Assembly: GCA_052033375.1 (NCBI GenBank)
Contig: JBPOJQ010000014.1
Span: 342 to 64,341, forward strand
Reading direction: 5' to 3'
Length of the DNA stretch: 64,000 bases
Source of the DNA: Candidatus Magasanikiibacteriota bacterium
GTDB taxonomy: Bacteria > Patescibacteriota > Patescibacteriia > Magasanikbacterales > UBA922
Part shown: piece by piece, positions 1 through 64,000 of the stretch
Numbering within the stretch: the first letter of the stretch is position 1
Layout of the letters: each line of letters begins with the position of its first letter
The notes under the pieces: model-generated
The model's input: the letters and a program-made list of their open reading frames with translations, nothing else
What the model was told of the DNA's origin: nothing
Databases searched by the model: none
Position numbers and translations under genes: made by a program

Positions 1-407
1 AACATATTGTGTATTAAGCGGTCGATTTTCCACTGATTTTCGAAACGCATCGGTTGTATCCCAATGTTTCAATATTTCAAGCTCTTGTTCTTGTGCATTA
101 TATGGCATATAAAAATAGTCAAAAGTCGTAAAGTCCAAAGTCTCAAAGTAAAGATTGGAGACCAAAAAAACAAAAAGCTACCCTATCTGCAGGAGCCAGG
201 CCAGGCCGGGCGGTACCATCCTGCTTCTACGATTGGTAGCACTTATTTGCAGCTATTACGGGCATACCCGAGAGGTTCTACTCCCCTATATTCTAGGGTT
301 TCTTCCTCTGGCGCTTCTCATTTACGAGAATTTCTGTTGATTGCAGAAAAATGCGCTTCTTTTATTGTAGTGTACACTGTACAAGATTATGTGCGAAAAG
401 TCAAAAA

Positions 408-857
408 TTACAGCCCAAAATTCTTCTTCAAAACTGCCTTATAAATACTATCTCGACTAACAACCCCAACGACTTTTCCATTTTCCACTACTGGTAGTCG
501 ATTGACATCATGCGCAAGCATGAGTGCGCCTGCTTTCATAATTGGATCATCTGGAGTGACAGTCAAAATATCTCGTTTCATAAACACCTCCACTTTAGTA
601 TCCCGAATATCACGCGCTTTTGATTCCCGCGCTTCCATATCCGTATAGCTCTCTGGGCTATCATAAAAGCTCTTGTACCACGGGTAGAGTATCCGCACAA
701 TATCTTTTTCTGATACAAATCCTACTACGCGTCCATGTACATCAAGTACCGGAACACCAGTGACCTGATTCGTATACAAAAGACGTGCAACGTGTTCATA
801 GGTAGTATCAGGTGTTACGGATACTACATTGGCGTCCATCAATTCTTTGACTTTCAT
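408..857 (-). CDS. CBS-pair domain protein
   Basis: 149-aa ORF with two tandem CBS-like segments (…VVSVTPDTT… and …ILTVTPDDP…/…NRLPVVENGKVVGVVS…) typical of CBS-pair regulatory proteins. Confidence 0.65.
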   Translation of the reverse strand: MKVKELMDANVVSVTPDTTYEHVARLLYTNQVTGVPVLDVHGRVVGFVSEKDIVRILYPWYKSFYDSPESYTDMEARESKARDIRDTKVEVFMKRDILTVTPDDPIMKAGALMLAHDVNRLPVVENGKVVGVVSRDSIYKAVLKKNFGL

Positions 858-1054
858 ATGGAGGGGGTTAAAAGTAAAGAATACAATGATTGATATATTG
901 AATCGTCACGCAATAAAGGTGCCTACTATTTTTATAGTAGTCCTATATCAAAACAAAGTCAAAATTATTTTCCTTTTGTTGCCTCTTTACCAAATTACAT
1001 AAACATTGCTATACTTTTACATACGATACATCTCACATACGTGAACATATTTGT

Positions 1055-1513
1055 ATGTACTCAGGACCACTCTATATCGCAGGAGATCACGGCGGATACG
1101 CTCTCAAAAAACGTCTTATTCGGTTTGTTGAAAATGAACTTGCTCGCCCTATTACAGATCTAGGACCCGTAGAACATGTAGATCACGATGATTATACTGA
1201 TTATGCATTTCCTCTTGCCACGCAAGTTGCGACAGAACATGCCCGTGGAATTCTCATATGCCGGAATGGTATTGGAGTCTGTATGGCAGCAAATAAAGTT
1301 ACAGGAATACGCGCTGGGATTGGCTACAATATAGCTGCAGCTGAATCTATGATGAAAGATGATAATACAAATGTACTATGTCTAGCAGCCGACCATCTTT
1401 CAGAAGATTTTGCTATGGCAATTGTAAAAAGATGGCTTGAAACCCCTTTTAGTGAAGCCGAACGGCATGTGCGGAGACTGGATAAAATCGAAGAATTTGA
1501 ACAGAGTGTATGA
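1055..1513 (+). CDS. rpiB: ribose-5-phosphate isomerase B (RpiB/LacAB family)
   Basis: 152 aa; N-terminal IAGDHGG motif, size and conserved core typical of the RpiB sugar-phosphate isomerase family; overlaps the start of the downstream rpe (pentose-phosphate pair). Confidence 0.75.
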   Translation: MYSGPLYIAGDHGGYALKKRLIRFVENELARPITDLGPVEHVDHDDYTDYAFPLATQVATEHARGILICRNGIGVCMAANKVTGIRAGIGYNIAAAESMMKDDNTNVLCLAADHLSEDFAMAIVKRWLETPFSEAERHVRRLDKIEEFEQSV

Positions 1514-2157
1514 TTGATATCATCCCTTCGATTCTAGTCAAAACCAAAAGCGAATTTTTATCTCAAATTTCTCTAGTGGATCATGCGGTCACTCACCTCC
1601 AGCTCGATATTGCAGATGGAAATTTTGTTCCGAATACCACGTGGAGTGAGCCGGAAATTATCCGCCATAGTGAAGGATACACATTTGAACTCCATCTCAT
1701 GGTCGAGCATCCGCTCGAAGTTATTGCGGAATGGAGTACTGTAACAAATGTCACCAGATATATCGTCCATTTTGAATCTGAGGACAACATTGAAGAAGTC
1801 ATATCTCATATACAAGCATCTATTGGACTGAAGAGAGAAGTCTTCATTGCACTCAATCCTGAAACACGGCTAAGTGCACTCGAAAGAATTGCCGATCGAA
1901 TTGATGGTGTGTTGTTTATGGGCGTCACTCCTGGGTTTCAAGGACAAACATTAATTCCTGCAGTTCTTGAAAAAATCACTCAGTGTAGAACCATACATCC
2001 TCATTTGTACACTGAGCTAGATGGTGGTGTGCATGAAGATACGCTCGAAGCGATCACTGGAAGTGGTGTTCATGCGATTTGTCCGGGGAGCCTCGTATTC
2101 CACCGGAAAACTAGCCCACGTGAACAAATCTTATTTATCAAAAACCAATTAGCGTAA
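1510..2157 (+). CDS. rpe: ribulose-phosphate 3-epimerase
   Basis: 215 aa; IIPSILVK…HLQLDIADGNFVPN motif characteristic of the RPE TIM-barrel metal-binding site; 4-bp overlap with rpiB. Confidence 0.75.
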   Translation: MIDIIPSILVKTKSEFLSQISLVDHAVTHLQLDIADGNFVPNTTWSEPEIIRHSEGYTFELHLMVEHPLEVIAEWSTVTNVTRYIVHFESEDNIEEVISHIQASIGLKREVFIALNPETRLSALERIADRIDGVLFMGVTPGFQGQTLIPAVLEKITQCRTIHPHLYTELDGGVHEDTLEAITGSGVHAICPGSLVFHRKTSPREQILFIKNQLA

Positions 2158-2167
2158 ACAAATATAT

Positions 2168-3133
2168 ATGTCTCAAAAAAATGAACTTCTTGACCTTGTC
2201 ATTATCGGAGCTGCTGCTGCTGGATGTGCTGCGGCAGTATATGCTGCACGAAGAAATTTGAAATTCGCTGTAGTTACCAAAGATATTGGTGGAGAAGTTG
2301 CTCTTTCGGGAGAAGTGGAAAACTGGCCAGGTATTATTCATACCACTGGTTTTGAACTTGCTCAACAATTTTACAAACACATAGAATCCTATGGTGTTAA
2401 AGCAGATGTAGGATATGCAGTGACTGGAATTGAAAAAGAGGCAAATTATTTTATTGTCAAAACTGAGGATTATTCAAAAAAAGAAATGTTGTACTACACA
2501 AAAACAGTAATCATCGGGAGTGGTATTCACCCACGAGAACTGGGAATTCCTGGAGAAAAGGAATTGCGTGGTAAAGGCGTTACGTATTGCACTGTATGTG
2601 ATGGTCCACTGTACCGAGGAAAAATAACCACAACCATCGGAGCTGGAAATGCTGCCCTCGAATCAGCCCTCATGATGTCTGAACTTGCAACCAAAGTATA
2701 TTGTATTACCAAATTTTCAAATACCACAGAAACCAATGGCGGATTCCCCAAAGGGGAAAATATCTTGATTGATAAAGTAAAAAAAGCCAAGAATGTCGAA
2801 ATCATATACGCCGCAAAAACTACTGAAATCCTGGGTTCTGAGAATGTGACTGGGGTGACCTATACGGATGTTACTGGCAGTACACAAACAATTGAAACCA
2901 ATGGTGTTATGGTGCACATTGGAAATATCCCTAATTCAAGCTTTGCCACGGCTGTTGAACGCACACCTCTCGGAGAAATCAAGGTTGATCTCAAATGCGC
3001 TACATCGATCCCTGGAATTTTTGCTGCAGGAGACGTGACCACGGTTCCCTACAAACAAATTGTCATTGCAGCTGGACAGGGAGTCACAGCCGCACTTTCA
3101 GCGATTGAATATATCAACAAATGGGAAGCATAA
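2168..3133 (+). CDS. trxB: thioredoxin reductase-like FAD/NAD(P)-dependent disulfide oxidoreductase
   Basis: 321 aa; N-terminal FAD fold (DLVIIGAAAAGCAAAVYAA), redox-active CxxC (CTVCDG), second dinucleotide fold (TTIGAGNAALESA), C-terminal FAAGDV motif. Confidence 0.7.
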   Translation: MSQKNELLDLVIIGAAAAGCAAAVYAARRNLKFAVVTKDIGGEVALSGEVENWPGIIHTTGFELAQQFYKHIESYGVKADVGYAVTGIEKEANYFIVKTEDYSKKEMLYYTKTVIIGSGIHPRELGIPGEKELRGKGVTYCTVCDGPLYRGKITTTIGAGNAALESALMMSELATKVYCITKFSNTTETNGGFPKGENILIDKVKKAKNVEIIYAAKTTEILGSENVTGVTYTDVTGSTQTIETNGVMVHIGNIPNSSFATAVERTPLGEIKVDLKCATSIPGIFAAGDVTTVPYKQIVIAAGQGVTAALSAIEYINKWEA

Positions 3134-3305
3134 GAAAATTATTCTAATTGCATTAGTAGACCGGCACACACAGAGACTACGAATATTTTTTATACCAATG
3201 TAGCGTAATTAGAAATTAGAATAATTTACAGTTTGTTATTTACTCTCATTTTGTTATACTTATACTCATATTACAGCTTTGTGCTTTTACTTTTGAGCTT
3301 TAAGT

Positions 3306-3623
3306 TTGAAATTTATGTTCCTCGAATCAGTATTTCCTGTACTTCCATCTTCGATAACAGAAATCCTCGTATATGTTTCGGCTTTTTTAGGTATCCTGCT
3401 TTTGTCCTATGGAGTCTTTCTCGAGGCTGAAAGAAGACAAGACTTGGTATTTTTTCTCGGTGCCTCATGTCTTCTTGTCTATGCGATCTATATCTCCAAT
3501 GTGATTTTTGTAATCGCAATGGGGGCATTTGCACTCAACTCAATGATAGAATTTATTGAGATACTCGTCGGTCTCCACACACACGACCCTGTACAGTTGG
3601 AGCGTATAAAAAAACTACGTTAA
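3306..3623 (+). CDS. hypothetical small membrane protein
   Basis: 105-aa ORF with three hydrophobic helices; no recognisable family; sits in the AT-rich spacer before the kinase gene. Confidence 0.3.
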   Translation: MKFMFLESVFPVLPSSITEILVYVSAFLGILLLSYGVFLEAERRQDLVFFLGASCLLVYAIYISNVIFVIAMGAFALNSMIEFIEILVGLHTHDPVQLERIKKLR

Positions 3624-3628
3624 ACGAT

Positions 3629-4600
3629 ATGTACGATCTAGTTACCATTGGCGATTCCACCATCGACATGTTCCTTCTCATTAATGAAGCCACCCTTAAT
3701 TGCGATGTTAAAACCAATGAATGCAAGCTCTGTTTTACCTATGCAGAAAAAATTCCGATCGATGGAGCCATCCAATCGATTGGCGGGAACGCTGCGAATG
3801 TGGCTGCTGGAGGCGCAAAATTGGGCCTACGCACAGCGATTATGACCGAGGTGGGAGATGATATCAATGGACTCCTTATTGCAGAGGATTTAAAGCAAAT
3901 CGGAGTAGATACAAGCCATATACATACTCGCAAAGGCACGGAAACACGTTATTCAGTCGTACTGAATTACAAAAGTGAGCGGACTATTCTCTCATATCAC
4001 ACTCCACACACATACCAGAGACCACACATACCAGAGACCACAGCTCTCTACTATACTTCTCTTGGAAAAACATTTGAGCGGATTCAAAATAGTGTTCTCG
4101 CGTACAAAAAGAAACACCCACACACGCTCCTTGCGTGCAACCCAGGATCATACCAACTAGGAGAAGGATTGCGACAGATACGCAACATAATACCTTTTGT
4201 CGATATTCTCTTTGTAAACAAACAGGAAGCCGAAAAAATAACGGACACTCATGCAGATATCCAGAAACTCACAGACCAGCTCCATGCAATGGGTGTACGA
4301 ATTGTGGCAATTACTGACGGGTCGCAGGGATCATACGTTTCAGACGGATCGGCGCGCTATCACATGCCTCGATATCCTGTAAAAACGATATCACGGACAG
4401 GCGCAGGAGATGCATATGCCACTGGTTTCATCGCTGCACGTCTCATGGGATGCACCATTCCCGAGGCAATGCGTTGGGGCAGTGCAAATGCTGCAAGCGT
4501 AGTCGGTCAATTTGGCGGACAAACAGGCCTCCTTTCCAAAAAACAAATCAATTCTCTTCTGAAAAAACACAGCTCAATTAAGCCAAAACTTCTTGTTTAA
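3629..4600 (+). CDS. PfkB-family carbohydrate kinase (ribokinase-like)
   Basis: 323 aa; N-terminal GG motif region (SIGGNAANVAAGGAKLG) and C-terminal TGAGDAYATGF anion-hole motif of the PfkB/ribokinase family; contains a perfect 16-bp tandem duplication at 4007-4038. Confidence 0.75.
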   Translation: MYDLVTIGDSTIDMFLLINEATLNCDVKTNECKLCFTYAEKIPIDGAIQSIGGNAANVAAGGAKLGLRTAIMTEVGDDINGLLIAEDLKQIGVDTSHIHTRKGTETRYSVVLNYKSERTILSYHTPHTYQRPHIPETTALYYTSLGKTFERIQNSVLAYKKKHPHTLLACNPGSYQLGEGLRQIRNIIPFVDILFVNKQEAEKITDTHADIQKLTDQLHAMGVRIVAITDGSQGSYVSDGSARYHMPRYPVKTISRTGAGDAYATGFIAARLMGCTIPEAMRWGSANAASVVGQFGGQTGLLSKKQINSLLKKHSSIKPKLLV

Positions 4601-4656
4601 GACTTGACAAAGAAACTGTTTTGTGATACAAAGTAGCGAATATTTTTGATCCATAA

Positions 4657-5967
4657 GTGTTGCCGCCTATGTCTTCGAAACATAAGCAGAACATCATACT
4701 CTACGTAGGAAAGATCCAGCCATACATGATCACCTCTCTCCGTGCGTACGAAAAAGAAAGTAAGCGTAAATTTCGCATTGCGCTTTTGTATGATGCAAAA
4801 GAAAAACGCCACGCACCAACTGATGACTTATTGAAAAGTATAGATATCGCACTCACCTGTGACACATTCTCGGAGCGAGCAATACAGGAAATACTGTTAC
4901 CTTACGAAGATCAGTTGCTCGCTATCTCATGTCGCGGAGAAGACTATATGGAAATGTTTGCTCGGGTTATCCCATTTGTACCATATTTGCGTACCCCCAC
5001 CACCGAATCACTCCGCTGGGCTTCTGATAAACTCAGTATGCGGAGACGACTCTACACCTATAACAAAAAAATCGCACCTGAATATACTGTTGTGAGCGAT
5101 ACAACTAAAGCTTCACTCGAACGAATCGAACAAAAGGTTGGATTCCCTCTGGTTGTAAAACCAACAGGTCTTGCTGCTAGCAGACTCGTAACCATTTGTT
5201 TTCACAAAGAGGAACTTGAAACGAATCTTAAAAAGGTATTTAAAAAAATCAATTCCGTGTACGAAGAAACTGGGGGTAATTGGAAACCTCAGGTATTGGT
5301 AGAGAGATTCATGGATGGTGATATGTATTCAATTGATGCATATGTTTCAGGTAGAGGAAAAGTCTATTTTGTTCCCATGGTGCATGTAAAAACTGGTCGA
5401 TCAATCGGATTTGATGACTTTTTTGGATATCAACAGATGACCCCAACAGGTCTCAATAAAGAAAGTACTGCTGCCGCTCGCGATGTCGCACGCCAGGCAA
5501 TCAAAGCTCTTGCACTTCGTAGCACTACTGCACATATCGAACTCATGAAGACTGAGAGTGGGTGGAAAATTATCGAACTTGCAGCTAGAGTAGGCGGATA
5601 TCGACAACAAATGTATGAATATTCTTACGGTATCAACCATACGGCCAACGATATTCTCATCCGAATACCAGAACAGGTCCATATCAAAAGAAAAATTAAA
5701 GGACATACGGTATACATGAAATTTTTTGCAAAAAAAGAAGGATATCTCAGCAAGCTTATCGGAATCAAACGTGCACAAGAGCTCAAATCTTTCAAAGAAA
5801 TCATTGTAAACAAAAAAATTGGTGATTTATGCACCTATGCCAAGCATGGTGGAACGAGTGTGTTTAATATTCTCCTCTTTAATCCAGAAAAATCAGAACT
5901 TCTTGCAGATATTAGACGTTTGGAACAAATGGTCGAGATCGAAACAGAAACAAAAAAACCAGAGTAA
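4657..5967 (+). CDS. ATP-grasp domain protein (carboxylate-amine ligase-like)
   Basis: 436 aa; …GFPLVVKPTGLAASRLV…, …VLVERFMDGDMYSIDAYV…, …HIELMKTESGWKIIELAARVGG… match ATP-grasp A/B/C subdomain signatures. Confidence 0.55.
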   Translation: MLPPMSSKHKQNIILYVGKIQPYMITSLRAYEKESKRKFRIALLYDAKEKRHAPTDDLLKSIDIALTCDTFSERAIQEILLPYEDQLLAISCRGEDYMEMFARVIPFVPYLRTPTTESLRWASDKLSMRRRLYTYNKKIAPEYTVVSDTTKASLERIEQKVGFPLVVKPTGLAASRLVTICFHKEELETNLKKVFKKINSVYEETGGNWKPQVLVERFMDGDMYSIDAYVSGRGKVYFVPMVHVKTGRSIGFDDFFGYQQMTPTGLNKESTAAARDVARQAIKALALRSTTAHIELMKTESGWKIIELAARVGGYRQQMYEYSYGINHTANDILIRIPEQVHIKRKIKGHTVYMKFFAKKEGYLSKLIGIKRAQELKSFKEIIVNKKIGDLCTYAKHGGTSVFNILLFNPEKSELLADIRRLEQMVEIETETKKPE

Positions 5968-5992
5968 TCCTCTGGTTTTTGATTTTTTACCC

Positions 5993-7399
5993 TTATTTCT
6001 GTTCTAGATTTTCCAGATCTTTATCACCAATTCCCAGCTGACTCATAATCCATAGATGCCTCTCATTTGATGGATCATATTTTCCAATACTAAACCTGTC
6101 CATCTCAGCGGGATTTTGTTTTACCACATTCCACACTGCCATATTTCCTTCGTGATATACAAGATCTTTGGTATAGCATGTGCCTGGAGTTTTTCCATCA
6201 GTTCCTCTAAATGTCCGCATAGTTCTGCTCCACGCTTTTGTCTGCGCCTCTTTCTTTGCATCCGTCACTGTTCTACCTTTAGACAACACTTCGTCGAGTG
6301 TATGGTATTTCTCAAGCACAGAATACACCCCTCTAAAGTTGCGCTTCTCTCCATCAAGTCCGTATGCAAGACCAATGCCTAAATATCCTTCGAGTCCTAT
6401 AAATCCGTCTATTTTCCCCATGATACTCTGTTCTCTGAGTGTTGCTACTCCCTCTTCACCTTTTAAATATCGATCTAGGCCCAATCCTAGTAATTTCAGG
6501 TGCGTCCGTTCTCCATTTTTTCTGCGAGCAATATGTGTACCGACTTCATGCGCTACCAAACCTTCGAGTGCTTTTTTTACCACTGAGTAGTTTACAGGTA
6601 TTTCTACTTTTTTATTTTCTTGACTCACATGTACGCTTGTCCGACTTCCTTCTACTCGTTCCACAGACCAATCATCTGCTTGTAATTTTTGCAAAGCTTC
6701 ACCAAATAATGTAGCTATCTCTTCTGATTCTATTTTTTTATCTGAAACATCATCAATCGAAAGAGTAACGAGATCATGCACTTCTTTAAGCGTTGCTTCT
6801 TTTGCGGCAGTAATACTCTCAGTATCAGGAAGCTCAAAACTCGCCGGTGTTATATGACCAAAGATTGAATCAAGCTCTCCTGCCAGGACGCGGACTTCGT
6901 CTTGTTCATGTGTTTTTGCTCGCTCTATTTTTTTCTGCACCAGACCAACAATATAATTAAATATTTCTATATTCGGTTTTCCATTTACAAATTCATTATA
7001 TCGTTTGAATAGTCGCGCATCCCCTTTTTCAGCCATCTGTAACATGCGTATTTCTACCAATTTTTCATTTATTTTCCATCGATATACCTGCTTTACCACT
7101 TCATTTTCTTCGAGATTAATGATTTCATTTTTCAGCTCAAGCAAGCTTTTCTCTCGTGCAACAAGCTCTTCTTGATCGAGTTTGGGATATTCAAGTACGG
7201 GGTCTTGTATCTCTCCAGAAATAAATTTCTTTTTTTGTTCTTCAAAGCGAGCAAAGGCCTCAGGGTATTCTTCTTTTTTAATCTCAAAAGAAGTATATCC
7301 TTCGAAAGATCCTATTTTTTCAAATCTGTCGTACCAATTAGCGTCCAAAATTTCCCTCTGTGCTTCTGGGGGCACGTACCCTCTTCCTAATTCTCCCAT
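5993..7399 (-). CDS. putative zinc metallopeptidase (HExxH motif) of unknown family
   Basis: 468 aa; VAHEVGTHIARR (HExxH) with a downstream Glu-rich segment (EEGVATLREQ); N-terminal coiled-coil-like region; no confident family assignment. Confidence 0.45.
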   Translation of the reverse strand: MGELGRGYVPPEAQREILDANWYDRFEKIGSFEGYTSFEIKKEEYPEAFARFEEQKKKFISGEIQDPVLEYPKLDQEELVAREKSLLELKNEIINLEENEVVKQVYRWKINEKLVEIRMLQMAEKGDARLFKRYNEFVNGKPNIEIFNYIVGLVQKKIERAKTHEQDEVRVLAGELDSIFGHITPASFELPDTESITAAKEATLKEVHDLVTLSIDDVSDKKIESEEIATLFGEALQKLQADDWSVERVEGSRTSVHVSQENKKVEIPVNYSVVKKALEGLVAHEVGTHIARRKNGERTHLKLLGLGLDRYLKGEEGVATLREQSIMGKIDGFIGLEGYLGIGLAYGLDGEKRNFRGVYSVLEKYHTLDEVLSKGRTVTDAKKEAQTKAWSRTMRTFRGTDGKTPGTCYTKDLVYHEGNMAVWNVVKQNPAEMDRFSIGKYDPSNERHLWIMSQLGIGDKDLENLEQK

Positions 7400-7434
7400 A
7401 TGTGTTGGTTAATTATTTTTGTTTAACATGAACC

Positions 7435-8187
7435 TTATATTCCCCATCGAACTTTCCTCTCTTCTCTTTTCCCCTCATAATATGCTGGCATCTGACGTAT
7501 CTCTCCTATCTCTATCCGTGGACCGAGCATTGCAATACTATGTTCAATTCCTGTGATTTTACTCTTGATATCCTGTGCCAAATCACGATGATCTTCACTC
7601 TGATTTTCAGCAAGATCATGAAGTGATCTTAGTACCTCATTCACTTCTTCAATCATTTTACCGTAGTATTCAATCTTTTCTTCATATGTTTTTCGGTCGT
7701 GAGTCAGTACAGCCTGCATAGCATAGCGACGAATATCATGCTTTAGATCTACCAACAATTCACCCAGCTCCTGCTTTTCAGCATGATCGAAATGTTCCGG
7801 CAGTGCCCCGCGGCATACTGGTCCAAAGCCTCCACCCAGTTCACACACCAGCATGTATTTTTTTCGTAAACTGGGAGAAGCTTTTTGTATGAAAAATTTA
7901 TCCCCCATTATTTTTTCATGATGTTCGACCATTTCTTCGAATGCCCTCATATAGGGCCACAACTTCATCCCATGTTCTACCATTGATTGTTCCACTTCGG
8001 AAAGAGAAATATCTTCCGTTCTATATAGACGATCAATCTCTACTTCCAGATTTTGTTTCAGATTTTGAGGAACTAATGGAGGAAGACGATGAAGAATTGT
8101 TTCGTAAATGGTAAGCGTATGTTGAATGATGGGTTGCATAGTGGTGATAGTATAGCATATCAAAACGACGCACGACACACACAGCAC
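7435..8187 (-). CDS. hypothetical protein
   Basis: 250-aa ORF (true start may be the internal MQPIIQHTL…); helical, charged; no recognisable motif. Confidence 0.4.
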   Translation of the reverse strand: MLCVSCVVLICYTITTMQPIIQHTLTIYETILHRLPPLVPQNLKQNLEVEIDRLYRTEDISLSEVEQSMVEHGMKLWPYMRAFEEMVEHHEKIMGDKFFIQKASPSLRKKYMLVCELGGGFGPVCRGALPEHFDHAEKQELGELLVDLKHDIRRYAMQAVLTHDRKTYEEKIEYYGKMIEEVNEVLRSLHDLAENQSEDHRDLAQDIKSKITGIEHSIAMLGPRIEIGEIRQMPAYYEGKREERKVRWGI

Positions 8188-8238
8188 AACAAGATACTTA
8201 TTGGTCGTGTTCCCATGAGTCGCGTATTGTTTTCTCCT

Positions 8239-8973
8239 TTAGAAGGATAAGTTATCTCTCCACCGTATATATAACTCTTTCGTTGCATGCAGATCTCCCG
8301 CGCAGTATTCTGCAATCTCCTTGCATTTTCCTGATTGAAACATGGGCAATACTTCATGCCCGTTCACCCCATTTGATTTAGGTGACTTGATTCCAAATGC
8401 TTTACAATAGAAATCAAGATTAAACTTACGATAGGCGTTGTAGAAGGTCAATTGCTCGAGTAAATCTACATGCGCATCAGTGCTATATCGATAGGGTGCT
8501 AAATTTTTGGTAGGTTTTACTCCAAGCATTGCTGATCGGAGCATGAGCACCGGACAATCAAACCCCCGCCCATTAAACGTTACAAATTTGTGAGAAAACG
8601 AAATGGCTTTCCAGAATTTTTCTAAAATTTCTTTTTCAGTCCCACACTCATATTTGATACCCTCTTTTTCGTATGGGTCAACCGTCTCTCCTGAGGTTTG
8701 AAAATATACAGCACCTTTCCCACTCTCAACTGAGAGCATACCAATCGCAACGATTCTGTTGGTTGGAGCCCAAAGTGCCATTTGTTGTTTTATCTTCTCT
8801 TCATCTTCTCCGTTTTCTGCAAACTTAAGCAAATAACTTTTTTGATCTTCATCCAATGTGTCGAAAGACACGGGAATAGTTTCGATATCGAATACTACTG
8901 TATTCATACATGTATTTATTACCCCACTTAATAACATACTTAACACTATACGACACCTGTTGATTTTTAGCAA
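8239..8973 (-). CDS. predicted 3'-5' exonuclease, PolB-exonuclease-like (RNase H-like fold)
   Basis: NTVVFDIETIP… (DEDD Exo I-type motif) followed by FNGRGFDCPVL and YCAGDLHATKELY resembling the PolB-like exonuclease domain family; start may be internal ATG at 8907. Confidence 0.6.
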   Translation of the reverse strand: MLKINRCRIVLSMLLSGVINTCMNTVVFDIETIPVSFDTLDEDQKSYLLKFAENGEDEEKIKQQMALWAPTNRIVAIGMLSVESGKGAVYFQTSGETVDPYEKEGIKYECGTEKEILEKFWKAISFSHKFVTFNGRGFDCPVLMLRSAMLGVKPTKNLAPYRYSTDAHVDLLEQLTFYNAYRKFNLDFYCKAFGIKSPKSNGVNGHEVLPMFQSGKCKEIAEYCAGDLHATKELYIRWRDNLSF

Positions 8974-9037
8974 AAATGTGTTAGGATATACTGATATATC
9001 CTACATTGATCTGTTCTAACTACCCTAGACAATCTCT

Positions 9038-9949
9038 ATGAAAAAAATTGCTGTTTTTTTTAAATTTCCTGGGGCAATGGATTATCCCTTATCCAAACCA
9101 ACATATTGGGCTTCATACTCCGAACTATCAGAGGCTATTAGCAATGCTGGTGGACAGCTCTATATCGTAAGAGGTCAGGACACATATCAAGGGCGCGGCT
9201 CTTTCTCAAATTCATGGATTATCAAAAATGATTCTCTTGTAGAAGCTGGGCCGATTGTTGCTGACGTTATTTACAATAAAGACAAGGGGCAGTTTAAAAA
9301 TGACCCCACACCAATCTTTAACTGCGAAAAAATAAAACAGATATGTGACGACAAATGGATCATGTATCAAACTTTTCCTGATTATTGTCCAAAAACTTTT
9401 TTTGTTACGACCGAGGAAGAGCTCCACTCTATACTACCTAATGTTTCTACTTCAAAAGTGGTATTTAAGCCGTATACGGGTGGTGAGGGAAAGGGTATCC
9501 ATATCGAAGAGAAGAATTATTTCTTAACTCTTCCTGAATTACTTGATTTTCCAGCAGTGGTATCGGAATTTTTAGATACCTCGTGTGGAATACCTGGAAT
9601 TGTCGATGGTTTGCATGACTTGCGCGTAGCTATTTTTGACGGAGAAATCCTCTACTCCTATGTAAGAACCCCTCCCAAAGACAGTTTTCTTGCAAATGTC
9701 TCCAAAGGGGGACGATTTGAGATGGTCGACACTAAACGATTGCCAGAAGAAGTGGCTGAAATGACTCATACAATCGACTCGACGCTATCTGACTGCGGTC
9801 ATCGCTTTTATGGGATCGATTTTGGTTACACGATGGATGGGCCAAAAATTATTGAAATGAATTCTGAGCTTGGACTCCTGCCAAATGAAGACCATCCTGT
9901 CTTTATTACCCTCAAAAACAAGCTGGCGCGAGTTTTTATGGATTTATAG
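9038..9949 (+). CDS. ATP-grasp domain protein (RimK/glutathione-synthetase-like)
   Basis: 303 aa; …KVVFKPYTGGEGKGIHI… and …GIDFGYTMDGPKIIEMNSELG… typical ATP-grasp nucleotide-binding segments. Confidence 0.55.
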   Translation: MKKIAVFFKFPGAMDYPLSKPTYWASYSELSEAISNAGGQLYIVRGQDTYQGRGSFSNSWIIKNDSLVEAGPIVADVIYNKDKGQFKNDPTPIFNCEKIKQICDDKWIMYQTFPDYCPKTFFVTTEEELHSILPNVSTSKVVFKPYTGGEGKGIHIEEKNYFLTLPELLDFPAVVSEFLDTSCGIPGIVDGLHDLRVAIFDGEILYSYVRTPPKDSFLANVSKGGRFEMVDTKRLPEEVAEMTHTIDSTLSDCGHRFYGIDFGYTMDGPKIIEMNSELGLLPNEDHPVFITLKNKLARVFMDL

Positions 9950-10430
9950 AAGAAGAATACCCATAAAACTCCTGTCCCACGTGGTACATCCCAATCCCCG
10001 CAGCTACAGACACATTCAAACTCTCTTTCATCCCACGCATAGGAATATGCACAATAATATCGCTCTTTTGAAGACTTTTCGTATCAATACCATCAACTTC
10101 ATTTCCTACAATAAGTGCTATTTTTGTTCCTAACATTTTCTTAGTCAGGGTCCCTAGATCAACACTCTTTTTTGTTTTTTCCAAAGCAACAATCGTATAC
10201 CCTTCTTTTTTCAAACTAGTAAGTAATCGTGCGAGACTCTTCTTGTGTTCCCAGGGCACTGTTTTTTCAGCTCCCAGTGCCACCTTATCTATTTCAGGTC
10301 TGGGAGGTACCGGTGTATACCCTACGAGATAAATGTTATTAAATCCACATGCATCAGCTGTGCGAAACATAGCCCCTACATTGTGGCACGAGCGAATATT
10401 AGGGAGTATGAGAGAAAGTTCTGGTTTCAT
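9936..10430 (-). CDS. SpoU/TrmH-family RNA 2'-O-methyltransferase
   Basis: 164 aa; SPOUT-class motifs (…NVGAMFRTADACG…, …IVGNEVDGI…, …IPMRGMKESLNVSVAAGIGMY…). Confidence 0.75.
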   Translation of the reverse strand: MKPELSLILPNIRSCHNVGAMFRTADACGFNNIYLVGYTPVPPRPEIDKVALGAEKTVPWEHKKSLARLLTSLKKEGYTIVALEKTKKSVDLGTLTKKMLGTKIALIVGNEVDGIDTKSLQKSDIIVHIPMRGMKESLNVSVAAGIGMYHVGQEFYGYSSSINP

Positions 10431-10483
10431 AGGATCTAAGCATAGCGAAAAAAAGACTGGATTTCAACCAGTCTTTTTTTCTG

Positions 10484-11464
10484 TTAATTTTGGGGACGTT
10501 CTTGAAGAGGAAGTATAGGACGAAGTTGTTTCTGCCCTCTACCAGACTCATCTTCTTCACGTTCTTCTTCACGTGCCTCTGTCCGTTTTTCGATTCGTTC
10601 GGACTTGCGTACGTCTTCAGAACTGTCATCTGCTTTTTCTCTTTCTTTAATTTTTTGCTTCAATTCTTCTCTACCTTCTTTTCTCTCCTCAATATTTATT
10701 TTAATCTCGGTGCGACGATCTTCTCGGAGGGTCTGCAATTCTTCTTTTGCAGAATCATCCCCCGATTTTATTCGGTCTAAAAGCACTTTTTGTTCATTTC
10801 TGAATTCTTGTACTTCTTCCACATGATCTTCAATACGAGCCTTCACTTCTTTTAGATGTTCTCGTACTTCTTCAGGGATAGTACTATTTTCAAGCGAATT
10901 CAAAAGTTCTTGTCTTTTTTGCTCTGCCTGCAGACGCATATTTTCTACACGCTCGAGCTGTTCAGGTGTAAGTTTTTTCTCTAATTTTGAGAAAAATTCT
11001 TCTCTATGTTCTTTAAAATTAATTAAATTTTTCAACAAAAGCTTTGCCCGTGCATCTGGATTTTCCAAAAGCTTTTCTTTAACACTATCTGCACGCTCTT
11101 CCAATTCCCCAGCTCGTTTAATCACCCGATCAAGACGTGCTTGCACTTTTGGATCATCTGTCTTTTCCGCCATTTTTTCTGCAATCCGAGTTCGTTCTTC
11201 GGCAAATTTAAGCGCTTTTTCTGCTTTTTTTACCGGATCAAACGTGGTCAGAAGTGACACACGCTCTCGAATACCTAAGAAAAACAAACCCCAACCACTT
11301 ACCTCATCAGATGCTTCTGCCTCTCCGCTGGTAGCAGAGCTGGCGGTTACGTCTGATGAAGTCTCGGTTGTAGTCCCGTCCACTTGCGCCCGAACCAATG
11401 ATGGTGAGCCTACTAATAGGACCCCGAATACTACCACACACACACGATAGATAAACTTATTCAT
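10484..11464 (-). CDS. secreted, highly charged coiled-coil protein
   Basis: 326 aa; N-terminal signal peptide (…VLLVGSPSLVRAQ) then long E/K/R-rich heptad-like region; no enzymatic motif. Confidence 0.5.
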   Translation of the reverse strand: MNKFIYRVCVVVFGVLLVGSPSLVRAQVDGTTTETSSDVTASSATSGEAEASDEVSGWGLFFLGIRERVSLLTTFDPVKKAEKALKFAEERTRIAEKMAEKTDDPKVQARLDRVIKRAGELEERADSVKEKLLENPDARAKLLLKNLINFKEHREEFFSKLEKKLTPEQLERVENMRLQAEQKRQELLNSLENSTIPEEVREHLKEVKARIEDHVEEVQEFRNEQKVLLDRIKSGDDSAKEELQTLREDRRTEIKINIEERKEGREELKQKIKEREKADDSSEDVRKSERIEKRTEAREEEREEDESGRGQKQLRPILPLQERPQN

Positions 11465-11815
11465 AATAATATAGAAAAATATAAGTGATGAAAGCAGCCC
11501 GGGTGGGCTGCTCCACTTCTATCACCTGATAGCGAGACGAGGAACAAAGATAAATACTGCAAGTGCAATAGCTACCCCTGTTGCGAGATAATAATATACT
11601 AAAGAAAACTCAGACTTTACGGCGTCTGTGGCCATATATTTGTGTTGCATATGTTTTTATGTTTGTTTTAAGGCGCAAGATTTTGCGTCTGTACTTTTTT
11701 GTATATTGTATGTTGCAACGTTATATACTATACCACAAAAAAGTGCTTTTGTCAATCCCAAAAAAACTGTTTTATAGAAAAAAAATACTAATTTTGTTAT
11801 GATGTGTGTACATGA

Positions 11816-12220
11816 ATGCCACAAAAAACAAATAGCAAGGAACAAAATACAAAAAATATAATTACTGATGATTATATGATCAGCAAAACCAATCCTTTAT
11901 ACGCAAAAGCTGATTTACTTGCAAAAACAGTGTACAACGTTACCCGATCTTTTCCAAAAGATGAGTCGTATGGGATGACGTCTCAAATACGTCGAGCAGC
12001 ACTGTCAGTTATTCTTAATATTATTGAGGGTTTCGCTCGCCAAGGTCCTGCTGAATACAGGAGATTTCTCATCATTTCATATGGATCACTTAAAGAAACT
12101 GCCTATCTCATAGACTTTGCAGAAGAGCAAGGATATCTTAATGCTACTTCTCATGATAAGCTACTTCTACTTACTGAAGAATTAGGAAAAATACTCTGGT
12201 CTATCATTCATAAATCTTAA
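11816..12220 (+). CDS. four-helix-bundle protein (23S rRNA intervening-sequence protein family)
   Basis: 134 aa; …AKADLLAKTVYNVTRSFPKDESYGMTSQIRRAALSVILNIIEG…SLKETAYLIDFA… matches the widespread 'four helix bundle protein' family. Confidence 0.7.
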   Translation: MPQKTNSKEQNTKNIITDDYMISKTNPLYAKADLLAKTVYNVTRSFPKDESYGMTSQIRRAALSVILNIIEGFARQGPAEYRRFLIISYGSLKETAYLIDFAEEQGYLNATSHDKLLLLTEELGKILWSIIHKS

Positions 12221-12252
12221 TTTGTTTTTTGTTCCTTGCTATTTGCTTTTTT

Positions 12253-13257
12253 ATGCCCACTCTCTCACAATACAAAACTGATTTTCTCGAACATCTCGAA
12301 ATTGAAAAAAATCGAAGTGACAAAACTACCAAAAACTACGATTTTTACCTCAAACGTTTTGTTGAATGGTTCGGGGAAAGCAAAAAACCTTCTGAAATCA
12401 CCTATGAGGATGTTCGTCAATTCAGACTCTGGCTACATAGACTTGTAGACGTACATGGCGAACCTCTCAAAAAAAACACACAGAACTACCACCTGATTGC
12501 ACTCCGAACATTTCTCAAATATCTTGCCAAGCGAGACGTGCCAACGCTCCCAGCAGAAAAAATTGAACTCATGAAGATGCCTGATCGAGAAGTATCTTTT
12601 CTTGACGGAAGTGATCTCAATCGTATCCTTGAAGCTCCACTCAAAAATATTAATACGAAAAAACTTGAGGCAGAAGGAAGTAAGATTTCCGCAGGACCCA
12701 CCCTCTTAATTGCCTATCGAGATAAATCTATTCTCGAATTACTATTTTCTACTGGACTTCGTGTGTCAGAATTGATAAAACTCAAAAAAGATGATGTGAA
12801 TCTGAAACGCGATGAGTTTACCGTTGTCGGTAAAGGACGTAAAGCTCGCGTCGTCTTTCTTTCTGAACAGGCAAAATATTTTCTCAAAAAATATTTAGAT
12901 CTTCGAAATGATATTCACCCTTATCTCTTTGTTTCTCATGACAAACGCACTAACAAACATGAAGTTGCAAAGAATTCCTCAAAAAACACTCCAGATGAAC
13001 CTCTGACTCCACGCTCAGTGCAGCGCCTGGTCCAAAAGCATGCCCGTGAGGCAGGAATAACCAAACCTGTGACTCCTCATACCATGAGGCATTCCTATGC
13101 CACCGATTTGCTCCAAAATGGGGCTGACATACGGAGTGTGCAATCAATGCTTGGACATGCGTCGATTACCACTACCCAAATCTATACCCACATTACTGAC
13201 AAAGAATTGCTTAATATACACAAAAAATTTCATGGAAAGAAACGAAAAGACGATTGA
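12253..13257 (+). CDS. tyrosine site-specific recombinase (XerC/XerD family)
   Basis: C-terminal catalytic motifs …HTMRHSYATDLLQNGADIRSVQSMLGHASITTTQIYTHI…; N-terminal SAM-like core-binding domain; ORF track starts at 12229, MPTLSQYK at 12253 avoids overlap with upstream gene; directly upstream of tRNA-Arg. Confidence 0.85.
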   Translation: MPTLSQYKTDFLEHLEIEKNRSDKTTKNYDFYLKRFVEWFGESKKPSEITYEDVRQFRLWLHRLVDVHGEPLKKNTQNYHLIALRTFLKYLAKRDVPTLPAEKIELMKMPDREVSFLDGSDLNRILEAPLKNINTKKLEAEGSKISAGPTLLIAYRDKSILELLFSTGLRVSELIKLKKDDVNLKRDEFTVVGKGRKARVVFLSEQAKYFLKKYLDLRNDIHPYLFVSHDKRTNKHEVAKNSSKNTPDEPLTPRSVQRLVQKHAREAGITKPVTPHTMRHSYATDLLQNGADIRSVQSMLGHASITTTQIYTHITDKELLNIHKKFHGKKRKDD

Positions 13258-13295
13258 CAAATGATCAGTTTAAGATTACACTCTTCAAGCATTAA

Positions 13296-13368
13296 GAGCC
13301 CATAGTTCAGTGGATAGAACACTAGCCTTCTAAGCTGGATACGCAGGTTCGATTCCTGCTGGGCTCAC
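13296..13368 (+). tRNA. tRNA-Arg (anticodon TCT)
   Basis: Manual cloverleaf: acceptor GAGCCCA/TGGGCTC, D-arm GTTC…GAAC, anticodon stem CTAGC/GCTGG with loop CTTCTAA, T-arm GCAGG TTCGATT CCTGC. Confidence 0.85.
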
Positions 13369-13377
13369 ACATGACAT

Positions 13378-13406
13378 CTGCTCGCCTTAGGCGAGCAGAT
13401 TTTTTA
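13378..13406 (+). terminator. rho-independent terminator after tRNA-Arg
   Basis: CTGCTCGCC-TTAG-GCGAGCAG hairpin followed by TTTTTTATT. Confidence 0.55.
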
Positions 13407-13459
13407 TTGACAAAAGATACTCTACACAGTAATTTCTATATGAGGAGGTTTCCACGAAA

Positions 13460-13708
13460 ATGAATAAAAACCAAAAGAATCCGCCCACAGAAGTACTGGG
13501 GTGTAATCGATGTGGGTACCGAGTACCTGAAGGAGAGACCACTCTCAGAAAAGGTCAGCCGTGCCCCAATCGCAGAAAATTCACCGACGGAGCGCGCTAC
13601 ACGGGTATCTACCAACATCTGTACGCTGGTCGCGAGAATCTTGAACCCACACGCGTACCCATGTGCCTACACGGCACACTCCGGTACATTCGGGTCAATT
13701 CTCTCTAG
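13460..13708 (+). CDS. hypothetical small protein on a GC-rich islet
   Basis: 82-aa ORF preceded by GAGGAGG 12 nt upstream of ATG; local composition visibly more GC-rich than flanks; CxxC…CP pattern but no confident family. Confidence 0.35.
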   Translation: MNKNQKNPPTEVLGCNRCGYRVPEGETTLRKGQPCPNRRKFTDGARYTGIYQHLYAGRENLEPTRVPMCLHGTLRYIRVNSL

Positions 13709-13853
13709 ACGACATCGCGTCTTTTCTCACCCGACACAGTAAGTGGTGTCCGTCGTGGAAGCAAGACAAGCCACCTCGACGTTATCAGCTTTGTAGCTAT
13801 ACAAGTTTGATAATGGGTGGCTTGTTTTTTCTACTCTTGCAATTACTATCTAT

Positions 13854-14633
13854 TTGCGCAATACTACCTACAGTTTCCTATTATTCTTAACTTACACAAC
13901 ATGTATGTGGGAAATTCTATCTGTGGCCCTATTTGTCATATTAATCAGCGTACGACAAGTAAACCAATACCAGCGCGGTGTAAAATTTCAGTTGGGTAAA
14001 TATGTCAAAATCGTAGAACCTGGATGGAGATTGGTTTTTCCTATTTTCCAGAGCATGCAAAAGGTAGATATTCGCACCAAGGCAGTTGATGTGCCCTACC
14101 AGGAAGCAATTACCAAAGATAACGTATCTGCAAAAATTAATGCTGTTATCTACTACCGCGTAGCTGATGCAGCAAAAGCAGTCCTCGAAGTGGAAAATTT
14201 CTGGTTTGCAGTATCACAGCTAGCACAAACCACCATGCGAAATGTGGTTGGACAACTCGAGCTCGATGAATTACTTGCTCGACGAGAAGAAGCTGCTAAA
14301 AAAATCCGTGAAATTATTGATGTAGCAACAGACGTATGGGGTATCAAAGTCGAAACGGTTGAATTAAAAGACATCACCCTTCCTGATGATATGCAGCGCG
14401 TAATTGCAAAACAGGCTGAAGCTGAACGTGAGAAACGCTCAGTAATCATCAAAGCAGAGGGAGAAATTGCTGCTGCTGAAAATATTGCAAAAGCAGCCCG
14501 TATGCTCTCTGATGCACCTGGAGCACTCCATCTTCGCACACTCAGCACGATTAATGATGTCAGTTCTGATCAATCCAACACTATCATTTTTGCAGTTCCT
14601 CTTGAGGTGCTTCGTTCATTTGAAAAAAAATAA
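13854..14633 (+). CDS. SPFH/band-7 (stomatin/prohibitin-like) membrane protein
   Basis: N-terminal TM helix then …QYQRGVKFQLGKYVKIVEPGWRLVFPIFQSMQKVDIRTKAVDV… and …IKVETVELKDITLPDDMQRVIAKQAEAEREKRS… typical of SPFH domain. Confidence 0.8.
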   Translation: MRNTTYSFLLFLTYTTCMWEILSVALFVILISVRQVNQYQRGVKFQLGKYVKIVEPGWRLVFPIFQSMQKVDIRTKAVDVPYQEAITKDNVSAKINAVIYYRVADAAKAVLEVENFWFAVSQLAQTTMRNVVGQLELDELLARREEAAKKIREIIDVATDVWGIKVETVELKDITLPDDMQRVIAKQAEAEREKRSVIIKAEGEIAAAENIAKAARMLSDAPGALHLRTLSTINDVSSDQSNTIIFAVPLEVLRSFEKK

Positions 14634-14663
14634 CGATTACACTCAATCTAGACTTTTCTACAC

Positions 14664-14689
14664 AAACCCTCTTCATGAGAAGAGGGTTT
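14664..14689 (+). terminator. hairpin (possible terminator) after SPFH gene
   Basis: AAACCCTCTTC-ATGA-GAAGAGGGTTT perfect 11-bp stem; weak U-tract. Confidence 0.35.
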
Positions 14690-14778
14690 GTAATATGATT
14701 GACAAAAGTGACACGTTTATATATACTCTTCAACACGTTTATACGGGTGTATACAGTGACAATTAAGCGATATAGTGG

Positions 14779-14853
14779 GGTGGCTATGGTGTAATGGTAG
14801 CACAGGAGATTGTGGCTCTCCTAGCACGGGTTCAATTCCCGTTAGTCACCCCA
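14779..14853 (+). tRNA. tRNA-His (anticodon GTG) with G-1 and encoded CCA
   Basis: Manual fold: G(-1)+GTGGCTA acceptor pairing TAGTCAC, discriminator C then CCA; D-arm GTGT/GCAC; anticodon stem GGAGA/TCTCC with loop TTGTGGC; T-arm ACGGG TTCAATT CCCGT. Confidence 0.85.
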
Positions 14854-15025
14854 GTGTACCGCTTCATGTATCATCTATCGTATCAGACGGACCAAACTCC
14901 TTGCATCGGCTCAATTTCTGTGGATTGATCGTAAAAAATGTTTTTTTACAATACAACGCCGACTCAGCGTTGTATTGTTTTCCAAAAATTAGCTATACTT
15001 GCTACTATCATATTCTTTTGCATTT

Positions 15026-16144
15026 ATGCGGACAAAAGTACTCATTGTCTCACTCTCAGCAGGATCGGGACATCTCCAGACAGCTCGGGCTCTCGAAAAA
15101 GCTGCACTACTCGAATTTCCTGAACTTGAGTGTAGACATATCGATATCGCTGACTATATCACTCCATTGCTCAAAAAAGCTACTGTCGAAGGATACGACT
15201 TTCTGGCTGCACATATGCCAAAGGTGTGGTCCGGAATATTTCGACTTACCGATAATCAAACATTTGCCAAAACTTACCAGGCCCTCACCGGATATCTAAA
15301 AATGCTCAATTCATTCGACTTTCTACGCGAAGTAGAAAAATTCAAACCTGACCATATTATTACGACGCATTTCCTGCCTTCAGAAATTCTCGTACACGCC
15401 ATGAAAAAACAAGGTATTTCTATCCCGATTACCCAAATTATTACAGACTATGGAGTACACCCCATGATGATAATCAACGGTGTCACCAACTATGTGGTCA
15501 GCACACCACACATGAAAGAAGAATTGATTCATACGTATCATATTCCTCCCGCACATATATATGACTTTGGTATTCCAATTGATCCCGCTTTTTACCATAT
15601 ACCGCCTCTAGATCCCACTCGATCTAAATATCACATTCCTCACGACAAGCCACTTATTCTGCTCTTATCCGGCGGAAGTGGACTAATTGAGCTTTCAGAC
15701 ATTATTGAAGAATTATTTGCACACATACATACACCAATTACCATTGTTTCCGTGGCAGGAAAAAACAAAAAGCTTTTAGCTCGTATTTCAAAACTTATTC
15801 CTCCGGCACATATTACCTACAGGCCCATTGGGTGGACTGATCATATTCCACAACTCATGAAACTTTCTTCAGTTGTTATTAGTAAGCCAGGAGGCCTCAC
15901 GACTACAGAGTGTATGGCAACTGGCGTACCCCTCATCGCAATTCACCCCATCCCAGGACAAGAAGAATTTAATATTGCATACGTGAAAAAAAACCATCTT
16001 GGTGATTTTGCCCAAACCGCCACTGATATTCCACCTCTTGTCGACAATTATTTTTCAAAAAAATCTGCATACAAAAAACAGACTGTGGTGCAGTCTGGTC
16101 GACAACTTCTCACATGTATTATCCAATCAAAAATCAACCATTAA
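15026..16144 (+). CDS. glycosyltransferase, GT28-like (MGDG synthase/UgtP/MurG-like)
   Basis: MRTKVLIVSLSAGSGHLQTARAL… N-terminal motif of the MGDG-synthase/UgtP family; C-terminal GT-B half (…SKPGGLTTTECMATGVPLI…); ORF track start 14999. Confidence 0.65.
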   Translation: MRTKVLIVSLSAGSGHLQTARALEKAALLEFPELECRHIDIADYITPLLKKATVEGYDFLAAHMPKVWSGIFRLTDNQTFAKTYQALTGYLKMLNSFDFLREVEKFKPDHIITTHFLPSEILVHAMKKQGISIPITQIITDYGVHPMMIINGVTNYVVSTPHMKEELIHTYHIPPAHIYDFGIPIDPAFYHIPPLDPTRSKYHIPHDKPLILLLSGGSGLIELSDIIEELFAHIHTPITIVSVAGKNKKLLARISKLIPPAHITYRPIGWTDHIPQLMKLSSVVISKPGGLTTTECMATGVPLIAIHPIPGQEEFNIAYVKKNHLGDFAQTATDIPPLVDNYFSKKSAYKKQTVVQSGRQLLTCIIQSKINH

Positions 16145-16617
16145 TCAGGATAGAGCCCGTACGTATCTTGATTTATCTGTATAGTCGGATCATACCCCGG
16201 TGACATCGGATTATTAATGCTTCCATATATTCCCATATAAATAAAATAGGTAATGCTGTATGCACCAAGTATTAGCGCCACTCCAACCACACAGTACATC
16301 AATATTTTTTTTCCTACTTCAATTTTTTCTTCATTACCACTCGAGGTCATGATCAAAAATCCAGCGTATAGCGCGAGCACTACTGCAATAATACCAATCA
16401 CACTCAATGATGTCTTAATGAGTCGAGACACGATTATACGTGGGTCAGAGTATTTCAATTCCGCCCCTTTTTGTCCTGCAAATGCATTCAACTGGGCTTC
16501 CATTTCGGATCCCTGAAACTGACCTGGTTTTTGTTCAGCATACACCACCGATGAGATGCCCACAAATATGTGCAAGGCCACAAATGTGAACAGTATTATT
16601 TTTTTTATTGTATACAT
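16141..16617 (-). CDS. VirB2/TrbC-like 'T4SS-pilin' family small membrane protein (paralog 1 of 11)
   Basis: Signal peptide plus conserved C-terminal core …SVIGIIAVVLALYAGFLIMTSSGNEEKIEVGKKILMYCVVGVALILGAYSITYF…: two hydrophobic helices separated by a GN(E/D)EK loop. Confidence 0.6.
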   Translation of the reverse strand: MYTIKKIILFTFVALHIFVGISSVVYAEQKPGQFQGSEMEAQLNAFAGQKGAELKYSDPRIIVSRLIKTSLSVIGIIAVVLALYAGFLIMTSSGNEEKIEVGKKILMYCVVGVALILGAYSITYFIYMGIYGSINNPMSPGYDPTIQINQDTYGLYPD

Positions 16618-16634
16618 AGAAACATGTGCTGTGT

Positions 16635-17078
16635 TTATCCACTGCCGATTGTCTCTGCCAATATCCGGCTTGTAATAAAATTGGTGATACTGTACGCGGA
16701 CACAATAATTATCAATCCTATCACCGCGTATTCAATAATTTTTTTTGCCTTGGACACATTTTCATCATTTCCTGCTGCTGTAAACACTAAAAATCCTGCA
16801 TACACTATTAAAACTACAAATACTATCCCTAATAAGGAAAGTACTAGTTGTATTCCTTTTGCAACGGTGATCCGTATATCTTGCGCTTCGGTACCATACC
16901 CTGCTGCTTTCGATCCTGCATTCAATTGTCCCATGATATCTGGTCCACCAGTAGTAGTCGCACTAGCCTCTAATGGCAATCCACAGACCCCGCACACGAG
17001 GACACCGAGCATACACATAAGGAGAAATTTCTGTGTTTTTTTCATACAAAAGAGTCTGATTGATTTTTCAATACTCAC
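16635..17078 (-). CDS. VirB2/TrbC-like 'T4SS-pilin' family small membrane protein (paralog 2)
   Basis: …LSLLGIVFVVLIVYAGFLVFTAAGNDENVSKAKKIIEYAVIGLIIIVSAYSITNF… shared core; Sec-type signal peptide. Confidence 0.6.
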   Translation of the reverse strand: MSIEKSIRLFCMKKTQKFLLMCMLGVLVCGVCGLPLEASATTTGGPDIMGQLNAGSKAAGYGTEAQDIRITVAKGIQLVLSLLGIVFVVLIVYAGFLVFTAAGNDENVSKAKKIIEYAVIGLIIIVSAYSITNFITSRILAETIGSG

Positions 17079-17079
17079 A

Positions 17080-17490
17080 TTAAGGACTTGTGCTTGAAGA
17101 AGTTATTGATCCCTCAAGTACACGCGGTACAACAAATCGAGTAATACTGTATGCCGCCATCAAAATTATCAATCCTATTACTGCCCTACCAATAATATTT
17201 TTTGCCTTAGCCACCTGCTCATCCTCTCCTCGAGCGGTCATCCAGAGATAGCCAGCATACACAATAAGCACCGTGAATAACACCCCTAATATTGAAAATA
17301 GTACAGTGATAATACGACCAATATTTTCTGCTAACGTAGTTTCTGTTGCTTGCACATAGCCTGCTTGCGCACCTGCTTTATGCACGTCTTCGATACCAAG
17401 ATTTTGAGCATGCGTGGTGGTCACTAATAACCCACACACGAGTGTCCCAAGGATAAAACTTATTTTTTTAAATATTTGATGATATGACAT
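17080..17490 (-). CDS. VirB2/TrbC-like 'T4SS-pilin' family small membrane protein (paralog 3)
   Basis: …FSILGVLFTVLIVYAGYLWMTARGEDEQVAKAKNIIGRAVIGLIILMAAYSITRF…. Confidence 0.6.
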   Translation of the reverse strand: MSYHQIFKKISFILGTLVCGLLVTTTHAQNLGIEDVHKAGAQAGYVQATETTLAENIGRIITVLFSILGVLFTVLIVYAGYLWMTARGEDEQVAKAKNIIGRAVIGLIILMAAYSITRFVVPRVLEGSITSSSTSP

Positions 17491-17557
17491 AGTATAAAGT
17501 TGAAATTTTGACTATCAGTGACCTTTTGGCATCCACTCACTGCTCATCCAGGATTGT

Positions 17558-17950
17558 TTAATTTCCACTAAATCGTGATGTGATAAATACTGTAATGGCG
17601 TATGATGACACCACAATAAATAATCCCATTATTGATGATTTGATAATTTCTTTTGCCTTGTTCACCTGCTCATCCTCTCCTCGAGCGGTCATCCAGAGGT
17701 AGCCAGCATACACTGTAAGGACCAAAAATATAATGCCGACCAGACTCAACACTGTCTTTATCACATTGCCCACCACCGCAGATAAATCCGTTGGTACATT
17801 TCCACCAATGCCTTTTTGCACATTTTGTAAATTATTCCCCGCATTTCCGAGGTTCCCAGTTCCGATTACCGTGGCTGGTAGCGCAACAATACCTAGTACC
17901 AAAAGTACTACCTGTACACAAATTTTTTTATATACATCATTTTTTTTCAT
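17558..17950 (-). CDS. VirB2/TrbC-like 'T4SS-pilin' family small membrane protein (paralog 4)
   Basis: …LSLVGIIFLVLTVYAGYLWMTARGEDEQVNKAKEIIKSSIMGLFIVVSSYAITVF…; 50-bp segment nearly identical to paralog 3. Confidence 0.6.
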   Translation of the reverse strand: MKKNDVYKKICVQVVLLVLGIVALPATVIGTGNLGNAGNNLQNVQKGIGGNVPTDLSAVVGNVIKTVLSLVGIIFLVLTVYAGYLWMTARGEDEQVNKAKEIIKSSIMGLFIVVSSYAITVFITSRFSGN

Positions 17951-17961
17951 ACAGAGTTCAT

Positions 17962-18354
17962 TTATTTACCGAAATTGACTGCATTTGTTACAAATGTCGC
18001 TATAGCATATCCGCCGACAGTTATGATAAGACCAATTACTGCCGCAGTGAGTGTCTGACGAGATTTTGCTATTTTTTCTTCCTCACCTCGAGCTAAGAAC
18101 CATGTGATGCCCGCGTATAGGGTAAGCACAAAAAATAAAAGTCCCAACATCCCAAAAATCCACTGGGCCACGTTCCCCACATAGGTAGCTACCTCATTTT
18201 TTGGTAGCCCAGTCGGGGCAATTGTCGAATCAAGAGCAGATCCAGCATCTTCGATAGTTTTTTTTGCATGCGCATACCCCACTTGTACAAAACTTGCACC
18301 TATCACTACCAATGTATACGCAATAATAATACGAGATTTTATTCCCATACACAT
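17962..18354 (-). CDS. VirB2/TrbC-like 'T4SS-pilin' family small membrane protein (paralog 5)
   Basis: …FGMLGLLFFVLTLYAGITWFLARGEEEKIAKSRQTLTAAVIGLIITVGGYAIATF…; likely start at internal Met (18348) to avoid overlap. Confidence 0.55.
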   Translation of the reverse strand: MCMGIKSRIIIAYTLVVIGASFVQVGYAHAKKTIEDAGSALDSTIAPTGLPKNEVATYVGNVAQWIFGMLGLLFFVLTLYAGITWFLARGEEEKIAKSRQTLTAAVIGLIITVGGYAIATFVTNAVNFGK

Positions 18355-18941
18355 AATGTAGCATTTGCATTACAAGACACCTCATCTGTCAACGTAGGAC
18401 AAATTGTCTTACCTTTTGATTCGCATGAAGTTCCTATATATGAACACAGATTCCCCCCACTTTCGCACACATCTTTGTTTTCCTGTGCAGTTAAAGCGCT
18501 GTCAACCGATGTAAGACAACTCGCTTCAATTGCTTTTTTAGATGTACACTTTCTTACTGTTTCAGTATTTGTATTATTACCTGTGTTTGCTCCCAATTTA
18601 AACACAAAATTGGTCAATGCATAGGCCCCAATAATGATAATAATTCCAATTGTTGCCGCGATAATAGTATTCAATGCTTTCTCGGTCTGCTCTGAGCTCC
18701 CTCGGGCCGTCATCCACAAAATTCCTCCGTATAGTACGAGTACAAAAAAAAGTACTGAGATCATCGAGAGAAGCGTACCGATTACATTTCCAGCAATCGT
18801 TGGTACACTATTGCCGTACGTGTCGAGTTTTGCGGCGCCAGCAGTCTCATCAAGACCAAAATTTCCTGCCAACACCGTCGTACCTAATGCAAAAATCAAT
18901 ACTACTACACCGATTCCCGCGATAATATACGCTCTTCTCAT
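18339..18941 (-). CDS. VirB2/TrbC-like core with C-terminal Cys-rich extension (paralog 6)
   Basis: MRRAYIIAGIGVVVLIF… then …LSMISVLFFVLVLYGGILWMTARGSSEQTEKALNTIIAATIGIIIIIGAYALTNF… followed by ~85-aa tail with 8 Cys; start chosen at 18941 to avoid overlap with upstream gene. Confidence 0.55.
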   Translation of the reverse strand: MRRAYIIAGIGVVVLIFALGTTVLAGNFGLDETAGAAKLDTYGNSVPTIAGNVIGTLLSMISVLFFVLVLYGGILWMTARGSSEQTEKALNTIIAATIGIIIIIGAYALTNFVFKLGANTGNNTNTETVRKCTSKKAIEASCLTSVDSALTAQENKDVCESGGNLCSYIGTSCESKGKTICPTLTDEVSCNANATLCVWE

Positions 18942-18951
18942 AAAAAATTTA

Positions 18952-19380
18952 TTAAGGATACATGGGGCCGCACGATCCGGTGGTTTCACACAAAGATCGA
19001 AGAACAAAACTCATGATTGAATATGAAGTCATGATAATTATCAGTCCCATTACTGCTGCAAAAAGTATTTTCTTTGCCGTACCTACTTTTTCATCATTTC
19101 CCCCCGCTGTCATCCAGGTAAATCCGGCATATAGAATAATCACTACCGAAACAATCCCCAATAAACTCAACGCAAAATTAATAATCCGAATGGTGATAAT
19201 ACGTGGATCTTCACCACTTAATCCTGAATACTCAGTACCTGCGCAATCAAGTCCTAATACATCTCCAGGATTGTCTGTACCATCACATCCTTGGGCTAAT
19301 ACGGGTCTTGGGTGTAGTGTCACAAGGGTAATCAAAAAAATACCTGATAAGAGACACGTAAGAATTTTTTTTGTATTCAT
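18952..19380 (-). CDS. VirB2/TrbC-like 'T4SS-pilin' family small membrane protein (paralog 7)
   Basis: Signal peptide; Cys pair in N-terminal part (QGCDGTDNPGDVLGLDCAG); …LSLLGIVSVVIILYAGFTWMTAGGNDEKVGTAKKILFAAVMGLIIIMTSYSIMSF…. Confidence 0.6.
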   Translation of the reverse strand: MNTKKILTCLLSGIFLITLVTLHPRPVLAQGCDGTDNPGDVLGLDCAGTEYSGLSGEDPRIITIRIINFALSLLGIVSVVIILYAGFTWMTAGGNDEKVGTAKKILFAAVMGLIIIMTSYSIMSFVLRSLCETTGSCGPMYP

Positions 19381-19474
19381 AGCATTCTAAGAGGATCAAA
19401 GCCTTCACCAACCTTTTGAAGAATCGGTGAGGGCTCTGACACCCGTACGGGTGTAAGAGTGAGAAGCACATTAC

Positions 19475-19888
19475 TTATGCTTCTTCTACCGCTGTTTGAA
19501 TTGAATTGATAAAGAAATTTGCAATCGCGTATGCAGATAAAATGATCGCAAGACCAATTACTGCAGCGATAATAATTTTCTTTGCCGCTTCTACACTTTC
19601 ATCGTTTCCACCAGCAGTCATCCATTTGAAACCACCCCAGAGGATCAATATTACTGCGATTAATCCTAAGAATGTTAACGCGAGGTTGATAATATTAACT
19701 ACCACTTCGCGTGCATCAGTCTCATCAGTACTGATGTTCAAACCCGTTGTTGGTTCGATACCAAATGGATCGTCATTTACATTTGTTGTGAAGGCAACTT
19801 TTGGTGATAACGTAAATACAGTTACTAAAGCTACAATAGCCAATAATACATTTCTATGCTTTAGTAATTTTGCTTGTATGTTTTTCAT
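19475..19888 (-). CDS. VirB2/TrbC-like 'T4SS-pilin' family small membrane protein (paralog 8)
   Basis: …LTFLGLIAVILILWGGFKWMTAGGNDESVEAAKKIIIAAVIGLAIILSAYAIANF…. Confidence 0.6.
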   Translation of the reverse strand: MKNIQAKLLKHRNVLLAIVALVTVFTLSPKVAFTTNVNDDPFGIEPTTGLNISTDETDAREVVVNIINLALTFLGLIAVILILWGGFKWMTAGGNDESVEAAKKIIIAAVIGLAIILSAYAIANFFINSIQTAVEEA

Positions 19889-20075
19889 ACTCCCTCACCC
19901 CCCTTCAATTTTTGACATGTTTTATACATAACAATGAATCACGTTTATGTACGAACTTACGAACAAATGCCGAAAGTACGAAACTTTATTTTACTATTCT
20001 TGGTTGCACCTCCAACTTTACTTAAAATAAATTTCGTACTTTCGTAATGGATTTCTTAAGTTCGTACGTATATTA

Positions 20076-20474
20076 TTAATTTGGACTCGCCTGTAACGTG
20101 GTTAAAATCAACGTAATTATAGCATAGCTACTAAAAACTACAATAATTCCAATTCCAGCCCAAAGCATCGCCTGTAATCCCTTCTGAATCTTTTCTGAAT
20201 TTCCTGCTGAGGTGAGCCAGAGAAAACCCCCGTACAGGAATACGACAAAGGTGATTGACCCCACGATTCCCATGATGACCTGAATTGTATTTCCTATAAT
20301 CACTTTTATATCCGATGTTTCGAGTGGGTTCACCAACGATACACATTCTTCTCCCGTACGACAAACACTTGCTGGTGTGCTCGAGGCCGAAGCTAATTGA
20401 AAATTACTAAAACTTATAAGAGTTCCAAATATAAGTATTATAATCACGACTAATTTTTTCCAACTTTTCTTCAT
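20076..20474 (-). CDS. VirB2/TrbC-like 'T4SS-pilin' family small membrane protein (paralog 9)
   Basis: …MGIVGSITFVVFLYGGFLWLTSAGNSEKIQKGLQAMLWAGIGIIVVFSSYAIITL…; CxxxxC in N-terminal region. Confidence 0.55.
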   Translation of the reverse strand: MKKSWKKLVVIIILIFGTLISFSNFQLASASSTPASVCRTGEECVSLVNPLETSDIKVIIGNTIQVIMGIVGSITFVVFLYGGFLWLTSAGNSEKIQKGLQAMLWAGIGIIVVFSSYAIITLILTTLQASPN

Positions 20475-20479
20475 ACTAA

Positions 20480-21652
20480 TTAAAATGGTGTCAGATTAGG
20501 GTTAATGCCAATCGCCTTTACAATAAAGCTCACTAATATGTAGGCTGAAAATGCGATTATCATACCCACGGTTGCGGCTACTAATATCTGCTTTCCTTGT
20601 CCTACTTTTTCTGAATTTCCAAATGACAGAACCATAGTGAGACCACCATAGACAAAAAATGCAAACCCAAGTCCAGCAATAATGCCAAAAAGCCAATTTG
20701 CCACGTTCACTCCAAGCTCTATCAAATCTTCCACACTACGACAGGTGCCTGTAAAGGCGCACGCAGGAAGTGGGCCTGTATAGTCATCAGGTCTACGATA
20801 ACGATCGGCTATATATTGATCGACCGCTTTTGACATATCGACATCAGTTGTTTTTTTTATACACGTATTATTTTCTCCAGTTGTACAATAGTTTGCAGTC
20901 GCACAGACATCTGGTGGTAATTGTGTACAGTCTACTGCAGGATCAGCTTTTGCCATGCATTTTGCCGGAGCGACCCACCAAAAACATTGTGAATTTGCTT
21001 CACAGATAGACTTTTCCTTACCATTATTTTGTGCGCACAAAGGGACCGGATTTACCTGCTGTTCATCTCCGTCAGCCTTCTTGAAAAAATATACATATGC
21101 ATCATCCACATCTGCATCAAGATCGTTGAAATAGAATCGTAATCGTGCATTTACTTCAGCAGCACCGCACTTGACTGAATTAATAAGAGGATATGTCGCC
21201 CTATCTGGTCTCTTATCATCAGATTGATAACTATTCCATTGACCCGTTCCACTTACTAGATAGGATCCAGGGACACCCGGTATACCACCACTCGCACTAC
21301 ATAGAGAATTATCATGAATTTGCATGCGCACATCTTCATCTCCCCAGCTTTGATCAATCACGAAAACACCGTCCTTATCAATACCTTTTATAAGCTGTGC
21401 CCAGTTGACTTCATTGATACCTACAGGAATCGTAACACAAAAAAATCTACCTCCTGTTGGCTGATTAGTCGTTTCATTGAAATCATCATCTTGACTTATT
21501 TTAAAAATTGCTAATTCTGTCTGCCCTGGTATGGCAAATGTTGGACACTTGAATCCCCCAAGTGATGCATCAACCGCATGTAATTCTGATGCAATAAAAA
21601 AAGTACTGAAAAAAGATAGTGTCAAAAAAATATGTTTGATACAACGATTCAT
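20480..21652 (-). CDS. large Cys-rich secreted domain fused to VirB2/TrbC-like core (paralog 10)
   Basis: 390 aa; signal peptide, ~300-aa ectodomain with >20 Cys, C-terminal …FGIIAGLGFAFFVYGGLTMVLSFGNSEKVGQGKQILVAATVGMIIAFSAYILVSF… core. Confidence 0.55.
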   Translation of the reverse strand: MNRCIKHIFLTLSFFSTFFIASELHAVDASLGGFKCPTFAIPGQTELAIFKISQDDDFNETTNQPTGGRFFCVTIPVGINEVNWAQLIKGIDKDGVFVIDQSWGDEDVRMQIHDNSLCSASGGIPGVPGSYLVSGTGQWNSYQSDDKRPDRATYPLINSVKCGAAEVNARLRFYFNDLDADVDDAYVYFFKKADGDEQQVNPVPLCAQNNGKEKSICEANSQCFWWVAPAKCMAKADPAVDCTQLPPDVCATANYCTTGENNTCIKKTTDVDMSKAVDQYIADRYRRPDDYTGPLPACAFTGTCRSVEDLIELGVNVANWLFGIIAGLGFAFFVYGGLTMVLSFGNSEKVGQGKQILVAATVGMIIAFSAYILVSFIVKAIGINPNLTPF

Positions 21653-21660
21653 AAACTTAT

Positions 21661-23046
21661 TTAGTACGTTTGTTGAATTTTTGCAGCCGCATTAATGATT
21701 ACGGTTTTATCTTTTTTGAGTGTCTCTTGTTCAGTATTTCCGGCTCTAAGAAATTCTGTAATCATATCTTTCATTGCTGAAACAGCTATTTCGCTCTCTC
21801 GTCCTCTATACCAATTATCTGCAAACAATGCTTGGGTTGCAAATGGCCCCATGGTCTCGTCTTGTTGTTGAACTACGATTTGTTCGCGGTAAGGACTCGG
21901 TCTAAAAGTCGCTGTCGTATAGGTCTGCACTTTTTCTTTTGAAGAAATAAATCGTACAAAATCCCATGCTTCATTTTGATGTTTTGATTTTTTTACCACT
22001 GATTCAAGCCAATAATTGGCTACATTTGCAGGCGATCCAGAATTCAATTGAGGTACTGTCGTAATTTTGATATTGAGCTGTGGTGCACGTGCTTTGATAC
22101 GCGGATAATCATATGCAAATCCGAAAAAAAACGCGCTTTTCCCTCGTACAAATTCGTCGAATGCATTTTGTTGCTTTTCGTTCCAGCTGTACCGATCTGC
22201 AGTAGCTCTCGCAAATCCGGTATAAAAATCTAGGGCTCGAATCATCGGATGCGAACGATCTTGAGACCGATCTACACCTGCTGCAAACGTAACTGATTCC
22301 TGAGTTACGGGAGTTGCCCCACTCTGTACCATAAATAGCGAGACAATATCAAAAAAATTATCAATATTATTGGAGGTTCCGAGTGCTACCCCTGATTGTG
22401 TAATATCAAGCGTTGCGTTGAATTTAGTCGTTTTCTGTACCGCTGCGACAAATTCTTCCCATGTAGTCGGTGCTTCGGCTATCCCTGCCCGATCGAGAAG
22501 TGTCTGATTGTAGAAGAGCGCCAGTGAATCGAAGGCAATAGGTAATCCATAAATTTTTCCCTCAATTACAGCATCTTTGTGGACTGATTGGACATATTCA
22601 CTACGCAGGTCGCGTTCTTTGGGTAGCGGAATAGTATCGACCACCACTGCCATCTCTTTGGTGTACTTATTTTTTTGTATTAAACGTGGTACTTGGACAC
22701 TGTCAGGGGCTGTAGCAAGTCGATTCTGATTTTTTCGAATCCAGCGTACATGCATAGATACTATATCTGGCCCCACATCGTCTGCTAATGCGTTGGTAAA
22801 TAATTGATCGAATTCTTCATATCGTACTTGTCGTATATTTATCGTCACTTGTGGTCGTAGTGCCTTGTATTCTGCAGCATATTTTTTCAATTCTTCCACA
22901 TCATTATACACCGTCCAATAATTCAATGTGACCGCCTTTACACTTGATTGCTCCTGCGCAGTCAATCCTTTGCACCCAAAACCAGAAAAAACCAACAACA
23001 CAGTTAGAATGGTGGAAAAAATTATCGATCGCTGCCTGGTTTTCAT
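21661..23046 (-). CDS. ABC transporter substrate-binding lipoprotein (family 1, sugar-type)
   Basis: 461 aa; lipoprotein signal with lipobox-like …FSGFGC; periplasmic-binding-protein type 2 fold residues throughout. Confidence 0.7.
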   Translation of the reverse strand: MKTRQRSIIFSTILTVLLVFSGFGCKGLTAQEQSSVKAVTLNYWTVYNDVEELKKYAAEYKALRPQVTINIRQVRYEEFDQLFTNALADDVGPDIVSMHVRWIRKNQNRLATAPDSVQVPRLIQKNKYTKEMAVVVDTIPLPKERDLRSEYVQSVHKDAVIEGKIYGLPIAFDSLALFYNQTLLDRAGIAEAPTTWEEFVAAVQKTTKFNATLDITQSGVALGTSNNIDNFFDIVSLFMVQSGATPVTQESVTFAAGVDRSQDRSHPMIRALDFYTGFARATADRYSWNEKQQNAFDEFVRGKSAFFFGFAYDYPRIKARAPQLNIKITTVPQLNSGSPANVANYWLESVVKKSKHQNEAWDFVRFISSKEKVQTYTTATFRPSPYREQIVVQQQDETMGPFATQALFADNWYRGRESEIAVSAMKDMITEFLRAGNTEQETLKKDKTVIINAAAKIQQTY

Positions 23047-23121
23047 AGTTTTCTAGTTATTGAGTTGTCTAGTTTTTTGCTACATGATACTACATCACCC
23101 AAAAACCATAATTAATTAACC

Positions 23122-23835
23122 TTATCTGAATATTTCAAAAATAAAATTCACCAATGCATAACTTGCAAAAATCAACACTATCCCCAACCCTGCCCAAAGA
23201 ATTGTATCTCTAGCTTTCTGTGTACTCTCAGAATTCCCTCGTGCTGTCATCCATGTGATTCCACCATAGAGCATCATGACCAGTGCCACTGTCCCGACCA
23301 CCCCCATAACCCCTTTTATCAACACACCAATCAGTTCTGGGAGTGTGTCTGCTTCTAGTTTATTGAGTTGATTTGCGTATTTAGAGAGTTGGGTTGACGA
23401 TGTGTTCCCGCGTGCAACCTCATCTACACATTTCTGAAAATTCGTGTATTCAGTACACGCACCGCAATTCCCTGGTGTCATAATACTTCCCCCGGCAGCA
23501 CTATTGCCATATTTGATACACTGATTTCCACACCGACATCCGCCATTTGGATAAGTAATGCCCCCAGCTTGACACGCCTGCAGTGTTTCAAATGGTTCTT
23601 GCAAGGGCGGACTACAAAAAGTTTCCAGCCATGAAGAATCTATTTTTCCTACTCCTTGCACACCATTTATATTTGGAACATCGTCCCCAATTTTATAACA
23701 CACACTGTTTATCTTACACGCCTGAGTCGCAGTAAAAACATTATGTGAAAAAAACATGGTGCCACTTAATATAACAAGCAAAACGAATATTTTTTTACTT
23801 TCTCGAAAAAATAACGACATATATGCGTAGTTCAT
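23122..23835 (-). CDS. Cys-rich secreted domain fused to VirB2/TrbC-like core (paralog 11)
   Basis: 237 aa; ~150-aa ectodomain with 12 Cys then …VMGVVGTVALVMMLYGGITWMTARGNSESTQKARDTILWAGLGIVLIFASYALVNF…. Confidence 0.55.
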   Translation of the reverse strand: MNYAYMSLFFRESKKIFVLLVILSGTMFFSHNVFTATQACKINSVCYKIGDDVPNINGVQGVGKIDSSWLETFCSPPLQEPFETLQACQAGGITYPNGGCRCGNQCIKYGNSAAGGSIMTPGNCGACTEYTNFQKCVDEVARGNTSSTQLSKYANQLNKLEADTLPELIGVLIKGVMGVVGTVALVMMLYGGITWMTARGNSESTQKARDTILWAGLGIVLIFASYALVNFIFEIFR

Positions 23836-23837
23836 GT

Positions 23838-24677
23838 CTACAGAAGTCCTTCTTTTTCGGCAAAATGAATTGCTGTTTTTAGTAATGCTAATTTATTCCC
23901 TGTATCAAAATATTCTCCTTCATACTCGTATGCAAAAAATTTCTTTTTCTTTGCTAGGGTATTTGCTGCGTCAGAGAGCCAAATCTCTCCATCTCTGCCC
24001 TCCTTCTGATTCTCCAAAATTGCCCAAATATCATTGGTGAAAATGTAGCGCATCCCTCCGACAATGAGACCCAATGGTGACACCGCATCAATCGGTGGTT
24101 TCTCACGAAATTCTGTTACTCGATAAATTCCCCGGCCAACAGATTTTCCGTATACATTACCGTATTTTTTTGACATTGACTCTTTGTCATCAATTTTCTG
24201 TACACCAATCACCGAAGATTTTTTCTTATAGAAAATATCCAATAGCTGTTGAATTACAGGAATTTGCGCATCAATGATACTGTCTCCGTCGGAAAACGCA
24301 AATGGCTCATCCCCCACAAATTCTTTTGCACACAGTAGTGCATGTCCATTCCCGCGTGGTTCCGCTTGTCGTGTATAAAAAAATCTTACTTTTTTGCTCA
24401 AATCTATCAACGATTGAATTCTATCTAATTTTCCCTGACTTTCTAGATATGCTTCAAAATCACGGTCACGGTCAAAGTGATCTTCAATAGCACGTTTTTG
24501 TGAACTAGTTACAAAAATTATTTCTCGTATTCCGCTCGCTGCCATTTCCTCGACGATGTATTGCAATACCGGCTTATCAAGTACTGGCAACATTTCTTTT
24601 GGCATAGCTTTTGTCGCAGGCAGGAATCTCGTTCCGAGTCCTGCAACCGTGATTACACCTTTACGGACTTTGTGCAT
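23838..24677 (-). CDS. galU: UTP--glucose-1-phosphate uridylyltransferase
   Basis: KGVITVAGLGTRFLPATKAMPKEMLPVLDKPVLQYIVEE… canonical GalU N-terminus; full-length nucleotidyltransferase fold. Confidence 0.85.
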   Translation of the reverse strand: MHKVRKGVITVAGLGTRFLPATKAMPKEMLPVLDKPVLQYIVEEMAASGIREIIFVTSSQKRAIEDHFDRDRDFEAYLESQGKLDRIQSLIDLSKKVRFFYTRQAEPRGNGHALLCAKEFVGDEPFAFSDGDSIIDAQIPVIQQLLDIFYKKKSSVIGVQKIDDKESMSKKYGNVYGKSVGRGIYRVTEFREKPPIDAVSPLGLIVGGMRYIFTNDIWAILENQKEGRDGEIWLSDAANTLAKKKKFFAYEYEGEYFDTGNKLALLKTAIHFAEKEGLL

Positions 24678-24791
24678 ACATTCTTTTTACAATAAGATTG
24701 TAAATAGTATACCATACTATAACTCAAAACTTAAAGTTCAAAACACAACACTATCACTCACATCTTAAAAACATGTGTTTTTGTTGTCTTT

Positions 24792-26192
24792 TTATTTCAC
24801 TTCTTCCCAACTAATCAACTCATACGTCGAACCCACAGGAAATCCCGGTGGCGGATAATATTGCAGATTACCATCGTATACATGATTCGTATAATAGTAT
24901 CCCGAGACGACCTGCCCACTCCCATTGATATACTTCCATCCACCGCCTGCATATGAAATCTGTGAACCAAAAAAGGTGAGAGAATTTTTAAGTGCACCCG
25001 CATGTTGACTTGGGTTGTAATACGGAGTGTAAATTTTTGCATACTGCGTCAATGCTGCAGCATTGATTTCAAGTGTACTCGGAGCCTCGTATGGAATGAT
25101 AATATCCCCTTGGGCTATAATCCCGATTACATCGTCACTTGATTTTTGTTTCTGTAGCAAATTATTCGAGATAAATACTTCTTTGTAATTACTTGGTACA
25201 GGGAAATTTCCCACACCGATCGTTACCCTCCCATCGACAGTTCCCTCTACCCAGACATTATCTTCGACAAACATGACTCCATTTGCCGGAAGTGTGTAGG
25301 TACCAATCAATGTTTTTGTTCCAATATCATAACAATATGATGTCCCATTCCAATACCACCCAGACCATCTCCATCTCCAATTTCCTTCACCGTAATAGCA
25401 GTCGCGGGTATTCACCCGATATACCGTATACTGTGTATCATTAAACACAATGTGATATCCCTCTCCCCCTGAAGAAGCAAGATATTTTCCACCACTCTGT
25501 GCAGCAGTGCGTATGTCTGAGAGATCCGCTGATACTGACCCAAAATCAGCTGCAGGAACTGGAAATTCCCAATAATATTGAGGTCCTCCCGCACCCCAAA
25601 TACCCGCTTTGGTGGTACCTTCATATGTGTACGTCGTCTTTGCACTTCGAATCCATGAATCCGTTGTGCCATCAAATCTAATACCGCCATTAGACATTAT
25701 TTCGCCATGTACCTGAGTCGTGGCACTAAAAGACATATCCACATTCTCTATAAATGCACTGTCCGTAAAAGAAGGAAATCCTAAACGAACTTTGATGGCT
25801 CGATTGGCATTCGGAGACGATGCGACAGTGCCGGTAGATGCCACTGCAATTACAGAAGAATTGGGCAAGGGCGTTGAGATACTTATTGCAAAACTCCCTA
25901 CCGTGCTATTAAACTTATCTTTTATATTATGCACATATGGCCCCGGAGCACCTGTACCATCAGTGAAATCAGTTGGATTATGCGCCAAATGCCACCGATA
26001 ATAATTTATACCAGCTTCTGAGATATGAAATGTCACATCGCGACGGTACACCTCCATGGAAATACGGTGTTCGAATAAGGAGTAACTCAAAATTCCCAAG
26101 ACCATTGTCACGAATGCTATTGATCCAAAAACCATCACAATGAGTAATGTATTTCCCTGATGCCATTGAATTTTTTTTCTACTTTTATACAT
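24792..26192 (-). CDS. PilX-like type IV pilus minor pilin
   Basis: 466 aa; N-terminus …QGNTLLIVMVFGSIAFVTMVLGILSYSLFEHR… resembles PilX_N (hydrophobic helix after Gly, no Glu5); large beta-rich C-terminal region; first gene downstream of pseudopilins. Confidence 0.45.
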   Translation of the reverse strand: MYKSRKKIQWHQGNTLLIVMVFGSIAFVTMVLGILSYSLFEHRISMEVYRRDVTFHISEAGINYYRWHLAHNPTDFTDGTGAPGPYVHNIKDKFNSTVGSFAISISTPLPNSSVIAVASTGTVASSPNANRAIKVRLGFPSFTDSAFIENVDMSFSATTQVHGEIMSNGGIRFDGTTDSWIRSAKTTYTYEGTTKAGIWGAGGPQYYWEFPVPAADFGSVSADLSDIRTAAQSGGKYLASSGGEGYHIVFNDTQYTVYRVNTRDCYYGEGNWRWRWSGWYWNGTSYCYDIGTKTLIGTYTLPANGVMFVEDNVWVEGTVDGRVTIGVGNFPVPSNYKEVFISNNLLQKQKSSDDVIGIIAQGDIIIPYEAPSTLEINAAALTQYAKIYTPYYNPSQHAGALKNSLTFFGSQISYAGGGWKYINGSGQVVSGYYYTNHVYDGNLQYYPPPGFPVGSTYELISWEEVK

Positions 26193-26224
26193 ACATGTGA
26201 ACCACTACTCGTATATGTGAATAA

Positions 26225-26848
26225 TCAATTGGTCTTCAAATTTCTAATATGTGTCAACGATTCGACTCTCAACGGTACCGGACTTTTTGTCTGATCCTTT
26301 TCTATTTCAATAATAATTTTTACCATTCGTATATTTGTAATACTCACTGGATCAGACATCGCCGCCTCGCTCCCAGTATAACTCTCGGTAAAATATTGAA
26401 AAGTCGGTGTTCCTCGCGATGCATTTCTCACATAGCTTGCCAATGTGGTCACTTGCTCTTGTCCTGAATAATTCAACGGATTTCCGCTGGGTTTTAATAT
26501 TCCACGCTTTAGATCAGTACCAGACAACCAATAATGTATACGTTCACGCATACTATCCCCGTCAATATTTGCATATACTATCAGCGATGACGTTGTAGCT
26601 TCTGCTATCGGATACGAACCAATGCTTGAAGCTTCTGCAGTTCTAATAGTATTCACAATTTCAGACACCACTCGTCGAGCATCCTTTTGTCCATATAATT
26701 GATCATCGAGTACACGCTGATTGCGGAAAGTCAGTATAATAAATGATGTAGCTCCGAGACCTACAATCAATGAAATTCCCATGACAACCGCTACCTCAAG
26801 CAGGGTCATTCCTCGGTAATCACTATTATTTTTATACACACGTTTCAT
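26225..26848 (-). CDS. type IV pilin-like protein (prepilin-type N-terminal cleavage/methylation domain), PilW-like
   Basis: …YRGMTLLEVAVVMGISLIVGLG… class III signal (G|MTLLE with Glu+5). Confidence 0.6.
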   Translation of the reverse strand: MKRVYKNNSDYRGMTLLEVAVVMGISLIVGLGATSFIILTFRNQRVLDDQLYGQKDARRVVSEIVNTIRTAEASSIGSYPIAEATTSSLIVYANIDGDSMRERIHYWLSGTDLKRGILKPSGNPLNYSGQEQVTTLASYVRNASRGTPTFQYFTESYTGSEAAMSDPVSITNIRMVKIIIEIEKDQTKSPVPLRVESLTHIRNLKTN

Positions 26849-28620
26849 AGAGAAGTTAGATCTGCGATTATAAAATGATCCTCGGTTACCTCGAATATTT
26901 CTTCGTAATCCTGATACCCTTCTGCTTCAATATGAATCGTATATTCCCCTTGGGATAAATTTCCCACATATACTTGCCCTGGTGGTGTACATGCATTCGT
27001 ATAGACAAATGTAAGGTCAGAGAGTAGCGGTGAAACCGATGGGTCTGCGGTATCCAAATATACTCGATAACGCATGTACCTCTCATCATCATGAACATCT
27101 GATATATGCACACTGCTTTCAGTAAAATAGGTATTTTCTGTACCATCAGGTCCTACAAAAACCCAAGACTGCGGTGTGCTCGAAGGGCTGGTAGCCATTT
27201 GCAGCCGTAGCGTCGTCGAAGGTGACTGGGCCATAGGATTCCACGACCAGATAATATATCGTGCATTTTCTCCAGTATCTATTGTTGACGATTCAAGATA
27301 TCCGCTTGATACATAGTCATTTCCATTCTTTGCAAGAAGCACATTTCCTGGACTAGTGAGTGTGTCAACACCACTCGCTGAACTGTATCCACCCTCTTCC
27401 TCAGTAAAATTTTCAAATCCTGCACCCATTGACCACTCTGTCTGTCCAATACTTCCAACTCCAGTATTTTTTGTAGAAGAAAAACCATTTGGTCCAGTAA
27501 TCGTCACGGTTGCATTGGCAATCGGAGCACTCTGATGTTCTGCCATAACCACTAGTGAGCGTGATGTATTCGGACCTAAAATCAATGTGCCTACTTCGTC
27601 TGCTCCAGGGAGTAATGTCATTGGAACATCAGGAATGGTCCCAATCAAATCATAGCCGGATACCACCAAACCATAACTATCCCACGGCAGAGAAATAAGC
27701 GACTGCATTCCACCAGCATCAGTCGTATAACTCTCATGTATCAAATAGACACTTGGATTCGCACCGATAAGTCGTGTCCCCTTGATCTGAAATGGTACAT
27801 TTCCCACTGCATTACACTGAGCATTTTTGGTTTCAACACTTAATGTAGAAATTTCATCAATAGTTAACGTGAGATTACTGACTTCCTGTTGCAGGACAGT
27901 CACATTCGAGGTAGTCGGATTTGGATTGGTCGAACTTGGTGCATAGGTCTTATCTGTGGTGTATCCTGTCTTTGTCGCCTGTATAAAATATTTTGCAGTA
28001 CCAGTAGCTAAATCATATATACGCAAAAATCCATCATCATCTGTCGTATCCATGAAATTATACGAGGGGTCAGTGCTCGTCGAAATAACAGTGACCGACG
28101 CATTTGAAACAGGATTACCATATGCATCGATCACTTGAACAAATAATGCACCGTGGTTCAGATTTCCTTCTAGATATTTTGGTGCAATATAGGTATACAT
28201 TGACAATGGTTCAGTCTGATCACACGAGACGCAGCGCGCCTCAATTTGAACAAATTTGTAATCAGCTGGCGCAGTATCCCCAGTCATTCCACCGATAGTT
28301 CCATCGTATGGATCATCAATATTTCGTATAGTGCGAGTAATTTCAAATATCATGCCATTTCGCGAAGTTGTGGTAGTATACTCAAATATACCAGAAGGAC
28401 TTCCATTGATAATTCCCACATCCTCGAAAGCTACGTTGTGCATAATTTCCATTTGTTCATTCAAAATAGCCGTCCCAAGGATGCGGACTCGAGAATGATA
28501 CACGAGTGAAAAACTCAGCTGGATACTACCATAAATTCCAACAATAAATAGCCCGAAAATGCCGAGTGCAACGACTGACTCAATTAAGGTAAATCCTTTC
28601 TGTATACGCGGTATTTTCAT
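26845..28620 (-). CDS. large type IV pilin-like protein (PilV-like N-terminus with ~550-aa ectodomain), candidate pilus tip/adhesin
   Basis: MKIPRIQKGFTLIESVVALGIFGLFIVGIY… canonical G|FTLIE prepilin signal; long Thr/Ser-rich beta-rich C-terminal domain. Confidence 0.6.
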   Translation of the reverse strand: MKIPRIQKGFTLIESVVALGIFGLFIVGIYGSIQLSFSLVYHSRVRILGTAILNEQMEIMHNVAFEDVGIINGSPSGIFEYTTTTSRNGMIFEITRTIRNIDDPYDGTIGGMTGDTAPADYKFVQIEARCVSCDQTEPLSMYTYIAPKYLEGNLNHGALFVQVIDAYGNPVSNASVTVISTSTDPSYNFMDTTDDDGFLRIYDLATGTAKYFIQATKTGYTTDKTYAPSSTNPNPTTSNVTVLQQEVSNLTLTIDEISTLSVETKNAQCNAVGNVPFQIKGTRLIGANPSVYLIHESYTTDAGGMQSLISLPWDSYGLVVSGYDLIGTIPDVPMTLLPGADEVGTLILGPNTSRSLVVMAEHQSAPIANATVTITGPNGFSSTKNTGVGSIGQTEWSMGAGFENFTEEEGGYSSASGVDTLTSPGNVLLAKNGNDYVSSGYLESSTIDTGENARYIIWSWNPMAQSPSTTLRLQMATSPSSTPQSWVFVGPDGTENTYFTESSVHISDVHDDERYMRYRVYLDTADPSVSPLLSDLTFVYTNACTPPGQVYVGNLSQGEYTIHIEAEGYQDYEEIFEVTEDHFIIADLTSL

Positions 28621-28630
28621 TCAAAAAAAA

Positions 28631-29137
28631 TTATTCTTCAATCCCCAATTCAACCATAATTTTTTCGACTATTGCACGAGCTTCTGCACTAGTCCGAGCA
28701 GGTACAGTCTTTTTGTCTCGACCTTCTTCCACAAGCGCTCTGACCAGATCTTCTTTCATGCCGAGTAATTCTTTTTTATGTTCAATGATTTTTTGTTTGA
28801 GTTGTGCAACCACCCTCTGGTCTTCCCCTATCGAAGGCGCCCCCTCAACGGTGGTCAATTGTAATTGTTGCCTCAGTATCTTCAGTGCGGATAGTACGTG
28901 CTGAATATGCAACACCACGTTTTGCACTTGTGTTGTAGCATTTTGCACTTCTTTTACAAGATATTCTGCTCGCTCACGAATTGCTGCAGTCCGCATTTCT
29001 TCGTCTAACTCAATTCCATTCGTTTCTTTTGTTTCTCTATTTTTTTCTTTCTCAAAAACATATTTTTTTTCTTGATTTTCCATATACTGCATCTTCAATG
29101 CTAGATTTTTCATAAGTATATCACAGTACAGATTCAA
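28631..29137 (-). CDS. hypothetical coiled-coil protein (first gene of the minor-pilin operon)
   Basis: 168-aa charged helical ORF; no motif. Confidence 0.4.
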   Translation of the reverse strand: MNLYCDILMKNLALKMQYMENQEKKYVFEKEKNRETKETNGIELDEEMRTAAIRERAEYLVKEVQNATTQVQNVVLHIQHVLSALKILRQQLQLTTVEGAPSIGEDQRVVAQLKQKIIEHKKELLGMKEDLVRALVEEGRDKKTVPARTSAEARAIVEKIMVELGIEE

Positions 29138-29271
29138 AATAAATTATATTCCTCGAGTACATGGTCAAAAAAACAGGTAACCCATACATTTCATTGTCAC
29201 ATTTTAGTGTGATGGACATTGGTGTTTCCAAAAATCATGGTATTGTTTCAAAACGATTTATTAGATTAATA

Positions 29272-29306
29272 AAAACTCTTCTCCAATTTGGAGAAGAGTT
29301 TTGTAT
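29272..29306 (-). terminator. rho-independent terminator after rpsR
   Basis: AACTCTTCTCCAA-TTTGGAGAAGAGTT hairpin with flanking A/T tracts (U-run on minus strand). Confidence 0.6.
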
Positions 29307-29330
29307 AGTAATTTATATGTTGACTCGTGC

Positions 29331-29564
29331 TTATTTGGGAACAAATGCGAGTAGTCCAGCAATTCGTGCCTGCTTGATTGCTCGAGCAATCTGACGCTGG
29401 TGTTTTGCACAAAGTCCACTGCGACGACGAGGCTGGATCTTCATATATGAAGAGGTAAATCTTCGAAGTGCCTCGTTATCTTTGTAGTCAATAAATTTTT
29501 TTTTGTCGACACAGAAAAAGCATTGTTTTTGTTTTTTCTGATTTTGATTTTTCACTGGATTCAT
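29331..29564 (-). CDS. rpsR: 30S ribosomal protein S18
   Basis: …CFFCVDKKKFIDYKDNEALRRFTSSYMKIQPRRRSGLCAKHQRQIARAIKQARIAGLL… canonical S18. Confidence 0.9.
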   Translation of the reverse strand: MNPVKNQNQKKQKQCFFCVDKKKFIDYKDNEALRRFTSSYMKIQPRRRSGLCAKHQRQIARAIKQARIAGLLAFVPK

Positions 29565-29579
29565 ACGTTACTTCATGAA

Positions 29580-30020
29580 TTAAAACGGTATATCTTCTAC
29601 TTTTATCTCATCATCTGGAGCACTTGATGGAGCTGGTGGGCGTTCATCGTCTTTTCCTCCCCCAAATGATTCTCCCTGAGCTGAAGCACCTCGTGGCGCG
29701 TCAAGCATGATTAAATTTTCAGCAATTATCTCTGTCCGGTATCTTTTTACCCCATCCTGTCCAGTCCAATCTCTGGTCTCAAGACGTCCTTCGATATATA
29801 CTCGGCGACCCTTTCCTAGATATTGTCCTGCAATATCTGCCAACTTACCCCACAACACCACATTATGATATTCTGGGCGTTCTTGACGGGTACCAGAGGC
29901 ATCTTTCCACACTCGGCTTGTTGCAACACCGATATTTGCGACACTTTGTCCAGAAGGTGTACTTCTGACTTCGGGATCCCGGGTAAGACGCCCGAGGATC
30001 ATAGCTCGATTCAGGTCCAT
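29580..30020 (-). CDS. ssb: single-stranded DNA-binding protein
   Basis: MDLNRAMILGRLTRDPEVRSTPSGQSVANIGVATSRVWKD…NVVLWGKLADIAGQYLGKGRRVYIEGRLETRDW… OB-fold; acidic C-terminal tail …DDEIKVEDIPF. Confidence 0.9.
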   Translation of the reverse strand: MDLNRAMILGRLTRDPEVRSTPSGQSVANIGVATSRVWKDASGTRQERPEYHNVVLWGKLADIAGQYLGKGRRVYIEGRLETRDWTGQDGVKRYRTEIIAENLIMLDAPRGASAQGESFGGGKDDERPPAPSSAPDDEIKVEDIPF

Positions 30021-30089
30021 AGAGAAATGAGTTAGTAATAAGTGCCGAACCCTCCTTGGTTTAGGGAACGACGATAGGACTTGCTCCTA

Positions 30090-30608
30090 TTATACCTTAT
30101 CAATATCTTTCTGCAATATCTCATCGAGCTTGTCATCGATATTCTCTAGATTGAGAGAAGGTTCTACTACAATTTTTTCTTTTTGCTCCTCTGGGACCAC
30201 CTCTACCCGCTCTTTCTGCTCTCTTCGAGAGTCAGTACGTCCAGATCGTGTCGGCGCATCTGCTTTTTGTGGTGCGCTCAGCGCAGTAGGATCCTGTGCA
30301 AGAGTGATGGTTCCTTTCTGCTTTGGGTTATGCACCTGAATTCCTACTCTGAGGATATTACCAAGAAGTCTGATGCTCTGTTCAAGAGCAGCGACTTTTT
30401 CTGGAAGCACCTGAGCAGTAAAAAACTCGAAATACCCGTATCGAATATGCTTCATTGGATACGCAAGTCTACTTTTACCCAAATCAGTCTTTTGAATTTC
30501 CTCAGCCCCATATGCTTTGAGCTGACTTTCGATCTGTGCGGCAATCGGAGCCACCTCATCTTCAGCGAGGGTGCCCGGGAGTACACACAATATCTCGTAC
30601 TTTTTCAT
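30090..30608 (-). CDS. rpsF: 30S ribosomal protein S6 (with C-terminal acidic extension)
   Basis: MKKYEILCVLPGTLAEDEV…KSRLAYPMKHIRYGYFEFFTAQV… canonical S6; rpsF-ssb-rpsR operon order. Confidence 0.9.
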   Translation of the reverse strand: MKKYEILCVLPGTLAEDEVAPIAAQIESQLKAYGAEEIQKTDLGKSRLAYPMKHIRYGYFEFFTAQVLPEKVAALEQSIRLLGNILRVGIQVHNPKQKGTITLAQDPTALSAPQKADAPTRSGRTDSRREQKERVEVVPEEQKEKIVVEPSLNLENIDDKLDEILQKDIDKV

Positions 30609-30947
30609 AACAATAACCTTTCAAAAATACACGTTAAATTAATTTAGATACTTTTAACACCAATTTAACTACATATTTAAATCATTTTTTATGCACCAAT
30701 CATCAGATTCATGCATATGAATGAAATAGCCTGATATTCCAGACATCTTATATGTAATAAACGACCGCGCGTACTATAGCAGTAGATTAACTGTTTGTCA
30801 ATAAGCAACAATACTACTATATGCATTAATTTTTACAGAAAATACAGTGCCGTTGCCTTGTCCTGTTGCCATTCAAAATACCTATACCCTTATCATTTTT
30901 TCAATACCTTTCATGACTGTCTATTATTTTTCCACCGCATCCCATTA

Positions 30948-30958
30948 TGTGATATACT
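30948..30958 (+). promoter_or_regulatory. candidate extended -10 promoter element for pilB
   Basis: TGaTATACT ~35 nt upstream of pilB ATG in AT-rich divergent intergenic region. Confidence 0.3.
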
Positions 30959-30993
30959 ATGATTTGATTATTTGAGTATCCACTCACTTTCTT

Positions 30994-32709
30994 ATGCTAC
31001 CTTTGGAAGAATTTAAAAAACTTCTTATCAAGAAATTTAAGCTTACGGCTTCTCAAATTACTACCTATCTTGAAGATGCCCAAAATCGTGGTAAGGACAT
31101 GGAGACACACTTACTTGAAAAAGGCATTATCAAAGAAGATGCCCTCTATGAGGCTATTGCCGAAGAATATGGACTGCCCCGTATTTCCCTCAAAGGGCGC
31201 GATATCCCACTCGAAACACTTCATGAGTTGCCCGAAGCTTTTGCCGAAGCACATCATATTTTGGCATTTGAAAGTTCTCCCACATCACTAAAAATCGCAC
31301 TTACTGACCCCACAGATGTACAGACAATAGAATTCATACGACGAAAAAGTAGGAAAGATTTGGAAATCTTTATCACTCCCCCTCGTGAAACCAAGGAAGC
31401 ATTGCGCCGATATCGCTCAGACTTAAAACAAGAATTGAGCCAGCCACTCGCCCATTCTGACCCAACCGACTTAAAAAAAGCTGCAGAAGAATTACCCATT
31501 ATTAATATTGTCAACTCAATTCTCGAACATTCAGTATTTGAAAATTCGAGTGATATTCATATTGAACCTACCGAGCTTGATGTGGTTGTCAGATTCCGCA
31601 TTGATGGAATATTGCGCGAAATGATGCATCTTCCAAAAACTGTCCAAAGCGGAATTGTCGCGAGAATAAAAATTCTTTCAAATCTCAAAATTGATGAACA
31701 CATGATTCCTCAGGATGGAAGATTTAAAATTTCAGTGCAGGGAGAAACACTCTCATTCCGTGTTTCAATTATTCCCGTATATGACGGAGAAAAGATCGTC
31801 ATGCGTTTATTACACGAAGGGCAGAAACCTTTAACACTTGATGAACTTGGCTTTTTGCCCGGAATCAAAGAGTTGGTCAACGATGCGATTGAGAAGCCAC
31901 ATGGTATGGTTTTGGTAACTGGTCCTACTGGATCAGGAAAAACCACGACGCTCTACTCAGTATTAGGCATGCTGAATCAACCAGATGTGAACATCTGCAC
32001 CATCGAAGATCCAATTGAATATCATGTGAGTGGTATCAACCAAAGTCAGATTAATCCAAAAGCCGGTTTTACTTTTGCGTCAGGCCTCCGTTCCTTTCTG
32101 CGACAAGATCCAGATATTATTATGGTTGGAGAAATCCGCGACAAAGAGACTGCCGAAATTGCGATTCATGCTGCAATGACTGGACACTTAGTACTCTCGA
32201 CCTTGCACACCAATGATGCACCTACTACTATCCCTCGACTTCTCGATATGGATATTCCACCATTCTTGGTTGCTTTTACTGCAAATATCATCATTGCACA
32301 ACGACTGGTCAGAAAAATCTGTCCACATTGTAAGGAATCATTCAAGCTGACTGCAAAAGAAATAAAACAACTCCATTCCCTGATTGATAAATCAAAAATA
32401 ACAGCATTATTCAAAGAATATAAAGTATCGTTGTCTGCAAAGGAAAAAAGTCTAGAGTCACTGACGTTCTACCGAGGTAAGGGTTGTAAAAAATGTGAAA
32501 ATTCTGGGTACAAAGGCCGTATTGGAATTTATGAAGTCCTCGTTGTAGATGAAGACTTACAAAAAATTATCAATGCAAAGGCAACCGCTGCAGACATAAA
32601 AGTACATGCAATCAAACGTGGCATGTTGACCTTATTCCAAGATGGTTTAATCAAGGCAAAGCAAGGTGTAACCACCATTGAAGAGGTGCTCCGTGCTACC
32701 AAAGATTAA
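30994..32709 (+). CDS. pilB: type IV pilus assembly ATPase PilB (GspE family)
   Basis: N-terminal GSPII_E_N-like domain; Walker A VLVTGPTGSGKTTTLYS; Asp/His boxes; C-terminal tetra-Cys (CPHC…CKKC). Confidence 0.9.
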   Translation: MLPLEEFKKLLIKKFKLTASQITTYLEDAQNRGKDMETHLLEKGIIKEDALYEAIAEEYGLPRISLKGRDIPLETLHELPEAFAEAHHILAFESSPTSLKIALTDPTDVQTIEFIRRKSRKDLEIFITPPRETKEALRRYRSDLKQELSQPLAHSDPTDLKKAAEELPIINIVNSILEHSVFENSSDIHIEPTELDVVVRFRIDGILREMMHLPKTVQSGIVARIKILSNLKIDEHMIPQDGRFKISVQGETLSFRVSIIPVYDGEKIVMRLLHEGQKPLTLDELGFLPGIKELVNDAIEKPHGMVLVTGPTGSGKTTTLYSVLGMLNQPDVNICTIEDPIEYHVSGINQSQINPKAGFTFASGLRSFLRQDPDIIMVGEIRDKETAEIAIHAAMTGHLVLSTLHTNDAPTTIPRLLDMDIPPFLVAFTANIIIAQRLVRKICPHCKESFKLTAKEIKQLHSLIDKSKITALFKEYKVSLSAKEKSLESLTFYRGKGCKKCENSGYKGRIGIYEVLVVDEDLQKIINAKATAADIKVHAIKRGMLTLFQDGLIKAKQGVTTIEEVLRATKD

Positions 32710-32713
32710 TGGT

Positions 32714-33838
32714 ATGAAAACTCCTACAATATTTAGTTCGCCACAATCAAAAGAAACTCCGCACACGCACCGTCTTTTCAATCCAGAACGCGTACGCATT
32801 CCTATGGTTGATCGAATTTTTTTTCTTGACCACCTAAAAACCATGATACATGCCGGTCTTTCTCTCATAGAGGCGCTGCACGTACTCGCAAAAGAGGCAC
32901 AAAATAAAAAACTTACGCACATCGTCCAAGAAATCACTGACCACGTAGAAAAAGGAAATCAATTAAGTGATAGTTTGAAACTATACCCAAAAATTTTTCC
33001 TGACTTACAAACAAAAATGATCGCCTCAGGAGAAATTGCGGGGAAACTCGAAGATTCTCTCGATCAAGTGGTTGTGCAAATGAAAAAAAATCACGCACTT
33101 GTCTCCAGTGTCAAAGGCGCACTCATCTACCCCTCAGTAATTGTCGGTGCGATCATGGTTATCGGTGTACTGATGGTAACCCTTGTACTCCCAAAACTCA
33201 CTTCGATGTTTGATGAATTTGACGCAGAACTCCCTCTTCCGACTAAGATACTTATTGGTGTTACAGACTTTTTGTCACAGCCGCTGAACTTAATCTCAGT
33301 TTTTGCGGTATTTTTTCTTTTAATCGCACTTTTTATCGTCATGCTGAAAAAAAATACCTCCTTCAAACATGCTATTCACGGGATTATTCTCCACCTACCG
33401 ATATTTGGTCCCATTATTAAAAAAGTTAACCTCGCACGATTTTCTATAACCCTCTCCTCGTTACTCAAGAGTACTATTCCAATTGTAGACGCAGTACGTA
33501 TTGCTGGAGAAACTTGCAAAAATGTTCGCTATAAAAATGCGCTACTCAGCGCAACTGACAGTCTCTCAAAAGGAGAACAGCTCTCTGAGATTCTCTCTGA
33601 ACACTCGAAATTATTTCCTCCTATGGTTACCGAGATGATAATGGTTGGAGAAAAAACAGGTGAAATTGACCACTTACTACAAGAACTTTCGTCTTTCTAT
33701 TCTGATGAAGTTGATAAAACAATGAAAAATTTTTCAACAATTATTGAACCAGTTATTATTATATTGCTCGGCCTTGGCGTTGCAGGTATAGCGGTTTCAA
33801 TCATTATGCCGATGTACTCACTTACTCAAGCTTTCTAA
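32714..33838 (+). CDS. pilC: type IV pilus platform protein PilC (GspF family)
   Basis: Two GspF repeats with TM segments (…LSLIEALHVLAKE…, …ITLSSLLKSTIPIVDAVRIAGE…); ORF track start 32678 overlaps pilB, ATG at 32714 follows pilB stop. Confidence 0.85.
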   Translation: MKTPTIFSSPQSKETPHTHRLFNPERVRIPMVDRIFFLDHLKTMIHAGLSLIEALHVLAKEAQNKKLTHIVQEITDHVEKGNQLSDSLKLYPKIFPDLQTKMIASGEIAGKLEDSLDQVVVQMKKNHALVSSVKGALIYPSVIVGAIMVIGVLMVTLVLPKLTSMFDEFDAELPLPTKILIGVTDFLSQPLNLISVFAVFFLLIALFIVMLKKNTSFKHAIHGIILHLPIFGPIIKKVNLARFSITLSSLLKSTIPIVDAVRIAGETCKNVRYKNALLSATDSLSKGEQLSEILSEHSKLFPPMVTEMIMVGEKTGEIDHLLQELSSFYSDEVDKTMKNFSTIIEPVIIILLGLGVAGIAVSIIMPMYSLTQAF

Positions 33839-33846
33839 ATACTCTC

Positions 33847-34953
33847 ATGCTTACTCATCCGTTTCCCCATGCATTTGGTATCGATATTGGAGACCGTTCG
33901 GTAAAACTGGTCCAACTTAAGAATCGAGAAAAATTAAGAAGCACCACATTCCACCCTACCGCTATGCGTGCCTGTCAATTAGAGCCTGGTCTGGTCGTCA
34001 ATGGCATTATCGAACAACCTGAATTGGTAAGAAAAAAAATTGAAAAACTCCTCAAAGGAGAAGGCAAGGGTGAACGCCCTATCAAAAGCCCATGGGTTGT
34101 AGCTTCTGTTCCTGAAAATCACAGCTTCCTCAAACTGATTTCCATACCTGCAAGTAGCGCTTCAGTTACCGAGTCACCTGACATACTCAATCTTATCTCG
34201 ACGTATCTTCCTGTGGACGATCTCTCTACATATGCGCTTGATTGGCATGTGGTGCAGCCCAAAGATAGTGATACCGAAATACGTATACTTGTTGGAGCCA
34301 TTCCAAAGCGAATTGGGGATAGCTACACCTACCTACTCGAAAGTCTAGGACTGGGTGTGATGGCACTTGAAATCGAAGAAGTGGCAATCGCTCGTTCGAT
34401 GGTCACTGCACACAAAGAATACCATGATGAAGCGCGTGCCATCATCGATATCGGATCAACCCGAACACAGGTCATTATATATGATCGAGATGTTATCCAA
34501 TTCAGTACAGTACTCCCTTTTTCCGGAGAGCTTCTCACCCGAGCAATCATGGAATCCCAAAAAATAGATGAAGCGGCTGCAGAAAAAATAAAACGGGAAG
34601 TCGGACTAGAAATCCCCAAGGGTAAAAAAAATAATTCTGCGCTTCTGAAATTAGTCACCGAATTTTCACATGCTCTGGAACACACTTTCTCTTCATATTA
34701 TGGACACAATTCAAATGCTCATCGTATCACCCGTATCGTACTCTGCGGTGGCACATGCAACTTATTACACCTAGACACAGTCTTGCACGAAGCATTGGGA
34801 ATCGAGTGCGTACGCGGTAACGTATGGAAAAATCTTGGTATTGACCCAAAACATGCACCTGCTGACAACACTATTGCACTTTCCTATGCGACAGCAATCG
34901 GTCTCGCACTTCGTGCAGCAGATAATCCTTTTAGTACACGTGATACTATCTAA
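33847..34953 (+). CDS. pilM: type IV pilus assembly protein PilM (actin-like ATPase)
   Basis: …FGIDIGDRSVKLVQL… N-terminal actin-fold phosphate-1 motif; 368 aa; pilB-pilC-pilM-pilN-pilO order. Confidence 0.8.
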   Translation: MLTHPFPHAFGIDIGDRSVKLVQLKNREKLRSTTFHPTAMRACQLEPGLVVNGIIEQPELVRKKIEKLLKGEGKGERPIKSPWVVASVPENHSFLKLISIPASSASVTESPDILNLISTYLPVDDLSTYALDWHVVQPKDSDTEIRILVGAIPKRIGDSYTYLLESLGLGVMALEIEEVAIARSMVTAHKEYHDEARAIIDIGSTRTQVIIYDRDVIQFSTVLPFSGELLTRAIMESQKIDEAAAEKIKREVGLEIPKGKKNNSALLKLVTEFSHALEHTFSSYYGHNSNAHRITRIVLCGGTCNLLHLDTVLHEALGIECVRGNVWKNLGIDPKHAPADNTIALSYATAIGLALRAADNPFSTRDTI

Positions 34954-34958
34954 ATTGT

Positions 34959-35489
34959 ATGATGTTTCCTGTCCGAATTAATGTTTTGTCTGATTCAAAA
35001 AAAGCACATCTCAAACGACTTGCGCTTTTTACCTATCTCAAAAGTTCATGTGCACTTATTTTTTCTCTTATCGCCGTGCTTGCAGCAGTATTACTGATTG
35101 CAGAAAGTTTTTTTATCAATTATCGTGCCGCACTCACCTACGGAGTTCTCTCAGGAAGACGATCATACCTCAGTGATATCCAGCGCATACAAGCTACCAA
35201 TCAACAACTGAAAAAAATTGACGCTATCCAAACAGAATTTACCCTCTGGTCACCTCGTGTACACACCATTCTTGCTGCGCTTCCTCCAGGAATTGAGCTC
35301 AGCTCAATAATACTCGATTCTGAGACAAAGTCTCTTTCTCTTGCAGGTAGCGCACTCACCCGAGAAGTTCTTGGCGAATGTGAAAAAGCAATCAAATCTC
35401 TCCCCCTTCTTGAGTCAGTCGAAATTCCACTTGGGGAGCTTACCCAAAAAGAACATATTCCTTTTACCCTACGAGCAACTTTGAAATAA
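34959..35489 (+). CDS. pilN: PilN-like bitopic membrane protein
   Basis: 176 aa; single N-terminal TM helix then periplasmic domain; position immediately after pilM. Confidence 0.5.
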   Translation: MMFPVRINVLSDSKKAHLKRLALFTYLKSSCALIFSLIAVLAAVLLIAESFFINYRAALTYGVLSGRRSYLSDIQRIQATNQQLKKIDAIQTEFTLWSPRVHTILAALPPGIELSSIILDSETKSLSLAGSALTREVLGECEKAIKSLPLLESVEIPLGELTQKEHIPFTLRATLK

Positions 35490-35490
35490 T

Positions 35491-36051
35491 ATGAGATTTA
35501 CGATCACACACAAGCTTATTGTCACCATCATTTTTTTCGTCTCGGCTGGTATTGGAATTATATTTGGTTTTATCATTCCTTCTCTACAATCAATCACCCA
35601 GACTACCGAAGCCATGGTAGCGCAGGTAAGCGCTGATAATGATGAGCTCGATCGTGTACGATTGCTCCGCCGCTCATTGATTGCAATAGACGAAACCGAA
35701 ACCAAGCTATCGCAAACAACCGGAATTTCAATAACCCGATCAGAAGAAGAACAGATAATTGAGTTAATTGAATTTATTGCGGATCAAAATGGTGTGGAGC
35801 AAAAATTATCTGTTTCGTATCTACCCCACCAAGATACTACCCAATTTGCAGGACGATACCTCTTCACTTTCTCAACTCAAGGAACCCTTGAACGAATTGA
35901 AAAATACCTCGTCGATCTCGAATCAATCCCCTATTATCTAAGTATCAAACGATTGACCCTTGAAAAAAGTTCAAAAGTGGGAGACAATCTGGTTACCCTC
36001 AATTTTAGTGCGACCCTTAATACCACCAGCGAGCCATCCTATGTCGACTAA
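35491..36051 (+). CDS. pilO: PilO-like bitopic membrane protein
   Basis: 186 aa; N-terminal TM helix, coiled-coil segment then periplasmic domain; operon position. Confidence 0.5.
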   Translation: MRFTITHKLIVTIIFFVSAGIGIIFGFIIPSLQSITQTTEAMVAQVSADNDELDRVRLLRRSLIAIDETETKLSQTTGISITRSEEEQIIELIEFIADQNGVEQKLSVSYLPHQDTTQFAGRYLFTFSTQGTLERIEKYLVDLESIPYYLSIKRLTLEKSSKVGDNLVTLNFSATLNTTSEPSYVD

Positions 36052-36430
36052 TACACCAAAACGTATCCACAATCCAATACCCCCCGAATTTGCCAATGTT
36101 TCAATACTCCGGTTAATCACTGTTTTTGTTGCGTGTATTAGTTTACTTGGCACGGGATACACCACTTGGTTGGTATATTCTATGTCCAATCGGATTTCTG
36201 GATATGAAGTTTCAAAACAATTTGAGATGGTTTCAAAAAAAGCTGGACCTATCAATTTCACTCTTTTGGAAAAAGTGTTGAATGTGGATAGTGAAAAACA
36301 ACGTTTGACATTCATTCCCCCAACTCACGATCCATTCTATAATCGACCCGTAACCACCACCGTTAGTAGTATTCCTACGGTTTCTTCTACCATTAGTGTC
36401 GCGGTATCTTCTTCAACCACCAGTTTATGA
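36041..36430 (+). CDS. hypothetical bitopic membrane protein with Ser/Thr-rich tail (pilus-operon associated)
   Basis: Start at ATG 36041 (ORF track 35960 overlaps pilO); one TM helix; C-terminal TTTVSSIPTVSSTISVAVSSSTTSL. Confidence 0.35.
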   Translation: MSTNTPKRIHNPIPPEFANVSILRLITVFVACISLLGTGYTTWLVYSMSNRISGYEVSKQFEMVSKKAGPINFTLLEKVLNVDSEKQRLTFIPPTHDPFYNRPVTTTVSSIPTVSSTISVAVSSSTTSL

Positions 36431-37551
36431 CATATGCATTTGAACTCGGGCATCAGCCACACCTGTCAGTAGCTGAAATTATTTCTGTATGTAATCGCTT
36501 ATCCATCTCATACCATTCCGTAACAACCATCGGTTCTTTTTTTGTTATTGAAACGGAAAAACCTCTCGATACCCAGCTCCTCATTCACACATTGGGCGGT
36601 ACGATTCGAATTGCCCAGCACATCGAAACAACAGGTACCGATCTCACGACCATCACACAGCATCTTGAACATACCACCGAAGGAAAAATTCAATTTTCAC
36701 TATCCGGCCCCAATTCCAAATCCCTCGCACTTGAAGTAAAAAAATATTTGAAATCCAACGGGCGTTCAGTCCGATATATTGAATCAAAAAATACAGCTAC
36801 AGTAATTCATAATCATCTAATTGAAAAAAGGGGAGAAATACTGAGCGTTGGGAACGAATGGTATGTGACTGAAGCAATCCAGGATATTGAGTCATTTACC
36901 AAACGTGATTATGACCGTCCGCGGACTGATAGCAGAAGTGGCATGCTCCCACCCAAACTTGCACGAATAATGATAAACCTTGCCGAAGTGCCGACTACGT
37001 CTCACATTCTTGATCCATTTTGCGGATCGGGCACTATTTTGACTGAAGCGTTGTCTCTCGGATATACCCATGTATCTGGATCAGACAATTCAGAGAAGGC
37101 GGTGGAAGATTCAACAGCAAACGTGGGTTGGTTTTTGAAAGAAAAACCACATGACAACGTGCGCACTGCAATCCATCTTGCCTCTGCAACCAAACTAGAA
37201 AATGTACTTAAAAAAGAACGTGTTGATGCAATTATTTCCGAACCATACATGGGAAAGCCGCTGCGCGGACACGAGAGTATTGTTGCTCTTGCTTCTCAGG
37301 CAGCTGAATTAAAAGAGTTATATATCAAAAGTTTTGAATCATTTAAAAAAATACTTTCCCCGACTGGAGTTATCATTTTTATCATTCCTATATTCAAGGC
37401 TGGCACAGAATGGGTGAGAACTAACGCGCAGAGTGAAATCGAAAAACGCGGATTCACCATTATTCCTTTTTCAGAAAAAAATACATCCCTCCTTTATTCA
37501 AGGGATAATCAATTTGTCGGTCGAGAAATCTGGAAATTCAAAAAAACTTGA
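36427..37551 (+). CDS. class I SAM-dependent methyltransferase (UPF0020/Trm11-like, probable RNA or DNA m6A/m2G methylase)
   Basis: …RSGMLPPKLARIMINLAEV…ILDPFCGSGTILTEAL… motif I and …ISEPYMGKPL… (DPPY/NPPY-like motif IV). Confidence 0.65.
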   Translation: MTYAFELGHQPHLSVAEIISVCNRLSISYHSVTTIGSFFVIETEKPLDTQLLIHTLGGTIRIAQHIETTGTDLTTITQHLEHTTEGKIQFSLSGPNSKSLALEVKKYLKSNGRSVRYIESKNTATVIHNHLIEKRGEILSVGNEWYVTEAIQDIESFTKRDYDRPRTDSRSGMLPPKLARIMINLAEVPTTSHILDPFCGSGTILTEALSLGYTHVSGSDNSEKAVEDSTANVGWFLKEKPHDNVRTAIHLASATKLENVLKKERVDAIISEPYMGKPLRGHESIVALASQAAELKELYIKSFESFKKILSPTGVIIFIIPIFKAGTEWVRTNAQSEIEKRGFTIIPFSEKNTSLLYSRDNQFVGREIWKFKKT

Positions 37552-37964
37552 CACCCGCTTCTGTTTCTGGGATTAATAAGTATCAGTGTTCCTACCCACA
37601 ACCCATGAGGTCCACCATGGTCGTACACATTCAGAATGCTCAGAAGAGACTCGCACGCCTCCGAAATACAACTCTCATCGGCGTGATCCTGATAGTGCTC
37701 GTGTTCGGCGGATTACTGATCGCGAGTGTCCGTCACACCCTCGCCGTCGCGAGTGAACTCGACCGACGCCCCGCAATCGGGTACACCGTGTATCGAAGTG
37801 AGAACACCATCATGATCATGAACGTGGACCTCGCCGAGGTCTACTGGTTCACCGACTGCCCGCATCTGGAAGATTATACGAGATACGAAGAAGTCGCCAT
37901 CTATGGTGATCACGAGAACCACTGTCGTGATTGGTATCCTCTCCGCGGGGTTTTGAGGAAGTGA
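37548..37964 (+). CDS. hypothetical membrane protein on a GC-rich islet
   Basis: ORF with strong G/C third-position bias unlike neighbours; TM helix (LIGVILIVLVFGGLLIA) then small Cys/His-containing domain; likely start MRSTMVV ~37605. Confidence 0.4.
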   Translation: MTPASVSGINKYQCSYPQPMRSTMVVHIQNAQKRLARLRNTTLIGVILIVLVFGGLLIASVRHTLAVASELDRRPAIGYTVYRSENTIMIMNVDLAEVYWFTDCPHLEDYTRYEEVAIYGDHENHCRDWYPLRGVLRK

Positions 37965-38019
37965 AGTCCACCCATCTGGCATGTCGCGGTCGACACACAA
38001 CCTACGAGCGAACACTACC

Positions 38020-38085
38020 ATTCACCGCCAACATGCCTTTGTTGGGCCGAAATACTTCGGAGCAGCAAAGGAGGTGTTGACGGTG
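38020..38085 (+). terminator. structured terminator after GC-rich gene
   Basis: CACCGCCAACA…TGTTGACGGTG long stem enclosing two small hairpins, followed by TTTTGTTTAT. Confidence 0.45.
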
Positions 38086-38091
38086 TTTTGT

Positions 38092-38313
38092 TTATAGAGT
38101 TACTTCAACAATTTTCTTCTTTCCTGTTTTTCCTTTGAGGAGTGAAATATTTGATTTTGCAACACTAAAATACTCACTTAAAATTTTAATAAGTTGCTCA
38201 TTTGCCTCCCCATCGACTGGTGATGCAGTGAGACGAATTTGATACTCAGTATCTGAAATTTTCATGACTTCGTTTTTTGATGAACGCGGTTTTACAGTAA
38301 TAGTGAGGCGCAT
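38092..38313 (-). CDS. DUF167/YggU-family protein (UPF0235)
   Basis: 73 aa; …LTASPVDGEANEQLIKILSEYFSVAKSNISLLKGKTGKKK… matches the YggU signature. Confidence 0.7.
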   Translation of the reverse strand: MRLTITVKPRSSKNEVMKISDTEYQIRLTASPVDGEANEQLIKILSEYFSVAKSNISLLKGKTGKKKIVEVTL

Positions 38314-38317
38314 ATAA

Positions 38318-38440
38318 ATTCTAAATCCGTGCCTATCTGTCAGATCCGTTAAATCCGTGTTCTATTCTATAACTTTCGCTAAATGGAACACGGATGACAC
38401 GGATTGAACGGATTAACACGGATTTAATTAAATTCTTTTT
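38318..38440. promoter_or_regulatory. array of AATCCGTG / CACGGATT motifs (candidate operator/iteron region)
   Basis: Two direct AAATCCGTG copies and three inverted (A)CACGGAT(T) copies plus GATCCGTTA/GAACGGATT within ~120 bp immediately upstream of the DUF167 gene. Confidence 0.3.
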
Positions 38441-38465
38441 TATGTAAATTTTCTCAACCAGATAA

Positions 38466-39770
38466 CTAATCATGTTTGTGTTCTGGTCTTCCAGTCAATA
38501 CTTTTTCTCTGAGGAAATTGATTACTTTTCGATTTACTAGATAGATGCGTACAGAATCTTGCACCTCTGCTTTATTAAGATTTTCCAAATATTCTGGATG
38601 GTCTTTGTATTCTTTTTTCATTTTTTCGATTTCATTTTTTAGCTCCTCATCACTAACTATGATTTTTTCTTCCCGCGCAATTTGTCTTGACACAAGTGCT
38701 GCTTTTGCACGTTTTGTCGCGGTCTCTGTAAAATCCTTCTGAATATCTTCCTCACTTTTTTTCAAATCAGAGAGGTATTGGTCAATCGTAATTCCATTTT
38801 TTTCTAGATCACGTTTCAATTCATAGAACATTTTTTTTCGTTCAGCATCGATCAACACTTCAGGAATTTCTTCGAATTTTGATTTGTCGATCAGGGCATC
38901 AAACATTTCAATCTCAGCCACTTCATCAGCCTTGTGAAGCGCTTCATGCTCCATATTATTCTGCAATAATTCGCGGAGTTTGATCACACTTTCTTGTCCT
39001 ACTTTTTTTGCAAACTCATCATTCACTTCTGGGAACACACGGGTATACACTTCTTTTACTTTGATTTTGAAATGGCCAGTGTTTCCCGCAAGCATTTTGT
39101 TGTAATAATCTTTTGGAAACGGAATATCAAATTCTTTTTCTTCATCTTTTGAGACACCTATAAGCGCATCATTGAATCCGGGAATGTGCTGATTTTCTGA
39201 GAGATACACCTGATAGTCTTTTGCCTGTCCACCCTCGATTGGCACTCCGTCAAGAAAGAGGTTCATGTCGATCACTACTTTATCTTCCTTGGTAGCCTTA
39301 CCTTCTTTTATCACTTCTGTTGCCTGCATTTTGGTAAGGTTTTCGATAACTGCGTCAATATCAGTCTCAGTTACTGGTTTTGCTTTATGTTCTACTTTTA
39401 TTTTTTCAAGTTTTGGAAGTGTTACTACCGGAAGAATCGCAACCACAGCTTTATACACCAAATCATTACCCGGGGCAATTTTCTCAATAGCAATCTTCGG
39501 CATCCCAATAGTATCCAACTTTTCTTCTGTTACCGCATTATAAAATGTTTCCTGAAGAATATCTTCGAGCGCTTCATTCATTACATGCATTTCACCGATT
39601 TCTCGCTTTACCATGTCGAATGGAGCATGTCCTTTGCGGAAACCTTTGATGGTGGTTCTATTTGAAATCCTTTCAGCTGCTTTTCGCAAATGTTTTTCAT
39701 ATTCAGCAGATGTGACAGTAATTGTTATCTCGATTTCTGAATTTTTGAGTTTTTTATACGTGTGTTCCAT
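38466..39770 (-). CDS. tig: trigger factor
   Basis: …TTIKGFRKGHAPFDMVKRE… TF signature (GFRxGxxP), PPIase middle domain, C-terminal helical arm; 434 aa. Confidence 0.9.
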   Translation of the reverse strand: MEHTYKKLKNSEIEITITVTSAEYEKHLRKAAERISNRTTIKGFRKGHAPFDMVKREIGEMHVMNEALEDILQETFYNAVTEEKLDTIGMPKIAIEKIAPGNDLVYKAVVAILPVVTLPKLEKIKVEHKAKPVTETDIDAVIENLTKMQATEVIKEGKATKEDKVVIDMNLFLDGVPIEGGQAKDYQVYLSENQHIPGFNDALIGVSKDEEKEFDIPFPKDYYNKMLAGNTGHFKIKVKEVYTRVFPEVNDEFAKKVGQESVIKLRELLQNNMEHEALHKADEVAEIEMFDALIDKSKFEEIPEVLIDAERKKMFYELKRDLEKNGITIDQYLSDLKKSEEDIQKDFTETATKRAKAALVSRQIAREEKIIVSDEELKNEIEKMKKEYKDHPEYLENLNKAEVQDSVRIYLVNRKVINFLREKVLTGRPEHKHD

Positions 39771-39835
39771 ATAACATAAATTATGCTTAACAGTTTGCTG
39801 ATTATAGCGAAAGTTAATGAAATTGTCAAAGGTGC

Positions 39836-39958
39836 TTTTACCCTATAAAAACATTCACCCCCGTATCGTATGACACGGGGGTTCGTCGAGTCCGTCGGGC
39901 CAGAAGCGTTGCGCTCCATGAAGCCAGTCTAGACTTGCCTGAACAGGAGTTCAGGACT
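39836..39958. repeat. ~123-bp repeat copy 1 (two hairpins; 3' flank of GC-rich gene)
   Basis: TTTTACCCTATAAAAACATTCACCCCCGTATCGTATGACACGGGGGTTCGTCGAGTCCGTCGGGCCAGAAGCGTTGCGCTCCATGAAGCC…CCTGAACAGGAGTTCAGGA; 120/123 identical to copy 2. Confidence 0.8.
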
Positions 39959-39967
39959 TGTGCGTAC

Positions 39968-40303
39968 TTACTCAAATTCCTTTATGAGTTTTTCCTTCTC
40001 TACCTCCTTTGTCTTCTTGTTTTGGGTATCGTGCACACTAATCATGACCATGCCGAGAACGGCGATGAAGGACATGGTGATCAAAAAGATCCCCATCACC
40101 TTGTCGTGAGTACGAGGATTCTCGTACCCACAGGTCATGTCGAGACCGACGCACAGCATGATGATGTACATCAGTGCACACCAGAGCATGACGAATTTGT
40201 AAGCTGTGTCTTTGCTCTTTTCTCTTCTCTCTTCCGGGTTCATCCTTCCTCCATGATTCCCTGACTTTCGATTTCCGTGACTACCTATTAGTATGCCAAG
40301 CAT
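39968..40303 (-). CDS. hypothetical small membrane protein on a GC-rich islet
   Basis: 111-aa ORF, C/G-ending codon preference, two TM helices, Lys/Glu-rich tail; stop codon abuts repeat copy 1. Confidence 0.4.
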   Translation of the reverse strand: MLGILIGSHGNRKSGNHGGRMNPEERREKSKDTAYKFVMLWCALMYIIMLCVGLDMTCGYENPRTHDKVMGIFLITMSFIAVLGMVMISVHDTQNKKTKEVEKEKLIKEFE

Positions 40304-40455
40304 TTAGCATACCAGTATGTAGTCACGTTATTGCTCTTTGATTGGAAAGGGCTTACTATGTAACAATACAGTATAGCATGAAAAGAAGATTCTGTCAAGA
40401 TATTTATGCAATAATTTCGCTTAACCTAGCAAAATTTTCTCAATTAAGCCTAGGT

Positions 40456-40578
40456 TTTTACCCTATAAAAACATTCACCCCCGTATCGTATGACACGGGG
40501 GTTCGTCGAGTCCGTCGGGCCAGAAGCGTTGCGCTCCATGAAGCCCGCCTGGACTTGCCTGAACAGGAGTTCAGGATT
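40456..40578. repeat. ~123-bp repeat copy 2
   Basis: Same sequence as 39836-39958 with 3 substitutions; terminal hairpin CCTGAACAGGAGTTCAGG followed by ATTTT. Confidence 0.8.
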
Positions 40579-40891
40579 TTGAGTTGCACTCACGATTCAC
40601 CGCGAGATGATCCTCGAGTTTCTCGTCGATCTGGACAATCTCGTCCTCGGTGAACGGCTCACCACGAGCCATGTCGGCGAAGGAATCATCGTGATGAGCT
40701 CCGCTGTACTCCTCACCAGGCTCGTAGTAGTTACCCTTGTCGGTTGAGCTCTCCGGCTCGACTATATCTTCGTCATCCAACCCCTCATACCATAGACGTT
40801 GCCGCTCGAGTTCATCCGCCTCTTCATCGAGCTCCACCTGTGCATCTCGACTCCACTGTGCGAAATTGCTCTGACGCCGATTCTTTCCCAC
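40571..40891 (-). CDS. hypothetical acidic protein on a GC-rich islet
   Basis: 106 aa, D/E-rich, C/G-ending codons; last ~10 nt of CDS lie inside repeat copy 2. Confidence 0.4.
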   Translation of the reverse strand: MGKNRRQSNFAQWSRDAQVELDEEADELERQRLWYEGLDDEDIVEPESSTDKGNYYEPGEEYSGAHHDDSFADMARGEPFTEDEIVQIDEKLEDHLAVNRECNSKS

Positions 40892-41139
40892 GATTCACCC
40901 CTTTACACGGAATGTCTTATACCTGACCCTGTGCCAAGTTTTTTGACACTCTATGTACTGTGTTTTGACAGCCTTCTTTTTGTATATTTTATCTAAAATA
41001 AGCCAAAAAGAAAGCCAAGAAAGATATTATAAAGGACGATTTTGAACTAGAAAATATACCATATTTAAGCCATTTTGTCAAGGCTTTTATGCTATTTTTA
41101 CCTAAAATTAGCCACACGTACTATATTTTTCTATAAAAA

Positions 41140-41175
41140 CATGAACCTCTGCACCAGTATATACCAGCGCAGAGG
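41140..41175. terminator. bidirectional hairpin terminator
   Basis: CCTCTGC-ACCAGTATATACCAG-CGCAGAGG flanked by ATGTTTTTATAG on one side and CTTTTTCC on the other. Confidence 0.45.
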
Positions 41176-41191
41176 CTTTTTCCTCCTATGT

Positions 41192-41632
41192 CTAATGTGT
41201 GATGATCCTACGGATGGATGCGAGCCACCCTGGCGGCAGCCGCGGAGGCCCCCATCCAGGACGTATGCAGACGAGACTCAGGTCGGTGTAGAGGACGCCG
41301 TTCATCCGATGCCTCGAATCTGCACCTGGAATCTCTGGTGTCACACTGTACAGAGGCCACGTGTAGCCCGTGATACTGATGATCCTCTCGTTCACAGGCG
41401 TGACATCCTCGATATAGATGACATGCCCCCCCACCCGATTGCGTGGATTCCCGTAGACAGTGATCCTCGCCCTCGGGACGAAGTCTGTGGGAACATAGAA
41501 TCCCCAGACATCGAACGAACTGTAGAAAAACCTGTCACAGACACCCATACACACCCCCTTGCAGTACGAATCAGAACACCAGTAACAAAAAATACACCTG
41601 CATATCTGGCTTGTCAAGGATATATCTCTCAT
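41192..41632 (-). CDS. hypothetical protein on a GC-rich islet
   Basis: 146-aa minus-strand ORF; strand preferred over overlapping plus-strand 202-aa ORF because of downstream terminator and beta-rich rather than P/R/D low-complexity translation; Cys-rich N-terminus may be an over-extension. Confidence 0.3.
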   Translation of the reverse strand: MRDISLTSQICRCIFCYWCSDSYCKGVCMGVCDRFFYSSFDVWGFYVPTDFVPRARITVYGNPRNRVGGHVIYIEDVTPVNERIISITGYTWPLYSVTPEIPGADSRHRMNGVLYTDLSLVCIRPGWGPPRLPPGWLASIRRIITH

Positions 41633-41738
41633 ATTTCAGTTCCATTTGGGCATATTGTCGCCACCATTCGGTGCGATATCTAATTTTCAGGTTTCAGGAA
41701 CCACAAAACCTGCTATACTATCTCTACCTAATATTCTT

Positions 41739-44417
41739 ATGCCAAAAACCAATAAAACAGTCGTCATAATAGATGGAAATGCCATCATCCACCGCGCATA
41801 CCATGCCCTCCCCCCGCTCACAGCCCCAGATGGGACCCTCGTGAATGCTGTTTATGGATTTGCGTCTATGCTCCTCAAAGTCATGGCAGATCTGAAGCCT
41901 GACTATCTGGTAACTACGTTTGACGTCGCTGGTGGAACATTTCGTGATGAAATCTATACTGAATACAAAGCAACACGTGTCAAAGCTGAGCAATCACTCT
42001 ATGATCAAATTCCGCTAGTTCATGAACTGGTTAAAGGTTTTAATGTTCCAATTTATACGAAGGCAGGATTTGAGGCTGATGATCTTATTGGCACGGTCGC
42101 AAAAAAAATTACAGCAGACCATAAAGATATCACCTGTATTGTGGTGACAGGTGATAAAGACTTATTGCAACTTGTCGATGATAATAAAATCGAAGTATAT
42201 CTTCTCAAAAAAGGAATGTCCGAGTTTGAGTTGTTTAACGAAGCACATGTACAGGAAAAATTCGGATTCTCGCCAATTCAAATGATTGATTACAAATCTC
42301 TTCGCGGAGATACTTCTGATAATATTCCCGGAGTAAAAGGTATCGGAGAAAAAACCGCAACAGAACTCATCACACATTTCGGATCACTCGAAAAAATTTA
42401 TACTGCGCTCAAAAAAGAAGATACAAAAATATCTGCAAGTGTGCAAAAAAAATTAACCGAAGGATACGAGTCGGCATTGATGAGCAAAAAACTTGCAACG
42501 ATTGATACCAATGTTCCAGACATCGAATATTCACTTACTGAAATGCACACAACCTCATACAAACGAGAGGATGTGATTGAGTTGTTCAAAAAATTTGGTT
42601 TTTATTCTCTGGTAAAGCGCCTGTCGGGCGGAGAATCTGTTGTGGAAGAAAAAAAATTCAAGAAAAAAGAAAAAAAACTGAAGGTTGGTGATGTTACCCT
42701 AGTCGACACCAAAAATATTTCTGAACTTAACGCACTTTTAAAAAAATACAAAATCTGTGCATGCAGACCATTGTTCCAAAATGAATCTGGAAACGTACTC
42801 ACGTCTCCATGTACAGGTATCGTATGCGTGGTTGGCGGGGATGCATGGCAAATTCCTTTTTCTCTATTTCCAAAAATTCAGTTTAATACCAAAGATATTA
42901 CCATTGTCGGGCATGATGTGAAACAATTCGTAAAACTGTACATGCACGAAGGAATAGAGTTCAAAGCAAAACTTTTTGATGTCATGATTGCATCATATCT
43001 TCTCAACTCAAGTACACGAGCACACGACATGGAATCAATTGCGATTCGTGAATTAGGAATTGAACTTCCTAATACGGATCAATCCTCACTATTTGGAATT
43101 GACCCGAAGCTTGTCGCAACTGAACTTTCAGCAATGCTCCAGGTACAAGAAAAATATGATACAGCACTCTCCAGTGAAGCAGACAAAGGATTATTTGAGG
43201 ATGTAGAGATGGCCCTTATTCCTGTCTTGGCACACATGGAGCTTGCTGGGGTTGCAATTGATCTTCCTCTCTTGGGACAGTTATCAGAAAAAATCGCAAA
43301 GACAATCAAAGAGCTTGAACAGAAAATCTGGAAAGAAGCTGGAAAAGAATTCAATGTGGCATCTTCAACACAACTTCGTGATATTTTATTTGAGACATTG
43401 CAGTTACCAACCGACATGATCAAAAAAGGTAAGACCGGTTATTCTACTGCCGCAAGTGAACTCGAAAAATTACGAGAAATACACCCAGTTATACCTTTTA
43501 TTGAAGAATATCGTGAAGTTGAAAAACTGCGAAATACCTATATTGATGTATTACCAACACTTATCAATCCAAAAACTGGACGCATTCACACAACCTTCAA
43601 TCAAGCAATCGCTGCGACAGGCCGTCTTTCAAGTATTGACCCGAATTTACAAAATATTCCAATTAGAACTGAATTGGGGAAAGATGTACGCAAAGCATTT
43701 ATTGCAGACAAGGGAAACAAACTAATTTCAGCTGATTATTCCCAGATTGAACTCCGTATCGTGGCTTCTCTTGCGAATGATCTGAAAATGATTGAAATAT
43801 TTAAAAAGGGCGAGGATATTCATACGGCGACAGCTGCAGCAATTCACAATATTCCACTCGATAAAGTCACCAAGGACATTCGGAGATCAGCAAAAGAAGT
43901 AAATTTTGGTGTTCTTTATGGGATGGGTGCCTTTGGACTTGCTTCTCGAACCGGCATAACTCAATTTGAAGCAAAGGACTTTATTAAAAAATATTTTGAA
44001 ACGTTTTCTGGTGTAAAAGCATACCTAGATAATACACTTGAAGAAGCAAAAAAAACTGGATATGTAGAAACATTATTTGGTCGCAAACGGTATGTGCCAG
44101 AATTACAATCACCAAATAGACAAATCCAGGCAGCCGGAGAACGTATGGCAATCAATATGCCAATACAAGGAACCGCAGCTGATCTTATGAAAATGGCAAT
44201 GATCGCGGTATACCACGCACTTAAAAAAGAAAAATTACTTGATACACATGCTCGAATGACGCTTCAAATACATGATGAACTCGTCCTTGAGGTTGAGGAA
44301 ACATACGCTAAAACGGTTGCAGAGATTGTACAAGCAGAAATGCAAAATGTTGCAAAATTACGTGTACCGATTGACGTGGGTGTTGAAATTGGGGATCGAT
44401 GGGGAGAGATGAAATAG
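41739..44417 (+). CDS. polA: DNA polymerase I
   Basis: 5'-3' exonuclease domain (VVIIDGNAIIHRAYHALP…), polymerase motifs A (…LISADYSQIELRI…), B (RRSAKEVNFGVLYGMGAFGL) and C (…QIHDELVLEV…); ORF track start 41646, ATG at 41739 gives the conserved N-terminus. Confidence 0.9.
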   Translation: MPKTNKTVVIIDGNAIIHRAYHALPPLTAPDGTLVNAVYGFASMLLKVMADLKPDYLVTTFDVAGGTFRDEIYTEYKATRVKAEQSLYDQIPLVHELVKGFNVPIYTKAGFEADDLIGTVAKKITADHKDITCIVVTGDKDLLQLVDDNKIEVYLLKKGMSEFELFNEAHVQEKFGFSPIQMIDYKSLRGDTSDNIPGVKGIGEKTATELITHFGSLEKIYTALKKEDTKISASVQKKLTEGYESALMSKKLATIDTNVPDIEYSLTEMHTTSYKREDVIELFKKFGFYSLVKRLSGGESVVEEKKFKKKEKKLKVGDVTLVDTKNISELNALLKKYKICACRPLFQNESGNVLTSPCTGIVCVVGGDAWQIPFSLFPKIQFNTKDITIVGHDVKQFVKLYMHEGIEFKAKLFDVMIASYLLNSSTRAHDMESIAIRELGIELPNTDQSSLFGIDPKLVATELSAMLQVQEKYDTALSSEADKGLFEDVEMALIPVLAHMELAGVAIDLPLLGQLSEKIAKTIKELEQKIWKEAGKEFNVASSTQLRDILFETLQLPTDMIKKGKTGYSTAASELEKLREIHPVIPFIEEYREVEKLRNTYIDVLPTLINPKTGRIHTTFNQAIAATGRLSSIDPNLQNIPIRTELGKDVRKAFIADKGNKLISADYSQIELRIVASLANDLKMIEIFKKGEDIHTATAAAIHNIPLDKVTKDIRRSAKEVNFGVLYGMGAFGLASRTGITQFEAKDFIKKYFETFSGVKAYLDNTLEEAKKTGYVETLFGRKRYVPELQSPNRQIQAAGERMAINMPIQGTAADLMKMAMIAVYHALKKEKLLDTHARMTLQIHDELVLEVEETYAKTVAEIVQAEMQNVAKLRVPIDVGVEIGDRWGEMK

Positions 44418-44546
44418 AGTCGAAAGTTACAAGAGAATTCTGTATTTTGACTTTATAAACTTTACGACTTTACAGGTTTTCGATTTAAATGAAACAGCCA
44501 GGGTACATGAAAGCGTTTGACGCCGTCAGTGTCCCTGGCAATTGAT

Positions 44547-44990
44547 TCAGGCCTCCGATCGATACTTCCGGAAAATATTGACGAAGTACTTCTCCGCCGA
44601 CATTCCCCGTAGTTCGACCACCCGAACCCCGAGTGTCTTTGCTTCGCGCTTCTCCTTTTCCCGAAATTCGGGATCGAGCCCCTCGAAGCTGGTCACGACC
44701 GTAACCTTTTTCCCACGACCATTGAGGTCTTTGAGGATCCGGCGAACCAGAAGCCATGATTGCTCTCGCGTCGCGCATGCCTGCTCCACGTCTCCGACGT
44801 AGACATACACCGCATCAGCTCGGGCAAGCTCGTGACGATTGAAGTTCCTGTAGATGAGCTGGGGATCGTCCCACTCACCAGGTTTTCTCTCGTACGAATG
44901 CACCACGAGCGTATCGTTGTGACGTGTGTATTGCTTGTGTCCTGCCGGCACTTCCGGCACGACTCCGAATGTCACAATCATCTCGAACAC
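44547..44990 (-). CDS. hypothetical protein on a GC-rich islet (Rossmann-like alternating strand/helix pattern)
   Basis: 147-aa ORF, GC-rich codons; …ADAVYVYVGDV… and …KKVTVVTSFEG… strands; AGGA-like RBS before second Met; hairpin GCCAGGG…CCCTGGC downstream. Confidence 0.45.
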   Translation of the reverse strand: MFEMIVTFGVVPEVPAGHKQYTRHNDTLVVHSYERKPGEWDDPQLIYRNFNRHELARADAVYVYVGDVEQACATREQSWLLVRRILKDLNGRGKKVTVVTSFEGLDPEFREKEKREAKTLGVRVVELRGMSAEKYFVNIFRKYRSEA

Positions 44991-45140
44991 ATATCCTCGT
45001 TTCTCACGTATGCGTCAGGAAAGCACATGCTCGTTGGAACAATAGTCCACCGAACTTTTGTTCCTTATCCTGTGGCAGACGCAAGTCTATGTCCACTCCT
45101 CCTTTACCAGTGGACTGTAATTTGACTATACCAAAAAAAG

Positions 45141-45168
45141 AAAAACTATACGAATACGTATAGTTTTT
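45141..45168 (-). terminator. rho-independent terminator after NDH-2-like gene
   Basis: AAAACTATACG-AAT-ACGTATAGTTTT perfect hairpin with flanking A/T runs. Confidence 0.6.
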
Positions 45169-45206
45169 TCCTGTAGTAGATGACACGTATGTGCAATACA
45201 ACCCCC

Positions 45207-46499
45207 TCATTTCTTCTCAATATAAATAAAATGTCCGAATCCAAAACTATGCATAGTCCAGTCAAACACAATCCGAAGTTTTCTGAGAATTCCTGGCATA
45301 TACATCACATATACTGTGCGCCTAATCCACCAGGCAACCCACCCATACACAGTAAGTGTTCCAAATATTGCCACTCCATACCAATCACCCACCGGCATTA
45401 GTTGACCTTTTGATGTAAAGGCAAAAGGTCGCATAGTTTTTTTCCCGGCAAGTCTACGTGCAATATCTTTTCCTACAAACTGCCCTGCCTTGTGTGCAAC
45501 TTCAGCGAGTTGTGGGCATGGACGACCCGTGACACCATCGTTCGTATAAGCAATATCCCCAATCGCATAACAAGATTCATCACCCTGAATTCTCAAATAT
45601 TGATCCACTACCATTCGTCCTTTTTCACATTTTTTTTCATCAATATAACACGCACCCGTATTCGCAAACCCCGCTGCCCACACCGTAATATCACTCTTTA
45701 ATTCTGTTCCTGTATTGAGGATTACTGAATTAGGAGTTACCCGAGCAACAGAATTATTGAATACGAATTCAACCCCTTGTTTTTCCAGACGTTTTTTTAC
45801 TCGCTTCTGCACTTCTGATTTCATAGACGACAGAATCGAAGCACTCGGGTCAATTACTCGCACGGTTATTTTTTTATCTGGGTATAATTTTTTCAAATCC
45901 CCATTTTTCAATGTACCATACTGCCCCGCAATCTCCACACCCACATATCCTCCTCCGACAATGGTAATAATAAATTCCTCTGATTCACTATTTTCAAGTT
46001 TTTCAATCAGACTATATTTCAAAAATAATGCTTCCTGTAAATTTCTTACATGGTGTGTGTATTCACCAGCGCCCGGCACGCCATACAAATTTACCGTGCT
46101 GCCCAGTGCTATCACGCAATAAGCATATGAAATCACCGCTGATGAAGTGCGTACTTCTTTTTTTTCATAGTCTATTTTTTCTACCTGTGCTTTTACAAAA
46201 GTATGTGGTGTACCGTGTATCAGCTCACGAAGTGGGATTGAGGCGTGTGTCGATTCTACCGACCCAGTCGCGACTTCATGTAGCAATGGAATAAAGGTAA
46301 AATAATTATTTTCATCAACAATCGTAATATGCGCCGGCACTCCTGCACGTCTTATTTCACGACTCAATGTTCGGAATGCTTCATATCCACCAATTCCTGC
46401 TCCCAGAATTACGATGTCTGTTTTGATTTTTTTCATCATACTAATAAAAGACGTGTGATATTTAAAAGTGCAGATAGTATAGCAGTCCGTCCGAATCAT
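45207..46499 (-). CDS. NAD(P)/FAD-dependent oxidoreductase, type II NADH dehydrogenase (NDH-2)-like
   Basis: …KTDIVILGAGIGGYEAF… first dinucleotide fold, …TIVGGGYVGVEIAG… second fold, …VWAAGF… and C-terminal amphipathic membrane anchor; probable start at MMKKIK (46439). Confidence 0.7.
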   Translation of the reverse strand: MIRTDCYTICTFKYHTSFISMMKKIKTDIVILGAGIGGYEAFRTLSREIRRAGVPAHITIVDENNYFTFIPLLHEVATGSVESTHASIPLRELIHGTPHTFVKAQVEKIDYEKKEVRTSSAVISYAYCVIALGSTVNLYGVPGAGEYTHHVRNLQEALFLKYSLIEKLENSESEEFIITIVGGGYVGVEIAGQYGTLKNGDLKKLYPDKKITVRVIDPSASILSSMKSEVQKRVKKRLEKQGVEFVFNNSVARVTPNSVILNTGTELKSDITVWAAGFANTGACYIDEKKCEKGRMVVDQYLRIQGDESCYAIGDIAYTNDGVTGRPCPQLAEVAHKAGQFVGKDIARRLAGKKTMRPFAFTSKGQLMPVGDWYGVAIFGTLTVYGWVAWWIRRTVYVMYMPGILRKLRIVFDWTMHSFGFGHFIYIEKK

Positions 46500-46522
46500 T
46501 GCCTAGAGCATCGTCATTTAGA

Positions 46523-46556
46523 TACAAAATTCGCCCATCTTTGGGCGAATTTTGTA
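46523..46556 (-). terminator. rho-independent terminator after DoxX gene
   Basis: AAAATTCGCCCA-TCTT-TGGGCGAATTTT perfect 12-bp stem with T-run. Confidence 0.55.
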
Positions 46557-46565
46557 TTATACATT

Positions 46566-47135
46566 TTATACCTTAGTTTTTTTATCCGTATGTCCAGACT
46601 CACACTCACATTTATCCCCACAACACCCACGATCGGTATGTTCTTCTACACAGCCATCACTGCCACATGCGTCCTGACGACAGCACGCAGAATCAGCTGA
46701 CCCACGCCCCATTAATGCCCATGCACCCGCCCCAGTTGTATAGAGCGCCACCAGTGCACCTAATAATACGATTGGTAATTCAGTGGCACCACCATATGGC
46801 ATTTTAGTGTGCACAGTGACAAGTGCTACAATCATTGTTATTCCGAGTAACGCAGTTACCACACGATTGAACAGTCCTAATATGAGCGCTATACCTCCAC
46901 CAAATTCTACTACTGCGACCACCCATGCCCAAAAGGTAGGTAGTGGCAAACCAATTCCTTGCATCATTCCCACAGTGCCTTCCATTCCATTTAATTTCAT
47001 CCACCCGTGGTAGATAAACACAATACCCACTGCAAGACGAAGTGCGAGCAAGCCCCAATGTTTCTTTTTTGACTGATTATCCATGCACATATGTGATACA
47101 TTAAAAAATAAAGGTGAACACCAATCAGTGTACAC
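46566..47135 (-). CDS. DoxX-family membrane protein with Cys/His-rich C-terminal tail
   Basis: …WGLLALRLAVGIVFIYHGWMKL… DoxX signature, 4 TM helices; last ~45 aa contain 10 Cys plus His (CCRQDACGSDGCVEEHTDRGCCGDKCECESGHTD). Confidence 0.7.
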   Translation of the reverse strand: MYTDWCSPLFFNVSHMCMDNQSKKKHWGLLALRLAVGIVFIYHGWMKLNGMEGTVGMMQGIGLPLPTFWAWVVAVVEFGGGIALILGLFNRVVTALLGITMIVALVTVHTKMPYGGATELPIVLLGALVALYTTGAGAWALMGRGSADSACCRQDACGSDGCVEEHTDRGCCGDKCECESGHTDKKTKV

Positions 47136-47258
47136 TATTTTTCCCTTCTATTCAAGAGATTGAGTAATCAAAAAAAAACAGGTACAATGGACGCACCAAT
47201 TGCGAATTAAAGATATCCGTAATGTTCGATTTTCATAATTCGCGTATAACCAATATAT

Positions 47259-48245
47259 ATGTTGATTTTTCTCTACGGTACTGATACATTCCGAAGCCGT
47301 GAATCACTCCACAAAATGATCCGCAAGTTTACAGCCGAACGCGATCCTTCAGGCTATAATGTAGTCCGCCTTGATGCACTTACCGAAAAACCAACCACAA
47401 TACTCACTGAACTTCATGGTTCCCCATTCTTAGCTGAAAAACGAATGGTGGTAATCCAATATGCACTTGAATCAAAACATGCAGTATTGCATGAAAAACT
47501 TGAAACTATTCTTGAAGACGAGCACTCAATTCCCTCTACCACCATTTGTGTTGTGTACGAAAAAAATGACACATTCAAAACAAAAATTCAGAAGGAGTTG
47601 CTCAAAAAATTGGCATCCACTGCGTATGCCCAGCACTTTGAAACACTCGAAGGAGCACAGCTAGCCCGATGGATTGCTGAGTATGCAAAAGAAAAAAAAC
47701 TTGTACTCGAAAAAAGGGCTCTTGATTTTATCACAACACACTCACGAGGCAACAGTTGGTTCATTCATTCTCTCGTTGACCAACTCGCTGCATATTGCAA
47801 CGCCACAACATGCACGATTGAGACAGTACAGCTCTTTCTCAATGAAAGTGCAGATGATAATATCTTCAACCTCATTGATGCGATCGTGGCAAAAAAACCA
47901 CAAAAAATATACGCAATGATACGGGAACAATATGATCGCGGAGAAGATGCTCAATATATTTTTTCTATGCTTATACGGCAATTCCGCATCATGCTTCAAA
48001 TCAAAGACGCACTGGTCCGGACACAAAATCCTGCGCTGCGCCCTTCGCCAGACATACTTGCAAAAACCATAGGAATTCATCCATTTGTGGTAAAAAAAAC
48101 CATTCCACTTCTCGCTACATACACACTAGAACAACTAAAAACTTTGTACAATGAACTTCTCTCTATCGACATCAAAACAAAAACCGGCAAGGGTTCTATG
48201 CCGACTTTGATTGATTTGTTGGTTGGAAAAATTTGCGTGAAATAA
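47259..48245 (+). CDS. holA: DNA polymerase III delta subunit
   Basis: MLIFLYGTDTFRSRE… typical HolA N-terminus, 328 aa, three-domain clamp-loader subunit pattern. Confidence 0.75.
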   Translation: MLIFLYGTDTFRSRESLHKMIRKFTAERDPSGYNVVRLDALTEKPTTILTELHGSPFLAEKRMVVIQYALESKHAVLHEKLETILEDEHSIPSTTICVVYEKNDTFKTKIQKELLKKLASTAYAQHFETLEGAQLARWIAEYAKEKKLVLEKRALDFITTHSRGNSWFIHSLVDQLAAYCNATTCTIETVQLFLNESADDNIFNLIDAIVAKKPQKIYAMIREQYDRGEDAQYIFSMLIRQFRIMLQIKDALVRTQNPALRPSPDILAKTIGIHPFVVKKTIPLLATYTLEQLKTLYNELLSIDIKTKTGKGSMPTLIDLLVGKICVK

Positions 48246-49433
48246 TTATTTCCTTCCTTTTCCAACTTCTTTTGCAATTTCTGCAAAACGCGCAAGTCTT
48301 GAAACTAAGAGTTCTGGATCCTCTGTTTGGGGAATATCTATTATGAGAGAAGCGTATTCGCTAAGCGCATTCTCTTTAGCTTTTGGAAATTGTTCGGCAA
48401 GTGGGCGCATCTGTTTGTGAATTGCCTCAAAACGCTCCAATTCTTCCAAAGATTCTTCAATCACTGTTTGAGGACCAACAATACGTTCAACTGAGGTTAA
48501 CTTTTTATCTCCTGTTTCTGACTTTCCGCCTTTTTTTAGATACTTATACTGCAGCTTTTTTGATATATACGCCCGCTGATCTGCTTCTTTATATTTTTTT
48601 TCAAACAAATCACCCGCATTCCCAGCTTTTAATTTTTCCTGTGCCTCTTCATGAGTAACAATAGCATACCCCACGCTCAATTCTTGTATTTCTGATTGGG
48701 TCTCGGGTATACCCGGACGCTGCGTAAGTCCTTGGGTTTCTGAAATAACACGCTTTACAACTAGCGAATCTGGTATTTGCTCAGGCATCACCATCATGAA
48801 GCCAAATTCATCCCCGCCAAGACGAGCAACCACATCTCCTGATTTACGAAGTGCTTGTTCTAAAGAATTAGCTACAGAAGTTTTCAATCCGGCACTAAAC
48901 GATTTGATTAGTTCGTCCCCAGCCTCATGCCCCAATGCATCATTTATTTTTTTTAAGCTATCTAAATCTACAAACACAAAGACAATCTTTTGTCCTGATT
49001 GTAGATCCTCCACCGCTTTGACAAAACGTTCCCCCAATTCCACTTTATTGCGCATTTCAGACCTTTTGATTTCATTGTAGACCCTCTCCCTAAACCTTCC
49101 TAACATTCCCGAGAGGAACGCTTTTTTTTCAGCTTCTTTTTCATCTTCGTCTTTTTCTTGTCGCTCAATATGCTCCCTACCTTCTTGCACATCTTTCTGA
49201 AACTTTGCTTCTATTTCCTCCACTTTTTCGGGTGGTAATCTGACTCCTTTTTCTGCAAATATTTCTTCTAATATTCCTTGGGTTGCTTCTCCGCTATCCA
49301 CCACTTCTGAGCGCACAAATTTGTCTGGTCTTATAAAAATTTTTGTATCCACTTGTTTTCTCTCTTGTGGTCTCCTCGGTTTTCTTTCTCCAGCATTTTC
49401 TGGAGGTTTTGGCCCCCCGTTTTCTCTTCCCAT
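48246..49433 (-). CDS. GGDEF-domain diguanylate cyclase with N-terminal charged/coiled-coil region
   Basis: …VFVDLDSLKKINDALGHEAGDELIK… and …VARLGGDEFGFMM… (GG[D/E]EF active site). Confidence 0.8.
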   Translation of the reverse strand: MGRENGGPKPPENAGERKPRRPQERKQVDTKIFIRPDKFVRSEVVDSGEATQGILEEIFAEKGVRLPPEKVEEIEAKFQKDVQEGREHIERQEKDEDEKEAEKKAFLSGMLGRFRERVYNEIKRSEMRNKVELGERFVKAVEDLQSGQKIVFVFVDLDSLKKINDALGHEAGDELIKSFSAGLKTSVANSLEQALRKSGDVVARLGGDEFGFMMVMPEQIPDSLVVKRVISETQGLTQRPGIPETQSEIQELSVGYAIVTHEEAQEKLKAGNAGDLFEKKYKEADQRAYISKKLQYKYLKKGGKSETGDKKLTSVERIVGPQTVIEESLEELERFEAIHKQMRPLAEQFPKAKENALSEYASLIIDIPQTEDPELLVSRLARFAEIAKEVGKGRK

Positions 49434-49488
49434 ATAGTATAAATTAAAAACTCTACACCATTTCTAGTGCAGAGTTAGTATATTTGCT

Positions 49489-49758
49489 TTAAGCTTTCTT
49501 TACAAGTTTCGCAGCTTTTGTAGACATACGTGAGAGATATCGTGATGCAGTGTTCTGCTTCAATACCCCTTTCTTCACCGCCTTGTCTAATTTCTTCTGA
49601 GCAATCTTGATTTTTTCTACTACATCTTTTTCACCTTTTTCTACTGCGGTTCGGGCCTTTTTGAGAGCCTCTTTATATGCGCGTTTGAATACCAGGTTTT
49701 CAGCTTCGCGTCTTTTTGATTGGCGAAGAGCTTTCTTCGCATTTCTTAAAATTGGCAT
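49489..49758 (-). CDS. rpsT: 30S ribosomal protein S20
   Basis: MPILRNAKKALRQSKRREAENLVFKRAYKEALKK… canonical S20; ORF track start 49773. Confidence 0.85.
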   Translation of the reverse strand: MPILRNAKKALRQSKRREAENLVFKRAYKEALKKARTAVEKGEKDVVEKIKIAQKKLDKAVKKGVLKQNTASRYLSRMSTKAAKLVKKA

Positions 49759-49885
49759 AGTTTCAATTAACAATTAGCAATAAACAACTAACAAAATCTG
49801 GGACATCGAGCATGTATTGTTAATTGCTCGTTGTTAGTCGTTCGTTAAAATGTGTGAGAGTAGGGAGAGTATAGCTAAGTGTAGC

Positions 49886-50983
49886 CTAATTGTCAAGCTG
49901 TGGCTTATCTAGGAGATCAGGTACGATTACCTTCTCACTTGCCCCGGTGATTCTGACCACATCTTTATCAATTTTACCCAGTTCCTTATACGCAGTGTTG
50001 AAATGATTGACCGTGGTCGACATACTCAATCCGAGCTTTTTCATATATTCATCATATGCATTAAGGTGTTTTCCTAGCATCTCTACATTTTTCCGAATCA
50101 TCTTAGCACCTTCTTCAATCTTCAAAGCTCGGAGACCGAAGAGTACGGTCTGGAGATAGGCTGAGAACGTTGTTGGTGAGACTATTACCACTTTCTTTTC
50201 ATTGAATGCATAATCAATCAGATTTCTGGTATTTACTTTTACAGCCCCCACTTCATTCACCAGGAGATCATAATAGATTGCTTCAGATGGAATATACATG
50301 AATGCAAATTCCAGCGTTCCCTCATCTGGCTTAATATATTTTGCTGTTTCATCAATTCGTTTTTTCAAATCATTTTTAAATTCTTTCTCAAGTTGCTCTC
50401 TGTTTGGACCCTCTGATTCATGAATCAATCGTTCGTAATTATCCAGAGAAAATTTAGAATCAACAGGAATTATTCCTTCTTTGGTAAATATCGCAACATC
50501 AACAATATCTCCATTATTAAAATGGTACTGGGTTTTAAAATCATTGGGTGATAAAATATTTTCAAGCAATAATTGAAGTCCCACTTCACCCAAATTCCCT
50601 CTCTGTTTCTGATGCTTCAACACTTTTTCAAGATTACTCAACTGTTCTGAAAAGCCAATTACTTGCTGATTGGTCTTATCTAGACTGGTTAATTTTTCGG
50701 TAATATCAGTAATGATTTTTGAACTCTGTGCAAATTGTGTTTGGAGTGTGTGGTGTAAATTCTGTTGACCATCTCCTACGATTTTATATGTTTCTGAAAT
50801 TTTACTATCCATTGTTTTTTGCATATCCTGCAACTGTTGTTGCAACATAAGAAACACTCCTTTGTCTTCATCAGGATTTTTCTTCTCCGCCTTACTTAAT
50901 TTTTTATACATTAATATAATCACCGCAAGCATCCCGAACAACAGTACGACAAATATTCCTAATAACACATTATTCATATACAA
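49886..50983 (-). CDS. rmuC: DNA recombination protein RmuC
   Basis: N-terminal TM helix, long coiled coil, C-terminal RmuC nuclease-like domain (…IVDVAIFTKEGIIPVDSKFSLDNY…FAFMYIPSEAIYYDL…). Confidence 0.8.
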   Translation of the reverse strand: MYMNNVLLGIFVVLLFGMLAVIILMYKKLSKAEKKNPDEDKGVFLMLQQQLQDMQKTMDSKISETYKIVGDGQQNLHHTLQTQFAQSSKIITDITEKLTSLDKTNQQVIGFSEQLSNLEKVLKHQKQRGNLGEVGLQLLLENILSPNDFKTQYHFNNGDIVDVAIFTKEGIIPVDSKFSLDNYERLIHESEGPNREQLEKEFKNDLKKRIDETAKYIKPDEGTLEFAFMYIPSEAIYYDLLVNEVGAVKVNTRNLIDYAFNEKKVVIVSPTTFSAYLQTVLFGLRALKIEEGAKMIRKNVEMLGKHLNAYDEYMKKLGLSMSTTVNHFNTAYKELGKIDKDVVRITGASEKVIVPDLLDKPQLDN

Positions 50984-51321
50984 CTAATTAGTATTTTCAT
51001 CATCCGGAGGATTCTTTTTTCCAACTTTACCAAAGAAAAATACAATGAGTGCGGCTCCTGCAGCACCAACGATAAGAATAAGAATTGATAAAAATCCATC
51101 CATAGTATTATCCATAATAACACAAACTTTTCTCTCTGTCATTCCCATACATACGTCATTCCCGCGAAAGTGGGAATCTTTTAGTCAAAGGACTGTAAAA
51201 CAAAAAGACACCACGATTGTGATGTACTTTTGGTTTGGGCGGAGCTCTTTGGCAGAACTCCGCAGTTTGTATGGGCTTTACTTCCGTGCCATTGGAAGGA
51301 GTGCGAGATGCGCCCAGATGT

Positions 51322-51807
51322 TCACCCCCAGAATCCGAGTCGCTGCCACCAGTGCGGCGGGTATTGTTTTTGAGGAATGTACACTCCCTCATGATCCAGG
51401 AATTTCCCCACCTGCGGTGGCGGACAGCCTAGTTCAAGACTATTGATCATGAAGATGAAGTTGCACACCCCTTTTCCGAGATAGGTCGAGAATGCGATCA
51501 CCCCTCCTCGACTCTTCAGGTACCCGAACTGATCGATTCCATGAAATCCGAACGGTAGCTCGAGTCTGAAGGTCAATAGTACTGAGAAATCCTTTCCTGA
51601 AGCATTTCTTAGTACAACGGTATGCATTCCCGGTTTCATGTTGACTCCTGCTGAACCGGGATAGTTCCACACCAGTCGTTGGTGGTCAGGACAGGTATCA
51701 ACAAACCCCTTCATGAACCCGAACTTCTTCACCATCTCCTTGCCAAGGAAGATAGCGGTAGCGAGGAAGATCAGAGCAAAGATCCATCCGATCATGATTT
51801 TCTCCAT
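51322..51807 (-). CDS. hypothetical membrane-anchored protein on a GC-rich islet
   Basis: 161-aa ORF, N-terminal TM helix, C/G-ending codons, flanked by AT-rich spacers. Confidence 0.4.
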   Translation of the reverse strand: MEKIMIGWIFALIFLATAIFLGKEMVKKFGFMKGFVDTCPDHQRLVWNYPGSAGVNMKPGMHTVVLRNASGKDFSVLLTFRLELPFGFHGIDQFGYLKSRGGVIAFSTYLGKGVCNFIFMINSLELGCPPPQVGKFLDHEGVYIPQKQYPPHWWQRLGFWG

Positions 51808-51972
51808 GTCCTTGGTTGTAAGGACAAAAAATTATATTACAAAACACCTCCTTTGTCAAGGTTATTTGACACATATTTACCAAGCTCTAAAACTATCTTG
51901 TAAATTTATATTTACTAATATATACTATATATATGCTTAATTATTATCTATTGTAAATTTATATTTACAATT

Positions 51973-52716
51973 ATGCAGATTGAAGAGCTGGTAAAAATTG
52001 GATTGGCAGAAACTGAAGCAAAGACATATCTTGCTCTTCTTGAACTTGGATCAGGAACTGTGACATCAATCACCCACCGAGCTGGTATTACCCGCACCCT
52101 TGGCTACCACTCACTTGATCGATTAGTAGAGTTAGATTTGATTGAACAAAAAAAGAATTCACAGCCCGCAGAGTTCCACGTGAAACATCCACGAAAATTA
52201 ATTGAGTATGCGGAACGACAAAAAAACTTGTGGAACAATCGTATAAATGACGCGGAAATTCTCTTGCCAAAACTTGAGTCGTCATATACAATGCTCGGGC
52301 ACCCATTTCTTTCACATCGTGTAGGAAAAGAAGCGGTATTGGATTTGTATAGAACACTGTATACAAATAAAACTGCATTTATCTCTCTTCTCAATCCTAC
52401 CATTCTCGACCGTGAAACTCTTATAGACTTTTTCCAAGCTAAATCTCAGTCTGATAGCTCCTCACACATTTGTTGTATATTTGATACTCCGAAAAATAGA
52501 CTTATTCTCGAGGATCTTCCCAGGACACCTGTCATTACATGGATTTCTTCCTCGAAAGTACACGCAGATGTATACAAAGCGATTGAAATTATCATCTCCG
52601 AAGATACTGTACATACTATCAGCAGTAAGGATGGTGAATTGTGTATCGATAGTATTACTCACCAAGCAACCACAGGCTTAATGTACACACTATTGTATAC
52701 ATTAATAGAAAAATAG
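51973..52716 (+). CDS. TrmB-family transcriptional regulator
   Basis: N-terminal wHTH …LVKIGLAETEAKTYLALLELGSGTVTSITHRAGITRTLGYHSLDRLVELDLIEQ… typical TrmB; C-terminal TrmB_C-like domain. Confidence 0.6.
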   Translation: MQIEELVKIGLAETEAKTYLALLELGSGTVTSITHRAGITRTLGYHSLDRLVELDLIEQKKNSQPAEFHVKHPRKLIEYAERQKNLWNNRINDAEILLPKLESSYTMLGHPFLSHRVGKEAVLDLYRTLYTNKTAFISLLNPTILDRETLIDFFQAKSQSDSSSHICCIFDTPKNRLILEDLPRTPVITWISSSKVHADVYKAIEIIISEDTVHTISSKDGELCIDSITHQATTGLMYTLLYTLIEK

Positions 52717-52792
52717 CTTCGTTACCCACTCTGTTTCATGTGAAACAAACAGCGGGATACAATCCAATTGCCGACCTCCCGCCATGGCCCAT

Positions 52793-52865
52793 GCTCTCGT
52801 AGTTCAATGGATAGAACAAGACACTCCTAACGTCTAGATACAGGTTCGATTCCTGTCGAGGGCAC
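52793..52865 (+). tRNA. tRNA-Arg (anticodon CCT)
   Basis: Manual fold: acceptor GCTCTCG/CGAGGGC, D-arm GTTC…GAAC, anticodon stem AGACA/CGTCT loop CTCCTAA, T-arm ACAGG TTCGATT CCTGT. Confidence 0.8.
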
Positions 52866-53246
52866 AGGCGATGGCAGGCTGAGAACAATAACCACAACTA
52901 CACGTAGACGCAGATCTATCTCACGATAGAAGTACTAACGTATCAAATTTACGTGATAGGGAGCACAGGCATAGTGTACAACTACACAGGTGATTTGCGT
53001 CTACACATCAAAATACTATCTCAAGATGGTGTTTTTATTTATACCTATCATACTCTAGTAGGGGGGAGTGGCACGCAGCTCATTATACGCAATCATGATC
53101 TACAAGGCTCATGTACAGGGCGTATGTACAAAAATTTTACTTATTTTTGCTTATTTAATAATATATAGTATGTCGTACAATATTATTATAGGTATATTTT
53201 ATAATTGGTCCTGCCAAAAAAAAATCTTTTTTTAGGTCATTCACAC

Positions 53247-53275
53247 CTTGCTTTTGTTTGTAACATGTGATATAA
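53247..53275 (+). promoter_or_regulatory. sigma70-type promoter (TTGCTT-17-TGaTATAAT) driving GC-rich small gene
   Basis: TTGCTT at 53247, 17-nt spacer, extended -10 TGATATAAT ending 53275; ATG at 53321 with AAGGTGGG RBS. Confidence 0.55.
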
Positions 53276-53320
53276 TCTTTTCAGTTTCTTTTCTACACAC
53301 ACCCCTTCAAGGTGGGAAGA

Positions 53321-53605
53321 ATGTACGAATTTCTTGTTTCGGCAGTCCTTATCGCTATCGCCGTCGATGTAGCTCGATACATCATCGAGCGCGTCGATGC
53401 AGATCGAACTCTCAAGAGCGTCGAAGACGCCGTCTCCCCTCCGCCGAAAGATAAAGTCGACGATATGGTGAGCTGGTTCTTCGCCCAAGAAGATCCCGTC
53501 AAAGACGTTCATCGTCCACACATGCGTTCTCCTCGGAGAAGAAGGTGTGACCGATACCAACGTCGCAGACCCCACGTGCCGTCCACGTCATGGAGGTGGC
53601 ACTAG
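53321..53605 (+). CDS. hypothetical small protein on a GC-rich islet (TM helix plus Arg-rich tail)
   Basis: MYEFLVSAVLIAIAVDV… GC-rich codons; two perfect palindromes (GGTGGCACTAGTGCCACC; GTGTCCCAGG…CCTGGGACAC) follow the stop. Confidence 0.4.
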   Translation: MYEFLVSAVLIAIAVDVARYIIERVDADRTLKSVEDAVSPPPKDKVDDMVSWFFAQEDPVKDVHRPHMRSPRRRRCDRYQRRRPHVPSTSWRWH

Positions 53606-53766
53606 TGCCACCTATCGACTCCTCCCCGTGTCCCAGGTTCGTTCGCACACCGAATGAGCCTGGGACACCTACTTCAAAGATTTCAATAATCTTTTTTTTA
53701 TTATATAAGGTTTGATTTTTTCTATCTCTTCTGTTACACTCCGCAATACAAAACTAACTTGTTATT

Positions 53767-54840
53767 ATGCTATCGATTGGAATTGTCGGACTCCCCAATG
53801 TAGGAAAATCAACACTCTTCAATGCGCTTACCAAAAGTAAGCTTGCTGAAGCTGCAAACTATCCTTTTTGCACGATTGAGCCGAATGTGGGAGTCGTTGA
53901 AGTTCCTGATGCACGCCTTGCCCCTCTTGCTACCACTTCAAAATCTGGAAAAATCATCCCAACCGCGATTCAATTCGTTGATATTGCTGGAATTGTAAAA
54001 GGTGCATCAGAAGGAGAAGGGTTGGGAAATAAATTTCTTACCCATATTCGCGAGGCTGACGCAATCGTGCAAGTGGTCCGTGCATTTGAAGATGGAAATA
54101 TTATACACGTCGCAGGAAAAGTGGATCCCAAAGATGATAGCGATGTCATCAATCTCGAACTTGCTCTTGCTGATCTCGCGACTGTGTCAAAACGATTGGA
54201 TAAAACAAAACGTGATGCAAAAGGCGCAGCCGCAAAAGGAAAAGAAGTGGAAATTGCAGTGCTCGAAAAACTAAATGCACAACTCGAAGGAGGAAAGGCG
54301 ACTCGTGAACTAGAATTTAACGATGAAGAAAAAATAATCGTCCGTGATTTACATTTACTTACCATGAAACCAATGATGTATGTGGTAAATGTGAAAGAAG
54401 ATATGATTGGAAAGGCTGATTTCTCCCCAATTTTCGGCACAACCCCGTATATCGAAATTAGCGCAAAAATCGAAGCAGAAATTGCAGAACTTTCTTCTGA
54501 TGATGCAAAAATGTTTATGGAAGATTTGGGAATGAAAGAGACCGGGCTTGATCGATTGATTGTTGCTGGATACAAACTACTTAATCTCATCACCTATTTT
54601 ACTTCCGGAGAACAGGAAACTCGAGCATGGACGGTGACGCGTGGGACACTGGGGCCTGACGCCGCAGGAGTCATCCATACCGATTTTATCAAAGGATATA
54701 TCAAAGCTGATGTCGCGAGTGTTGCTGACTTTGTAGAACTTGGTGGCTGGCCAGGAGTGAAGGAAAAAGGCAAGATGCAGCTCGTCGGAAAAGATTATGA
54801 AGTGAAAGATGGTGATGTATGTTATTTTCATATTGCATAG
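53767..54840 (+). CDS. ychF: ribosome-binding ATPase YchF
   Basis: MLSIGIVGLPNVGKSTLFNALT…AANYPFCTIEPNVG… canonical YchF G1/G2, C-terminal TGS domain. Confidence 0.9.
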   Translation: MLSIGIVGLPNVGKSTLFNALTKSKLAEAANYPFCTIEPNVGVVEVPDARLAPLATTSKSGKIIPTAIQFVDIAGIVKGASEGEGLGNKFLTHIREADAIVQVVRAFEDGNIIHVAGKVDPKDDSDVINLELALADLATVSKRLDKTKRDAKGAAAKGKEVEIAVLEKLNAQLEGGKATRELEFNDEEKIIVRDLHLLTMKPMMYVVNVKEDMIGKADFSPIFGTTPYIEISAKIEAEIAELSSDDAKMFMEDLGMKETGLDRLIVAGYKLLNLITYFTSGEQETRAWTVTRGTLGPDAAGVIHTDFIKGYIKADVASVADFVELGGWPGVKEKGKMQLVGKDYEVKDGDVCYFHIA

Positions 54841-55037
54841 GAAAGTCAAAGTTTAAAACACACACGTAAAGAGATAATATACATACACTGTGAAATTAAA
54901 AAACCGCCCTCCCATTCGAGGTGCGGTTTTATTTTAGGATTTCGTTCTAATTTTCAGAACTCATCAGTTCACGTTTCACATGAAGATCCTTTGGAGCCAG
55001 CTCGACCTAGTGTCGAGTCTGACTCCGCGTAACATTG

Positions 55038-55751
55038 TCACGGCGCTCGGGTGAGTACCACACGCACTGGCTTGGTGAGGTACACCCCTTTTGGATTGCC
55101 CCCTCCATCAGGCCAATATTCGACGATCACCCCACCTGCGTGGCCATCGAGAAGCACTCCTCCACCGAATGATTCGACCAAACTCACCTCGAAGCTCTGT
55201 TCGACGACATCTTTCTCAAAGGGAAAGTCCCGCCACCAGATGTTGAGGAAGAATTCGAGTGAATCTCCCTCCGCAAGACCGTCGGTATCCCCGTCGATCA
55301 TGCCGTAGGCGTGGTCGACCTGAACACCTGCGCTGTACCACCAGCCACGGTACCTGTTCTCCTCACCCTCAGGGAGATGACTCAGGTGCATATCCGGCAG
55401 TCCGAAGATTGAGTACTCACCTTCTTCCTCCCATTGGACCTTGAAGCCCACGCCGTGGAAGTTCAGGTTCGTACACCCACGGATCTCGACCTTCATGACC
55501 ACAGTGTCCATGGCCATGTCTGGATCGTCTGGGATCTCGACCCTGACTTCGTCCTCCGCGATCGTGCGGACGATGTAGTCGATACCCTCCGGGCACCCAG
55601 AGGTGATCTCTTCCGAGGAGTCGGAAGGTAGCACCGTTTCTACTGCGTCCAGATGTGCATCCTCACGCTTGACGCCACCCTCCCGAGCTTCGAGACAGGC
55701 GACGTTCATGATGGCAACGGCGGCGAAGACGATGGTAACGATAGAATTCAT
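55038..55751 (-). CDS. hypothetical secreted protein on a GC-rich islet
   Basis: 237 aa; signal peptide MNSIVTIVFAAVAIMNVACLEA; acidic beta-rich body; strong G/C third positions. Confidence 0.45.
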   Translation of the reverse strand: MNSIVTIVFAAVAIMNVACLEAREGGVKREDAHLDAVETVLPSDSSEEITSGCPEGIDYIVRTIAEDEVRVEIPDDPDMAMDTVVMKVEIRGCTNLNFHGVGFKVQWEEEGEYSIFGLPDMHLSHLPEGEENRYRGWWYSAGVQVDHAYGMIDGDTDGLAEGDSLEFFLNIWWRDFPFEKDVVEQSFEVSLVESFGGGVLLDGHAGGVIVEYWPDGGGNPKGVYLTKPVRVVLTRAP

Positions 55752-55854
55752 GAGAACACTCCTTGGGCCATGAGGCCTCGTTTGGTTGACACGGAATAAT
55801 ATACATCATAAAAAGAGCATTTTGTCAATGCTCCACGACCTCTGTTGTATACTT

Positions 55855-56115
55855 TTATGGTATGTCTTCACCGCCCTTTGACCATGGATTACACCGGATA
55901 ATGCGCCAGATGGTCAATGGAACTCCTCGAATTACTCCATATTTTTTGATTGCCTGATATCCATATTCACTACAGGTGGGATGAAATTTGCAGTATCCAT
56001 ACGGAAATTTTGCTTTTAAAGGTCCATGATCGGGCGAAAGTGTTCGTTGGTAGACGCGGATTAAAAACAGAAGAATATATTTTGGAATAGAAACAATAAA
56101 TCTCAATAAACGCAT
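55855..56115 (-). CDS. yidD: membrane protein insertion efficiency factor YidD
   Basis: …[57 protein letters not shown]… YidD signature; downstream of rnpA. Confidence 0.8.
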
Positions 56116-56150
56116 ATTTTATTATATTTGAGCGAAAAATCCGTATTATA

Positions 56151-56528
56151 TTACACAAGAAGTCGTCCTTTTTTGAGAATTGACTCAATATCTGTCTTTA
56201 TCTGAATATAATCTGCGTCAAAAAGCTTAGGCGTTGAGAGAAATGCAATAAAATATCCTGACCTAATTTGTCCCTCTTTTACCAAAAGACGTACTACTTC
56301 ACGCATCTGTCGCTTTACGCGATTACGCCCTACCGCTTTCTTTTCATGTTTTACACTCGCAACAAACCCAATTTTTAAATCATTCTCTTTATATCCTCGT
56401 TTTGGAAATTTACTAGGGTCTATTTTCCATATTTTTGCATTCATGAGTGATCCTACGACAAATCTGCCTTCAGCAAACAGGATTTCAAAATCTTTCATTT
56501 TTTTGAGACGGTGCTCCTGAGGAAGCAT
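56151..56528 (-). CDS. rnpA: ribonuclease P protein component
   Basis: …LKIGFVASVKHEKKAVGRNRVKRQMREVVR… RnpA RNR motif; rpmH-rnpA-yidD order. Confidence 0.85.
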   Translation of the reverse strand: MLPQEHRLKKMKDFEILFAEGRFVVGSLMNAKIWKIDPSKFPKRGYKENDLKIGFVASVKHEKKAVGRNRVKRQMREVVRLLVKEGQIRSGYFIAFLSTPKLFDADYIQIKTDIESILKKGRLLV

Positions 56529-56695
56529 ATATTATTTATTCCCTTACCCAAAAGACTGGGTTATGGCTGTTGGGGGTTGATCCTAATAAAAGGACCAACC
56601 CCCGTGATGATGCTGCCTGATTAGAGGCGTACACCTAACATAGTATAAACAACAACCCCGCTCATGACAAAGGGCGGGGTTGTTAATTTCTTTTT

Positions 56696-56872
56696 TTATC
56701 TGGTTTTTTTAGTTCGCTTTCCTTTTCGTTCACTGCTTACAGTAAGCTTTTTTCGTCCTTTAGCTCGACGACGTTTCAACACATCGCGACCATTTTTGGT
56801 TGTCATTTTTTTCAAAAACCCATGAGTCTTTGCTCGTTTACGTTTTTTTGGCTGATATTTTCGTTTTGGCAT
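56696..56872 (-). CDS. rpmH: 50S ribosomal protein L34 (with short basic C-terminal extension)
   Basis: Not in ORF track (<60 aa); manual translation [45 protein letters not shown]… matches L34; positioned upstream of rnpA. Confidence 0.75.
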
Positions 56873-57056
56873 ACAAAATTGCTCCTTAAGAAGTTATTTA
56901 ATAAATATACTATACACTATTTTTTGTGTTTTGTCAAGAAAAAATCTCTAATTTTAGTGAATTTAGGAGCACTGCGCCAAACCCGTGCATCCAGTCCGAA
57001 GACCGTGATGTCAAAAGTTGGCGCAGCGCTACGAAAGAGTTCCCTCTTGCCCCCCC

Positions 57057-57332
57057 CTAGCGGACGAGTGGGTACCGGAAGAACAGGGTGTATGCACCAG
57101 GAGGCACACGCGGAATCGTCCCCTCGGCATGAGGAGGAATTCTCGTCGTCTCAGCGATCGCCTTCGGCGACTCTCCGTGCCGGACCACACAGCACTCCAG
57201 ATGATGGCTCCTGTGGTTCGTCACGACAGCTTCTCCCCCTTCGTTCACAACCACCGCAACTCTCCCATAGTCATGGGCCGTGCGGCCGGGCTTGCCGAGC
57301 CTCAGACTACTCCATCGTTCTAGATTCGACAT
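57057..57332 (-). CDS. hypothetical small protein on a GC-rich islet in the rpmH-dnaA spacer
   Basis: 91-aa minus ORF with AGAGGAA RBS 5 nt before ATG and TTGACA…TACTAT-like promoter upstream; preferred over overlapping plus-strand S/P/R-rich ORFs. Confidence 0.35.
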   Translation of the reverse strand: MSNLERWSSLRLGKPGRTAHDYGRVAVVVNEGGEAVVTNHRSHHLECCVVRHGESPKAIAETTRIPPHAEGTIPRVPPGAYTLFFRYPLVR

Positions 57333-57470
57333 GCGGTTCCTCTTGCGTGAGTTGGGTTTTCTCCCCGTACATACCCCTAATTCAGGAGTACTTTAGAGAT
57401 GAACGATAGTAAACACAAAAAAAGCTTAGTTGTCAATAATTTTAATTTCAGGCATACTAGTTTCTCCCAC

Positions 57471-57567
57471 ATTATCCACACCATCCACAGGTAATCCACA
57501 CTCTGTGCACTTTACCCTTCACTCTAAGGATACTTGGTATTTTGAAACTGTGTTACAATTCCACACA
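57471..57567. promoter_or_regulatory. DnaA-box cluster upstream of dnaA
   Basis: TTATCCACA (perfect), CATCCACAG, TAATCCACA, TTCCACACA within ~100 bp before dnaA start. Confidence 0.55.
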
Positions 57568-57579
57568 TAATAAAAAAAT

Positions 57580-58968
57580 ATGACTAATTACGAAATTTGG
57601 CAATCAGTACTTGCTGAATTTGAACTCACACTTTCTAAAGCAAACTTTACCACCTGGTTCAAAAATACAGGCATTTCTCAATATGAGAATAGTAACGTAA
57701 TTGTCTGTGTTCCCAATGCATTTACGAAAAGTTGGCTTGAAAAAAAATATCACACAACAATAGTAAAAATCCTAGAACGTGTCACCGGCAAACCAGTAAA
57801 AAAAATCGACTACATCGTTGATAACGTCAGAAATATCAAAGAACAAGAGTGTACTCCTACCTCTGCTGAAGCTTTCAAAGTTCCCTCTCTTCACGCTTCA
57901 ATCGCTCAAGTACCCAAAAAAGCCTTGCTGGTACAACAGTTTGGGCTTAACCCAAAATACATATTTGAAACTTTTGTAGTTGGTAAAGGAAATGAGCTCG
58001 CTCATGCTGCGGCACAGGCGGTTGCCTCGAGACCAGGCGATGCGTATAACCCACTATTTATCTACGGCGGTGTCGGACTTGGTAAAACCCACCTAATTCA
58101 GGCTATCGGACACACCATGCTTGCTACCAATCCTAACGTAAAAATTCTGTACGTTAGTTCAGAAAAATTTACAAATGAATTTGTCTCGTCAGTCAAAGAG
58201 GGTCGTGCCAAAGAATTCAAAGATCGATATAGAAATGTCGATTTACTTCTTATCGATGATATTCAATTTATTGGTGGCAAAGAACAAACCCAAGAGGAAT
58301 TCTTCCACACCTTCAATGAGCTCCATCAACAAGGTAAACAGGTAGTAATGACGAGTGATCGTCCACCAAAAGCTATTCCTGCCCTTGAAGACCGTCTACG
58401 TAGCCGATTTGAGTGGGGAATGATTGCAGATGTTTCACCTCCTGATCTTGAGACACGTATTGCGATTATTCAAAAAAAGGCCCAGGAGCGTCAATTTCCT
58501 ATTTCTTCTGACATACAGACCCTCATTGCAGCTAATATTCAGAGTAATATACGCGAACTTGAAGGTGCTCTCAATAAAATAATTGCCTTCCATGAATTAA
58601 AAAATACCACCCCAACAGAAGAATCTATTCGTCATATTCTTTCTAGTTTCCAGGAGCAGAACATGCGCCGTTCGCTCACCCCAAAAGACTTGATTGAGGA
58701 GGTTAACAAATTTTACGATATCAAATTGGAAGACACTCTAGGTAAAAGCAGAGAAAAACGTTTTGCGTTTCCACGCCAAGTCATCATGTATCTTATGAGA
58801 GAAGAGTTAAAACTCTCGTACCCGAGTATTGGCGAAGAACTCGGAGGCCGTGATCACACTACTGCCATGCACGCGCATTCCAAAATTGTTTCAGAAATTG
58901 AAAATGATCTGAAATTACGACAGGATGTGGAGCTTATTAAGCAACGGTTATACACAAACAAAATTTAA
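57580..58968 (+). CDS. dnaA: chromosomal replication initiator protein DnaA
   Basis: AAA+ Walker A …IYGGVGLGKTHLIQAIGH…, Walker B …LLLIDDIQF…, C-terminal DnaA-box-binding HTH (…VIMYLMREELKLSYPSIGEELGGRDHTTAMHA…). Confidence 0.95.
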   Translation: MTNYEIWQSVLAEFELTLSKANFTTWFKNTGISQYENSNVIVCVPNAFTKSWLEKKYHTTIVKILERVTGKPVKKIDYIVDNVRNIKEQECTPTSAEAFKVPSLHASIAQVPKKALLVQQFGLNPKYIFETFVVGKGNELAHAAAQAVASRPGDAYNPLFIYGGVGLGKTHLIQAIGHTMLATNPNVKILYVSSEKFTNEFVSSVKEGRAKEFKDRYRNVDLLLIDDIQFIGGKEQTQEEFFHTFNELHQQGKQVVMTSDRPPKAIPALEDRLRSRFEWGMIADVSPPDLETRIAIIQKKAQERQFPISSDIQTLIAANIQSNIRELEGALNKIIAFHELKNTTPTEESIRHILSSFQEQNMRRSLTPKDLIEEVNKFYDIKLEDTLGKSREKRFAFPRQVIMYLMREELKLSYPSIGEELGGRDHTTAMHAHSKIVSEIENDLKLRQDVELIKQRLYTNKI

Positions 58969-59214
58969 TTTCTGTGCATAAACCAGCGAAAAAGTGTATA
59001 TAAGCTGGTACACAGAGGTGGAGTAATTAAATGTTTTCCACAAGCTGACTTCAACATGTTATTTCTGTACAGGTTCTATCACTGTTGACCGCACTGTCTA
59101 TCCACAATACAAAATTAAAATTTTCTCTGTAATTAGCCCAAAAATCAACTTATCCACCTTATTCACAGTCTCTACTATTATCTACTAGTTTATATTATAT
59201 AAAGAGATACAAAT
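58969..59214. promoter_or_regulatory. candidate oriC (DnaA boxes plus AT-rich unwinding element) between dnaA and dnaN
   Basis: TTTTCCACA, TATCCACAA, TTATCCACC, TTATTCACA then AT-rich …TTTATATTATATAAAGAGATACAAAT…. Confidence 0.5.
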
Positions 59215-60342
59215 ATGAAACTAACATCCACAAGAGAAAATTTATTATATAGTTTGGATATTGCAAATACATTTGCGGGGAAACATGCAAATTTACCCAT
59301 TCTACAAAATATACTTATTCGAGCACATGAATCTGGTGTAGAAATAAGTGCCACTAATCTTGAAGTTTCAATCAAAACACACATCCGTGCAAAAGTAGAA
59401 ATACCTGGTTCGTTTACTGTACCTGCAAAAACAATCACCGAATATGTACGATTATTAACAAATGATCAGGTAGAGTTGACTCTTGAGGGTACTGAGTTGG
59501 TAATTCGTTCTGCTGGTTCTGAAACAAAAATAAAAGGATTTCCTGCTGAAGAGTTCCCGGTGATTCCAGGGATAGAGGAAGGAAATACCTATCTTATACA
59601 TGCTGAAACCTTGAGACAAACAATTGCAAAAGTGGCTATTTCTTGTGCTAAGAATGAGATCCGTCCAGAATTTTCAGGTGTGTATTGTCGGTTTAAAAGT
59701 GAACGTTATGATGGATTGATAATGGCAGCAACTGACTCGTATCGACTTTCTGAAGCTCGTGTACCTATTGCTCAGGGAGGAGAGGGGGAAATGAGCTGCA
59801 TCATACCTGGTCGGGTTGCTCAGGAAATCGCTCGTTTAATACAGTTTGGTCGACAGCATGAGGGAGAGGAACATGTGCGAATGACCGTGAGCGCAAATCA
59901 AATTTCGATTCGTTATGATATGTTTGAAATGGTGAGTCGACTCATTGAGGGGAGATATCCAGATTATACACAAATAATCCCAACAACCTTTAAAACACAG
60001 GCCACCTTCCATGTATCAGAGCTTGTGAATAAAATAAAGGCGGCAAGTCTGTTTTCTACTGCCGGGGTGAACGCAATTTCTTTTCAATTGGATTCTCAAA
60101 AAAAACAATTGGGTGTGTCTTCGACTAGTGCACAAACCGGTGCACATACTTCCTATATTGATACAGAAGTAACCGGTGATCACATGACGGTGTTGCTCAA
60201 TTTTCGATACGTATTGGATGGACTTCAACAAATCGAAGAGGACGAAGCGCTCATGCAGATAAATTCTCCTGATGCACCGTGTCTCATACGTGTACCCGGA
60301 AATGAGACTTTTCAATATATCGTGATGCCAATACGGCAGTAA
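59215..60342 (+). CDS. dnaN: DNA polymerase III beta sliding clamp
   Basis: 375 aa; three-domain beta-clamp pattern; immediately downstream of dnaA. Confidence 0.9.
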   Translation: MKLTSTRENLLYSLDIANTFAGKHANLPILQNILIRAHESGVEISATNLEVSIKTHIRAKVEIPGSFTVPAKTITEYVRLLTNDQVELTLEGTELVIRSAGSETKIKGFPAEEFPVIPGIEEGNTYLIHAETLRQTIAKVAISCAKNEIRPEFSGVYCRFKSERYDGLIMAATDSYRLSEARVPIAQGGEGEMSCIIPGRVAQEIARLIQFGRQHEGEEHVRMTVSANQISIRYDMFEMVSRLIEGRYPDYTQIIPTTFKTQATFHVSELVNKIKAASLFSTAGVNAISFQLDSQKKQLGVSSTSAQTGAHTSYIDTEVTGDHMTVLLNFRYVLDGLQQIEEDEALMQINSPDAPCLIRVPGNETFQYIVMPIRQ

Positions 60343-60346
60343 GAAT

Positions 60347-60378
60347 AAAAAAACTCCTGACGCTCTCAGGAGTTTTTT
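60347..60378. terminator. bidirectional rho-independent terminator between convergent dnaN and PBP gene
   Basis: AAAAAACTCCTGA-CGCTC-TCAGGAGTTTTTTT. Confidence 0.7.
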
Positions 60379-60383
60379 TATTC

Positions 60384-63272
60384 TTAATTTTTAATTTCAA
60401 CCGGTATCTCATCACTTATAGTGGTATTGTCGTTTCTAGACGTAATTTCAGCGGTCAGGCGATAGTTTCCTGGTGGAAGTGAGTCGTACCAGACAATTGA
60501 AATTTTGTTATTGAAGAATGTTGCATTTTCGAAATCGGTTATTTCAGCGATATTTTTTCTATTACCCCCACCTGTCGATTGAATTGATACTGTAATTTTT
60601 TTGAGGTCTTGTAGTTTTCGGTGATTGAGTAGTAGTCCTATAGGGAAACTACTTTTTGTCATAGAGTATGATCTTTCTGAAAAACTAACTCCTGGAGGAA
60701 GTGGCTCCACATCGAAAACAAAAGGTATGTGTTCTTCAATTCTGTTTCCGATGTCGTCAGTTACGGTAATTGTCAGTGTGTGGTCACCGGGCTCCACATT
60801 CGATGCGGTGTGAGTGATGTTAAATGGAATTGAGCGTTCGACACCAATTAACTCATTATCAATTTTATAGGTTACTTCAGACACACCTCTGGGTGCGGAA
60901 ACGGAAATGTTGGTGGAAAATGATCGTGAGGTGAGAACCGTACCTGGTTTTGGGTATATAACTTCAAGAGTCGGAATTAATTCAAGTGAGTACGTGTCAT
61001 CATATTCTGTCGGTGGCTCTCCAAAATTTGGAGCCCATGAGGGGTCTTCGGTCAGTTTTCGTTGTATCCATTCCTGTATTCCTTTTTCCCATGAAAAATA
61101 TTGTGGGTCATTTTCGGGGTGTTCGGGTGCTGGTCCTCGGGGATTACTTTTGTCCACATAATGTAGGATTTCATGTGGTTGCATGTACGTTCGTTCTTCA
61201 ATTAGGTTTTCAGGTGTTGAGCTGGAGACAAGTCTACCTGTGATTTTGTTTACTCTTAGTGTAATTCCTCCGCCGTTCCCTCCACGTAATACGGGTTTTT
61301 CGGCAGTGTTGGGAGGTAACTCAGGGAATTGTTCAACTGGTGAACCTTTGGTTGCTTCGCGCATAAATTTACTCCACAACCGCGCAGCGAGCATACTTCC
61401 ACTTGATCCCGATTTCATAGGAGTATTATCTGTGTTTCCGGTCCAAATACCCACGGCAAGGCCAGGGGTGTATCCCACGGTCCATGCATCAATATAATTA
61501 TTTGTGGTCCCTGTTTTTGCAGCGACTGGGCGGCCTGGAAGTGTTAATACTCCACCTGCCCCAAAAATGAATGATCGTGCACCATCATCGCTTAATACGT
61601 TACTAATGGTCGCTGCTATTTCTGGTTTTATAGCTTCGGTACCTTTTTGTTTTTTCCACTCTTCCAGCACTTTTCCCGTACTATCTTCTACTTTGAGTAT
61701 GCTCACTGGTTCGTAGTAACTTCCTCCATTGGCAAGTGTCGCATATGCATTTGTGTGCTCAAGCACAGACACACCTCCGCATCCAAGCACGAGAGCTAGC
61801 CCACAATCTTCAGTATCATCAAGTGTGGTGTATCCTAGTCGTTTTGCAAAATCAATTCCATTTTTTGCACCTCCAATAAGATATAGTGTTTTGACTGCTG
61901 GAATATTCAGGGAACCGGCAAGAGCTTGGCGCATGGTGAGAGGGCCGTATTCTTTGAGAGTATAGTTAGTCGGGATATAGGGTTTATTTCCATTTGGATT
62001 AAAATTGGTAAGCACATCATAGAGAATAGTGTCTGGGGTGTATCCCTTTTCAAATGCCGCAGTATAAATAATTGGTTTGAAAGAAGAACCTGGCTGACGT
62101 TTTCCTAGTGTTGCTACGTTGAATTGTCCGTCAATTGTTTCGTCGTCAAAATCTTTTGATCCAATCATTGCGAGAATCTGTCCTGTCTTTGGATCCATTG
62201 CAACGAGAGAAGCGTTGTCGGCATCAGCATTTTGGAGTGTTTCAATACCGTCTTCACCACTAATCACTTCTTTAGCGAGTTGTTGTTTGTCCCAATCAAG
62301 TGTGGTGATTACTGTAAGGCCGCCTTTGTCTACGAGCGCTTCGCCATATTTATCTACTAATAATTGTTTTACATACATTACAAAGTGGGGCGCTTCGAAG
62401 TTTGATTTAATTGTTCTGATAGTGAGTTCTTCGGCCTGTGCAGCATTTTTTTCTTCCTCTGTAATGTGTCCCTCTTTATACATTTCATATAACACTAAAT
62501 TTCTTCGCTCTTTGAACGCATCAGGATTATTTAAAAAACGTGAAGGCGATTGAGGCATTCCTGCAAGTGCTGCAGATTCTGCAAGGGTAAGATCTTTTAC
62601 ATCTTTACCAAAATAACTTTGTGCTGCAGATTGTACGCCGTAATTCGTAGATCCGTATGGGATTTCATTAAAATAGATTTGGAGGATTTGGTCTTTAGAA
62701 TATTTTTGTTCCAGTCGAATTGAAAGAATCCATTCTTTTATTTTTCGCACGTATGAACGATCATTGGTCAGAATGGCGTTTTTTACTAGTTGTTGTGTGA
62801 TTGTGGAAGCTCCGCGTGTACGCTCACTGCTCAGTGCCCCCTCAATAACTACTTTGATGATACTTAATGGACGAATACCCTTATGCTCATAGAATGTTTT
62901 ATCTTCGGTTGCTATCAGTCCATTAATCAGGTCTTTTGGTATATCTTCAAGTGTGACAAGTGTCCGTTTTTCGTCGGCAAAAATTTCATATAAGAGGTGT
63001 TCGCCGGTGCGGTCATAGATTTTTGTGCTCTCGGCAACTTCTCGGTCGGTAAGTCTGTTTGGGTCTGGGAGATCCTTACTGGCCCATGCGACTAGAATTG
63101 TACTGCCTAAAAATCCAAAAACAGCCAAGGCAAAGAGAGTTAAAAAAATGTTTTTTTTGCTAAAAATTTGTTTTTTTCTTCTTTTTGGGCTTTCACTTCC
63201 AGAATAGGTCTGTCGGGGACCTCGTCCTGTGAGGTATCCGTAAGATCTGGTTTTTAAGCTTGGGATAGGCAT
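60384..63272 (-). CDS. class A penicillin-binding protein (PBP1A; transglycosylase + transpeptidase) with C-terminal Ig-like repeat extension
   Basis: N-terminal TM anchor; GT51 motifs (…ATEDKTFYEHKGI…, …GASTITQQLVKN…, …RKIKEWILSIRLEQKYSKDQILQIYFNEIPYG…); transpeptidase SSFKP, SLN, KTGT; ~280-aa C-terminal beta-rich tandem domains. Confidence 0.85.
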   Translation of the reverse strand: MPIPSLKTRSYGYLTGRGPRQTYSGSESPKRRKKQIFSKKNIFLTLFALAVFGFLGSTILVAWASKDLPDPNRLTDREVAESTKIYDRTGEHLLYEIFADEKRTLVTLEDIPKDLINGLIATEDKTFYEHKGIRPLSIIKVVIEGALSSERTRGASTITQQLVKNAILTNDRSYVRKIKEWILSIRLEQKYSKDQILQIYFNEIPYGSTNYGVQSAAQSYFGKDVKDLTLAESAALAGMPQSPSRFLNNPDAFKERRNLVLYEMYKEGHITEEEKNAAQAEELTIRTIKSNFEAPHFVMYVKQLLVDKYGEALVDKGGLTVITTLDWDKQQLAKEVISGEDGIETLQNADADNASLVAMDPKTGQILAMIGSKDFDDETIDGQFNVATLGKRQPGSSFKPIIYTAAFEKGYTPDTILYDVLTNFNPNGNKPYIPTNYTLKEYGPLTMRQALAGSLNIPAVKTLYLIGGAKNGIDFAKRLGYTTLDDTEDCGLALVLGCGGVSVLEHTNAYATLANGGSYYEPVSILKVEDSTGKVLEEWKKQKGTEAIKPEIAATISNVLSDDGARSFIFGAGGVLTLPGRPVAAKTGTTNNYIDAWTVGYTPGLAVGIWTGNTDNTPMKSGSSGSMLAARLWSKFMREATKGSPVEQFPELPPNTAEKPVLRGGNGGGITLRVNKITGRLVSSSTPENLIEERTYMQPHEILHYVDKSNPRGPAPEHPENDPQYFSWEKGIQEWIQRKLTEDPSWAPNFGEPPTEYDDTYSLELIPTLEVIYPKPGTVLTSRSFSTNISVSAPRGVSEVTYKIDNELIGVERSIPFNITHTASNVEPGDHTLTITVTDDIGNRIEEHIPFVFDVEPLPPGVSFSERSYSMTKSSFPIGLLLNHRKLQDLKKITVSIQSTGGGNRKNIAEITDFENATFFNNKISIVWYDSLPPGNYRLTAEITSRNDNTTISDEIPVEIKN

Positions 63273-63312
63273 AAAAAATTTGCTAAAATAAGCATTTTTT
63301 GGGGCTTTAGGC

Positions 63313-63341
63313 TTGACAAAAAGGCCTTTGTATGGTACTAT
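63313..63341 (+). promoter_or_regulatory. sigma70-type promoter TTGACA-17-TACTAT
   Basis: TTGACA at 63313-63318, 17-nt spacer, TACTAT at 63336-63341; ~105 nt upstream of the 3D-domain gene. Confidence 0.55.
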
Positions 63342-63346
63342 ATGCC

Positions 63347-63450
63347 GTTACCAAGTGCAAGATACCATATAGGTATCTTTTTGATTTCGATGTACAGCAC
63401 TTGGTCAATCCTCACAGAGTGATGCTCTGAGGGGTAACACATATTAGTCT
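63347..63450 (+). ncRNA. structured 5' leader (candidate cis-regulatory RNA/riboswitch) of 3D-domain gene
   Basis: Long-range stem CCAAGTGC(63351-58)/GCACTTGG(63397-404) enclosing hairpin GATACC-ATAT-AGGTATC; second hairpin CCTCACAGAG…CTCTGAGGGG sequesters GAGGGG SD; alternative GTTACC/GGTAAC pairing. Confidence 0.35.
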
Positions 63451-63993
63451 ATGGCTACTATAACATATAGTCGAGTACAGAAGGTAGGTATCGCGGTAGT
63501 ATGTGCTGTCTTGAGTGTTGCCTACATTATCCGTCCTGTTACTGCTCATGCAGAAACAGGAGCAGTAAGCTCAGCTTTTAGAAGTATCATGAATTTGTTC
63601 TCTGATAAAAATGTGGAAGCCGAGTCTGAAGAAGTGAATGTGTTTCCTGAGGTCGAAGATCGAGAGCCTACACGTGTGATTCTTGCAGTCATGACCGCGT
63701 ACTCAAGTGAGGTTGCTCAGACAGATGCGAGTCCGTGTATTCCTGCAGATTGGAAATACGATCTCTGTGAACATTATGAAAAATATGGAGAACAGAATAC
63801 GATTGCTGCTAACTTTCTCCCCTTAGGCACCAAAGTACGTTTTCCTGACCTATATGGCGATAAAGTGTTTACGGTCCGTGATCGTATGAATTCTCGCTAT
63901 GGAGTGGGCAGAGGTGATATCTGGATGCCTACCAAAGCGGAGGCAAAACAGTTTGGTGTGAAGAAAGTTACTATGGAAATTTATTCAAGATAA
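63451..63993 (+). CDS. 3D-domain cell-wall-binding protein (MltA/YabE-like lytic transglycosylase fold)
   Basis: Signal/TM …VGIAVVCAVLSVAYIIRPVTAHA; C-terminal …VMTAYSSEV…TDASPCIPADW…GTKVRFPDLYGDKVFTVRDRMNSRYGVGRGDIWMPTKAEAKQFG… with the conserved Asp pattern of 3D domains. Confidence 0.65.
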   Translation: MATITYSRVQKVGIAVVCAVLSVAYIIRPVTAHAETGAVSSAFRSIMNLFSDKNVEAESEEVNVFPEVEDREPTRVILAVMTAYSSEVAQTDASPCIPADWKYDLCEHYEKYGEQNTIAANFLPLGTKVRFPDLYGDKVFTVRDRMNSRYGVGRGDIWMPTKAEAKQFGVKKVTMEIYSR

Positions 63994-64000
63994 CATATAA

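Follow-up and report, generated by a model that had tools for sequence, protein, structure and literature searches.

GC-rich small-gene islets between core genes of an AT-rich Candidatus Magasanikbacteria contig, a likely native class of accessory genes

The window analysed here is a 64,000-nt contig stretch of Candidatus Magasanikbacteria (CPR/Patescibacteria), an AT-rich, ultra-small bacterium; all sequences compared are MAG or metagenome contigs. Its mean GC content is 0.409 (SD 0.055 in 200-nt sliding windows), and it contains ten GC-rich blocks (islets) of 0.4-0.9 kb each, with GC 0.50-0.61 vs 0.41 for the whole window and peaks of 0.54-0.61. Blocks with GC of at least 0.50 lie at 13441-13820, 37541-38100, 40441-40940, 41101-41620, 44481-45100, 51161-51580, 53281-53700, 54901-55840, and 56921-57420; a weaker block (39960-40310) has GC 0.48. 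The original prediction of GC-rich segments in an AT-rich background was correct, with coordinates right to within about 100 nt; the ten blocks are scattered over 13440-57360 as described, except that none occurs in 14-37 kb of the window. The islet ORFs (n = 10) have GC3 0.53-0.68, that is, z = 5.6-9.8 relative to the core ORFs (n = 57; GC3 0.335 ± 0.035, range 0.24-0.41), and the joint distribution is bimodal with nothing in the gap, which rules out uniform GC3 and bears out the deviant codon usage suggested earlier. The GC-richness covers all codon positions and the UTRs: GC at four-fold sites is 0.61 in islets vs 0.35 in core genes, and non-coding DNA inside the blocks has GC 0.50 vs 0.34 in other intergenic DNA. 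All-vs-all blastp of the islet ORFs gave no pair at E < 0.5, so they are mutually unrelated, as had been proposed. Membrane and secreted proteins, said to dominate among them, do not: only half have a hydrophobic stretch at the N-terminus or within the chain.

The housekeeping neighbours named in the original prediction (tig, polA, NDH-2, RmuC, TrmB-like, YchF, YidD, RnpA, and DnaA) were all found. The islets do lie between core genes, but not always singly, as the tig/polA gap contains three cassettes in tandem. Judging from its motifs, each islet would be its own transcription unit with a near-consensus sigma70-like promoter, an RBS, an ORF of 80-240 aa, a GC-rich 3' UTR, and an intrinsic terminator, and the arrangement is moron-like. 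Every islet has a fixed slot among the core genes. In the region 37.5-57.5 kb, the best-scoring promoter matches (10-12 of 12 positions) precede islets 3, 4, 5, and 7 as well as tig, rpmH, and rpsT. The same four islets are followed by predicted terminator hairpins, in agreement with the suggestion that several islets have their own promoter, SD, and hairpin terminator, and the RBSs of islet ORFs are correctly spaced.

Islet 1 (13440..13830, + strand) lies just 3' of tRNA-Arg(TCT) and has a candidate promoter TTGACA-17-TAATTT (~13407-13435) and a GAGGAGG RBS. Its putative ORF (13460-13708, +) encodes a basic 82-aa protein with four Cys (CxxC...CP) and is followed by a GC-rich 3' UTR and a terminator hairpin at ~13770-13825 (GC 0.51, GC3 0.53, z = 5.6). 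Islet 2 (37560..38095, +), in the slot between MTase and DUF167 genes, carries an ORF of family 138TM (37605-37964, +; 119 aa, one TM segment; GC3 0.68), followed by a 130-nt GC-rich 3' UTR. Its same-slot orthologues in relatives L081, L084, and L094 all have GC3 0.59-0.68 (dN/dS 0.20-0.31, dS 0.9-1.8); L086 has nothing in this slot (22 bp), and L089 has an unrelated 115-aa ORFan there (GC3 0.91).

Islet 3 (39960..40455, -; candidate promoter TTGACA-17-TATACT at 40398-40370) has an ORF (40303-39968, -) for 111 aa with two TM segments (GC3 0.61). Islet 4 (40456..41085, -; candidate promoter TTGACA-17-TATATT at 41081-41053) encodes an acidic protein of 106 aa with net charge -20 (40891-40571, -; GC3 0.61). 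This protein is 94% aa-identical to that of L081, with dS = 0, the flanking tig and polA having dS 0.90 and 1.16, and the same slot in L084 holds a divergent homologue (38% identity, GC3 0.77). A 124-nt module of 3' UTR and terminator follows both islets, one copy (39836..39959, -) lying downstream of islet 3 and upstream of the tig promoter and the other (40456-40579) 3' of the islet 4 ORF. The copies are 97% identical (repeat search; family D2) and are predicted to fold into three small hairpins and a terminator (39882-39857 and 40502-40477; z = -2.9); L081 and L082 have one copy each, and the other loci examined have none. Its copies flank islet 3 as a direct repeat. A search of islet boundaries, proposed earlier, found neither a boundary motif common to the islets nor an integrase association. 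Islet 5 (41135..41620, -; candidate promoter TTGACA-17-TATTTT at 41617-41589, terminator at 41177-41144) has a putative ORF ending at 41192 (-), 146 aa long from the ATG at 41632, an internal ATG after AAGGGGG (~118 aa) being the more likely start. GC3 is 0.65 in this frame vs 0.45 for the antisense ORF. The islet is 97-99% nt-identical to L081, with an omega of 0.9 that comes from very few changes.

Islet 6 (44480..45120, -), in the polA/NDH-2 slot, has a leader of ~120 nt and an ORF (44990-44547, -) of the 147-aa family (144 aa from ATG). Its predicted alpha/beta fold (AF2 pLDDT 77) is generic and has no nucleotide-binding motif, so the label "Rossmann-like" given before is not upheld. The homologues (n = 10) all belong to Magasanikbacteria, with dN/dS 0.25-0.35 and dS 0.2-0.8 vs 0.8-2.9 in the flanking genes. 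Islet 7 (51190..51860, -), in the rmuC/TrmB slot, has a candidate promoter TTGACA-17-TATAAT (51859-51831), a terminator (51225-51208), and an ORF (51807-51322, -) for 161 aa with an N-terminal TM segment (GC3 0.59). Same-slot homologues from L084 (92% aa identity) and from L085 and L092 (53-55%) have dN/dS 0.07-0.20 and GC3 0.58-0.65 even at dS > 2. Islet 8 (53247..53690, +) occupies the tRNA-Arg(CCT)/ychF slot; the promoter predicted there, TTGCTT-17-TGATATAAT, is indeed present at ~53249 (TTGCTT-17-(TG)ATATAAT, ~53249-53277). Its ORF (94TM family; 53321-53605, +; GC3 0.57) specifies a 94-aa protein with a TM segment at the N-terminus and is followed by a 3' hairpin. Homology with L083 and L092 is clear in the promoter, 5' UTR, and N-terminus, the remainder being strongly diverged (motifs ARYI..R and DDMVSWFF), and islet 8 is a fast-diverging orthologue.

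Islet 9 (54900..55830, -), in the ychF/yidD slot, has a candidate promoter TTGACA...TATATT (~55827-55798), an AAGGAG RBS, and an ORF (55751-55038, -) for 237 aa with an N-terminal hydrophobic helix followed by an acidic region that is all-beta (net charge -28); an AF2 model from single-sequence input was too poor to use (pLDDT 47). Its GC is 0.57 and its GC3 0.68, and it ends in a shared 3' module with a bidirectional terminator at ~54900-54935; unrelated ~110-aa genes occupy the slot in L090 and L092 and have only a 45-nt 3' module in common with islet 9. Islet 10 (56960..57440, -; GC 0.60), in the rpmH/dnaA slot, has a candidate promoter TTGACA-17-TTTACTAT at ~57436-57406, beside a cluster of DnaA boxes, and a putative ORF (57332-57057, -) of 91 aa with an AGAGGA RBS and a long 3' hairpin. 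Promoter and DnaA boxes are kept in L083, L090, and L092; homology to them stops right after the -10 element and returns past the terminator, and the slot holds an unrelated gene of 92-101 aa there (GC3 0.54-0.70).

Comparison with relatives extends this picture. Every relative has genes of this kind: Pfam-less slot genes have GC3 0.53-0.91 vs ~0.30 in core genes. Variable genes that carry a Pfam domain (DUF559, HAD) are AT-rich. Part of the islet ORFs are conserved genes after all: five families (147, 138TM, 161, 94TM, and acidic) are kept in their own slots across relatives, the divergent L094 included, and none of the families turned up in more than one slot. Variation among relatives was found as well, in line with the original prediction: islet 3 is missing from L081 and L082, the islet 7 cassette from L083, and islet 9 also from L083, whose ychF-yidD gap measures 67 bp. 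Across relatives, slots and predicted promoters are conserved, and the putatively transcribed GC-rich body is either kept with fast protein divergence, swapped, exchanged for an unrelated one that is also GC-rich, or lost; slots without a gene are short and AT-rich. From the narrow to the wider clade the families turn over completely, while the GC-rich-slot property stays. The abundance of high-GC3 small ORFs is a lineage-specific trait. Their density per 10 kb is 1.52 within the clade and 1.03 for relatives whose RmuC is 66-78% identical; relatives further away have 0.23, and unrelated low-GC controls 0.20. The pattern recurs in a sister clade, where an unrelated family lies 3' of rmuC, with GC3 0.75-0.85 in four lineages and dN 0.17-0.68 vs 0.03-0.06 in RmuC.

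The GC-richness of the islets is at equilibrium and is not a decaying donor signature. Islet GC3 is ~0.6 in every lineage, even at dS > 1-2.5, where most or all synonymous sites have turned over. Polarisation of 79 changes in one family gave 41 GC-to-AT vs 38 AT-to-GC changes, the former share being expected to reach 71-74% under decay (p = 4e-4 to 3e-5 for the observed balance), with the proviso that these are small counts, that parsimony polarisation is biased at high divergence and that the core control shows an AT-to-GC excess. The tree of the 147-aa gene groups L081 with L089 (100% bootstrap) and L084 with L085 (99%), in conflict with the core tree, which groups L081 with L084 and the window with L085 (100% each), so that both sides of the conflict have 99-100% bootstrap. 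The nearest relative switches at islet 6 within the GC block only, the recombinant tract coinciding with the block, and between the window and L081, dS is 0.00-0.01 in islets 4 and 5 vs 0.9-1.2 in tig and polA. These patterns support lateral transfer of at least one islet family between related lineages as a precise unit, and the lower islet dS could partly result from constraint on GC instead of exchange.

In searches of two protein sets (5.8 and 1.84 billion entries), of PHROGs, and of viral contigs (four scans), no tested islet protein had a homologue outside the clade. The 237-aa protein of islet 9 matched only itself among 5.8e9 proteins and is thus an ORFan; the same was true of the most GC-rich ORF of the relatives, that of L089. 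The 147-aa family forms six clusters among 1.84e9 representatives, with the same synteny in all checked.

Chimeric joining of reads of a GC-rich organism into an AT-rich contig would be conceivable for a metagenome assembly; however, it is excluded for practical purposes, because GC-rich genes also occupy these slots in independent assemblies of at least eight relatives (NCBI MAGs, JGI metagenomes, and Logan SRA), some near-identical and others diverged orthologues, and both junctions of every block run into conserved native promoters or terminators. GC-rich intergenic regions in AT-rich genomes are a classic signature of non-coding RNA, and the blocks could be structured RNA genes whose ORFs are artefacts of low stop-codon frequency. 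Long ORFs on both strands of most blocks, the lack of protein-family matches, the omega of islet 5, and the folding of islet 5 (z = -2.7), islet 10 (z = -2.5 on the - strand), and the 124-nt module point that way. Against it, the + strand of islet 10 is no more stably folded than shuffled sequence (z = -0.7), an Rfam scan gave no match even at E <= 1, RBSs are at the right distance, and codon positions show periodicity (GC1 > GC2 < GC3). In five families, dN/dS below 1 (0.07-0.35), protein-level conservation, and in-frame indels speak for protein coding. We consider an RNA-only nature of the islets very improbable.

Repeated independent acquisition from a GC-rich donor (host or partner, phage or plasmid pool), close to what was originally proposed, would explain the deviant GC and codon usage as a donor signature, together with the moron-like architecture, the variable presence, the unrelated bodies in one slot, and the singletons with very high GC3 (islet 9, 0.68; L089, 0.91). 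Broader relatives L153, L157, and L164, with genome-wide GC3 0.50-0.58, could be donors, and a pool evolving in a GC-rich replicon and continuously re-imported would also balance substitutions. Variable presence and at least one lateral transfer stand; a high-GC host, partner, or mobile source as the general explanation is nevertheless doubtful, given the lack of homologues beyond the clade in the protein, PHROGs, and viral-contig searches, the tie of each family to one slot across it, GC3 unchanged past synonymous saturation without GC-to-AT excess, and promoters and 3' modules that are native and slot-specific. Somewhat less likely still is a nursery of de novo genes, in which GC-rich, stop-poor DNA behind strong promoters in recombination-prone slots would repeatedly yield new small proteins, which would therefore be ORFans. 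It accords with ORFans lacking homologues anywhere, small fast-evolving proteins, ORFs on both strands, unrelated bodies behind conserved promoters, and complete family turnover with persistence of the GC-rich slots. However, no non-coding GC-rich intermediate was identified, the empty slots being short and AT-rich, several families are of some age, have a folded product, and evolve under purifying selection, and the source of new GC-rich DNA is left unexplained.

The explanation we favour, by a modest degree of confidence, is that the islets are a native, clade-restricted, fast-evolving class of small accessory genes, whole cassettes of which are exchanged, replaced, or lost, and whose GC-richness is actively maintained. 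DNA of relatives would be taken up and cassettes exchanged by short-patch homologous recombination, which may reach no further than the block with the conserved modules that hold its promoter and terminator, since divergence of the flanks is too great. Neither recombination machinery nor an uptake signal peculiar to the GC blocks was found. GC would be kept high by a force that works on the recombining or transcribed unit as a whole, most likely GC-biased repair of recombination heteroduplexes, the alternative being selection on the whole transcript. The effects of gBGC in bacteria, as Lassalle and colleagues reportedly found in 2015, amount to a few GC3 percentage points, and the islet-core gap of 25-50 points is above that. 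Islet dN/dS is 0.1-0.7 vs 0.04-0.1 in neighbouring genes. Half of the products would be anchored in the membrane or exported, and as a class they are probably proteins of the surface or of contact with host or phage, subject to diversifying selection. For the singletons (islet 9 and the 115-aa gene of L089), a foreign or de novo origin is possible.

Several known systems share features with the islets. Bacterial gBGC makes recombining sequences GC-richer than non-recombining ones, at synonymous and intergenic sites and independently of codon selection, and mimics selection for GC (Lassalle et al., 2015; PMC4450053). As a candidate force it would fit GC-rich recombining sequence affected at both kinds of sites, but reported gBGC is a modest shift among core genes, whereas the islet difference is sharp, bimodal, and block-delimited. 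Phage morons (HK97/HK022) are single extra genes between genes adjacent in relatives and spread laterally (PMC3594210). The islets, likewise single genes between neighbours and laterally spread, differ in lying amid housekeeping genes next to oriC in a bacterial chromosome, not in a phage or prophage, in having no phage-family matches, in the binding of each family to one slot, and in a deviant composition that is a maintained equilibrium rather than a scar of transfer. They also resemble cassettes of chromosomal integrons, such as the Vibrio superintegron with its ~125-nt VCR/attC repeats, which are small (0.4-1 kb), encode mostly unknown small proteins, and turn over rapidly between strains; the 124-nt structured module ending islets 3 and 4 is a further likeness. 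Unlike integrons, the locus has no IntI (the sole tyrosine recombinase is Xer-like) and no attC-like motif common to the cassettes, which are dispersed, not arrayed, and have a promoter each. Hypervariable islets of free-living bacteria (O-antigen and capsule loci, metagenomic islands) and ORFans, the latter reportedly analysed by Daubin and Ochman, are typically AT-richer than the genome. The islets described here are similarly strain-variable, short, fast-evolving, often surface-related, conserved in position, and replaced by recombination, but their units are single genes and the polarity is reversed (GC3 +0.25 to +0.55), so that a GC-rich accessory class inverts the usual rule of AT-rich accessory and ORFan genes.

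Sliding-window composition bore out the original prediction of ten GC-rich single-gene blocks (islets 1-10): they are 0.4-0.9 kb each and peak at a GC content of 0.48-0.61, against a background of 0.409 (SD 0.055; 200-nt sliding windows over the whole window). The gene-level distribution is bimodal, the GC3 of 57 core ORFs being 0.335 ± 0.035 (maximum 0.41) and that of the ten islet ORFs 0.53-0.68, that is, 5.6-9.8 SD over the core mean. Codon usage is as foreign-looking as had been proposed: every synonymous family is shifted (islets vs. core: TTC, 0.78 vs. 0.30; TAC, 0.82 vs. 0.27; AAG, 0.67 vs. 0.16; CTC, 0.49 vs. 0.20), GC at four-fold sites is 0.61 in islets and 0.35 in core genes, and the shift extends to codon positions 1 and 2. 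Non-coding DNA of the blocks has a GC content of 0.50, compared with 0.34 in the remaining intergenic DNA. All-versus-all comparison also confirmed that the islet ORFs are mutually unrelated; half of them (5 of 10) have hydrophobic N-terminal or internal segments, and two carry a strongly negative net charge (-20 and -28). Of the ten islets, nine lie in the 20 kb to one side of dnaA (37500-57400) and account for 25% of the DNA there, while none is found at 14000-37000 or downstream of dnaA (57600-64000).

The islets sit among housekeeping genes, as expected (tig, polA, ychF, yidD, rnpA, rpmH, and dnaA flank them), and motif matches agree with the suggestion that each has its own putative promoter, RBS, and hairpin terminator. 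On the coding strand, TTGACA-17-TATAAT-like hexamers are predicted to precede an AGGAG-type RBS and the ORF, after which come a GC-rich 3' UTR (60-130 nt) and a hairpin/T-run terminator. For islets 3, 4, 5, 7, 8, 9, and 10, motif matches predict a promoter close to consensus and a terminator hairpin; the top promoter matches in the 37.5-57.5 kb region lie upstream of islets 3, 4, 5, and 7 and of tig, rpmH, and rpsT, and terminator matches were found downstream of the same four islets. The tig-polA gap holds three cassettes (islets 3-5). A 124-nt structured 3' module follows both islets 3 and 4 there (two copies, 97% identical); it is confined to this slot and is present as a single copy in the relative L081, which has no islet 3. 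The polA ORF called mechanically from TTG at 41646 overshoots the homologous start by ~29-36 codons (41646-41754); the true start is near 41733, so that the divergent islet 5 promoter has space. In L094, another relative, polA is divided between two ORFs of 210 and 691 aa (10815-13519), reflecting a frameshift or an assembly error. A DnaA-box cluster (TTATCCACA-like, 3-4 copies, ~57455-57500) upstream of dnaA, kept in the relatives L083, L090, and L092, abuts the divergent promoter of islet 10; therefore, this islet may be DnaA-controlled or located at the edge of oriC.

DnaA falls in a 90%-identity cluster named Candidatus Magasanikbacteria, and syntenic contigs from independent assemblies of relatives (L081/L082, L083, L084, L085-L088, L089, L090/L091, L092/L093, and L094) carry core genes 70-90% identical to those of the window at the nucleotide level. 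In every relative, Pfam-less small genes in the same core-gene gaps are GC-rich (GC3 0.53-0.91); the GC3 of core genes and of variable genes with known domains (DUF559, HAD) is ~0.3. Since the same GC-rich slots recur in independently assembled relatives, chimeric assembly is ruled out, and since all relatives have them, the feature is a property of the clade and not of a strain. A set of 80 loci from wider relatives (RmuC 50-78% identical) gave no match to the islet families of the window; where RmuC is at least 66% identical, slots of the same kinds still hold GC-rich genes. Per 10 kb, the clade has 1.52 small ORFs of high GC3, and relatives with RmuC 66-78% identical have 1.03; the figure falls to 0.23 for relatives more distant than these, and it is 0.20 for unrelated low-GC controls, which are loci from a YchF scan of genome contigs (best match listed, 62% identical). 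The most extreme member of the class is a 115-aa ORFan with GC3 0.91 in the 41% GC genome of L089 (8202-8549); it occupies the slot of islet 2 and has its own putative TTGACA...TATACT promoter and terminator. A sister clade with genomes of 41-45% GC carries a family of ~200-245 aa directly 3' of rmuC (L116, 11348-12088; L109, 11208-11936; homologs in L108-L114 and L117), which is an independent case of the same phenomenon: its GC3 of 0.75-0.85 is kept in four lineages, with dN of 0.17-0.68 vs. 0.03-0.06 for RmuC, and the protein evolves 5-10 times faster than RmuC.

The islets are clade-specific genes of small, fast-evolving proteins. In five families, orthologs share the slot, the protein sequence is conserved, indels stay in frame, and dN/dS is less than 1: the 147 family of islet 6, between polA and NDH-2 (0.25-0.35), the 138TM family of islet 2, between MTase and DUF167 genes (0.11-0.31), the 161 family of islet 7, between rmuC and the TrmB gene (0.07-0.20), the acidic family of islet 4 (about 0.3), and the rpmH-dnaA gene of L083, L090, and L092. 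The 94TM family of islet 8, between tRNA-Arg(CCT) and ychF, has orthologs in the same slot and diverges fast, and for islets 1, 5, and 10 candidate RBSs and codon periodicity favor a protein product. Structured non-coding RNA genes were considered as an alternative; RNA fold z-scores are modest (-2.5 to -2.9), only tRNAs matched Rfam, even when the cut-off was relaxed from the gathering threshold to E <= 1, and the coding signatures in at least five families led us to reject it for these families. Scans of the ten islet ORFs against Pfam, PHROGs, and PADLOC yielded nothing above the cut-offs, and a PDB sequence search gave no match for the 147 family, the 161-aa ORF, or the 237-aa ORF of islet 9 (ychF-yidD slot). 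For the 147 family, a Foldseek-PDB search with the AF2 model (pLDDT 77) brought up only weak alpha/beta matches of the Ras/FeoB-like type (TM about 0.45), which are not informative, as the family has no P-loop; the model of the 237-aa ORF, built from a single sequence, has pLDDT 47.

As a rule, accessory and ORFan genes exceed their genome in AT content, and a deviant composition is taken for a trace of transfer that fades with time; the islets show the reverse polarity. The original prediction saw in them imports from a GC-rich partner. That the blocks are real, unit-like, and laterally exchanged holds, but no homolog outside the clade was found and the GC content is not decaying. The 237-aa ORF and the GC3 0.91 ORF of L089 each matched only themselves among 5.8e9 proteins. 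The 147 family comprises 10 members, Magasanikbacteria throughout, to which an exhaustive profile search of 1.84e9 representatives added only five further clusters; the one with its context checked (P0032/L094) occupies the same slot and is 39% identical, compared with 68-81% for core proteins. Recent transfer from a donor is disfavored as a general account, no out-of-clade homologs of the tested islet proteins having been found. Amelioration of imported DNA is disfavored too, because polarized changes are balanced and GC3 is held at high dS: it is 0.58-0.68 in all lineages of the 147, 138TM, and 161 families, with pairwise dS up to 0.8, up to 1.8, and above 2.5, respectively. In the 147 block, parsimony, a method of known bias, assigned 41 GC→AT vs. 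38 AT→GC changes (one family, 79 changes), while the core regime would give 71-74% GC→AT (p = 4e-4 to 3e-5). The GC-rich composition is thus stable across long divergence. A reduced, AT-rich CPR genome with a second, GC-rich gene class at compositional equilibrium reverses the general rule, and literature searches found no earlier description of GC-rich islets or ORFans in CPR bacteria or Magasanikbacteria.

Each cassette is self-contained and keeps to a fixed slot, and exchange, replacement, or loss affects it as a unit. Exchange is best seen in the 147 gene, the synonymous divergence of which is 2-8 times below that of its neighbors. Its neighbor-joining tree groups L081 with L089 (100%) and L084 with L085 (99%), while the concatenated polA, tig, and NDH-2 tree groups L081 with L084 and the window with L085 (both 100%). 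In a sliding comparison the nearest relative of L081 switches from L084 to L089 only within the GC block, over about 650 nt, and the AT-rich spacers on either side are the least conserved stretches. These incongruent trees, with 99-100% bootstrap, and the coincidence of the tract with the GC block are evidence of recombination independent of GC content. Islets 4 and 5 of the window and L081 are 95-99% identical (dS 0.00-0.01), while the flanking tig and polA have dS of 0.9-1.2. The acidic gene (window 40571-40891, L081 10001-10318) differs by ~five non-synonymous changes, one codon indel, and zero synonymous changes (dS 0.00, dN 0.02), a pattern that hints at positive selection after very recent exchange. 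Replacement is seen in the rpmH-dnaA slot, where the DnaA boxes and the predicted TTGACA...TTTACTAT promoter are kept in four genomes, and homology is lost right after the -10 element and returns past the terminator. In the ychF-yidD slot only a 45-nt 3' module and a bidirectional terminator are held in common, the nearest relatives being about 75-85% identical in the region of islet 9. Empty slots also occur: the ychF-yidD gap is 67 bp in L083 and 1014 bp in the window, and in L086 the MTase and DUF167 genes are 22 bp apart. Among the loci compared, no family turned up in more than one slot. The original prediction called for a search for short direct repeats at islet boundaries; neither att-like repeats nor a boundary motif or uptake sequence common to the islets was found, and no k-mer is in common beyond chance.

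In architecture, the islets resemble phage morons (reviewed in PMC3594210) in having their own putative promoters and terminators (islets 3, 4, 5, 7, 8, 9, and 10), in being inserted between genes that are adjacent in relatives (islet 9 is absent from L083, and islet 3 from L081), and in composition (block GC 0.50-0.61 vs. 0.41 for the window). However, they are flanked by housekeeping genes outside any phage and have no viral-contig relatives: scans of viral contigs with four islet proteins gave no matches, nor did any islet ORF have a meaningful match in PHROGs. Integron cassettes form promoterless tandem arrays, whereas the islets have predicted promoters of their own and are dispersed over seven slots; the sole tyrosine recombinase (12229-13257), at least 24 kb from most islets, best matches the XerD, XerC, and XerA models and is far below the cut-off of the IntI model, and no attC-like site is common to the cassettes. 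An integron origin was rejected on these grounds. A tRNA-linked genomic island was also rejected: only islets 1 and 8 lie near a tRNA gene, no att-like repeats were found, and each islet carries just one gene, under 1 kb long. A diversity-generating retroelement was rejected likewise, no TR/VR-like repeat being present at any islet and no RT among the window ORFs scanned. Moron-like and flexible cassettes are already known; the islets differ from them in their maintained GC bias.

Cassettes would be exchanged by uptake of DNA from relatives followed by short-patch recombination, and the divergence of the flanks suggests that exchange is limited to the block and conserved modules. A GC-favoring force probably acts on the whole unit. 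GC-biased gene conversion (gBGC), which has been tied to recombination in bacteria (PMC4450053), fits as this force: recombination co-localizes with GC, and both synonymous and non-coding sites are GC-enriched in the blocks, as expected for a hot spot affected by gBGC, although its magnitude here would be unprecedented. The main alternative is selection on the whole transcript. A bolder reading, which we consider unlikely, is that the lineage has evolved an exchange-linked GC-biasing process that makes the slots nurseries of small proteins born de novo and traded. Biased heteroduplex repair in short recombining patches would generate DNA rich in GC and poor in stop codons immediately after strong conserved promoters and would preserve it there, and new small, often surface-exposed proteins would be born, tested, and traded among relatives there. 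If true, this would be a built-in innovation system inside a genome otherwise shaped by reduction. The islet products may act at the cell surface, in contact with a host or phages. If the GC bias is confirmed, GC and codon deviation would be unsafe as detectors of horizontal transfer in such genomes, and the islets, with their sharp limits, would be a natural setting in which to tell GC-biased conversion and selection apart in bacteria and would possibly give a view of how ORFans arise. They would also define a group of small proteins, in many cases membrane or secreted ones, that evolve fast and are exchanged; these are the obvious proteins to consider for attachment to hosts or interaction with phages in uncultured episymbionts.

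Several other features of the window were observed. At 11816-13368, a gene for a 23S-rRNA-intervening-sequence/Avd-like four-helix-bundle protein (11816-12220) is directly followed by the Xer-like recombinase gene, tRNA-Arg(TCT), and islet 1; the Avd-like gene stands alone, neither a template repeat nor a reverse transcriptase having been seen. Between the tig stop and the DUF167 start, a long and exceptionally stable hairpin (38322-38426) with 45-nt arms of repeated AAUCCGUG/CACGGAUU units has a folding energy of -50.7 kcal/mol (z-score -7.0 vs. shuffles) and is 89-90% identical to L081, above neighboring DNA; it may serve to terminate transcription in both directions, bind protein as an array, or encode a small RNA. 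At 16141-23835, at least seven paralogous genes with the T4SS_pilin domain (PF18895) form an array, four of them containing an 88-nt repeated segment; the array adjoins a gene for an N-terminal-methylation (pilin-like) protein and a T2SSE/T2SSF/PilM cluster (26.8-35 kb). Finally, the MATCAP domain (PF08014, microtubule-associated tyrosine carboxypeptidase) is matched twice in a 468-aa protein (5993-7399), an unexpected domain for a CPR bacterium.

Follow-up and report, generated by a model that had tools for sequence, protein, structure and literature searches.

An ancient, fixed-order array of VirB2-like pilin genes with one probable major subunit in Candidatus Magasanikbacteria

Eleven minus-strand open reading frames (ORFs) at 16141–23835 of the window (the 64-kb stretch analyzed, from one 68.8-kb contig of a member of Candidatus Magasanikbacteria, class ABY1) form a Patescibacterial VirB2-like (PF18895) pilin array. 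Their products share a two-helix core of ~77 aa behind a Sec-type signal peptide, and the genes are ancient 1:1 positional orthologs, neither a recent nor a recombining repertoire. In our favored reading, held with reasonable confidence, they encode subunits of a T4SS-dependent filament, an ancient fixed-order set in which pil8 would be the major pilin and the ten others minor. Arrays of this kind have already been described, between 2023 and 2025; this one adds an old set in fixed order with one probable major subunit, as opposed to a fast-changing repertoire. The array and its upstream neighbor comprise:

16141–16617, minus strand: pil1, pilin of 158 aa with a C-terminal tail of 25 aa, closing the array (PF18895 E 6.5e-7)
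16635–17078, minus strand: pil2, short pilin of 147 aa (PF18895 E 4.5e-10)
17080–17490, minus strand: pil3, short pilin of 136 aa (PF18895 E 3.4e-11)
17558–17950, minus strand: pil4, short pilin of 130 aa (PF18895 E 2.5e-9)
17962–18354, minus strand: pil5, short pilin of 130 aa (PF18895 E 2.2e-7)
18339–18941, minus strand: pil6, pilin of 200 aa with the core near its N-terminus (PF18895 E 1.9e-6)
18952–19380, minus strand: pil7, short pilin of 142 aa (PF18895 25.6 bits)
19475–19888, minus strand: pil8, short pilin of 137 aa, no Cys (PF18895 E 1.4e-10)
20076–20474, minus strand: pil9, short pilin of 132 aa with a Cys pair in its exposed N-terminal part (PF18895 E 2e-9)
20480–21652, minus strand: pil10, pilin of 390 aa with a 281-aa ectodomain (PF18895 E 8e-9)
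21661–23046, minus strand: solute-binding protein (SBP), probable lipoprotein (...VFSGFGC...; SBP_bac_1/SBP_bac_8 E about 1e-22)
23122–23835, minus strand: pil11, VirB2-like pilin of 237 aa (PF18895 E 1.1e-9, 38.7 bits)
23838–24677, minus strand: NTP_transferase (GalU-like), directly upstream of the array, a conserved neighbor (PF00483 E 2e-26; synteny)

PF18895 (T4SS_pilin) matched all 11 proteins (E 1e-5 to 3e-11), ten of them above the gathering score; pil7 fell slightly below the 26.6-bit cut-off and matched an HMM trained on the 11 core sequences at E 2e-34. Searched against all six-frame ORFs of the window, that HMM recovered exactly the 11 (E 1e-26 to 1e-35), the best remaining match outside the array having an E of 0.9. 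PF04956 (TrbC/VirB2), proposed as a check in an earlier, sequence-only reading, gave sub-threshold matches to six of the 11 (E down to 2e-5), the best alignment being that of pil8 (profile positions 5–98 of 98, E 2.8e-5); the match of pil11 had an E of 2.3e-5. The 80-position profile NF045849 ("pilin-like conjugal transfer protein"; Mbov_0395 family, a Mycoplasma bovis locus tag) describes a component of conjugative elements, whereas the array is chromosomal. It matched four of five pilins tested over 64–75 positions (E 1e-7 to 3e-10), always below the equivalog cut-off (pil11, 39.8 bits against 40), with no match to pil10. One ortholog is named "pilin" by NCBI. Both the count of 11 paralogs and the T4SS pilin assignment of the sequence-only reading are therefore borne out.

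Each of the 11 genes is an intact ORF with a start of its own. Short gaps or overlaps separate most of them, and this layout fits co-transcription, which is probable. The beginning of pil5 and the end of pil6 overlap by 16 nt, and pil11 starts 2 nt after the GalU-like stop. The start codon of pil2 is GTG, with an alternative ATG at 17045; the TTG start listed for pil6 (19007) is probably incorrect, and translation from the ATG at 18941 begins MRRAYII....

The core alignment is gapless over 77 columns, with a mean pairwise identity of 36% (range 25–53%) among the 11 pilins; G30, G38, E41, G56, and Y64 are invariant, and Y28 and F69 nearly so. In each signal peptide, a charged N-region precedes a hydrophobic segment and a site resembling AxA (e.g., VYA|E, ASA|T, THA|Q, AHA|K, VLA|Q, LHA|V). 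Two neighboring genes, at 26225–26848 and 26845–28620, match the N_methyl class III motif; none of the 11 does, as the sequence-only reading had held. Its claim that the N-terminal halves are unrelated also stands, comparison across the 11 giving no significant mutual similarity, but the core does not close every protein: pil6 continues for 80 aa and pil1 for its tail. The three disulfide-rich members it counted were recovered, with N-terminal domains in pil10 (14 Cys in the mature protein) and pil11 (10 Cys in a ~127-aa ectodomain between signal peptide and C-terminal core), but in pil6 the domain is C-terminal (8 Cys; only 30% identical in the related locus L001). Smaller Cys pairs occur in pil9 and at both exposed ends of pil7. 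Even-numbered Cys-rich domains at the N-terminus of some members and the C-terminus of another suggest that both ends are extracytoplasmic.

In the AF2 model of pil8, the signal peptide is helical and a disordered linker joins it to the hairpin, whose pLDDT is about 90. The pil10 model (pLDDT 79) has a β-rich region at 35–195 and a hairpin (H307–342/H347–381); its ectodomain, a β-sandwich plus a Cys-rich part, has just 33 relatives among 1.84 billion representatives. Among PDB matches of the pil10 model, 8dfu, a conjugation pilus of Aeropyrum, had the highest probability (0.82), though at an E of 1.6. The core profile matched no solved pilin by sequence, and fold searches gave no significant match because a helical hairpin resembles many unrelated proteins.

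An extended Shine-Dalgarno motif lies in front of pil8:

19895–19904, minus strand: extended Shine-Dalgarno motif AGGGGGGTGA, 6 nt 5' of the pil8 ATG (motif scan)

A scan of both strands of the 64-kb window with A[AG]GG[AG]GGTGA returned this site alone. In related genomes, the motif was found at 21 sites in 20 loci, every one directly before the slot-8 gene. Its confinement to one slot marks pil8 as the probable major pilin. The pil8 core is 99% and its signal peptide 88% identical to the orthologs in L001 and L003, with dS of 0.34–0.70 compared with >1 for most other genes; the pil4 core is 96–99% identical in L001–L003. Abundant and rare subunits with a common hydrophobic module and differing exposed domains also make up the major/minor sets of type IV pili. 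This is an analogy only, as type IV pilins share neither fold nor assembly route (class III signal, PilD processing, single N-terminal helix) with the array proteins, which fail that family's defining motif.

In the mechanism we propose, each pilin would be made as a pre-protein whose Sec signal peptide is cleaved, leaving the conserved hairpin in the membrane, its short charged loop facing inward and its two termini outward. A T4SS whose genes would lie elsewhere in the genome (VirB4, TrsD, VirB3-like) may extract the hairpins and polymerize them through the shared core into a pilus or cell-to-cell conduit for interaction with a host cell. The 11 copies would act as non-redundant, probably co-transcribed subunits, without shuffling: pil8 would be abundant, and the other ten, at low abundance, would show differing surface domains at the N- or C-terminus, whose rapid evolution probably follows the surfaces of hosts. 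The SBP lipoprotein would be a conserved partner.

The alternative that survives best, though we consider it unlikely, is surface display, in which the hairpin merely anchors adhesin or binding ectodomains with neither filament nor T4SS. The array is indeed unlinked to VirB4: as the sequence-only reading had noted, a Pfam scan of about 55 larger ORFs in the window (some without any match, and about ten of 110–165 aa left aside) found no VirB4, VirD4, or VirB6, and a check of ten large ORFs without a match, lying up to 10 kb from the array in relatives, found none either. In favor of a T4SS encoded elsewhere, VirB4 is listed for three related genomes (behind L006, L010, and L011), away from the array, and the VirB2 genes listed for two further Magasanikbacteria genomes are not close to VirB4. 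The ectodomains, up to 281 aa, are also large for a VirB2-type polymer; we know of no classical pilin with an ectodomain of 130–280 aa and of no solved conjugative pilus in which a VirB2-type subunit bears a globular ectodomain of 281 aa. Structure searches, moreover, fail to separate the core from generic hairpins. However, in 8 of the 11 the exposed part comprises only about 18–29 residues, leaving little to display. The core is homologous to pilin families and as conserved as housekeeping proteins, the G and E residues of the polar loop included; it is under strong purifying selection, with dN (0.006–0.13) resembling that of SBP and GalU (0.07–0.10). A plain anchor would not require such constraint.

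The repertoire for antigenic or host-range variation suggested in the sequence-only reading, with one or few copies in use and exchanged or switched, is weakened further and now seems improbable. Exposed parts do evolve roughly 2–10 times faster than cores (dN 0.13–0.92), a contrast that, with dS saturated, does not demonstrate positive selection. Slots are occasionally duplicated (three slot-8-like copies in L009, three slot-6-like in L010 and L030), relatives' arrays reaching 14–15 genes; A8/T8 runs are slightly enriched (9 observed, 5.4 expected); and pil3 and pil4 share 88 nt at 86% DNA identity (17192–17279 and 17643–17730), a possible conversion tract. That stretch was the single recombination-type repeat found at the array, where silent cassettes, invertible segments, and long shared DNA flanks were not detected. 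Collinearity of pil11-SBP-pil10...pil1 across about 20 related genomes (loci numbered L001–L030) identifies the paralogs as ancient positional orthologs, and order and 1:1 orthology persist even where SBP is only about 50% identical. Intact ORFs in spacing that mostly fits co-transcription, and a strong ribosome-binding site conserved at one slot, likewise speak against switching. The tandem, divergent virB2 paralogs of Anaplasma and Bartonella, diderm animal pathogens, are thought to vary the exposed surface (cited in PMC12102498); the conserved order of ancient orthologs here argues against such rapid turnover.

A role as accessory hairpin proteins of the PilB/PilC machinery is very improbable: type IV pilus genes do border the array, as previously claimed (PilB/PilC/PilM 7 kb away), and the array closes a same-strand run, S6-SSB-p168-591-aa pilin-207-aa pilin-p466-GalU-pil11-SBP-pil10...pil1, conserved in about 15 related loci, but Sec-type signals lacking the N_methyl motif exclude the prepilin peptidase route, arrays of more distant relatives (L019, L020, L026) occupy other contexts, and elsewhere in Patescibacteria the family adjoins VirB4 in 1135 of 1948 assemblies (PMC12102498).

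The T4SS-dependent filament reading can be set against known systems. Like VirB2/TrbC/TraA pilins (PF04956; F, T, and archaeal pili), the array proteins combine a signal peptide with a two-helix hairpin and short polar loop; profile similarity is weak and below the gathering score, and the structural match of highest probability is to a conjugation pilin from an archaeon. A classical T4SS operon contains a single pilin gene, in contrast to 11 here. To our knowledge, no VirB5 tip protein has been recognized in Patescibacterial systems. One review still presents a Patescibacterial T4SS pilus as possible rather than as a structure that has been observed.

The sequence-only reading knew of no such system, wrongly. 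In earlier work, 441 VirB2-like arrays of 2–11 genes were reported in Patescibacteria, with the host-range and antigenic-variation idea already raised (Quinonero-Coronel et al. 2025, PMC12102498), and the pilin series of the saccharibacterium Southlakia epibionticum ML1 was found essential (Wang et al. 2023, PMC10633639; also PMC12857230). Those arrays and the TM7x "Sec secreted array" share with ours PF18895, Sec signals, a chromosomal location, and genes in tandem or one non-pilin gene apart. Eleven genes is the top of the published range (relatives have 14–15), and within-array identity is low in both, averaging 25% there (maximum 54%), with 19–39% to pil1 over full length and 25–53% in the core here. 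Like the virB4 loci of PMC12102498, our array lies close to the origin (about 35 kb from dnaA/oriC). Published arrays are most abundant in Microgenomatia and Saccharimonadia rather than ABY1, and the Southlakia series sits within a T4SS cluster, unlike ours. An embedded SBP, a fixed slot order, and a slot with a conserved strong ribosome-binding site were not found in the accessible text of PMC12102498 and PMC10633639.

The SBP gene is, as first described, the sole non-pilin gene inside the array, but it is a conserved member rather than an interruption: a PF18895-type pilin comes immediately after its orthologs (35–88% identity) at 26 of the 27 loci whose sequence extends far enough downstream. 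No transporter gene was seen beside it. Two non-coding elements accompany the genes:

19949–20067, minus strand: long RNA hairpin in the 187-nt pil9-pil8 gap (MFE -50.4 kcal/mol, z -5.6)
16079–16097, minus strand: terminator-like hairpin plus T-run, 44 nt past the pil1 stop (consensus scan, pattern match only)

The long hairpin sequence is unique within the window, and the much shorter gap in L001 and L003 indicates that it is probably absent there. The terminator-like hairpin has a 7-bp stem with 4 GC pairs and the tail TTTTTTGTAT.

Eleven ORFs of 130-390 aa each lie on the minus strand at 16141-23835 (pil1-pil11, counted from the pil1 end at 16141 to the pil11 start at 23835), and a single gene divides pil11 from the other ten:

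21661-23046, minus strand: solute-binding protein (SBP), 461 aa, matching SBP_bac_1 and SBP_bac_8 (E about 1e-22)

A gap-free block of 77 columns could be aligned over all eleven pilins. Five residues of this core are invariant (two glycines, one in and one after the first helix, a loop glutamate, and a glycine and a tyrosine of the second helix), and two others are almost invariant. When all six-frame ORFs of the 64-kb window were searched with an HMM of the core block, exactly the eleven array members were retrieved (E 1e-26 to 1e-35; next match E 0.9), so the count is exact and does not reflect a chance pattern; the array described in the sequence-only reading is real. Pairwise core identity among the copies averages 36% (25-53%), and full-length identity to pil1 is 19-39%. 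Comparison of the regions preceding the core revealed no significant mutual similarity. All members had been said to end in the shared module, which is correct except for pil6, where the core lies near the N-terminus and an 80-aa tail containing 8 Cys comes after it, and pil1, which has a 25-aa tail after the core. At every N-terminus, basic residues precede a hydrophobic segment that leads to an AxA-like cleavage site. The N-methylation motif of class III signals (PF07963) was found by Pfam in none of the eleven, but is present in the neighboring genes 26225-26848 and 26845-28620. These data upheld the assignment of Sec-type signals, and the lack of a class III signal or PF07963 match also ruled out an identity as type IV pilins or T2SS pseudopilins.

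All eleven proteins matched PF18895 (T4SS_pilin; E 1e-5 to 3e-11) in Pfam searches, with ten reaching its gathering score of 26.6 bits (28.3-43.5 bits) and pil7 one bit short at 25.6 bits; pil7 is recognized by the array's own core HMM with E 2e-34. The earlier guess of a T4SS-pilin family was therefore well placed for PF18895, but the other profile put forward with it, PF04956 (TrbC/VirB2; gathering score 27.9 bits), was reached by none of the 11. Sub-threshold PF04956 matches were obtained for six pilins (best pil11 25.0, pil8 24.7, and pil3 21.9 bits), and five had no match at E ≤ 0.1. Significant similarity, under the cut-off in each case, was seen between pil4, pil6, pil8, and pil11 and NF045849 (NCBIfam, "Mbov_0395 family pilin-like conjugal transfer protein"; E 1e-7 to 3e-10), and NCBI annotates an ortholog as "pilin." Alignment and AlphaFold2 models agree with a layout in which a signal peptide is followed by two hydrophobic helices with a short polar loop between them. 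The pil8 model shows a disordered linker between the signal-peptide helix and a hairpin (59-91/96-136) at pLDDT about 90. In the pil10 model, a β-rich ectodomain (about 35-195, pLDDT 85-92) precedes a Cys-rich segment and the hairpin (H307-342/H347-381). Fold searches gave no significant match and were not discriminating, as long hairpins of every kind were matched. Among Foldseek matches of the pil10 model, the one with the highest probability was to the conjugation pilus of Aeropyrum pernix (8dfu; prob 0.82, TM 0.65 on target), which at a non-significant E of 1.6 lends weak support to a conjugation-pilin fold for the model. The core profile matched no solved pilin among PDB sequences.

The large ectodomain of pil10 also had no significant structural match in the fold search. 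A full phmmer scan of pil10 residues 27-305 against 1.84 billion representatives returned 33 proteins at E ≤ 1e-3. Nearly all are 300-570 aa long, with the matched region corresponding to the stretch just before the hairpin in pil10, and about six to eight match almost the whole ectodomain. With so few relatives in a collection of this size, the domain is lineage-restricted.

Related loci from other genomes were scanned with the core HMM, and each match was assigned to its best window paralog (slot n being the position of the pil-n ortholog). The order 11-SBP-10-9-8-7-6-5-4-3-2-1 is kept in the three closest genomes (L001-L003), with core identities of 83-99%, and an essentially collinear order was found in about 15 further genomes in which the SBP is 46-62% identical. 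Occasional slot duplications raise the number of pilin genes to 14-15 in two loci, L009 and L010. Three slot-8-like copies are present in L009 and two in L025, each of the latter with a strong Shine-Dalgarno (SD) motif; slot-6-like copies number three in L010 and three in L030. The 15 pilin genes of L010 include three large ones upstream of the SBP gene. Rates in core and exposed parts, a comparison proposed in the sequence-only reading, were measured against the three closest genomes as non-synonymous distances, which remain informative; omega is unreliable because synonymous change is saturated. The two classes differed, with dN of 0.006-0.13 in the cores and 0.12-0.92 in the exposed parts.

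Non-synonymous distances (dN) to the three closest genomes
Pilin cores: 0.006-0.13
SBP and the GalU-like gene immediately upstream of pil11: 0.07-0.10
Short exposed segments: 0.12-0.6
pil10 and pil11 ectodomains: 0.27-0.46 (48-60% identity)
pil6 tail, against L001: 0.92

The only notable DNA repeat between copies is 88 nt long at 86% identity (pil3 17192-17279 and pil4 17643-17730). It encodes the last part of helix 1 together with the loop, the peptide VYAGYLWMTARGEDEQV is identical in both, and the stretch may be a short gene-conversion tract between neighbors. Because order and orthology are kept, the cores are slow relative to the exposed parts, and DNA repeats are nearly absent, the array fits a set of long-lived, non-redundant paralogs with fast-evolving exposed parts and not a recent expansion or a bank of recombining cassettes. 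The fixed slot order, in particular, argues that the paralogs would be non-redundant parts and not interchangeable variants.

One slot is distinguished by its translation signal. Inspection of start-codon upstream regions showed that SD sequences are almost never used in the window, and the rpsF, ssb, and trigger-factor genes also lack them. The start context of pil8 is GAAGGGGGGTGAGGGAGT-ATG. The motif A[AG]GG[AG]GGTGA has a single match in the 64-kb window, both strands considered, and this lies directly before pil8; in 20 related loci the motif occurs at 21 sites, each of them 4-8 nt upstream of a slot-8 pilin start. (The other 6-mer SD match in the window, AAGGAG, occurs only before an unannotated 237-aa ORF at 55038-55751 with no Pfam match.) The pil8 core is the most conserved of the array (99% identity with its orthologs in L001 and L003), its signal peptide is unusually conserved (88%), and its dS against the same two genomes is the lowest of the array. 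It also gives the best full-length TrbC alignment among the pilins and has its own 187-nt upstream gap. From these features together, we infer that slot 8 encodes an abundant major subunit and that the other pilins are made in smaller amounts. The gap between pil9 and pil8 contains a long near-perfect RNA hairpin (19949-20067, minus strand; -50.4 kcal/mol, z -5.6) that is unique in the window and probably absent in L001 and L003, since their pil9-pil8 gaps are much shorter; insertion of a palindromic element could account for it, or it could act as a signal for RNA processing or stability.

These observations bear on the earlier suggestion of a variable surface repertoire, which would make the array a set of switching variants. 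That explanation is disfavored by the fixed order across relatives, by the completeness of all eleven ORFs, by the short gaps or overlaps at most junctions, and by the restriction of a strong ribosome-binding site to one slot. Nor does the array look like a silent-cassette locus for antigenic variation: there are no truncated copies or long shared flanks, the 88-nt stretch is the only notable inter-copy repeat, and the slots are orthologous across genomes. The hairpin could alternatively serve purely as a membrane anchor for the domains attached to it. This is unlikely: in eight members no more than about 18-29 residues are exposed, and the hairpin, including polar residues of its loop, is as conserved as housekeeping genes.

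SBP orthologs of 86-88% identity occur in MAGs. Related loci number thirty in total, each either Magasanikbacteria-like or Patescibacteria-like; those closest to the array are from Candidatus Magasanikbacteria, class ABY1, the GTDB class to which Magasanikbacteria are assigned in Table S1 of PMC12102498. Of the 27 related loci whose downstream sequence is long enough, 26 have a PF18895-type pilin gene directly after the SBP gene, which is why the SBP is counted, from gene context, as part of the locus and as a conserved partner of the array. The pairing persists in distant relatives (35-40% identity) with the remaining array elsewhere. No transporter gene was seen next to the SBP within the window. 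The conserved gene run that includes the array consists of S6, SSB, three type IV pilin-like genes, a 466-aa protein, the GalU-like gene, the array, and a convergent MGDG-synthase gene. The following genes are syntenic with the array throughout Magasanikbacteria:

24792-29137, minus strand: four genes upstream of the GalU-like gene, encoding 207-aa and 591-aa proteins with N_methyl class III signals (the latter with a CarboxypepD_reg domain) and 466-aa and 168-aa proteins without a Pfam match

This synteny suggests that the pilins work with the adjacent type IV pilus system, but that role is contradicted by their Sec-type signals and by the different gene context in more distant relatives. A probable replication origin lies in the same window:

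56151-56528: rnpA
57580-58968: dnaA
59215-60342: dnaN

Cumulative GC skew falls to a minimum at about 56-60 kb (about 58 kb) and rises after it, and the genes left of this region are mostly on the minus strand. With rnpA, dnaA, dnaN, and the skew minimum at 56151-60342, the array would be about 35-40 kb from the origin and co-directional with replication.

As had been noted, VirB4, VirB6, and VirD4 were not found in the window among about 55 larger ORFs scanned with Pfam, some of which are matchless (about ten ORFs of 110-165 aa fell outside the scan), and the large unmatched ORFs that were checked next to the array in relatives likewise yielded no VirB4-type ATPase or channel gene. Pilins of the VirB2 type are cleaved by signal peptidase I and form hairpins in the membrane with the loop inside, and by homology the array pre-proteins would be processed and inserted in the same manner. 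Even-numbered Cys-rich domains are N-terminal in pil10 and pil11 and C-terminal in pil6; their presence at either end suggests that both termini face outside. A T4SS encoded elsewhere in the genome would then extract the hairpins and polymerize them through the shared core, with pil8 forming the shaft and the ten other pilins built in rarely or at an end, where they would show the host varied surface domains. Filament formation, dependence on a T4SS, the major/minor split, and host binding are features that we infer for this system. In classical systems, the tip/adhesin function is performed by VirB5. A bolder reading, to which we give low credence, is that the 11 fixed slots encode one heteropolymeric machine in Magasanikbacteria, with pil8 as the single major pilin, ten conserved minor pilins providing VirB5-like tip/adhesin functions, and the orphan SBP as an obligate partner (e.g., in docking or capture of host-derived molecules), the whole being uncoupled from VirB4 and co-organized with type IV pilus genes, or possibly built by a different machine. 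If true, the system would be the first T4SS-type pilus built from multiple subunits.

VirB4 is listed as present in the genomes of L006, L010, and L011, all of which have the same array; in two other Magasanikbacteria genomes VirB4 adjoins TrsD (and a VirB3 homolog in one), and the listed VirB2 genes are scored as "not near VirB4." A 2025 review goes no further than to consider a Patescibacterial pilus possible.

The sequence-only reading knew of no description of such a system. That belief was mistaken, since its hypothesis had already been published: PMC12102498 and PMC10633639 report such arrays. With PF18895 and PF04956 as profiles, Quinonero-Coronel et al. 2025 (PMC12102498) surveyed 3,035 Patescibacteria genomes. 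They cited the TM7x "Sec secreted array" and the array that is essential in Southlakia epibionticum and, drawing a parallel with Bartonella and Anaplasma, proposed adaptation to different host strains; Wang et al. 2023 (PMC10633639) reported that a predicted pilin series inside the Southlakia T4SS cluster is essential. Arrays in the 2025 survey comprise at least two genes, in tandem or with one non-pilin gene between, as do the 11 genes and SBP here, and their within-array identity (mean 25%, maximum 54%) compares with 19-39% full-length to pil1 and 25-53% in the core. The locus thus belongs to a kind described in 2023-2025 and is not a new category; its size, separation from VirB4, fixed slot order, SBP partner, and slot-8 translation signal are useful refinements. 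In what was available of those two articles, no description was found of the SBP as a locus member or of the slot-8 SD motif, and such surveys treat this conserved partner only as "a non-pilin gene." Table S3 of PMC12102498 lists only 1-3 VirB2 genes (T_virB2 profile) for GCA_000990355.1 and GCA_000992085.1. In one of them the calls are genes 461, 463, and 531 only, and 461/463 flank one gene, which looks like the pil11-SBP-pil10 arrangement. The few calls and this resemblance hint that arrays in class ABY1 may be undercounted by the published HMM survey.

The Patescibacterial T4SS is essential in the one species tested and its pilus is so far unseen; the locus sharpens the question of how a large clade uses T4SSs. 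The slot-8 pilin, given its conserved strong ribosome-binding site, is predicted to be the first gene to tag or image. If NF045849 belongs to conjugative elements of monoderms, as its name (pointing to Mycoplasma bovis) would imply, VirB2-like proteins may be native to T4SSs of the monoderm type; this similarity bears on the published suggestion that Patescibacterial pilins were co-opted from another T4SS class.

Elsewhere in the window, a MATCAP-family protein (PF08014, tyrosine carboxypeptidase-like; 5993-7399) is encoded between ATP-grasp ligase-like genes at 4657-5967 and 9038-9949. Together, the genes at 4657-9949 could constitute a peptide ligase/carboxypeptidase pair, unusual for a reduced genome. 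A GGDEF-domain protein (diguanylate cyclase-like) is encoded at 48246-49433 on the minus strand of this small Patescibacterial genome.

Follow-up and report, generated by a model that had tools for sequence, protein, structure and literature searches.

Why should three genes of a tandem array coding for subunits of a conjugation-type pilus carry Cys-rich outer domains? The question arose from a 64,000-nucleotide stretch, hereafter the window, of a Candidatus Magasanikbacteria (Patescibacteria, class ABY1) chromosome, whose owner is an ultrasmall CPR bacterium and probably host-dependent. The minus strand of the window holds, at 16141-23835, an array of 11 VirB2/TrbC-like T4SS_pilin (PF18895) genes, and the Cys-rich outer domains occur on 3 of these 11 tandem genes, that is, at array positions 1, 2, and 6. 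PF18895 scored above its cut-off, the Pfam gathering score, in 10 of the 11 products, the exception being position 5; in five members, matches to TrbC/VirB2 (PF04956) were seen below threshold. The 75-residue cores of all 11 members aligned without gaps, with pairwise identities of 24-55% (mean 37%). Each gene has a start codon of its own, and each product has three hydrophobic segments, of which one resembles a signal peptide and two are helices; no hydrophobic segment falls within an ectodomain.

Position 1 (23122-23835; PF18895 38.7 bits, TrbC E = 2e-5) encodes a modular pilin of 237 aa and position 2 (20480-21652; 35.8 bits) one of 390 aa. Between them, also on the minus strand, sits a non-pilin gene for a 461-aa solute-binding lipoprotein (21661-23046; SBP_bac_1 and SBP_bac_8, E = 1e-22), found in the same place in the related loci L001, L003, L004, L005, L006, and L007. 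Position 3 (20076-20474; 132 aa, 37.8 bits) has one Cys pair, position 4 (19475-19888; 137 aa, 41.6 bits, TrbC E = 3e-5) is a bare pilin with no Cys, and position 5 (18952-19380; 142 aa, 25.6 bits for a cut-off of 26.6) bears Cys pairs at both ends. After the 200-aa modular pilin of position 6 (18339-18941; 28.7 bits) come five short pilins (16141-18354) without a Cys-rich extension, all above the PF18895 cut-off: positions 7 to 11, at 17962-18354, 17558-17950, 17080-17490, 16635-17045, and 16141-16617. Just downstream of the last gene, a terminator-like hairpin followed by a T-run (16079-16097, minus strand) matches the consensus but no more than that; sites of this kind are in total not more numerous than the shuffled expectation. 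A minus-strand gene for a GalU-like nucleotidyl transferase (23838-24677; NTP_transferase, E = 2e-26) lies directly upstream of the array, as in 6/6 related loci, the distant L006 included. A plus-strand gene for an MGDG-synthase-like glycosyltransferase (14999-16144; MGDG_synth, E = 1e-22) converges with the array end and is likewise kept as a flank in 6/6 related loci. True N_methyl prepilin-like genes are located close to the array, at 26225-28620.

A preliminary description, made from the letters of the DNA, had seen in the three modular members fusions of one conserved two-helix core to an extension, N-terminal in two and C-terminal in one. The PF18895 matches, which span residues 163-232, 316-377, and 48-113 of the 237-, 390-, and 200-aa proteins, respectively, bear this out, and the three ORFs are intact on the minus strand at the coordinates it gave. 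The 237-aa protein starts with a signal-peptide-like segment (about residues 1-36), continues with a Cys-rich ectodomain (37-161; 23353-23727) containing 10 Cys, and ends with the core (162-237; 23125-23352); its hydrophobic segments are 15-34, 167-195, and 211-236, and its AF2 model was poor (pLDDT 56). In the 390-aa protein, a signal peptide (1-26; 21575-21652) is followed by a beta-rich head (27-200; 21053-21574) with 4 Cys, a Cys-rich stalk (201-306; 20735-21052) with 10 Cys, and the core (307-390; 20483-20734). Its AF2 model (mean pLDDT 74.7) placed strands within residues 45-192 and a hairpin of helices at 307-342 and 347-381. The 200-aa protein, whose ATG at 18941 agrees with the orthologue starts, has a signal peptide, then the core (43-117; 18591-18815) and a C-terminal Cys-rich tail (118-200; 18342-18590). 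Its count of 8 Cys, all within residues 132-197, stood as described, whereas more than 20 and 12 had been announced for the 390- and 237-aa proteins and we counted 15, of which 14 follow the signal peptide, and 10.

What kind of pilin is this? The core, placed after a Sec-type signal-peptide-like segment, consists of two hydrophobic helices that a short polar loop joins into a hairpin, and it is highly conserved. "Pilin-like" was thus an apt term, provided that it refers to VirB2/TrbC-type pilins of type IV secretion and not to those of type IV pili. Modular type IV pilins such as Streptococcus sanguinis PilB (Raynaud et al. 2021, PMC8179133) are unrelated in superfamily and machinery; type IV pilins are marked by one long helix and by a class III signal peptide that includes an N-methylation motif, and the array members have neither. 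With the VirB2/TrbC/TraA proteins (PF04956) of F, pED208, and T pili, they share a signal peptide, two hydrophobic helices, a short polar loop, and termini on the outside. Classical conjugative pilins are proteins of 7-13 kDa whose termini are short, and cyclisation occurs in VirB2 and TrbC. In contrast, the window proteins carry extensions of 83-280 residues that would preclude head-to-tail cyclisation, and their host is a monoderm. A search of solved structures with a sequence profile retrieved no relative. F pili have the N- and C-terminal domains of their subunits on the outside (PMC7555446); by analogy, both termini of the array proteins would face outward and the loop the cytoplasm or pilus lumen, a topology from which it would follow that the extensions are exported and stabilised by disulfides. 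The T4SS of Patescibacteria is reportedly akin to the monoderm MPF-FATA class (PMC12102498). In line with this kinship, the 237- and 200-aa cores align over the whole 80-position model of the Mbov_0395 family of Mycoplasma ICEs (NCBIfam NF045849; E = 3e-10 and 6e-7), but their scores of 39.8 and 29.1 bits fall below the cut-off of 40, the 390-aa protein gave no match, and the model describes a core only.

Arrays of VirB2-like genes have been described in Patescibacteria, and in Southlakia they are essential (PMC12102498, PMC10633639, PMC12857230). The published ones (Wang et al. 2023, PMC10633639; Quinonero-Coronel et al. 2025, PMC12102498) resemble the window array, with its 11 genes, one interruption, and core identity of 24-55%, in having 2-11 tandem PF18895/VirB2-like genes, occasional interruption by a non-pilin gene, low identity between paralogues, and a chromosomal location fairly near dnaA. 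However, their members are described as small, structurally uniform pilins, whereas the window array bears Cys-rich ectodomains, does not adjoin virB4, and is made of paralogues that are conserved orthologues and not fast-varying copies. The accessible literature on Patescibacterial arrays makes no mention of Cys-rich ectodomain fusions, fixed modular positions, or head swapping.

Core and extensions turned out to evolve at very different rates. Across five related genomes, array members showed strict one-to-one positional orthology with fixed modular positions, and cores were 63-99% identical as compared with 24-46% for heads. Identity at position 2 was 24-46% in the head, 34-73% in the stalk, and 75-93% in the core. 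At position 6, cores were 88-96% identical, and tails, at ~30-36% identity, 65 to 189 aa, and 6-18 Cys, had essentially been replaced between genomes. Non-synonymous divergence was 8-15 times faster in the extra domains than in the core (dN 0.63-0.74 for the head versus 0.04-0.05 for the core), in a range where dS is saturated and these values hence do not prove positive selection. The array cores are about as conserved as the best-conserved neighbours (SSB, S18, and S6, 82-94% identical between the window and L001), which suggests that the core is more than an anchor.

On balance, we think it probable that the modular members act as minor pilins or anchors and present exchangeable binding heads on a filament assembled by a T4SS. 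The hairpin would allow them to enter, as rare or tip subunits, a filament or conduit on the cell surface that consists mainly of the short paralogues. There would be no room in a VirB2-type filament for subunits that all bear a 280-residue head, so the modular members would have to be minor or tip subunits. Carried by a conserved stalk and core, the variable head could then be an exchangeable module that binds the surface of a host cell or a ligand, in a role parallel to that of VirB5 tip adhesins or of modular minor pilins in type IV pili, and the fast-diverging, swapping ectodomains are candidates for the parts that recognise partner cells. Binding by the head is pure conjecture on our part, since the head has no detectable structural relative, and the adhesin function that the preliminary description suggested for the ectodomains is likewise conjectural. 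Assembly would depend on genes for type IV secretion located elsewhere in the genome. The link of the array to a T4SS is indirect, because genes for VirB4, VirB6, or VirD4 were found neither in the 64-kb window nor, in 80 related loci, at less than 10 kb from the array. Two Magasanikbacteria genomes that bear such an array are reported to have VirB4 (loci L032 and L036; Table S1, PMC12102498).

The lack of a T4SS ATPase gene near the array, in the window as in the 80 loci, also speaks for a different explanation, unlikely in our eyes and yet to be taken seriously, in which the hairpin is a membrane anchor and nothing else, the proteins are receptors or adhesins of the cytoplasmic membrane that form no filament, and the array is a family of small membrane proteins. 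Its conserved neighbours are not secretion genes but code for glycolipid-related enzymes and a solute-binding lipoprotein, and no VirB2-type pilus has been observed in Patescibacteria, reviews treating it as a possibility (PMC12857230). However, simple anchors seldom stay 90-99% identical while the attached domain drops to 30-50%, and the one-to-one orthology of eleven paralogues suggests specific packing contacts. Membership of the core in the VirB2/TrbC pilin family and the presence of VirB4 in related genomes also argue against a mere anchor.

As to what the extensions are, no ectodomain matched a Pfam, NCBIfam, or PDB family. For the 390-aa head, Foldseek gave no structural relative in PDB or BFVD (E above 0.3). 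The term "knottin-like" was not borne out by any family or fold match, and the ectodomain of the 390-aa protein models as a ~170-residue beta-rich head plus a Cys-rich stalk, with no mini-knot. The window's own position-6 tail had no Pfam match and that of L001 a DUF4215 match below threshold. The 341 extensions surveyed fell into 213 clusters, 175 of them singletons. Such extreme diversity would suit mixed functional cargo (enzymes, nutrient capture, toxins), as opposed to adhesins, shown or released at the host interface by a core acting as a general display or export scaffold, as would the solute-binding protein gene always inside the array and the 414-aa position-3 orthologue of L003, which has a large non-repetitive domain with an HG...AHSAG motif. 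Yet we hold this to be improbable: no enzymatic family was detected in 89 representative extensions, the few recognisable domains (Big_5, which is Ig-like, SH3_3, and Dickkopf-like Cys modules) are of binding type, Ig-like and SH3, and the L003 domain had no Pfam, NCBIfam, or PDB relative. Besides, recognition proteins typically combine a conserved stalk with a head that diverges fast.

The ectodomain of the 390-aa protein, used alone as a query, found 33 proteins among 1.84 billion, and 33 of the 34 sequences scanned with it, query counted, carried PF18895; it thus occurs almost only fused to this core. Within the family, extra domains have been swapped between paralogous cores over evolutionary time. 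Indeed, in L007 it is the position-1 paralogue that bears the head of the 390-aa protein, positions 1 and 3 of L004 have one Cys module in common (E = 1e-12), and certain clusters of extensions extend over several core types and occur at both termini. Together with the replaced position-6 tails, these cases support module shuffling onto a common core on the evolutionary scale, as had been proposed. Shuffling of cassettes within a single genome found no support. Recombination of such cassettes as a source of antigenic or phase variation, in the manner of silent pilin cassettes or of the amplified VirB2 paralogues in Bartonella and Anaplasma, might be read from the tandem paralogous genes, from an 88-nt core-coding stretch that is 86% identical between 17192-17279 and 17643-17730, and from the idea that paralogue variation may aid host adaptation (PMC12102498). 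We regard it as very improbable, given that no repeats were found in ectodomain-coding DNA, no member lacks a start codon or a signal-peptide-like segment of its own, every position keeps a stable orthologue in five genomes, and cores differ by 45-76% between paralogues. The tandem VirB2-type genes of Bartonella (Trw) and Anaplasma are alike in being proposed to widen host-surface interactions (PMC12102498), but their variation lies in small pilins, whereas here cores are conserved and variation is concentrated in disulfide-rich domains appended at fixed positions.

The claim of extracellular disulfide-rich modules fared well. Cys makes up 5.0%, 8.0%, and 9.6% of the ectodomains, against a background of 0.72% in the forty other proteins of the window, a 7-13-fold enrichment (binomial P 2e-8 to 2e-7). 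Cys counts were even in 59/60 homologue tails, 69/74 N-extensions, and, across 80 species, 185/186 C-terminal tails. In orthologues, conservation reached 90% or more for 12 of 14 mature Cys in the 390-aa protein (14 orthologues) and for 10/10 in the 237-aa protein. Because of this enrichment, these even counts, the signal peptide with two hydrophobic helices, and the placement of extensions at the N- or C-terminus only, the extensions are very probably extracytoplasmic and disulfide-bonded. CPR bacteria are reportedly enriched in MdbA-like thiol-disulfide oxidoreductases, often encoded beside VKOR (PMC6744442). The spacings announced were partly found: Cx5C and Cx6C dominate, the 237-aa protein has one CxC (CRC at 100-102) and one CxxC, and exact CxxxxC is absent from the three proteins. 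That the Cys bind metal (zinc, iron-sulfur, or metallothionein-like clusters), as their density and the lone CxxC and CxC might suggest, or that the ORFs are decaying pseudogenes, is scarcely credible in view of the predicted location, the nearly always even counts, the absence of paired CxxC...CxxC or Cys/His motifs, and the intact ORFs with conserved full-length orthologues.

Three was an undercount of the Cys-bearing members, since positions 3 and 5 carry Cys pairs as well. The lone pair of position 3, CRTGEEC, directly precedes the core; its orthologues, with cores 78-91% identical, have large Cys-rich N-extensions in L004 (119 aa, 8 Cys), L005 (131 aa, 10 Cys), L007 (136 aa, 10 Cys), and L003 (335 aa, 14 Cys). 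Position 5 has the pairs C32/C46 and C131/C137, a pattern repeated in its orthologues. Position 4, finally, is seldom modular (2 N-terminal and 2 C-terminal extensions among the 52 surveyed), has a core 99% identical to that of L001, shows the lowest dS of the genes compared (0.70-0.96), and is preceded by a conserved G-rich Shine-Dalgarno sequence; it is the best candidate for the major subunit.

Between 16141 and 23835 the window carries eleven minus-strand pilin ORFs, with gaps of −16 to 187 nt, together with one unrelated gene; positions in the array are numbered 1 to 11 from 23835 downwards. Ten of the eleven scored above the PF18895 (T4SS_pilin) gathering threshold of 26.6 bits, the remaining one, at position 5, reaching 25.6, and five members also gave sub-threshold TrbC/VirB2 matches. 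PF18895 covers VirB2/TrbC-like pilins, which are frequent among Patescibacteria. A core of 75 residues aligned without gaps across the whole set, and a hydropathy scan found in 11/11 members a signal-peptide-like N-terminus followed by two hydrophobic helices with a short polar loop. Tandem arrays of 2–11 VirB2-like pilin genes, some of them interrupted by a non-pilin gene, were previously described in 383 Patescibacterial assemblies, with an average identity of 25% and a maximum of 54% (PMC12102498). The window array fits that definition, having 11 tandem genes, one interposed non-pilin gene and low paralogue identity, while its cores are 24–55% identical pairwise (mean 37%). The NCBIfam model NF045849 (Mbov_0395 pilin-like conjugal transfer protein of Mycoplasma ICEs, cut-off 40 bits) gave 39.8 bits with the 237-aa protein at position 1 and 29.1 with the 200-aa protein at position 6, and did not match the 390-aa protein at position 2. 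Judged by these scores, they are relatives of NF045849 proteins without being members, and the near-match agrees with the kinship to conjugation systems of monoderms that has been reported. The N_methyl domain (PF07963) was absent from all array members in Pfam searches; the neighbouring genes at 26225–26848 and 26845–28620 do match it. An array is essential in Southlakia epibionticum (PMC10633639), and a 2025 review calls the pilins “structurally conserved, but sequence-divergent” and a pilus an “intriguing possibility” (PMC12857230). In the part of the literature covered, we found no description of ectodomain-bearing members of VirB2-like arrays.

Such members are present here. As the preliminary description had it, large Cys-rich extensions are N-terminal at positions 1 and 2 and C-terminal at position 6. 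In the proteins of position 1 (23122–23835, minus strand, 237 aa) and position 2 (20480–21652, minus strand, 390 aa), the ectodomain follows the signal peptide and precedes the core, and in that of position 6 (18339–18941, minus strand, 200 aa) a Cys-rich tail follows the core. Their PF18895 scores were 38.7, 35.8 and 28.7 bits, respectively (cut-off 26.6). The Cys counts first reported were correct for the 200-aa protein (8) and too high for the other two, the 390-aa protein having 15 (14 when mature) instead of more than 20 and the 237-aa protein 10 instead of 12. Still, the ectodomains contain 5.0%, 8.0% and 9.6% Cys, versus 0.72% in 40 other window proteins (P 2e-8 to 2e-7). Smaller Cys complements were seen at position 3 (20076–20474, minus strand), with one Cys pair, and at position 5 (18952–19380, minus strand), with one pair at each end.

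Full-length orthologues were found for all three proteins, and neither disorder of the ectodomains, nor lack of a conserved Cys framework across orthologues, nor frameshifts, which had been named as grounds for rejecting these domains, was observed. In an alignment of 14 sequences of the 390-aa protein, 12 of the 14 mature Cys were at least 90% conserved, versus a mean column identity of 53%. AlphaFold2 modelling from that alignment (mean pLDDT 74.7) predicted a beta-rich head at about 30–200, with pLDDT of 80–92 except in a disordered loop at 120–136, then a Cys-rich stalk of short hairpins and helices at about 200–305, and the helical hairpin at 307–342 and 347–381. All ten Cys of the 237-aa protein were at least 90% conserved in orthologues; its AlphaFold2 model was poor (pLDDT 56), and for this reason we make no statement on its fold. 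Among retrieved homologues, Cys numbers were even in 59/60 C-terminal tails and 69/74 N-terminal extensions. Taken with the signal peptide and with the lack of hydrophobic segments within the ectodomains, this parity argues strongly for exported, fully disulfide-bonded domains, and the view of them as exported, disulfide-rich modules is thus upheld. In the pilins of F-type pili, both terminal domains are exposed on the outside of the filament, and before assembly the loop points into the cytoplasm (PMC7555446). This topology leaves room for additions at the N- or C-terminus but not within the loop, precisely the pattern seen here.

The ectodomains resembled no catalogued family. Isolated window ectodomains matched neither knottins nor any other Pfam family above threshold, NCBIfam was likewise blank, and profile searches of PDB sequences retrieved nothing. 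Pfam matches to GF_recep_IV (E 0.005) and PSI (E 0.16) were below threshold and were rejected. Some orthologues gave weak, mostly sub-threshold matches to Dickkopf_N, EB or DUF7107. A knottin-like fold and an adhesin role, both proposed in the preliminary description, are conjectural. The DUF4215/Myxococcus cysteine-rich repeat (PF13948) was not matched by the window's position 6 tail; the orthologous tail in L001, an array locus of a related genome, gave 25.1 bits with DUF4215, under the cut-off of 27, and precomputed PF13948 matches are on record for two retrieved homologues, P0052 and P0065.

We then considered how far these domains are modular. Searching the 390-aa ectodomain alone against 1.84 billion representative proteins returned 33 proteins, of which eight matched over most of its length and most others over the stalk only. 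PF18895 was present in 33/34 of the sequences scanned, query included, so this ectodomain was found on no other anchor. It was found on another core: P0045, encoded at position 1 of the related locus L007, joins a head of the 390-aa type to an m11-type core (61% identical) and is devoid of the Cys stalk, which indicated that the head has moved between paralogous scaffolds. In a further related locus, L004, positions 1 and 3 have a Cys module in common (40% identity over 60 residues, E 1e-12). The position 2 stalk, searched as a profile in a database of 80 sequences, weakly matched two orthologous position 6 tails (E 6e-5 and 2e-4) and did not match the window's own; given the Cys bias, these matches are only suggestive of homology between stalk and tail.

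To look beyond the close relatives, we surveyed 80 species-level genomes found by the core motif, comprising 741 core-bearing ORFs. The seed was a four-member core alignment, the alignment of all 11 cores being too divergent to serve, and the survey is hence biased towards Magasanikbacteria and close relatives. N-terminal regions of at least 100 aa were present in 124/718 ORFs (5.6% Cys) and C-terminal tails of at least 40 aa in 217/739 (7.8% Cys), and the Cys count was even in 185 of the 186 tails having at least two. At least one extension-bearing member occurred in 74/80 loci; the modular pattern is general in this clade. BLAST grouped the 341 extensions into 213 clusters, of which 175 had a single member; several brought together different core types, and one included extensions from both termini. 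At most seven of 89 cluster representatives matched Pfam, with one match to Big_5 and two each to SH3_3, Dickkopf_N and DUF7107. Some loci (L037 and L042) have up to 14 core-bearing ORFs within 20 kb, above the published array maximum of 11, and one ORF of L065 (11519–12634) has a C-terminal tail with 48 Cys in 372 residues. Many MAG records bearing this clearly Patescibacterial locus (L009–L014 and others) are titled “uncultured Gammaproteobacteria bacterium”, which looks like a mislabel.

The cassette-like shuffling initially suggested is therefore to be divided in two. Evolutionary exchange is supported by P0045, the L004 module and the clusters. Switching within a genome is unlikely, since no DNA repeats link the ectodomain-coding regions in the window, which points to an evolutionary process and not to an active cassette system. 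The only stretch in common is core-coding, 88 nt that are 86% identical between position 9 (17192–17279) and position 8 (17643–17730), far above the rest of the array; gene conversion or a recent duplication could account for it.

Five related loci (L001, L003, L004, L005 and L007) have the same eleven positions, with a solute-binding-protein gene after the first, and each of their cores best matches the window core of equal position. Cores are 63–99% identical across the five genomes, a conservation similar to that of the best-conserved neighbouring genes (82–94% between the window and L001). At position 2 we observed a gradient, identity rising from 24–46% in the head to 34–73% in the stalk and 75–93% in the core, and dN was 0.63–0.74 in the head versus 0.04–0.05 in the core. 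As dS exceeded 1.2, and was thus saturated, for almost every gene, these comparisons use dN contrasts alone and the mode of selection cannot be classified. Extension sites are fixed, N-terminal at positions 1, 2 and 3 and C-terminal at position 6. At position 3, the window and L001 have a bare pilin, and L003, L004, L005 and L007 have 119–335 additional residues with 8–14 Cys, on cores of 78–91% identity. Orthologous position 6 cores are 88–96% identical while the tail is replaced by unrelated Cys-rich sequence of 65–189 residues. The position 3 orthologue of L003 (11386–12630, 414 aa) begins with a domain of about 300 residues that is free of repeats and has YLHGN...AHSAG motifs, which recall a serine hydrolase; a reading of HG...AHSAG as an alpha/beta-hydrolase had no support in Pfam, NCBIfam or PDB sequences, where only spurious antibody matches appeared.

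Collectively, these are modular VirB2/TrbC-family proteins whose termini bear exported, disulfide-rich, fast-diverging and exchangeable domains set on a strongly conserved hairpin. The main rival explanation is that the hairpin does no more than anchor surface proteins in the membrane. From the high conservation of every paralogous hairpin we infer specific protein–protein packing, with assembly more probable than mere anchoring. Position 4 (19475–19888) may be the major subunit, and possibly a highly expressed one. It is the best candidate since it lacks Cys, hardly ever bears an extension, shows the lowest dS and follows a strong, conserved Shine–Dalgarno region, GAAGGGGGGTGAGGGAG; its core is 99% identical to that of L001, and its dS is 0.70–0.96 versus at least 1.2 in the other genes compared. 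The modular members would then serve as minor or tip subunits with putative binding heads; in function they would be closest to VirB5 tip adhesins and to modular minor type IV pilins (PMC8179133).

As a tentative model, which we regard as possible rather than probable, the array would encode a VirB2-type surface filament of a monoderm CPR bacterium, heteropolymeric and of fixed composition, in which three to four display positions swap disulfide-rich heads and the modular members take the place of the missing VirB5/PrgB-type adhesins. With heads traded between paralogues and lineages, modular pilins would decide the host cell for epibiont attachment and feeding.

A more radical version of this assembly model is that the array might build a protein–lipid surface structure independent of any T4SS. 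It is prompted by the absence of an adjoining virB4 in 80 species and by the genes beside the array, which encode a solute-binding lipoprotein, a GalU-like protein and a glycolipid synthase. No candidate for VirB3, VirB4, VirB6 or VirD4 was found within the 64-kb window, in which the only ORFs of at least 500 aa encode PilB, a prepilin-like protein, PolA and a PBP, and no VirB4-like Walker-A ORF lay within 10 kb of the array in 80 related loci. On the other side, VirB4 is listed as present in two Magasanikbacteria genomes with surveyed arrays, L032 and L036 (Table S1, PMC12102498). The solute-binding lipoprotein gene (21661–23046), which separates positions 1 and 2, has neither an ABC permease nor an ATPase gene as a neighbour and keeps the same slot in every related locus inspected, the distant L006 included. 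The upstream flank is a GalU-like nucleotidyl transferase (UDP-sugar pyrophosphorylase) gene (23838–24677, minus strand), and an MGDG-synthase-like glycolipid glycosyltransferase gene (14999–16144), convergent with the array, closes it; both flanks recur in each of the six related loci. Protein and lipid co-polymerise in conjugative pili, and a link between the array and a glycolipid is conceivable from these flanks, as pure speculation. L006 keeps the order GalU-like gene, pilin, solute-binding-protein gene, pilins, MGDG-synthase gene; its second pilin is bare and the type IV pilus genes are missing. In the window, a type IV pilus gene set (24792–36051) is directly upstream of the array, with two N-methyl prepilin-like proteins, one of which carries a CarboxypepD_reg domain, and a 466-aa protein without Pfam family, all encoded on the strand of the array, followed at a greater distance by PilB, PilC and PilM. 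The window is chromosomal, containing dnaA and dnaN (57580–60342), polA, class A PBP, trigger factor and ribosomal protein genes, and named homologues of the three modular proteins come from Candidatus Magasanikbacteria. A recently acquired island was rejected in view of GC content, uniform across the window, and of synteny kept across species, including a XerC/D-like integrase.

VirB2-like arrays are essential in the only genetically tractable Patescibacterium, and their role has been called completely unknown. If some array members are indeed pilins with exchangeable, fast-diverging, disulfide-stabilised heads on a near-invariant core, they are concrete candidates for host-range determinants in CPR bacteria; the interest lies in having testable candidates for host recognition. 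The near-invariant core is a handle for locating subunits, the heads are suited to expression, disulfide mapping and binding tests, and head sequences could be set against metagenomic host associations. To our knowledge, this would also be the first natural case of conjugative-type (VirB2/TraA-fold) pilins with large grafted domains, and the “modular pilin” idea would reach beyond type IV pili to a filament family unrelated to them.

An MdbA-like thiol-disulfide oxidoreductase, in many cases encoded beside VKOR, was reported as enriched in CPR genomes (PMC6744442). Among the window ORFs scanned we recognised no DsbA-, MdbA- or VKOR-type gene, the sole VKOR match being weak, sub-threshold and on the position 5 pilin. 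A DoxX/MauE-family membrane protein gene (46566–47135) adjoins a Pyr_redox_2 flavoprotein gene (45207–46499), and this pair may offer a lead on thiol oxidation outside the cytoplasm.

Regarding expression, the start of the position 7 gene overlaps the end of the position 6 gene by 16 nt (18339–18354), and several other junctions are of 1–17 nt, which suggested an operon with translational coupling. A promoter and terminator scan of the array gave counts not above shuffled expectation, only a terminal hairpin being worth noting. Last, the 187-nt spacer between positions 3 and 4 contains an imperfect palindrome of about 125 nt (19946–20070), whose predicted RNA fold has −50.4 kcal/mol (z = −5.6). 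It has no second copy in the window and is missing from the orthologous 77-nt spacer of L001, and the L004 spacer holds a different insert at this site. The palindrome could represent a hairpin element that was inserted here, or an attenuator.
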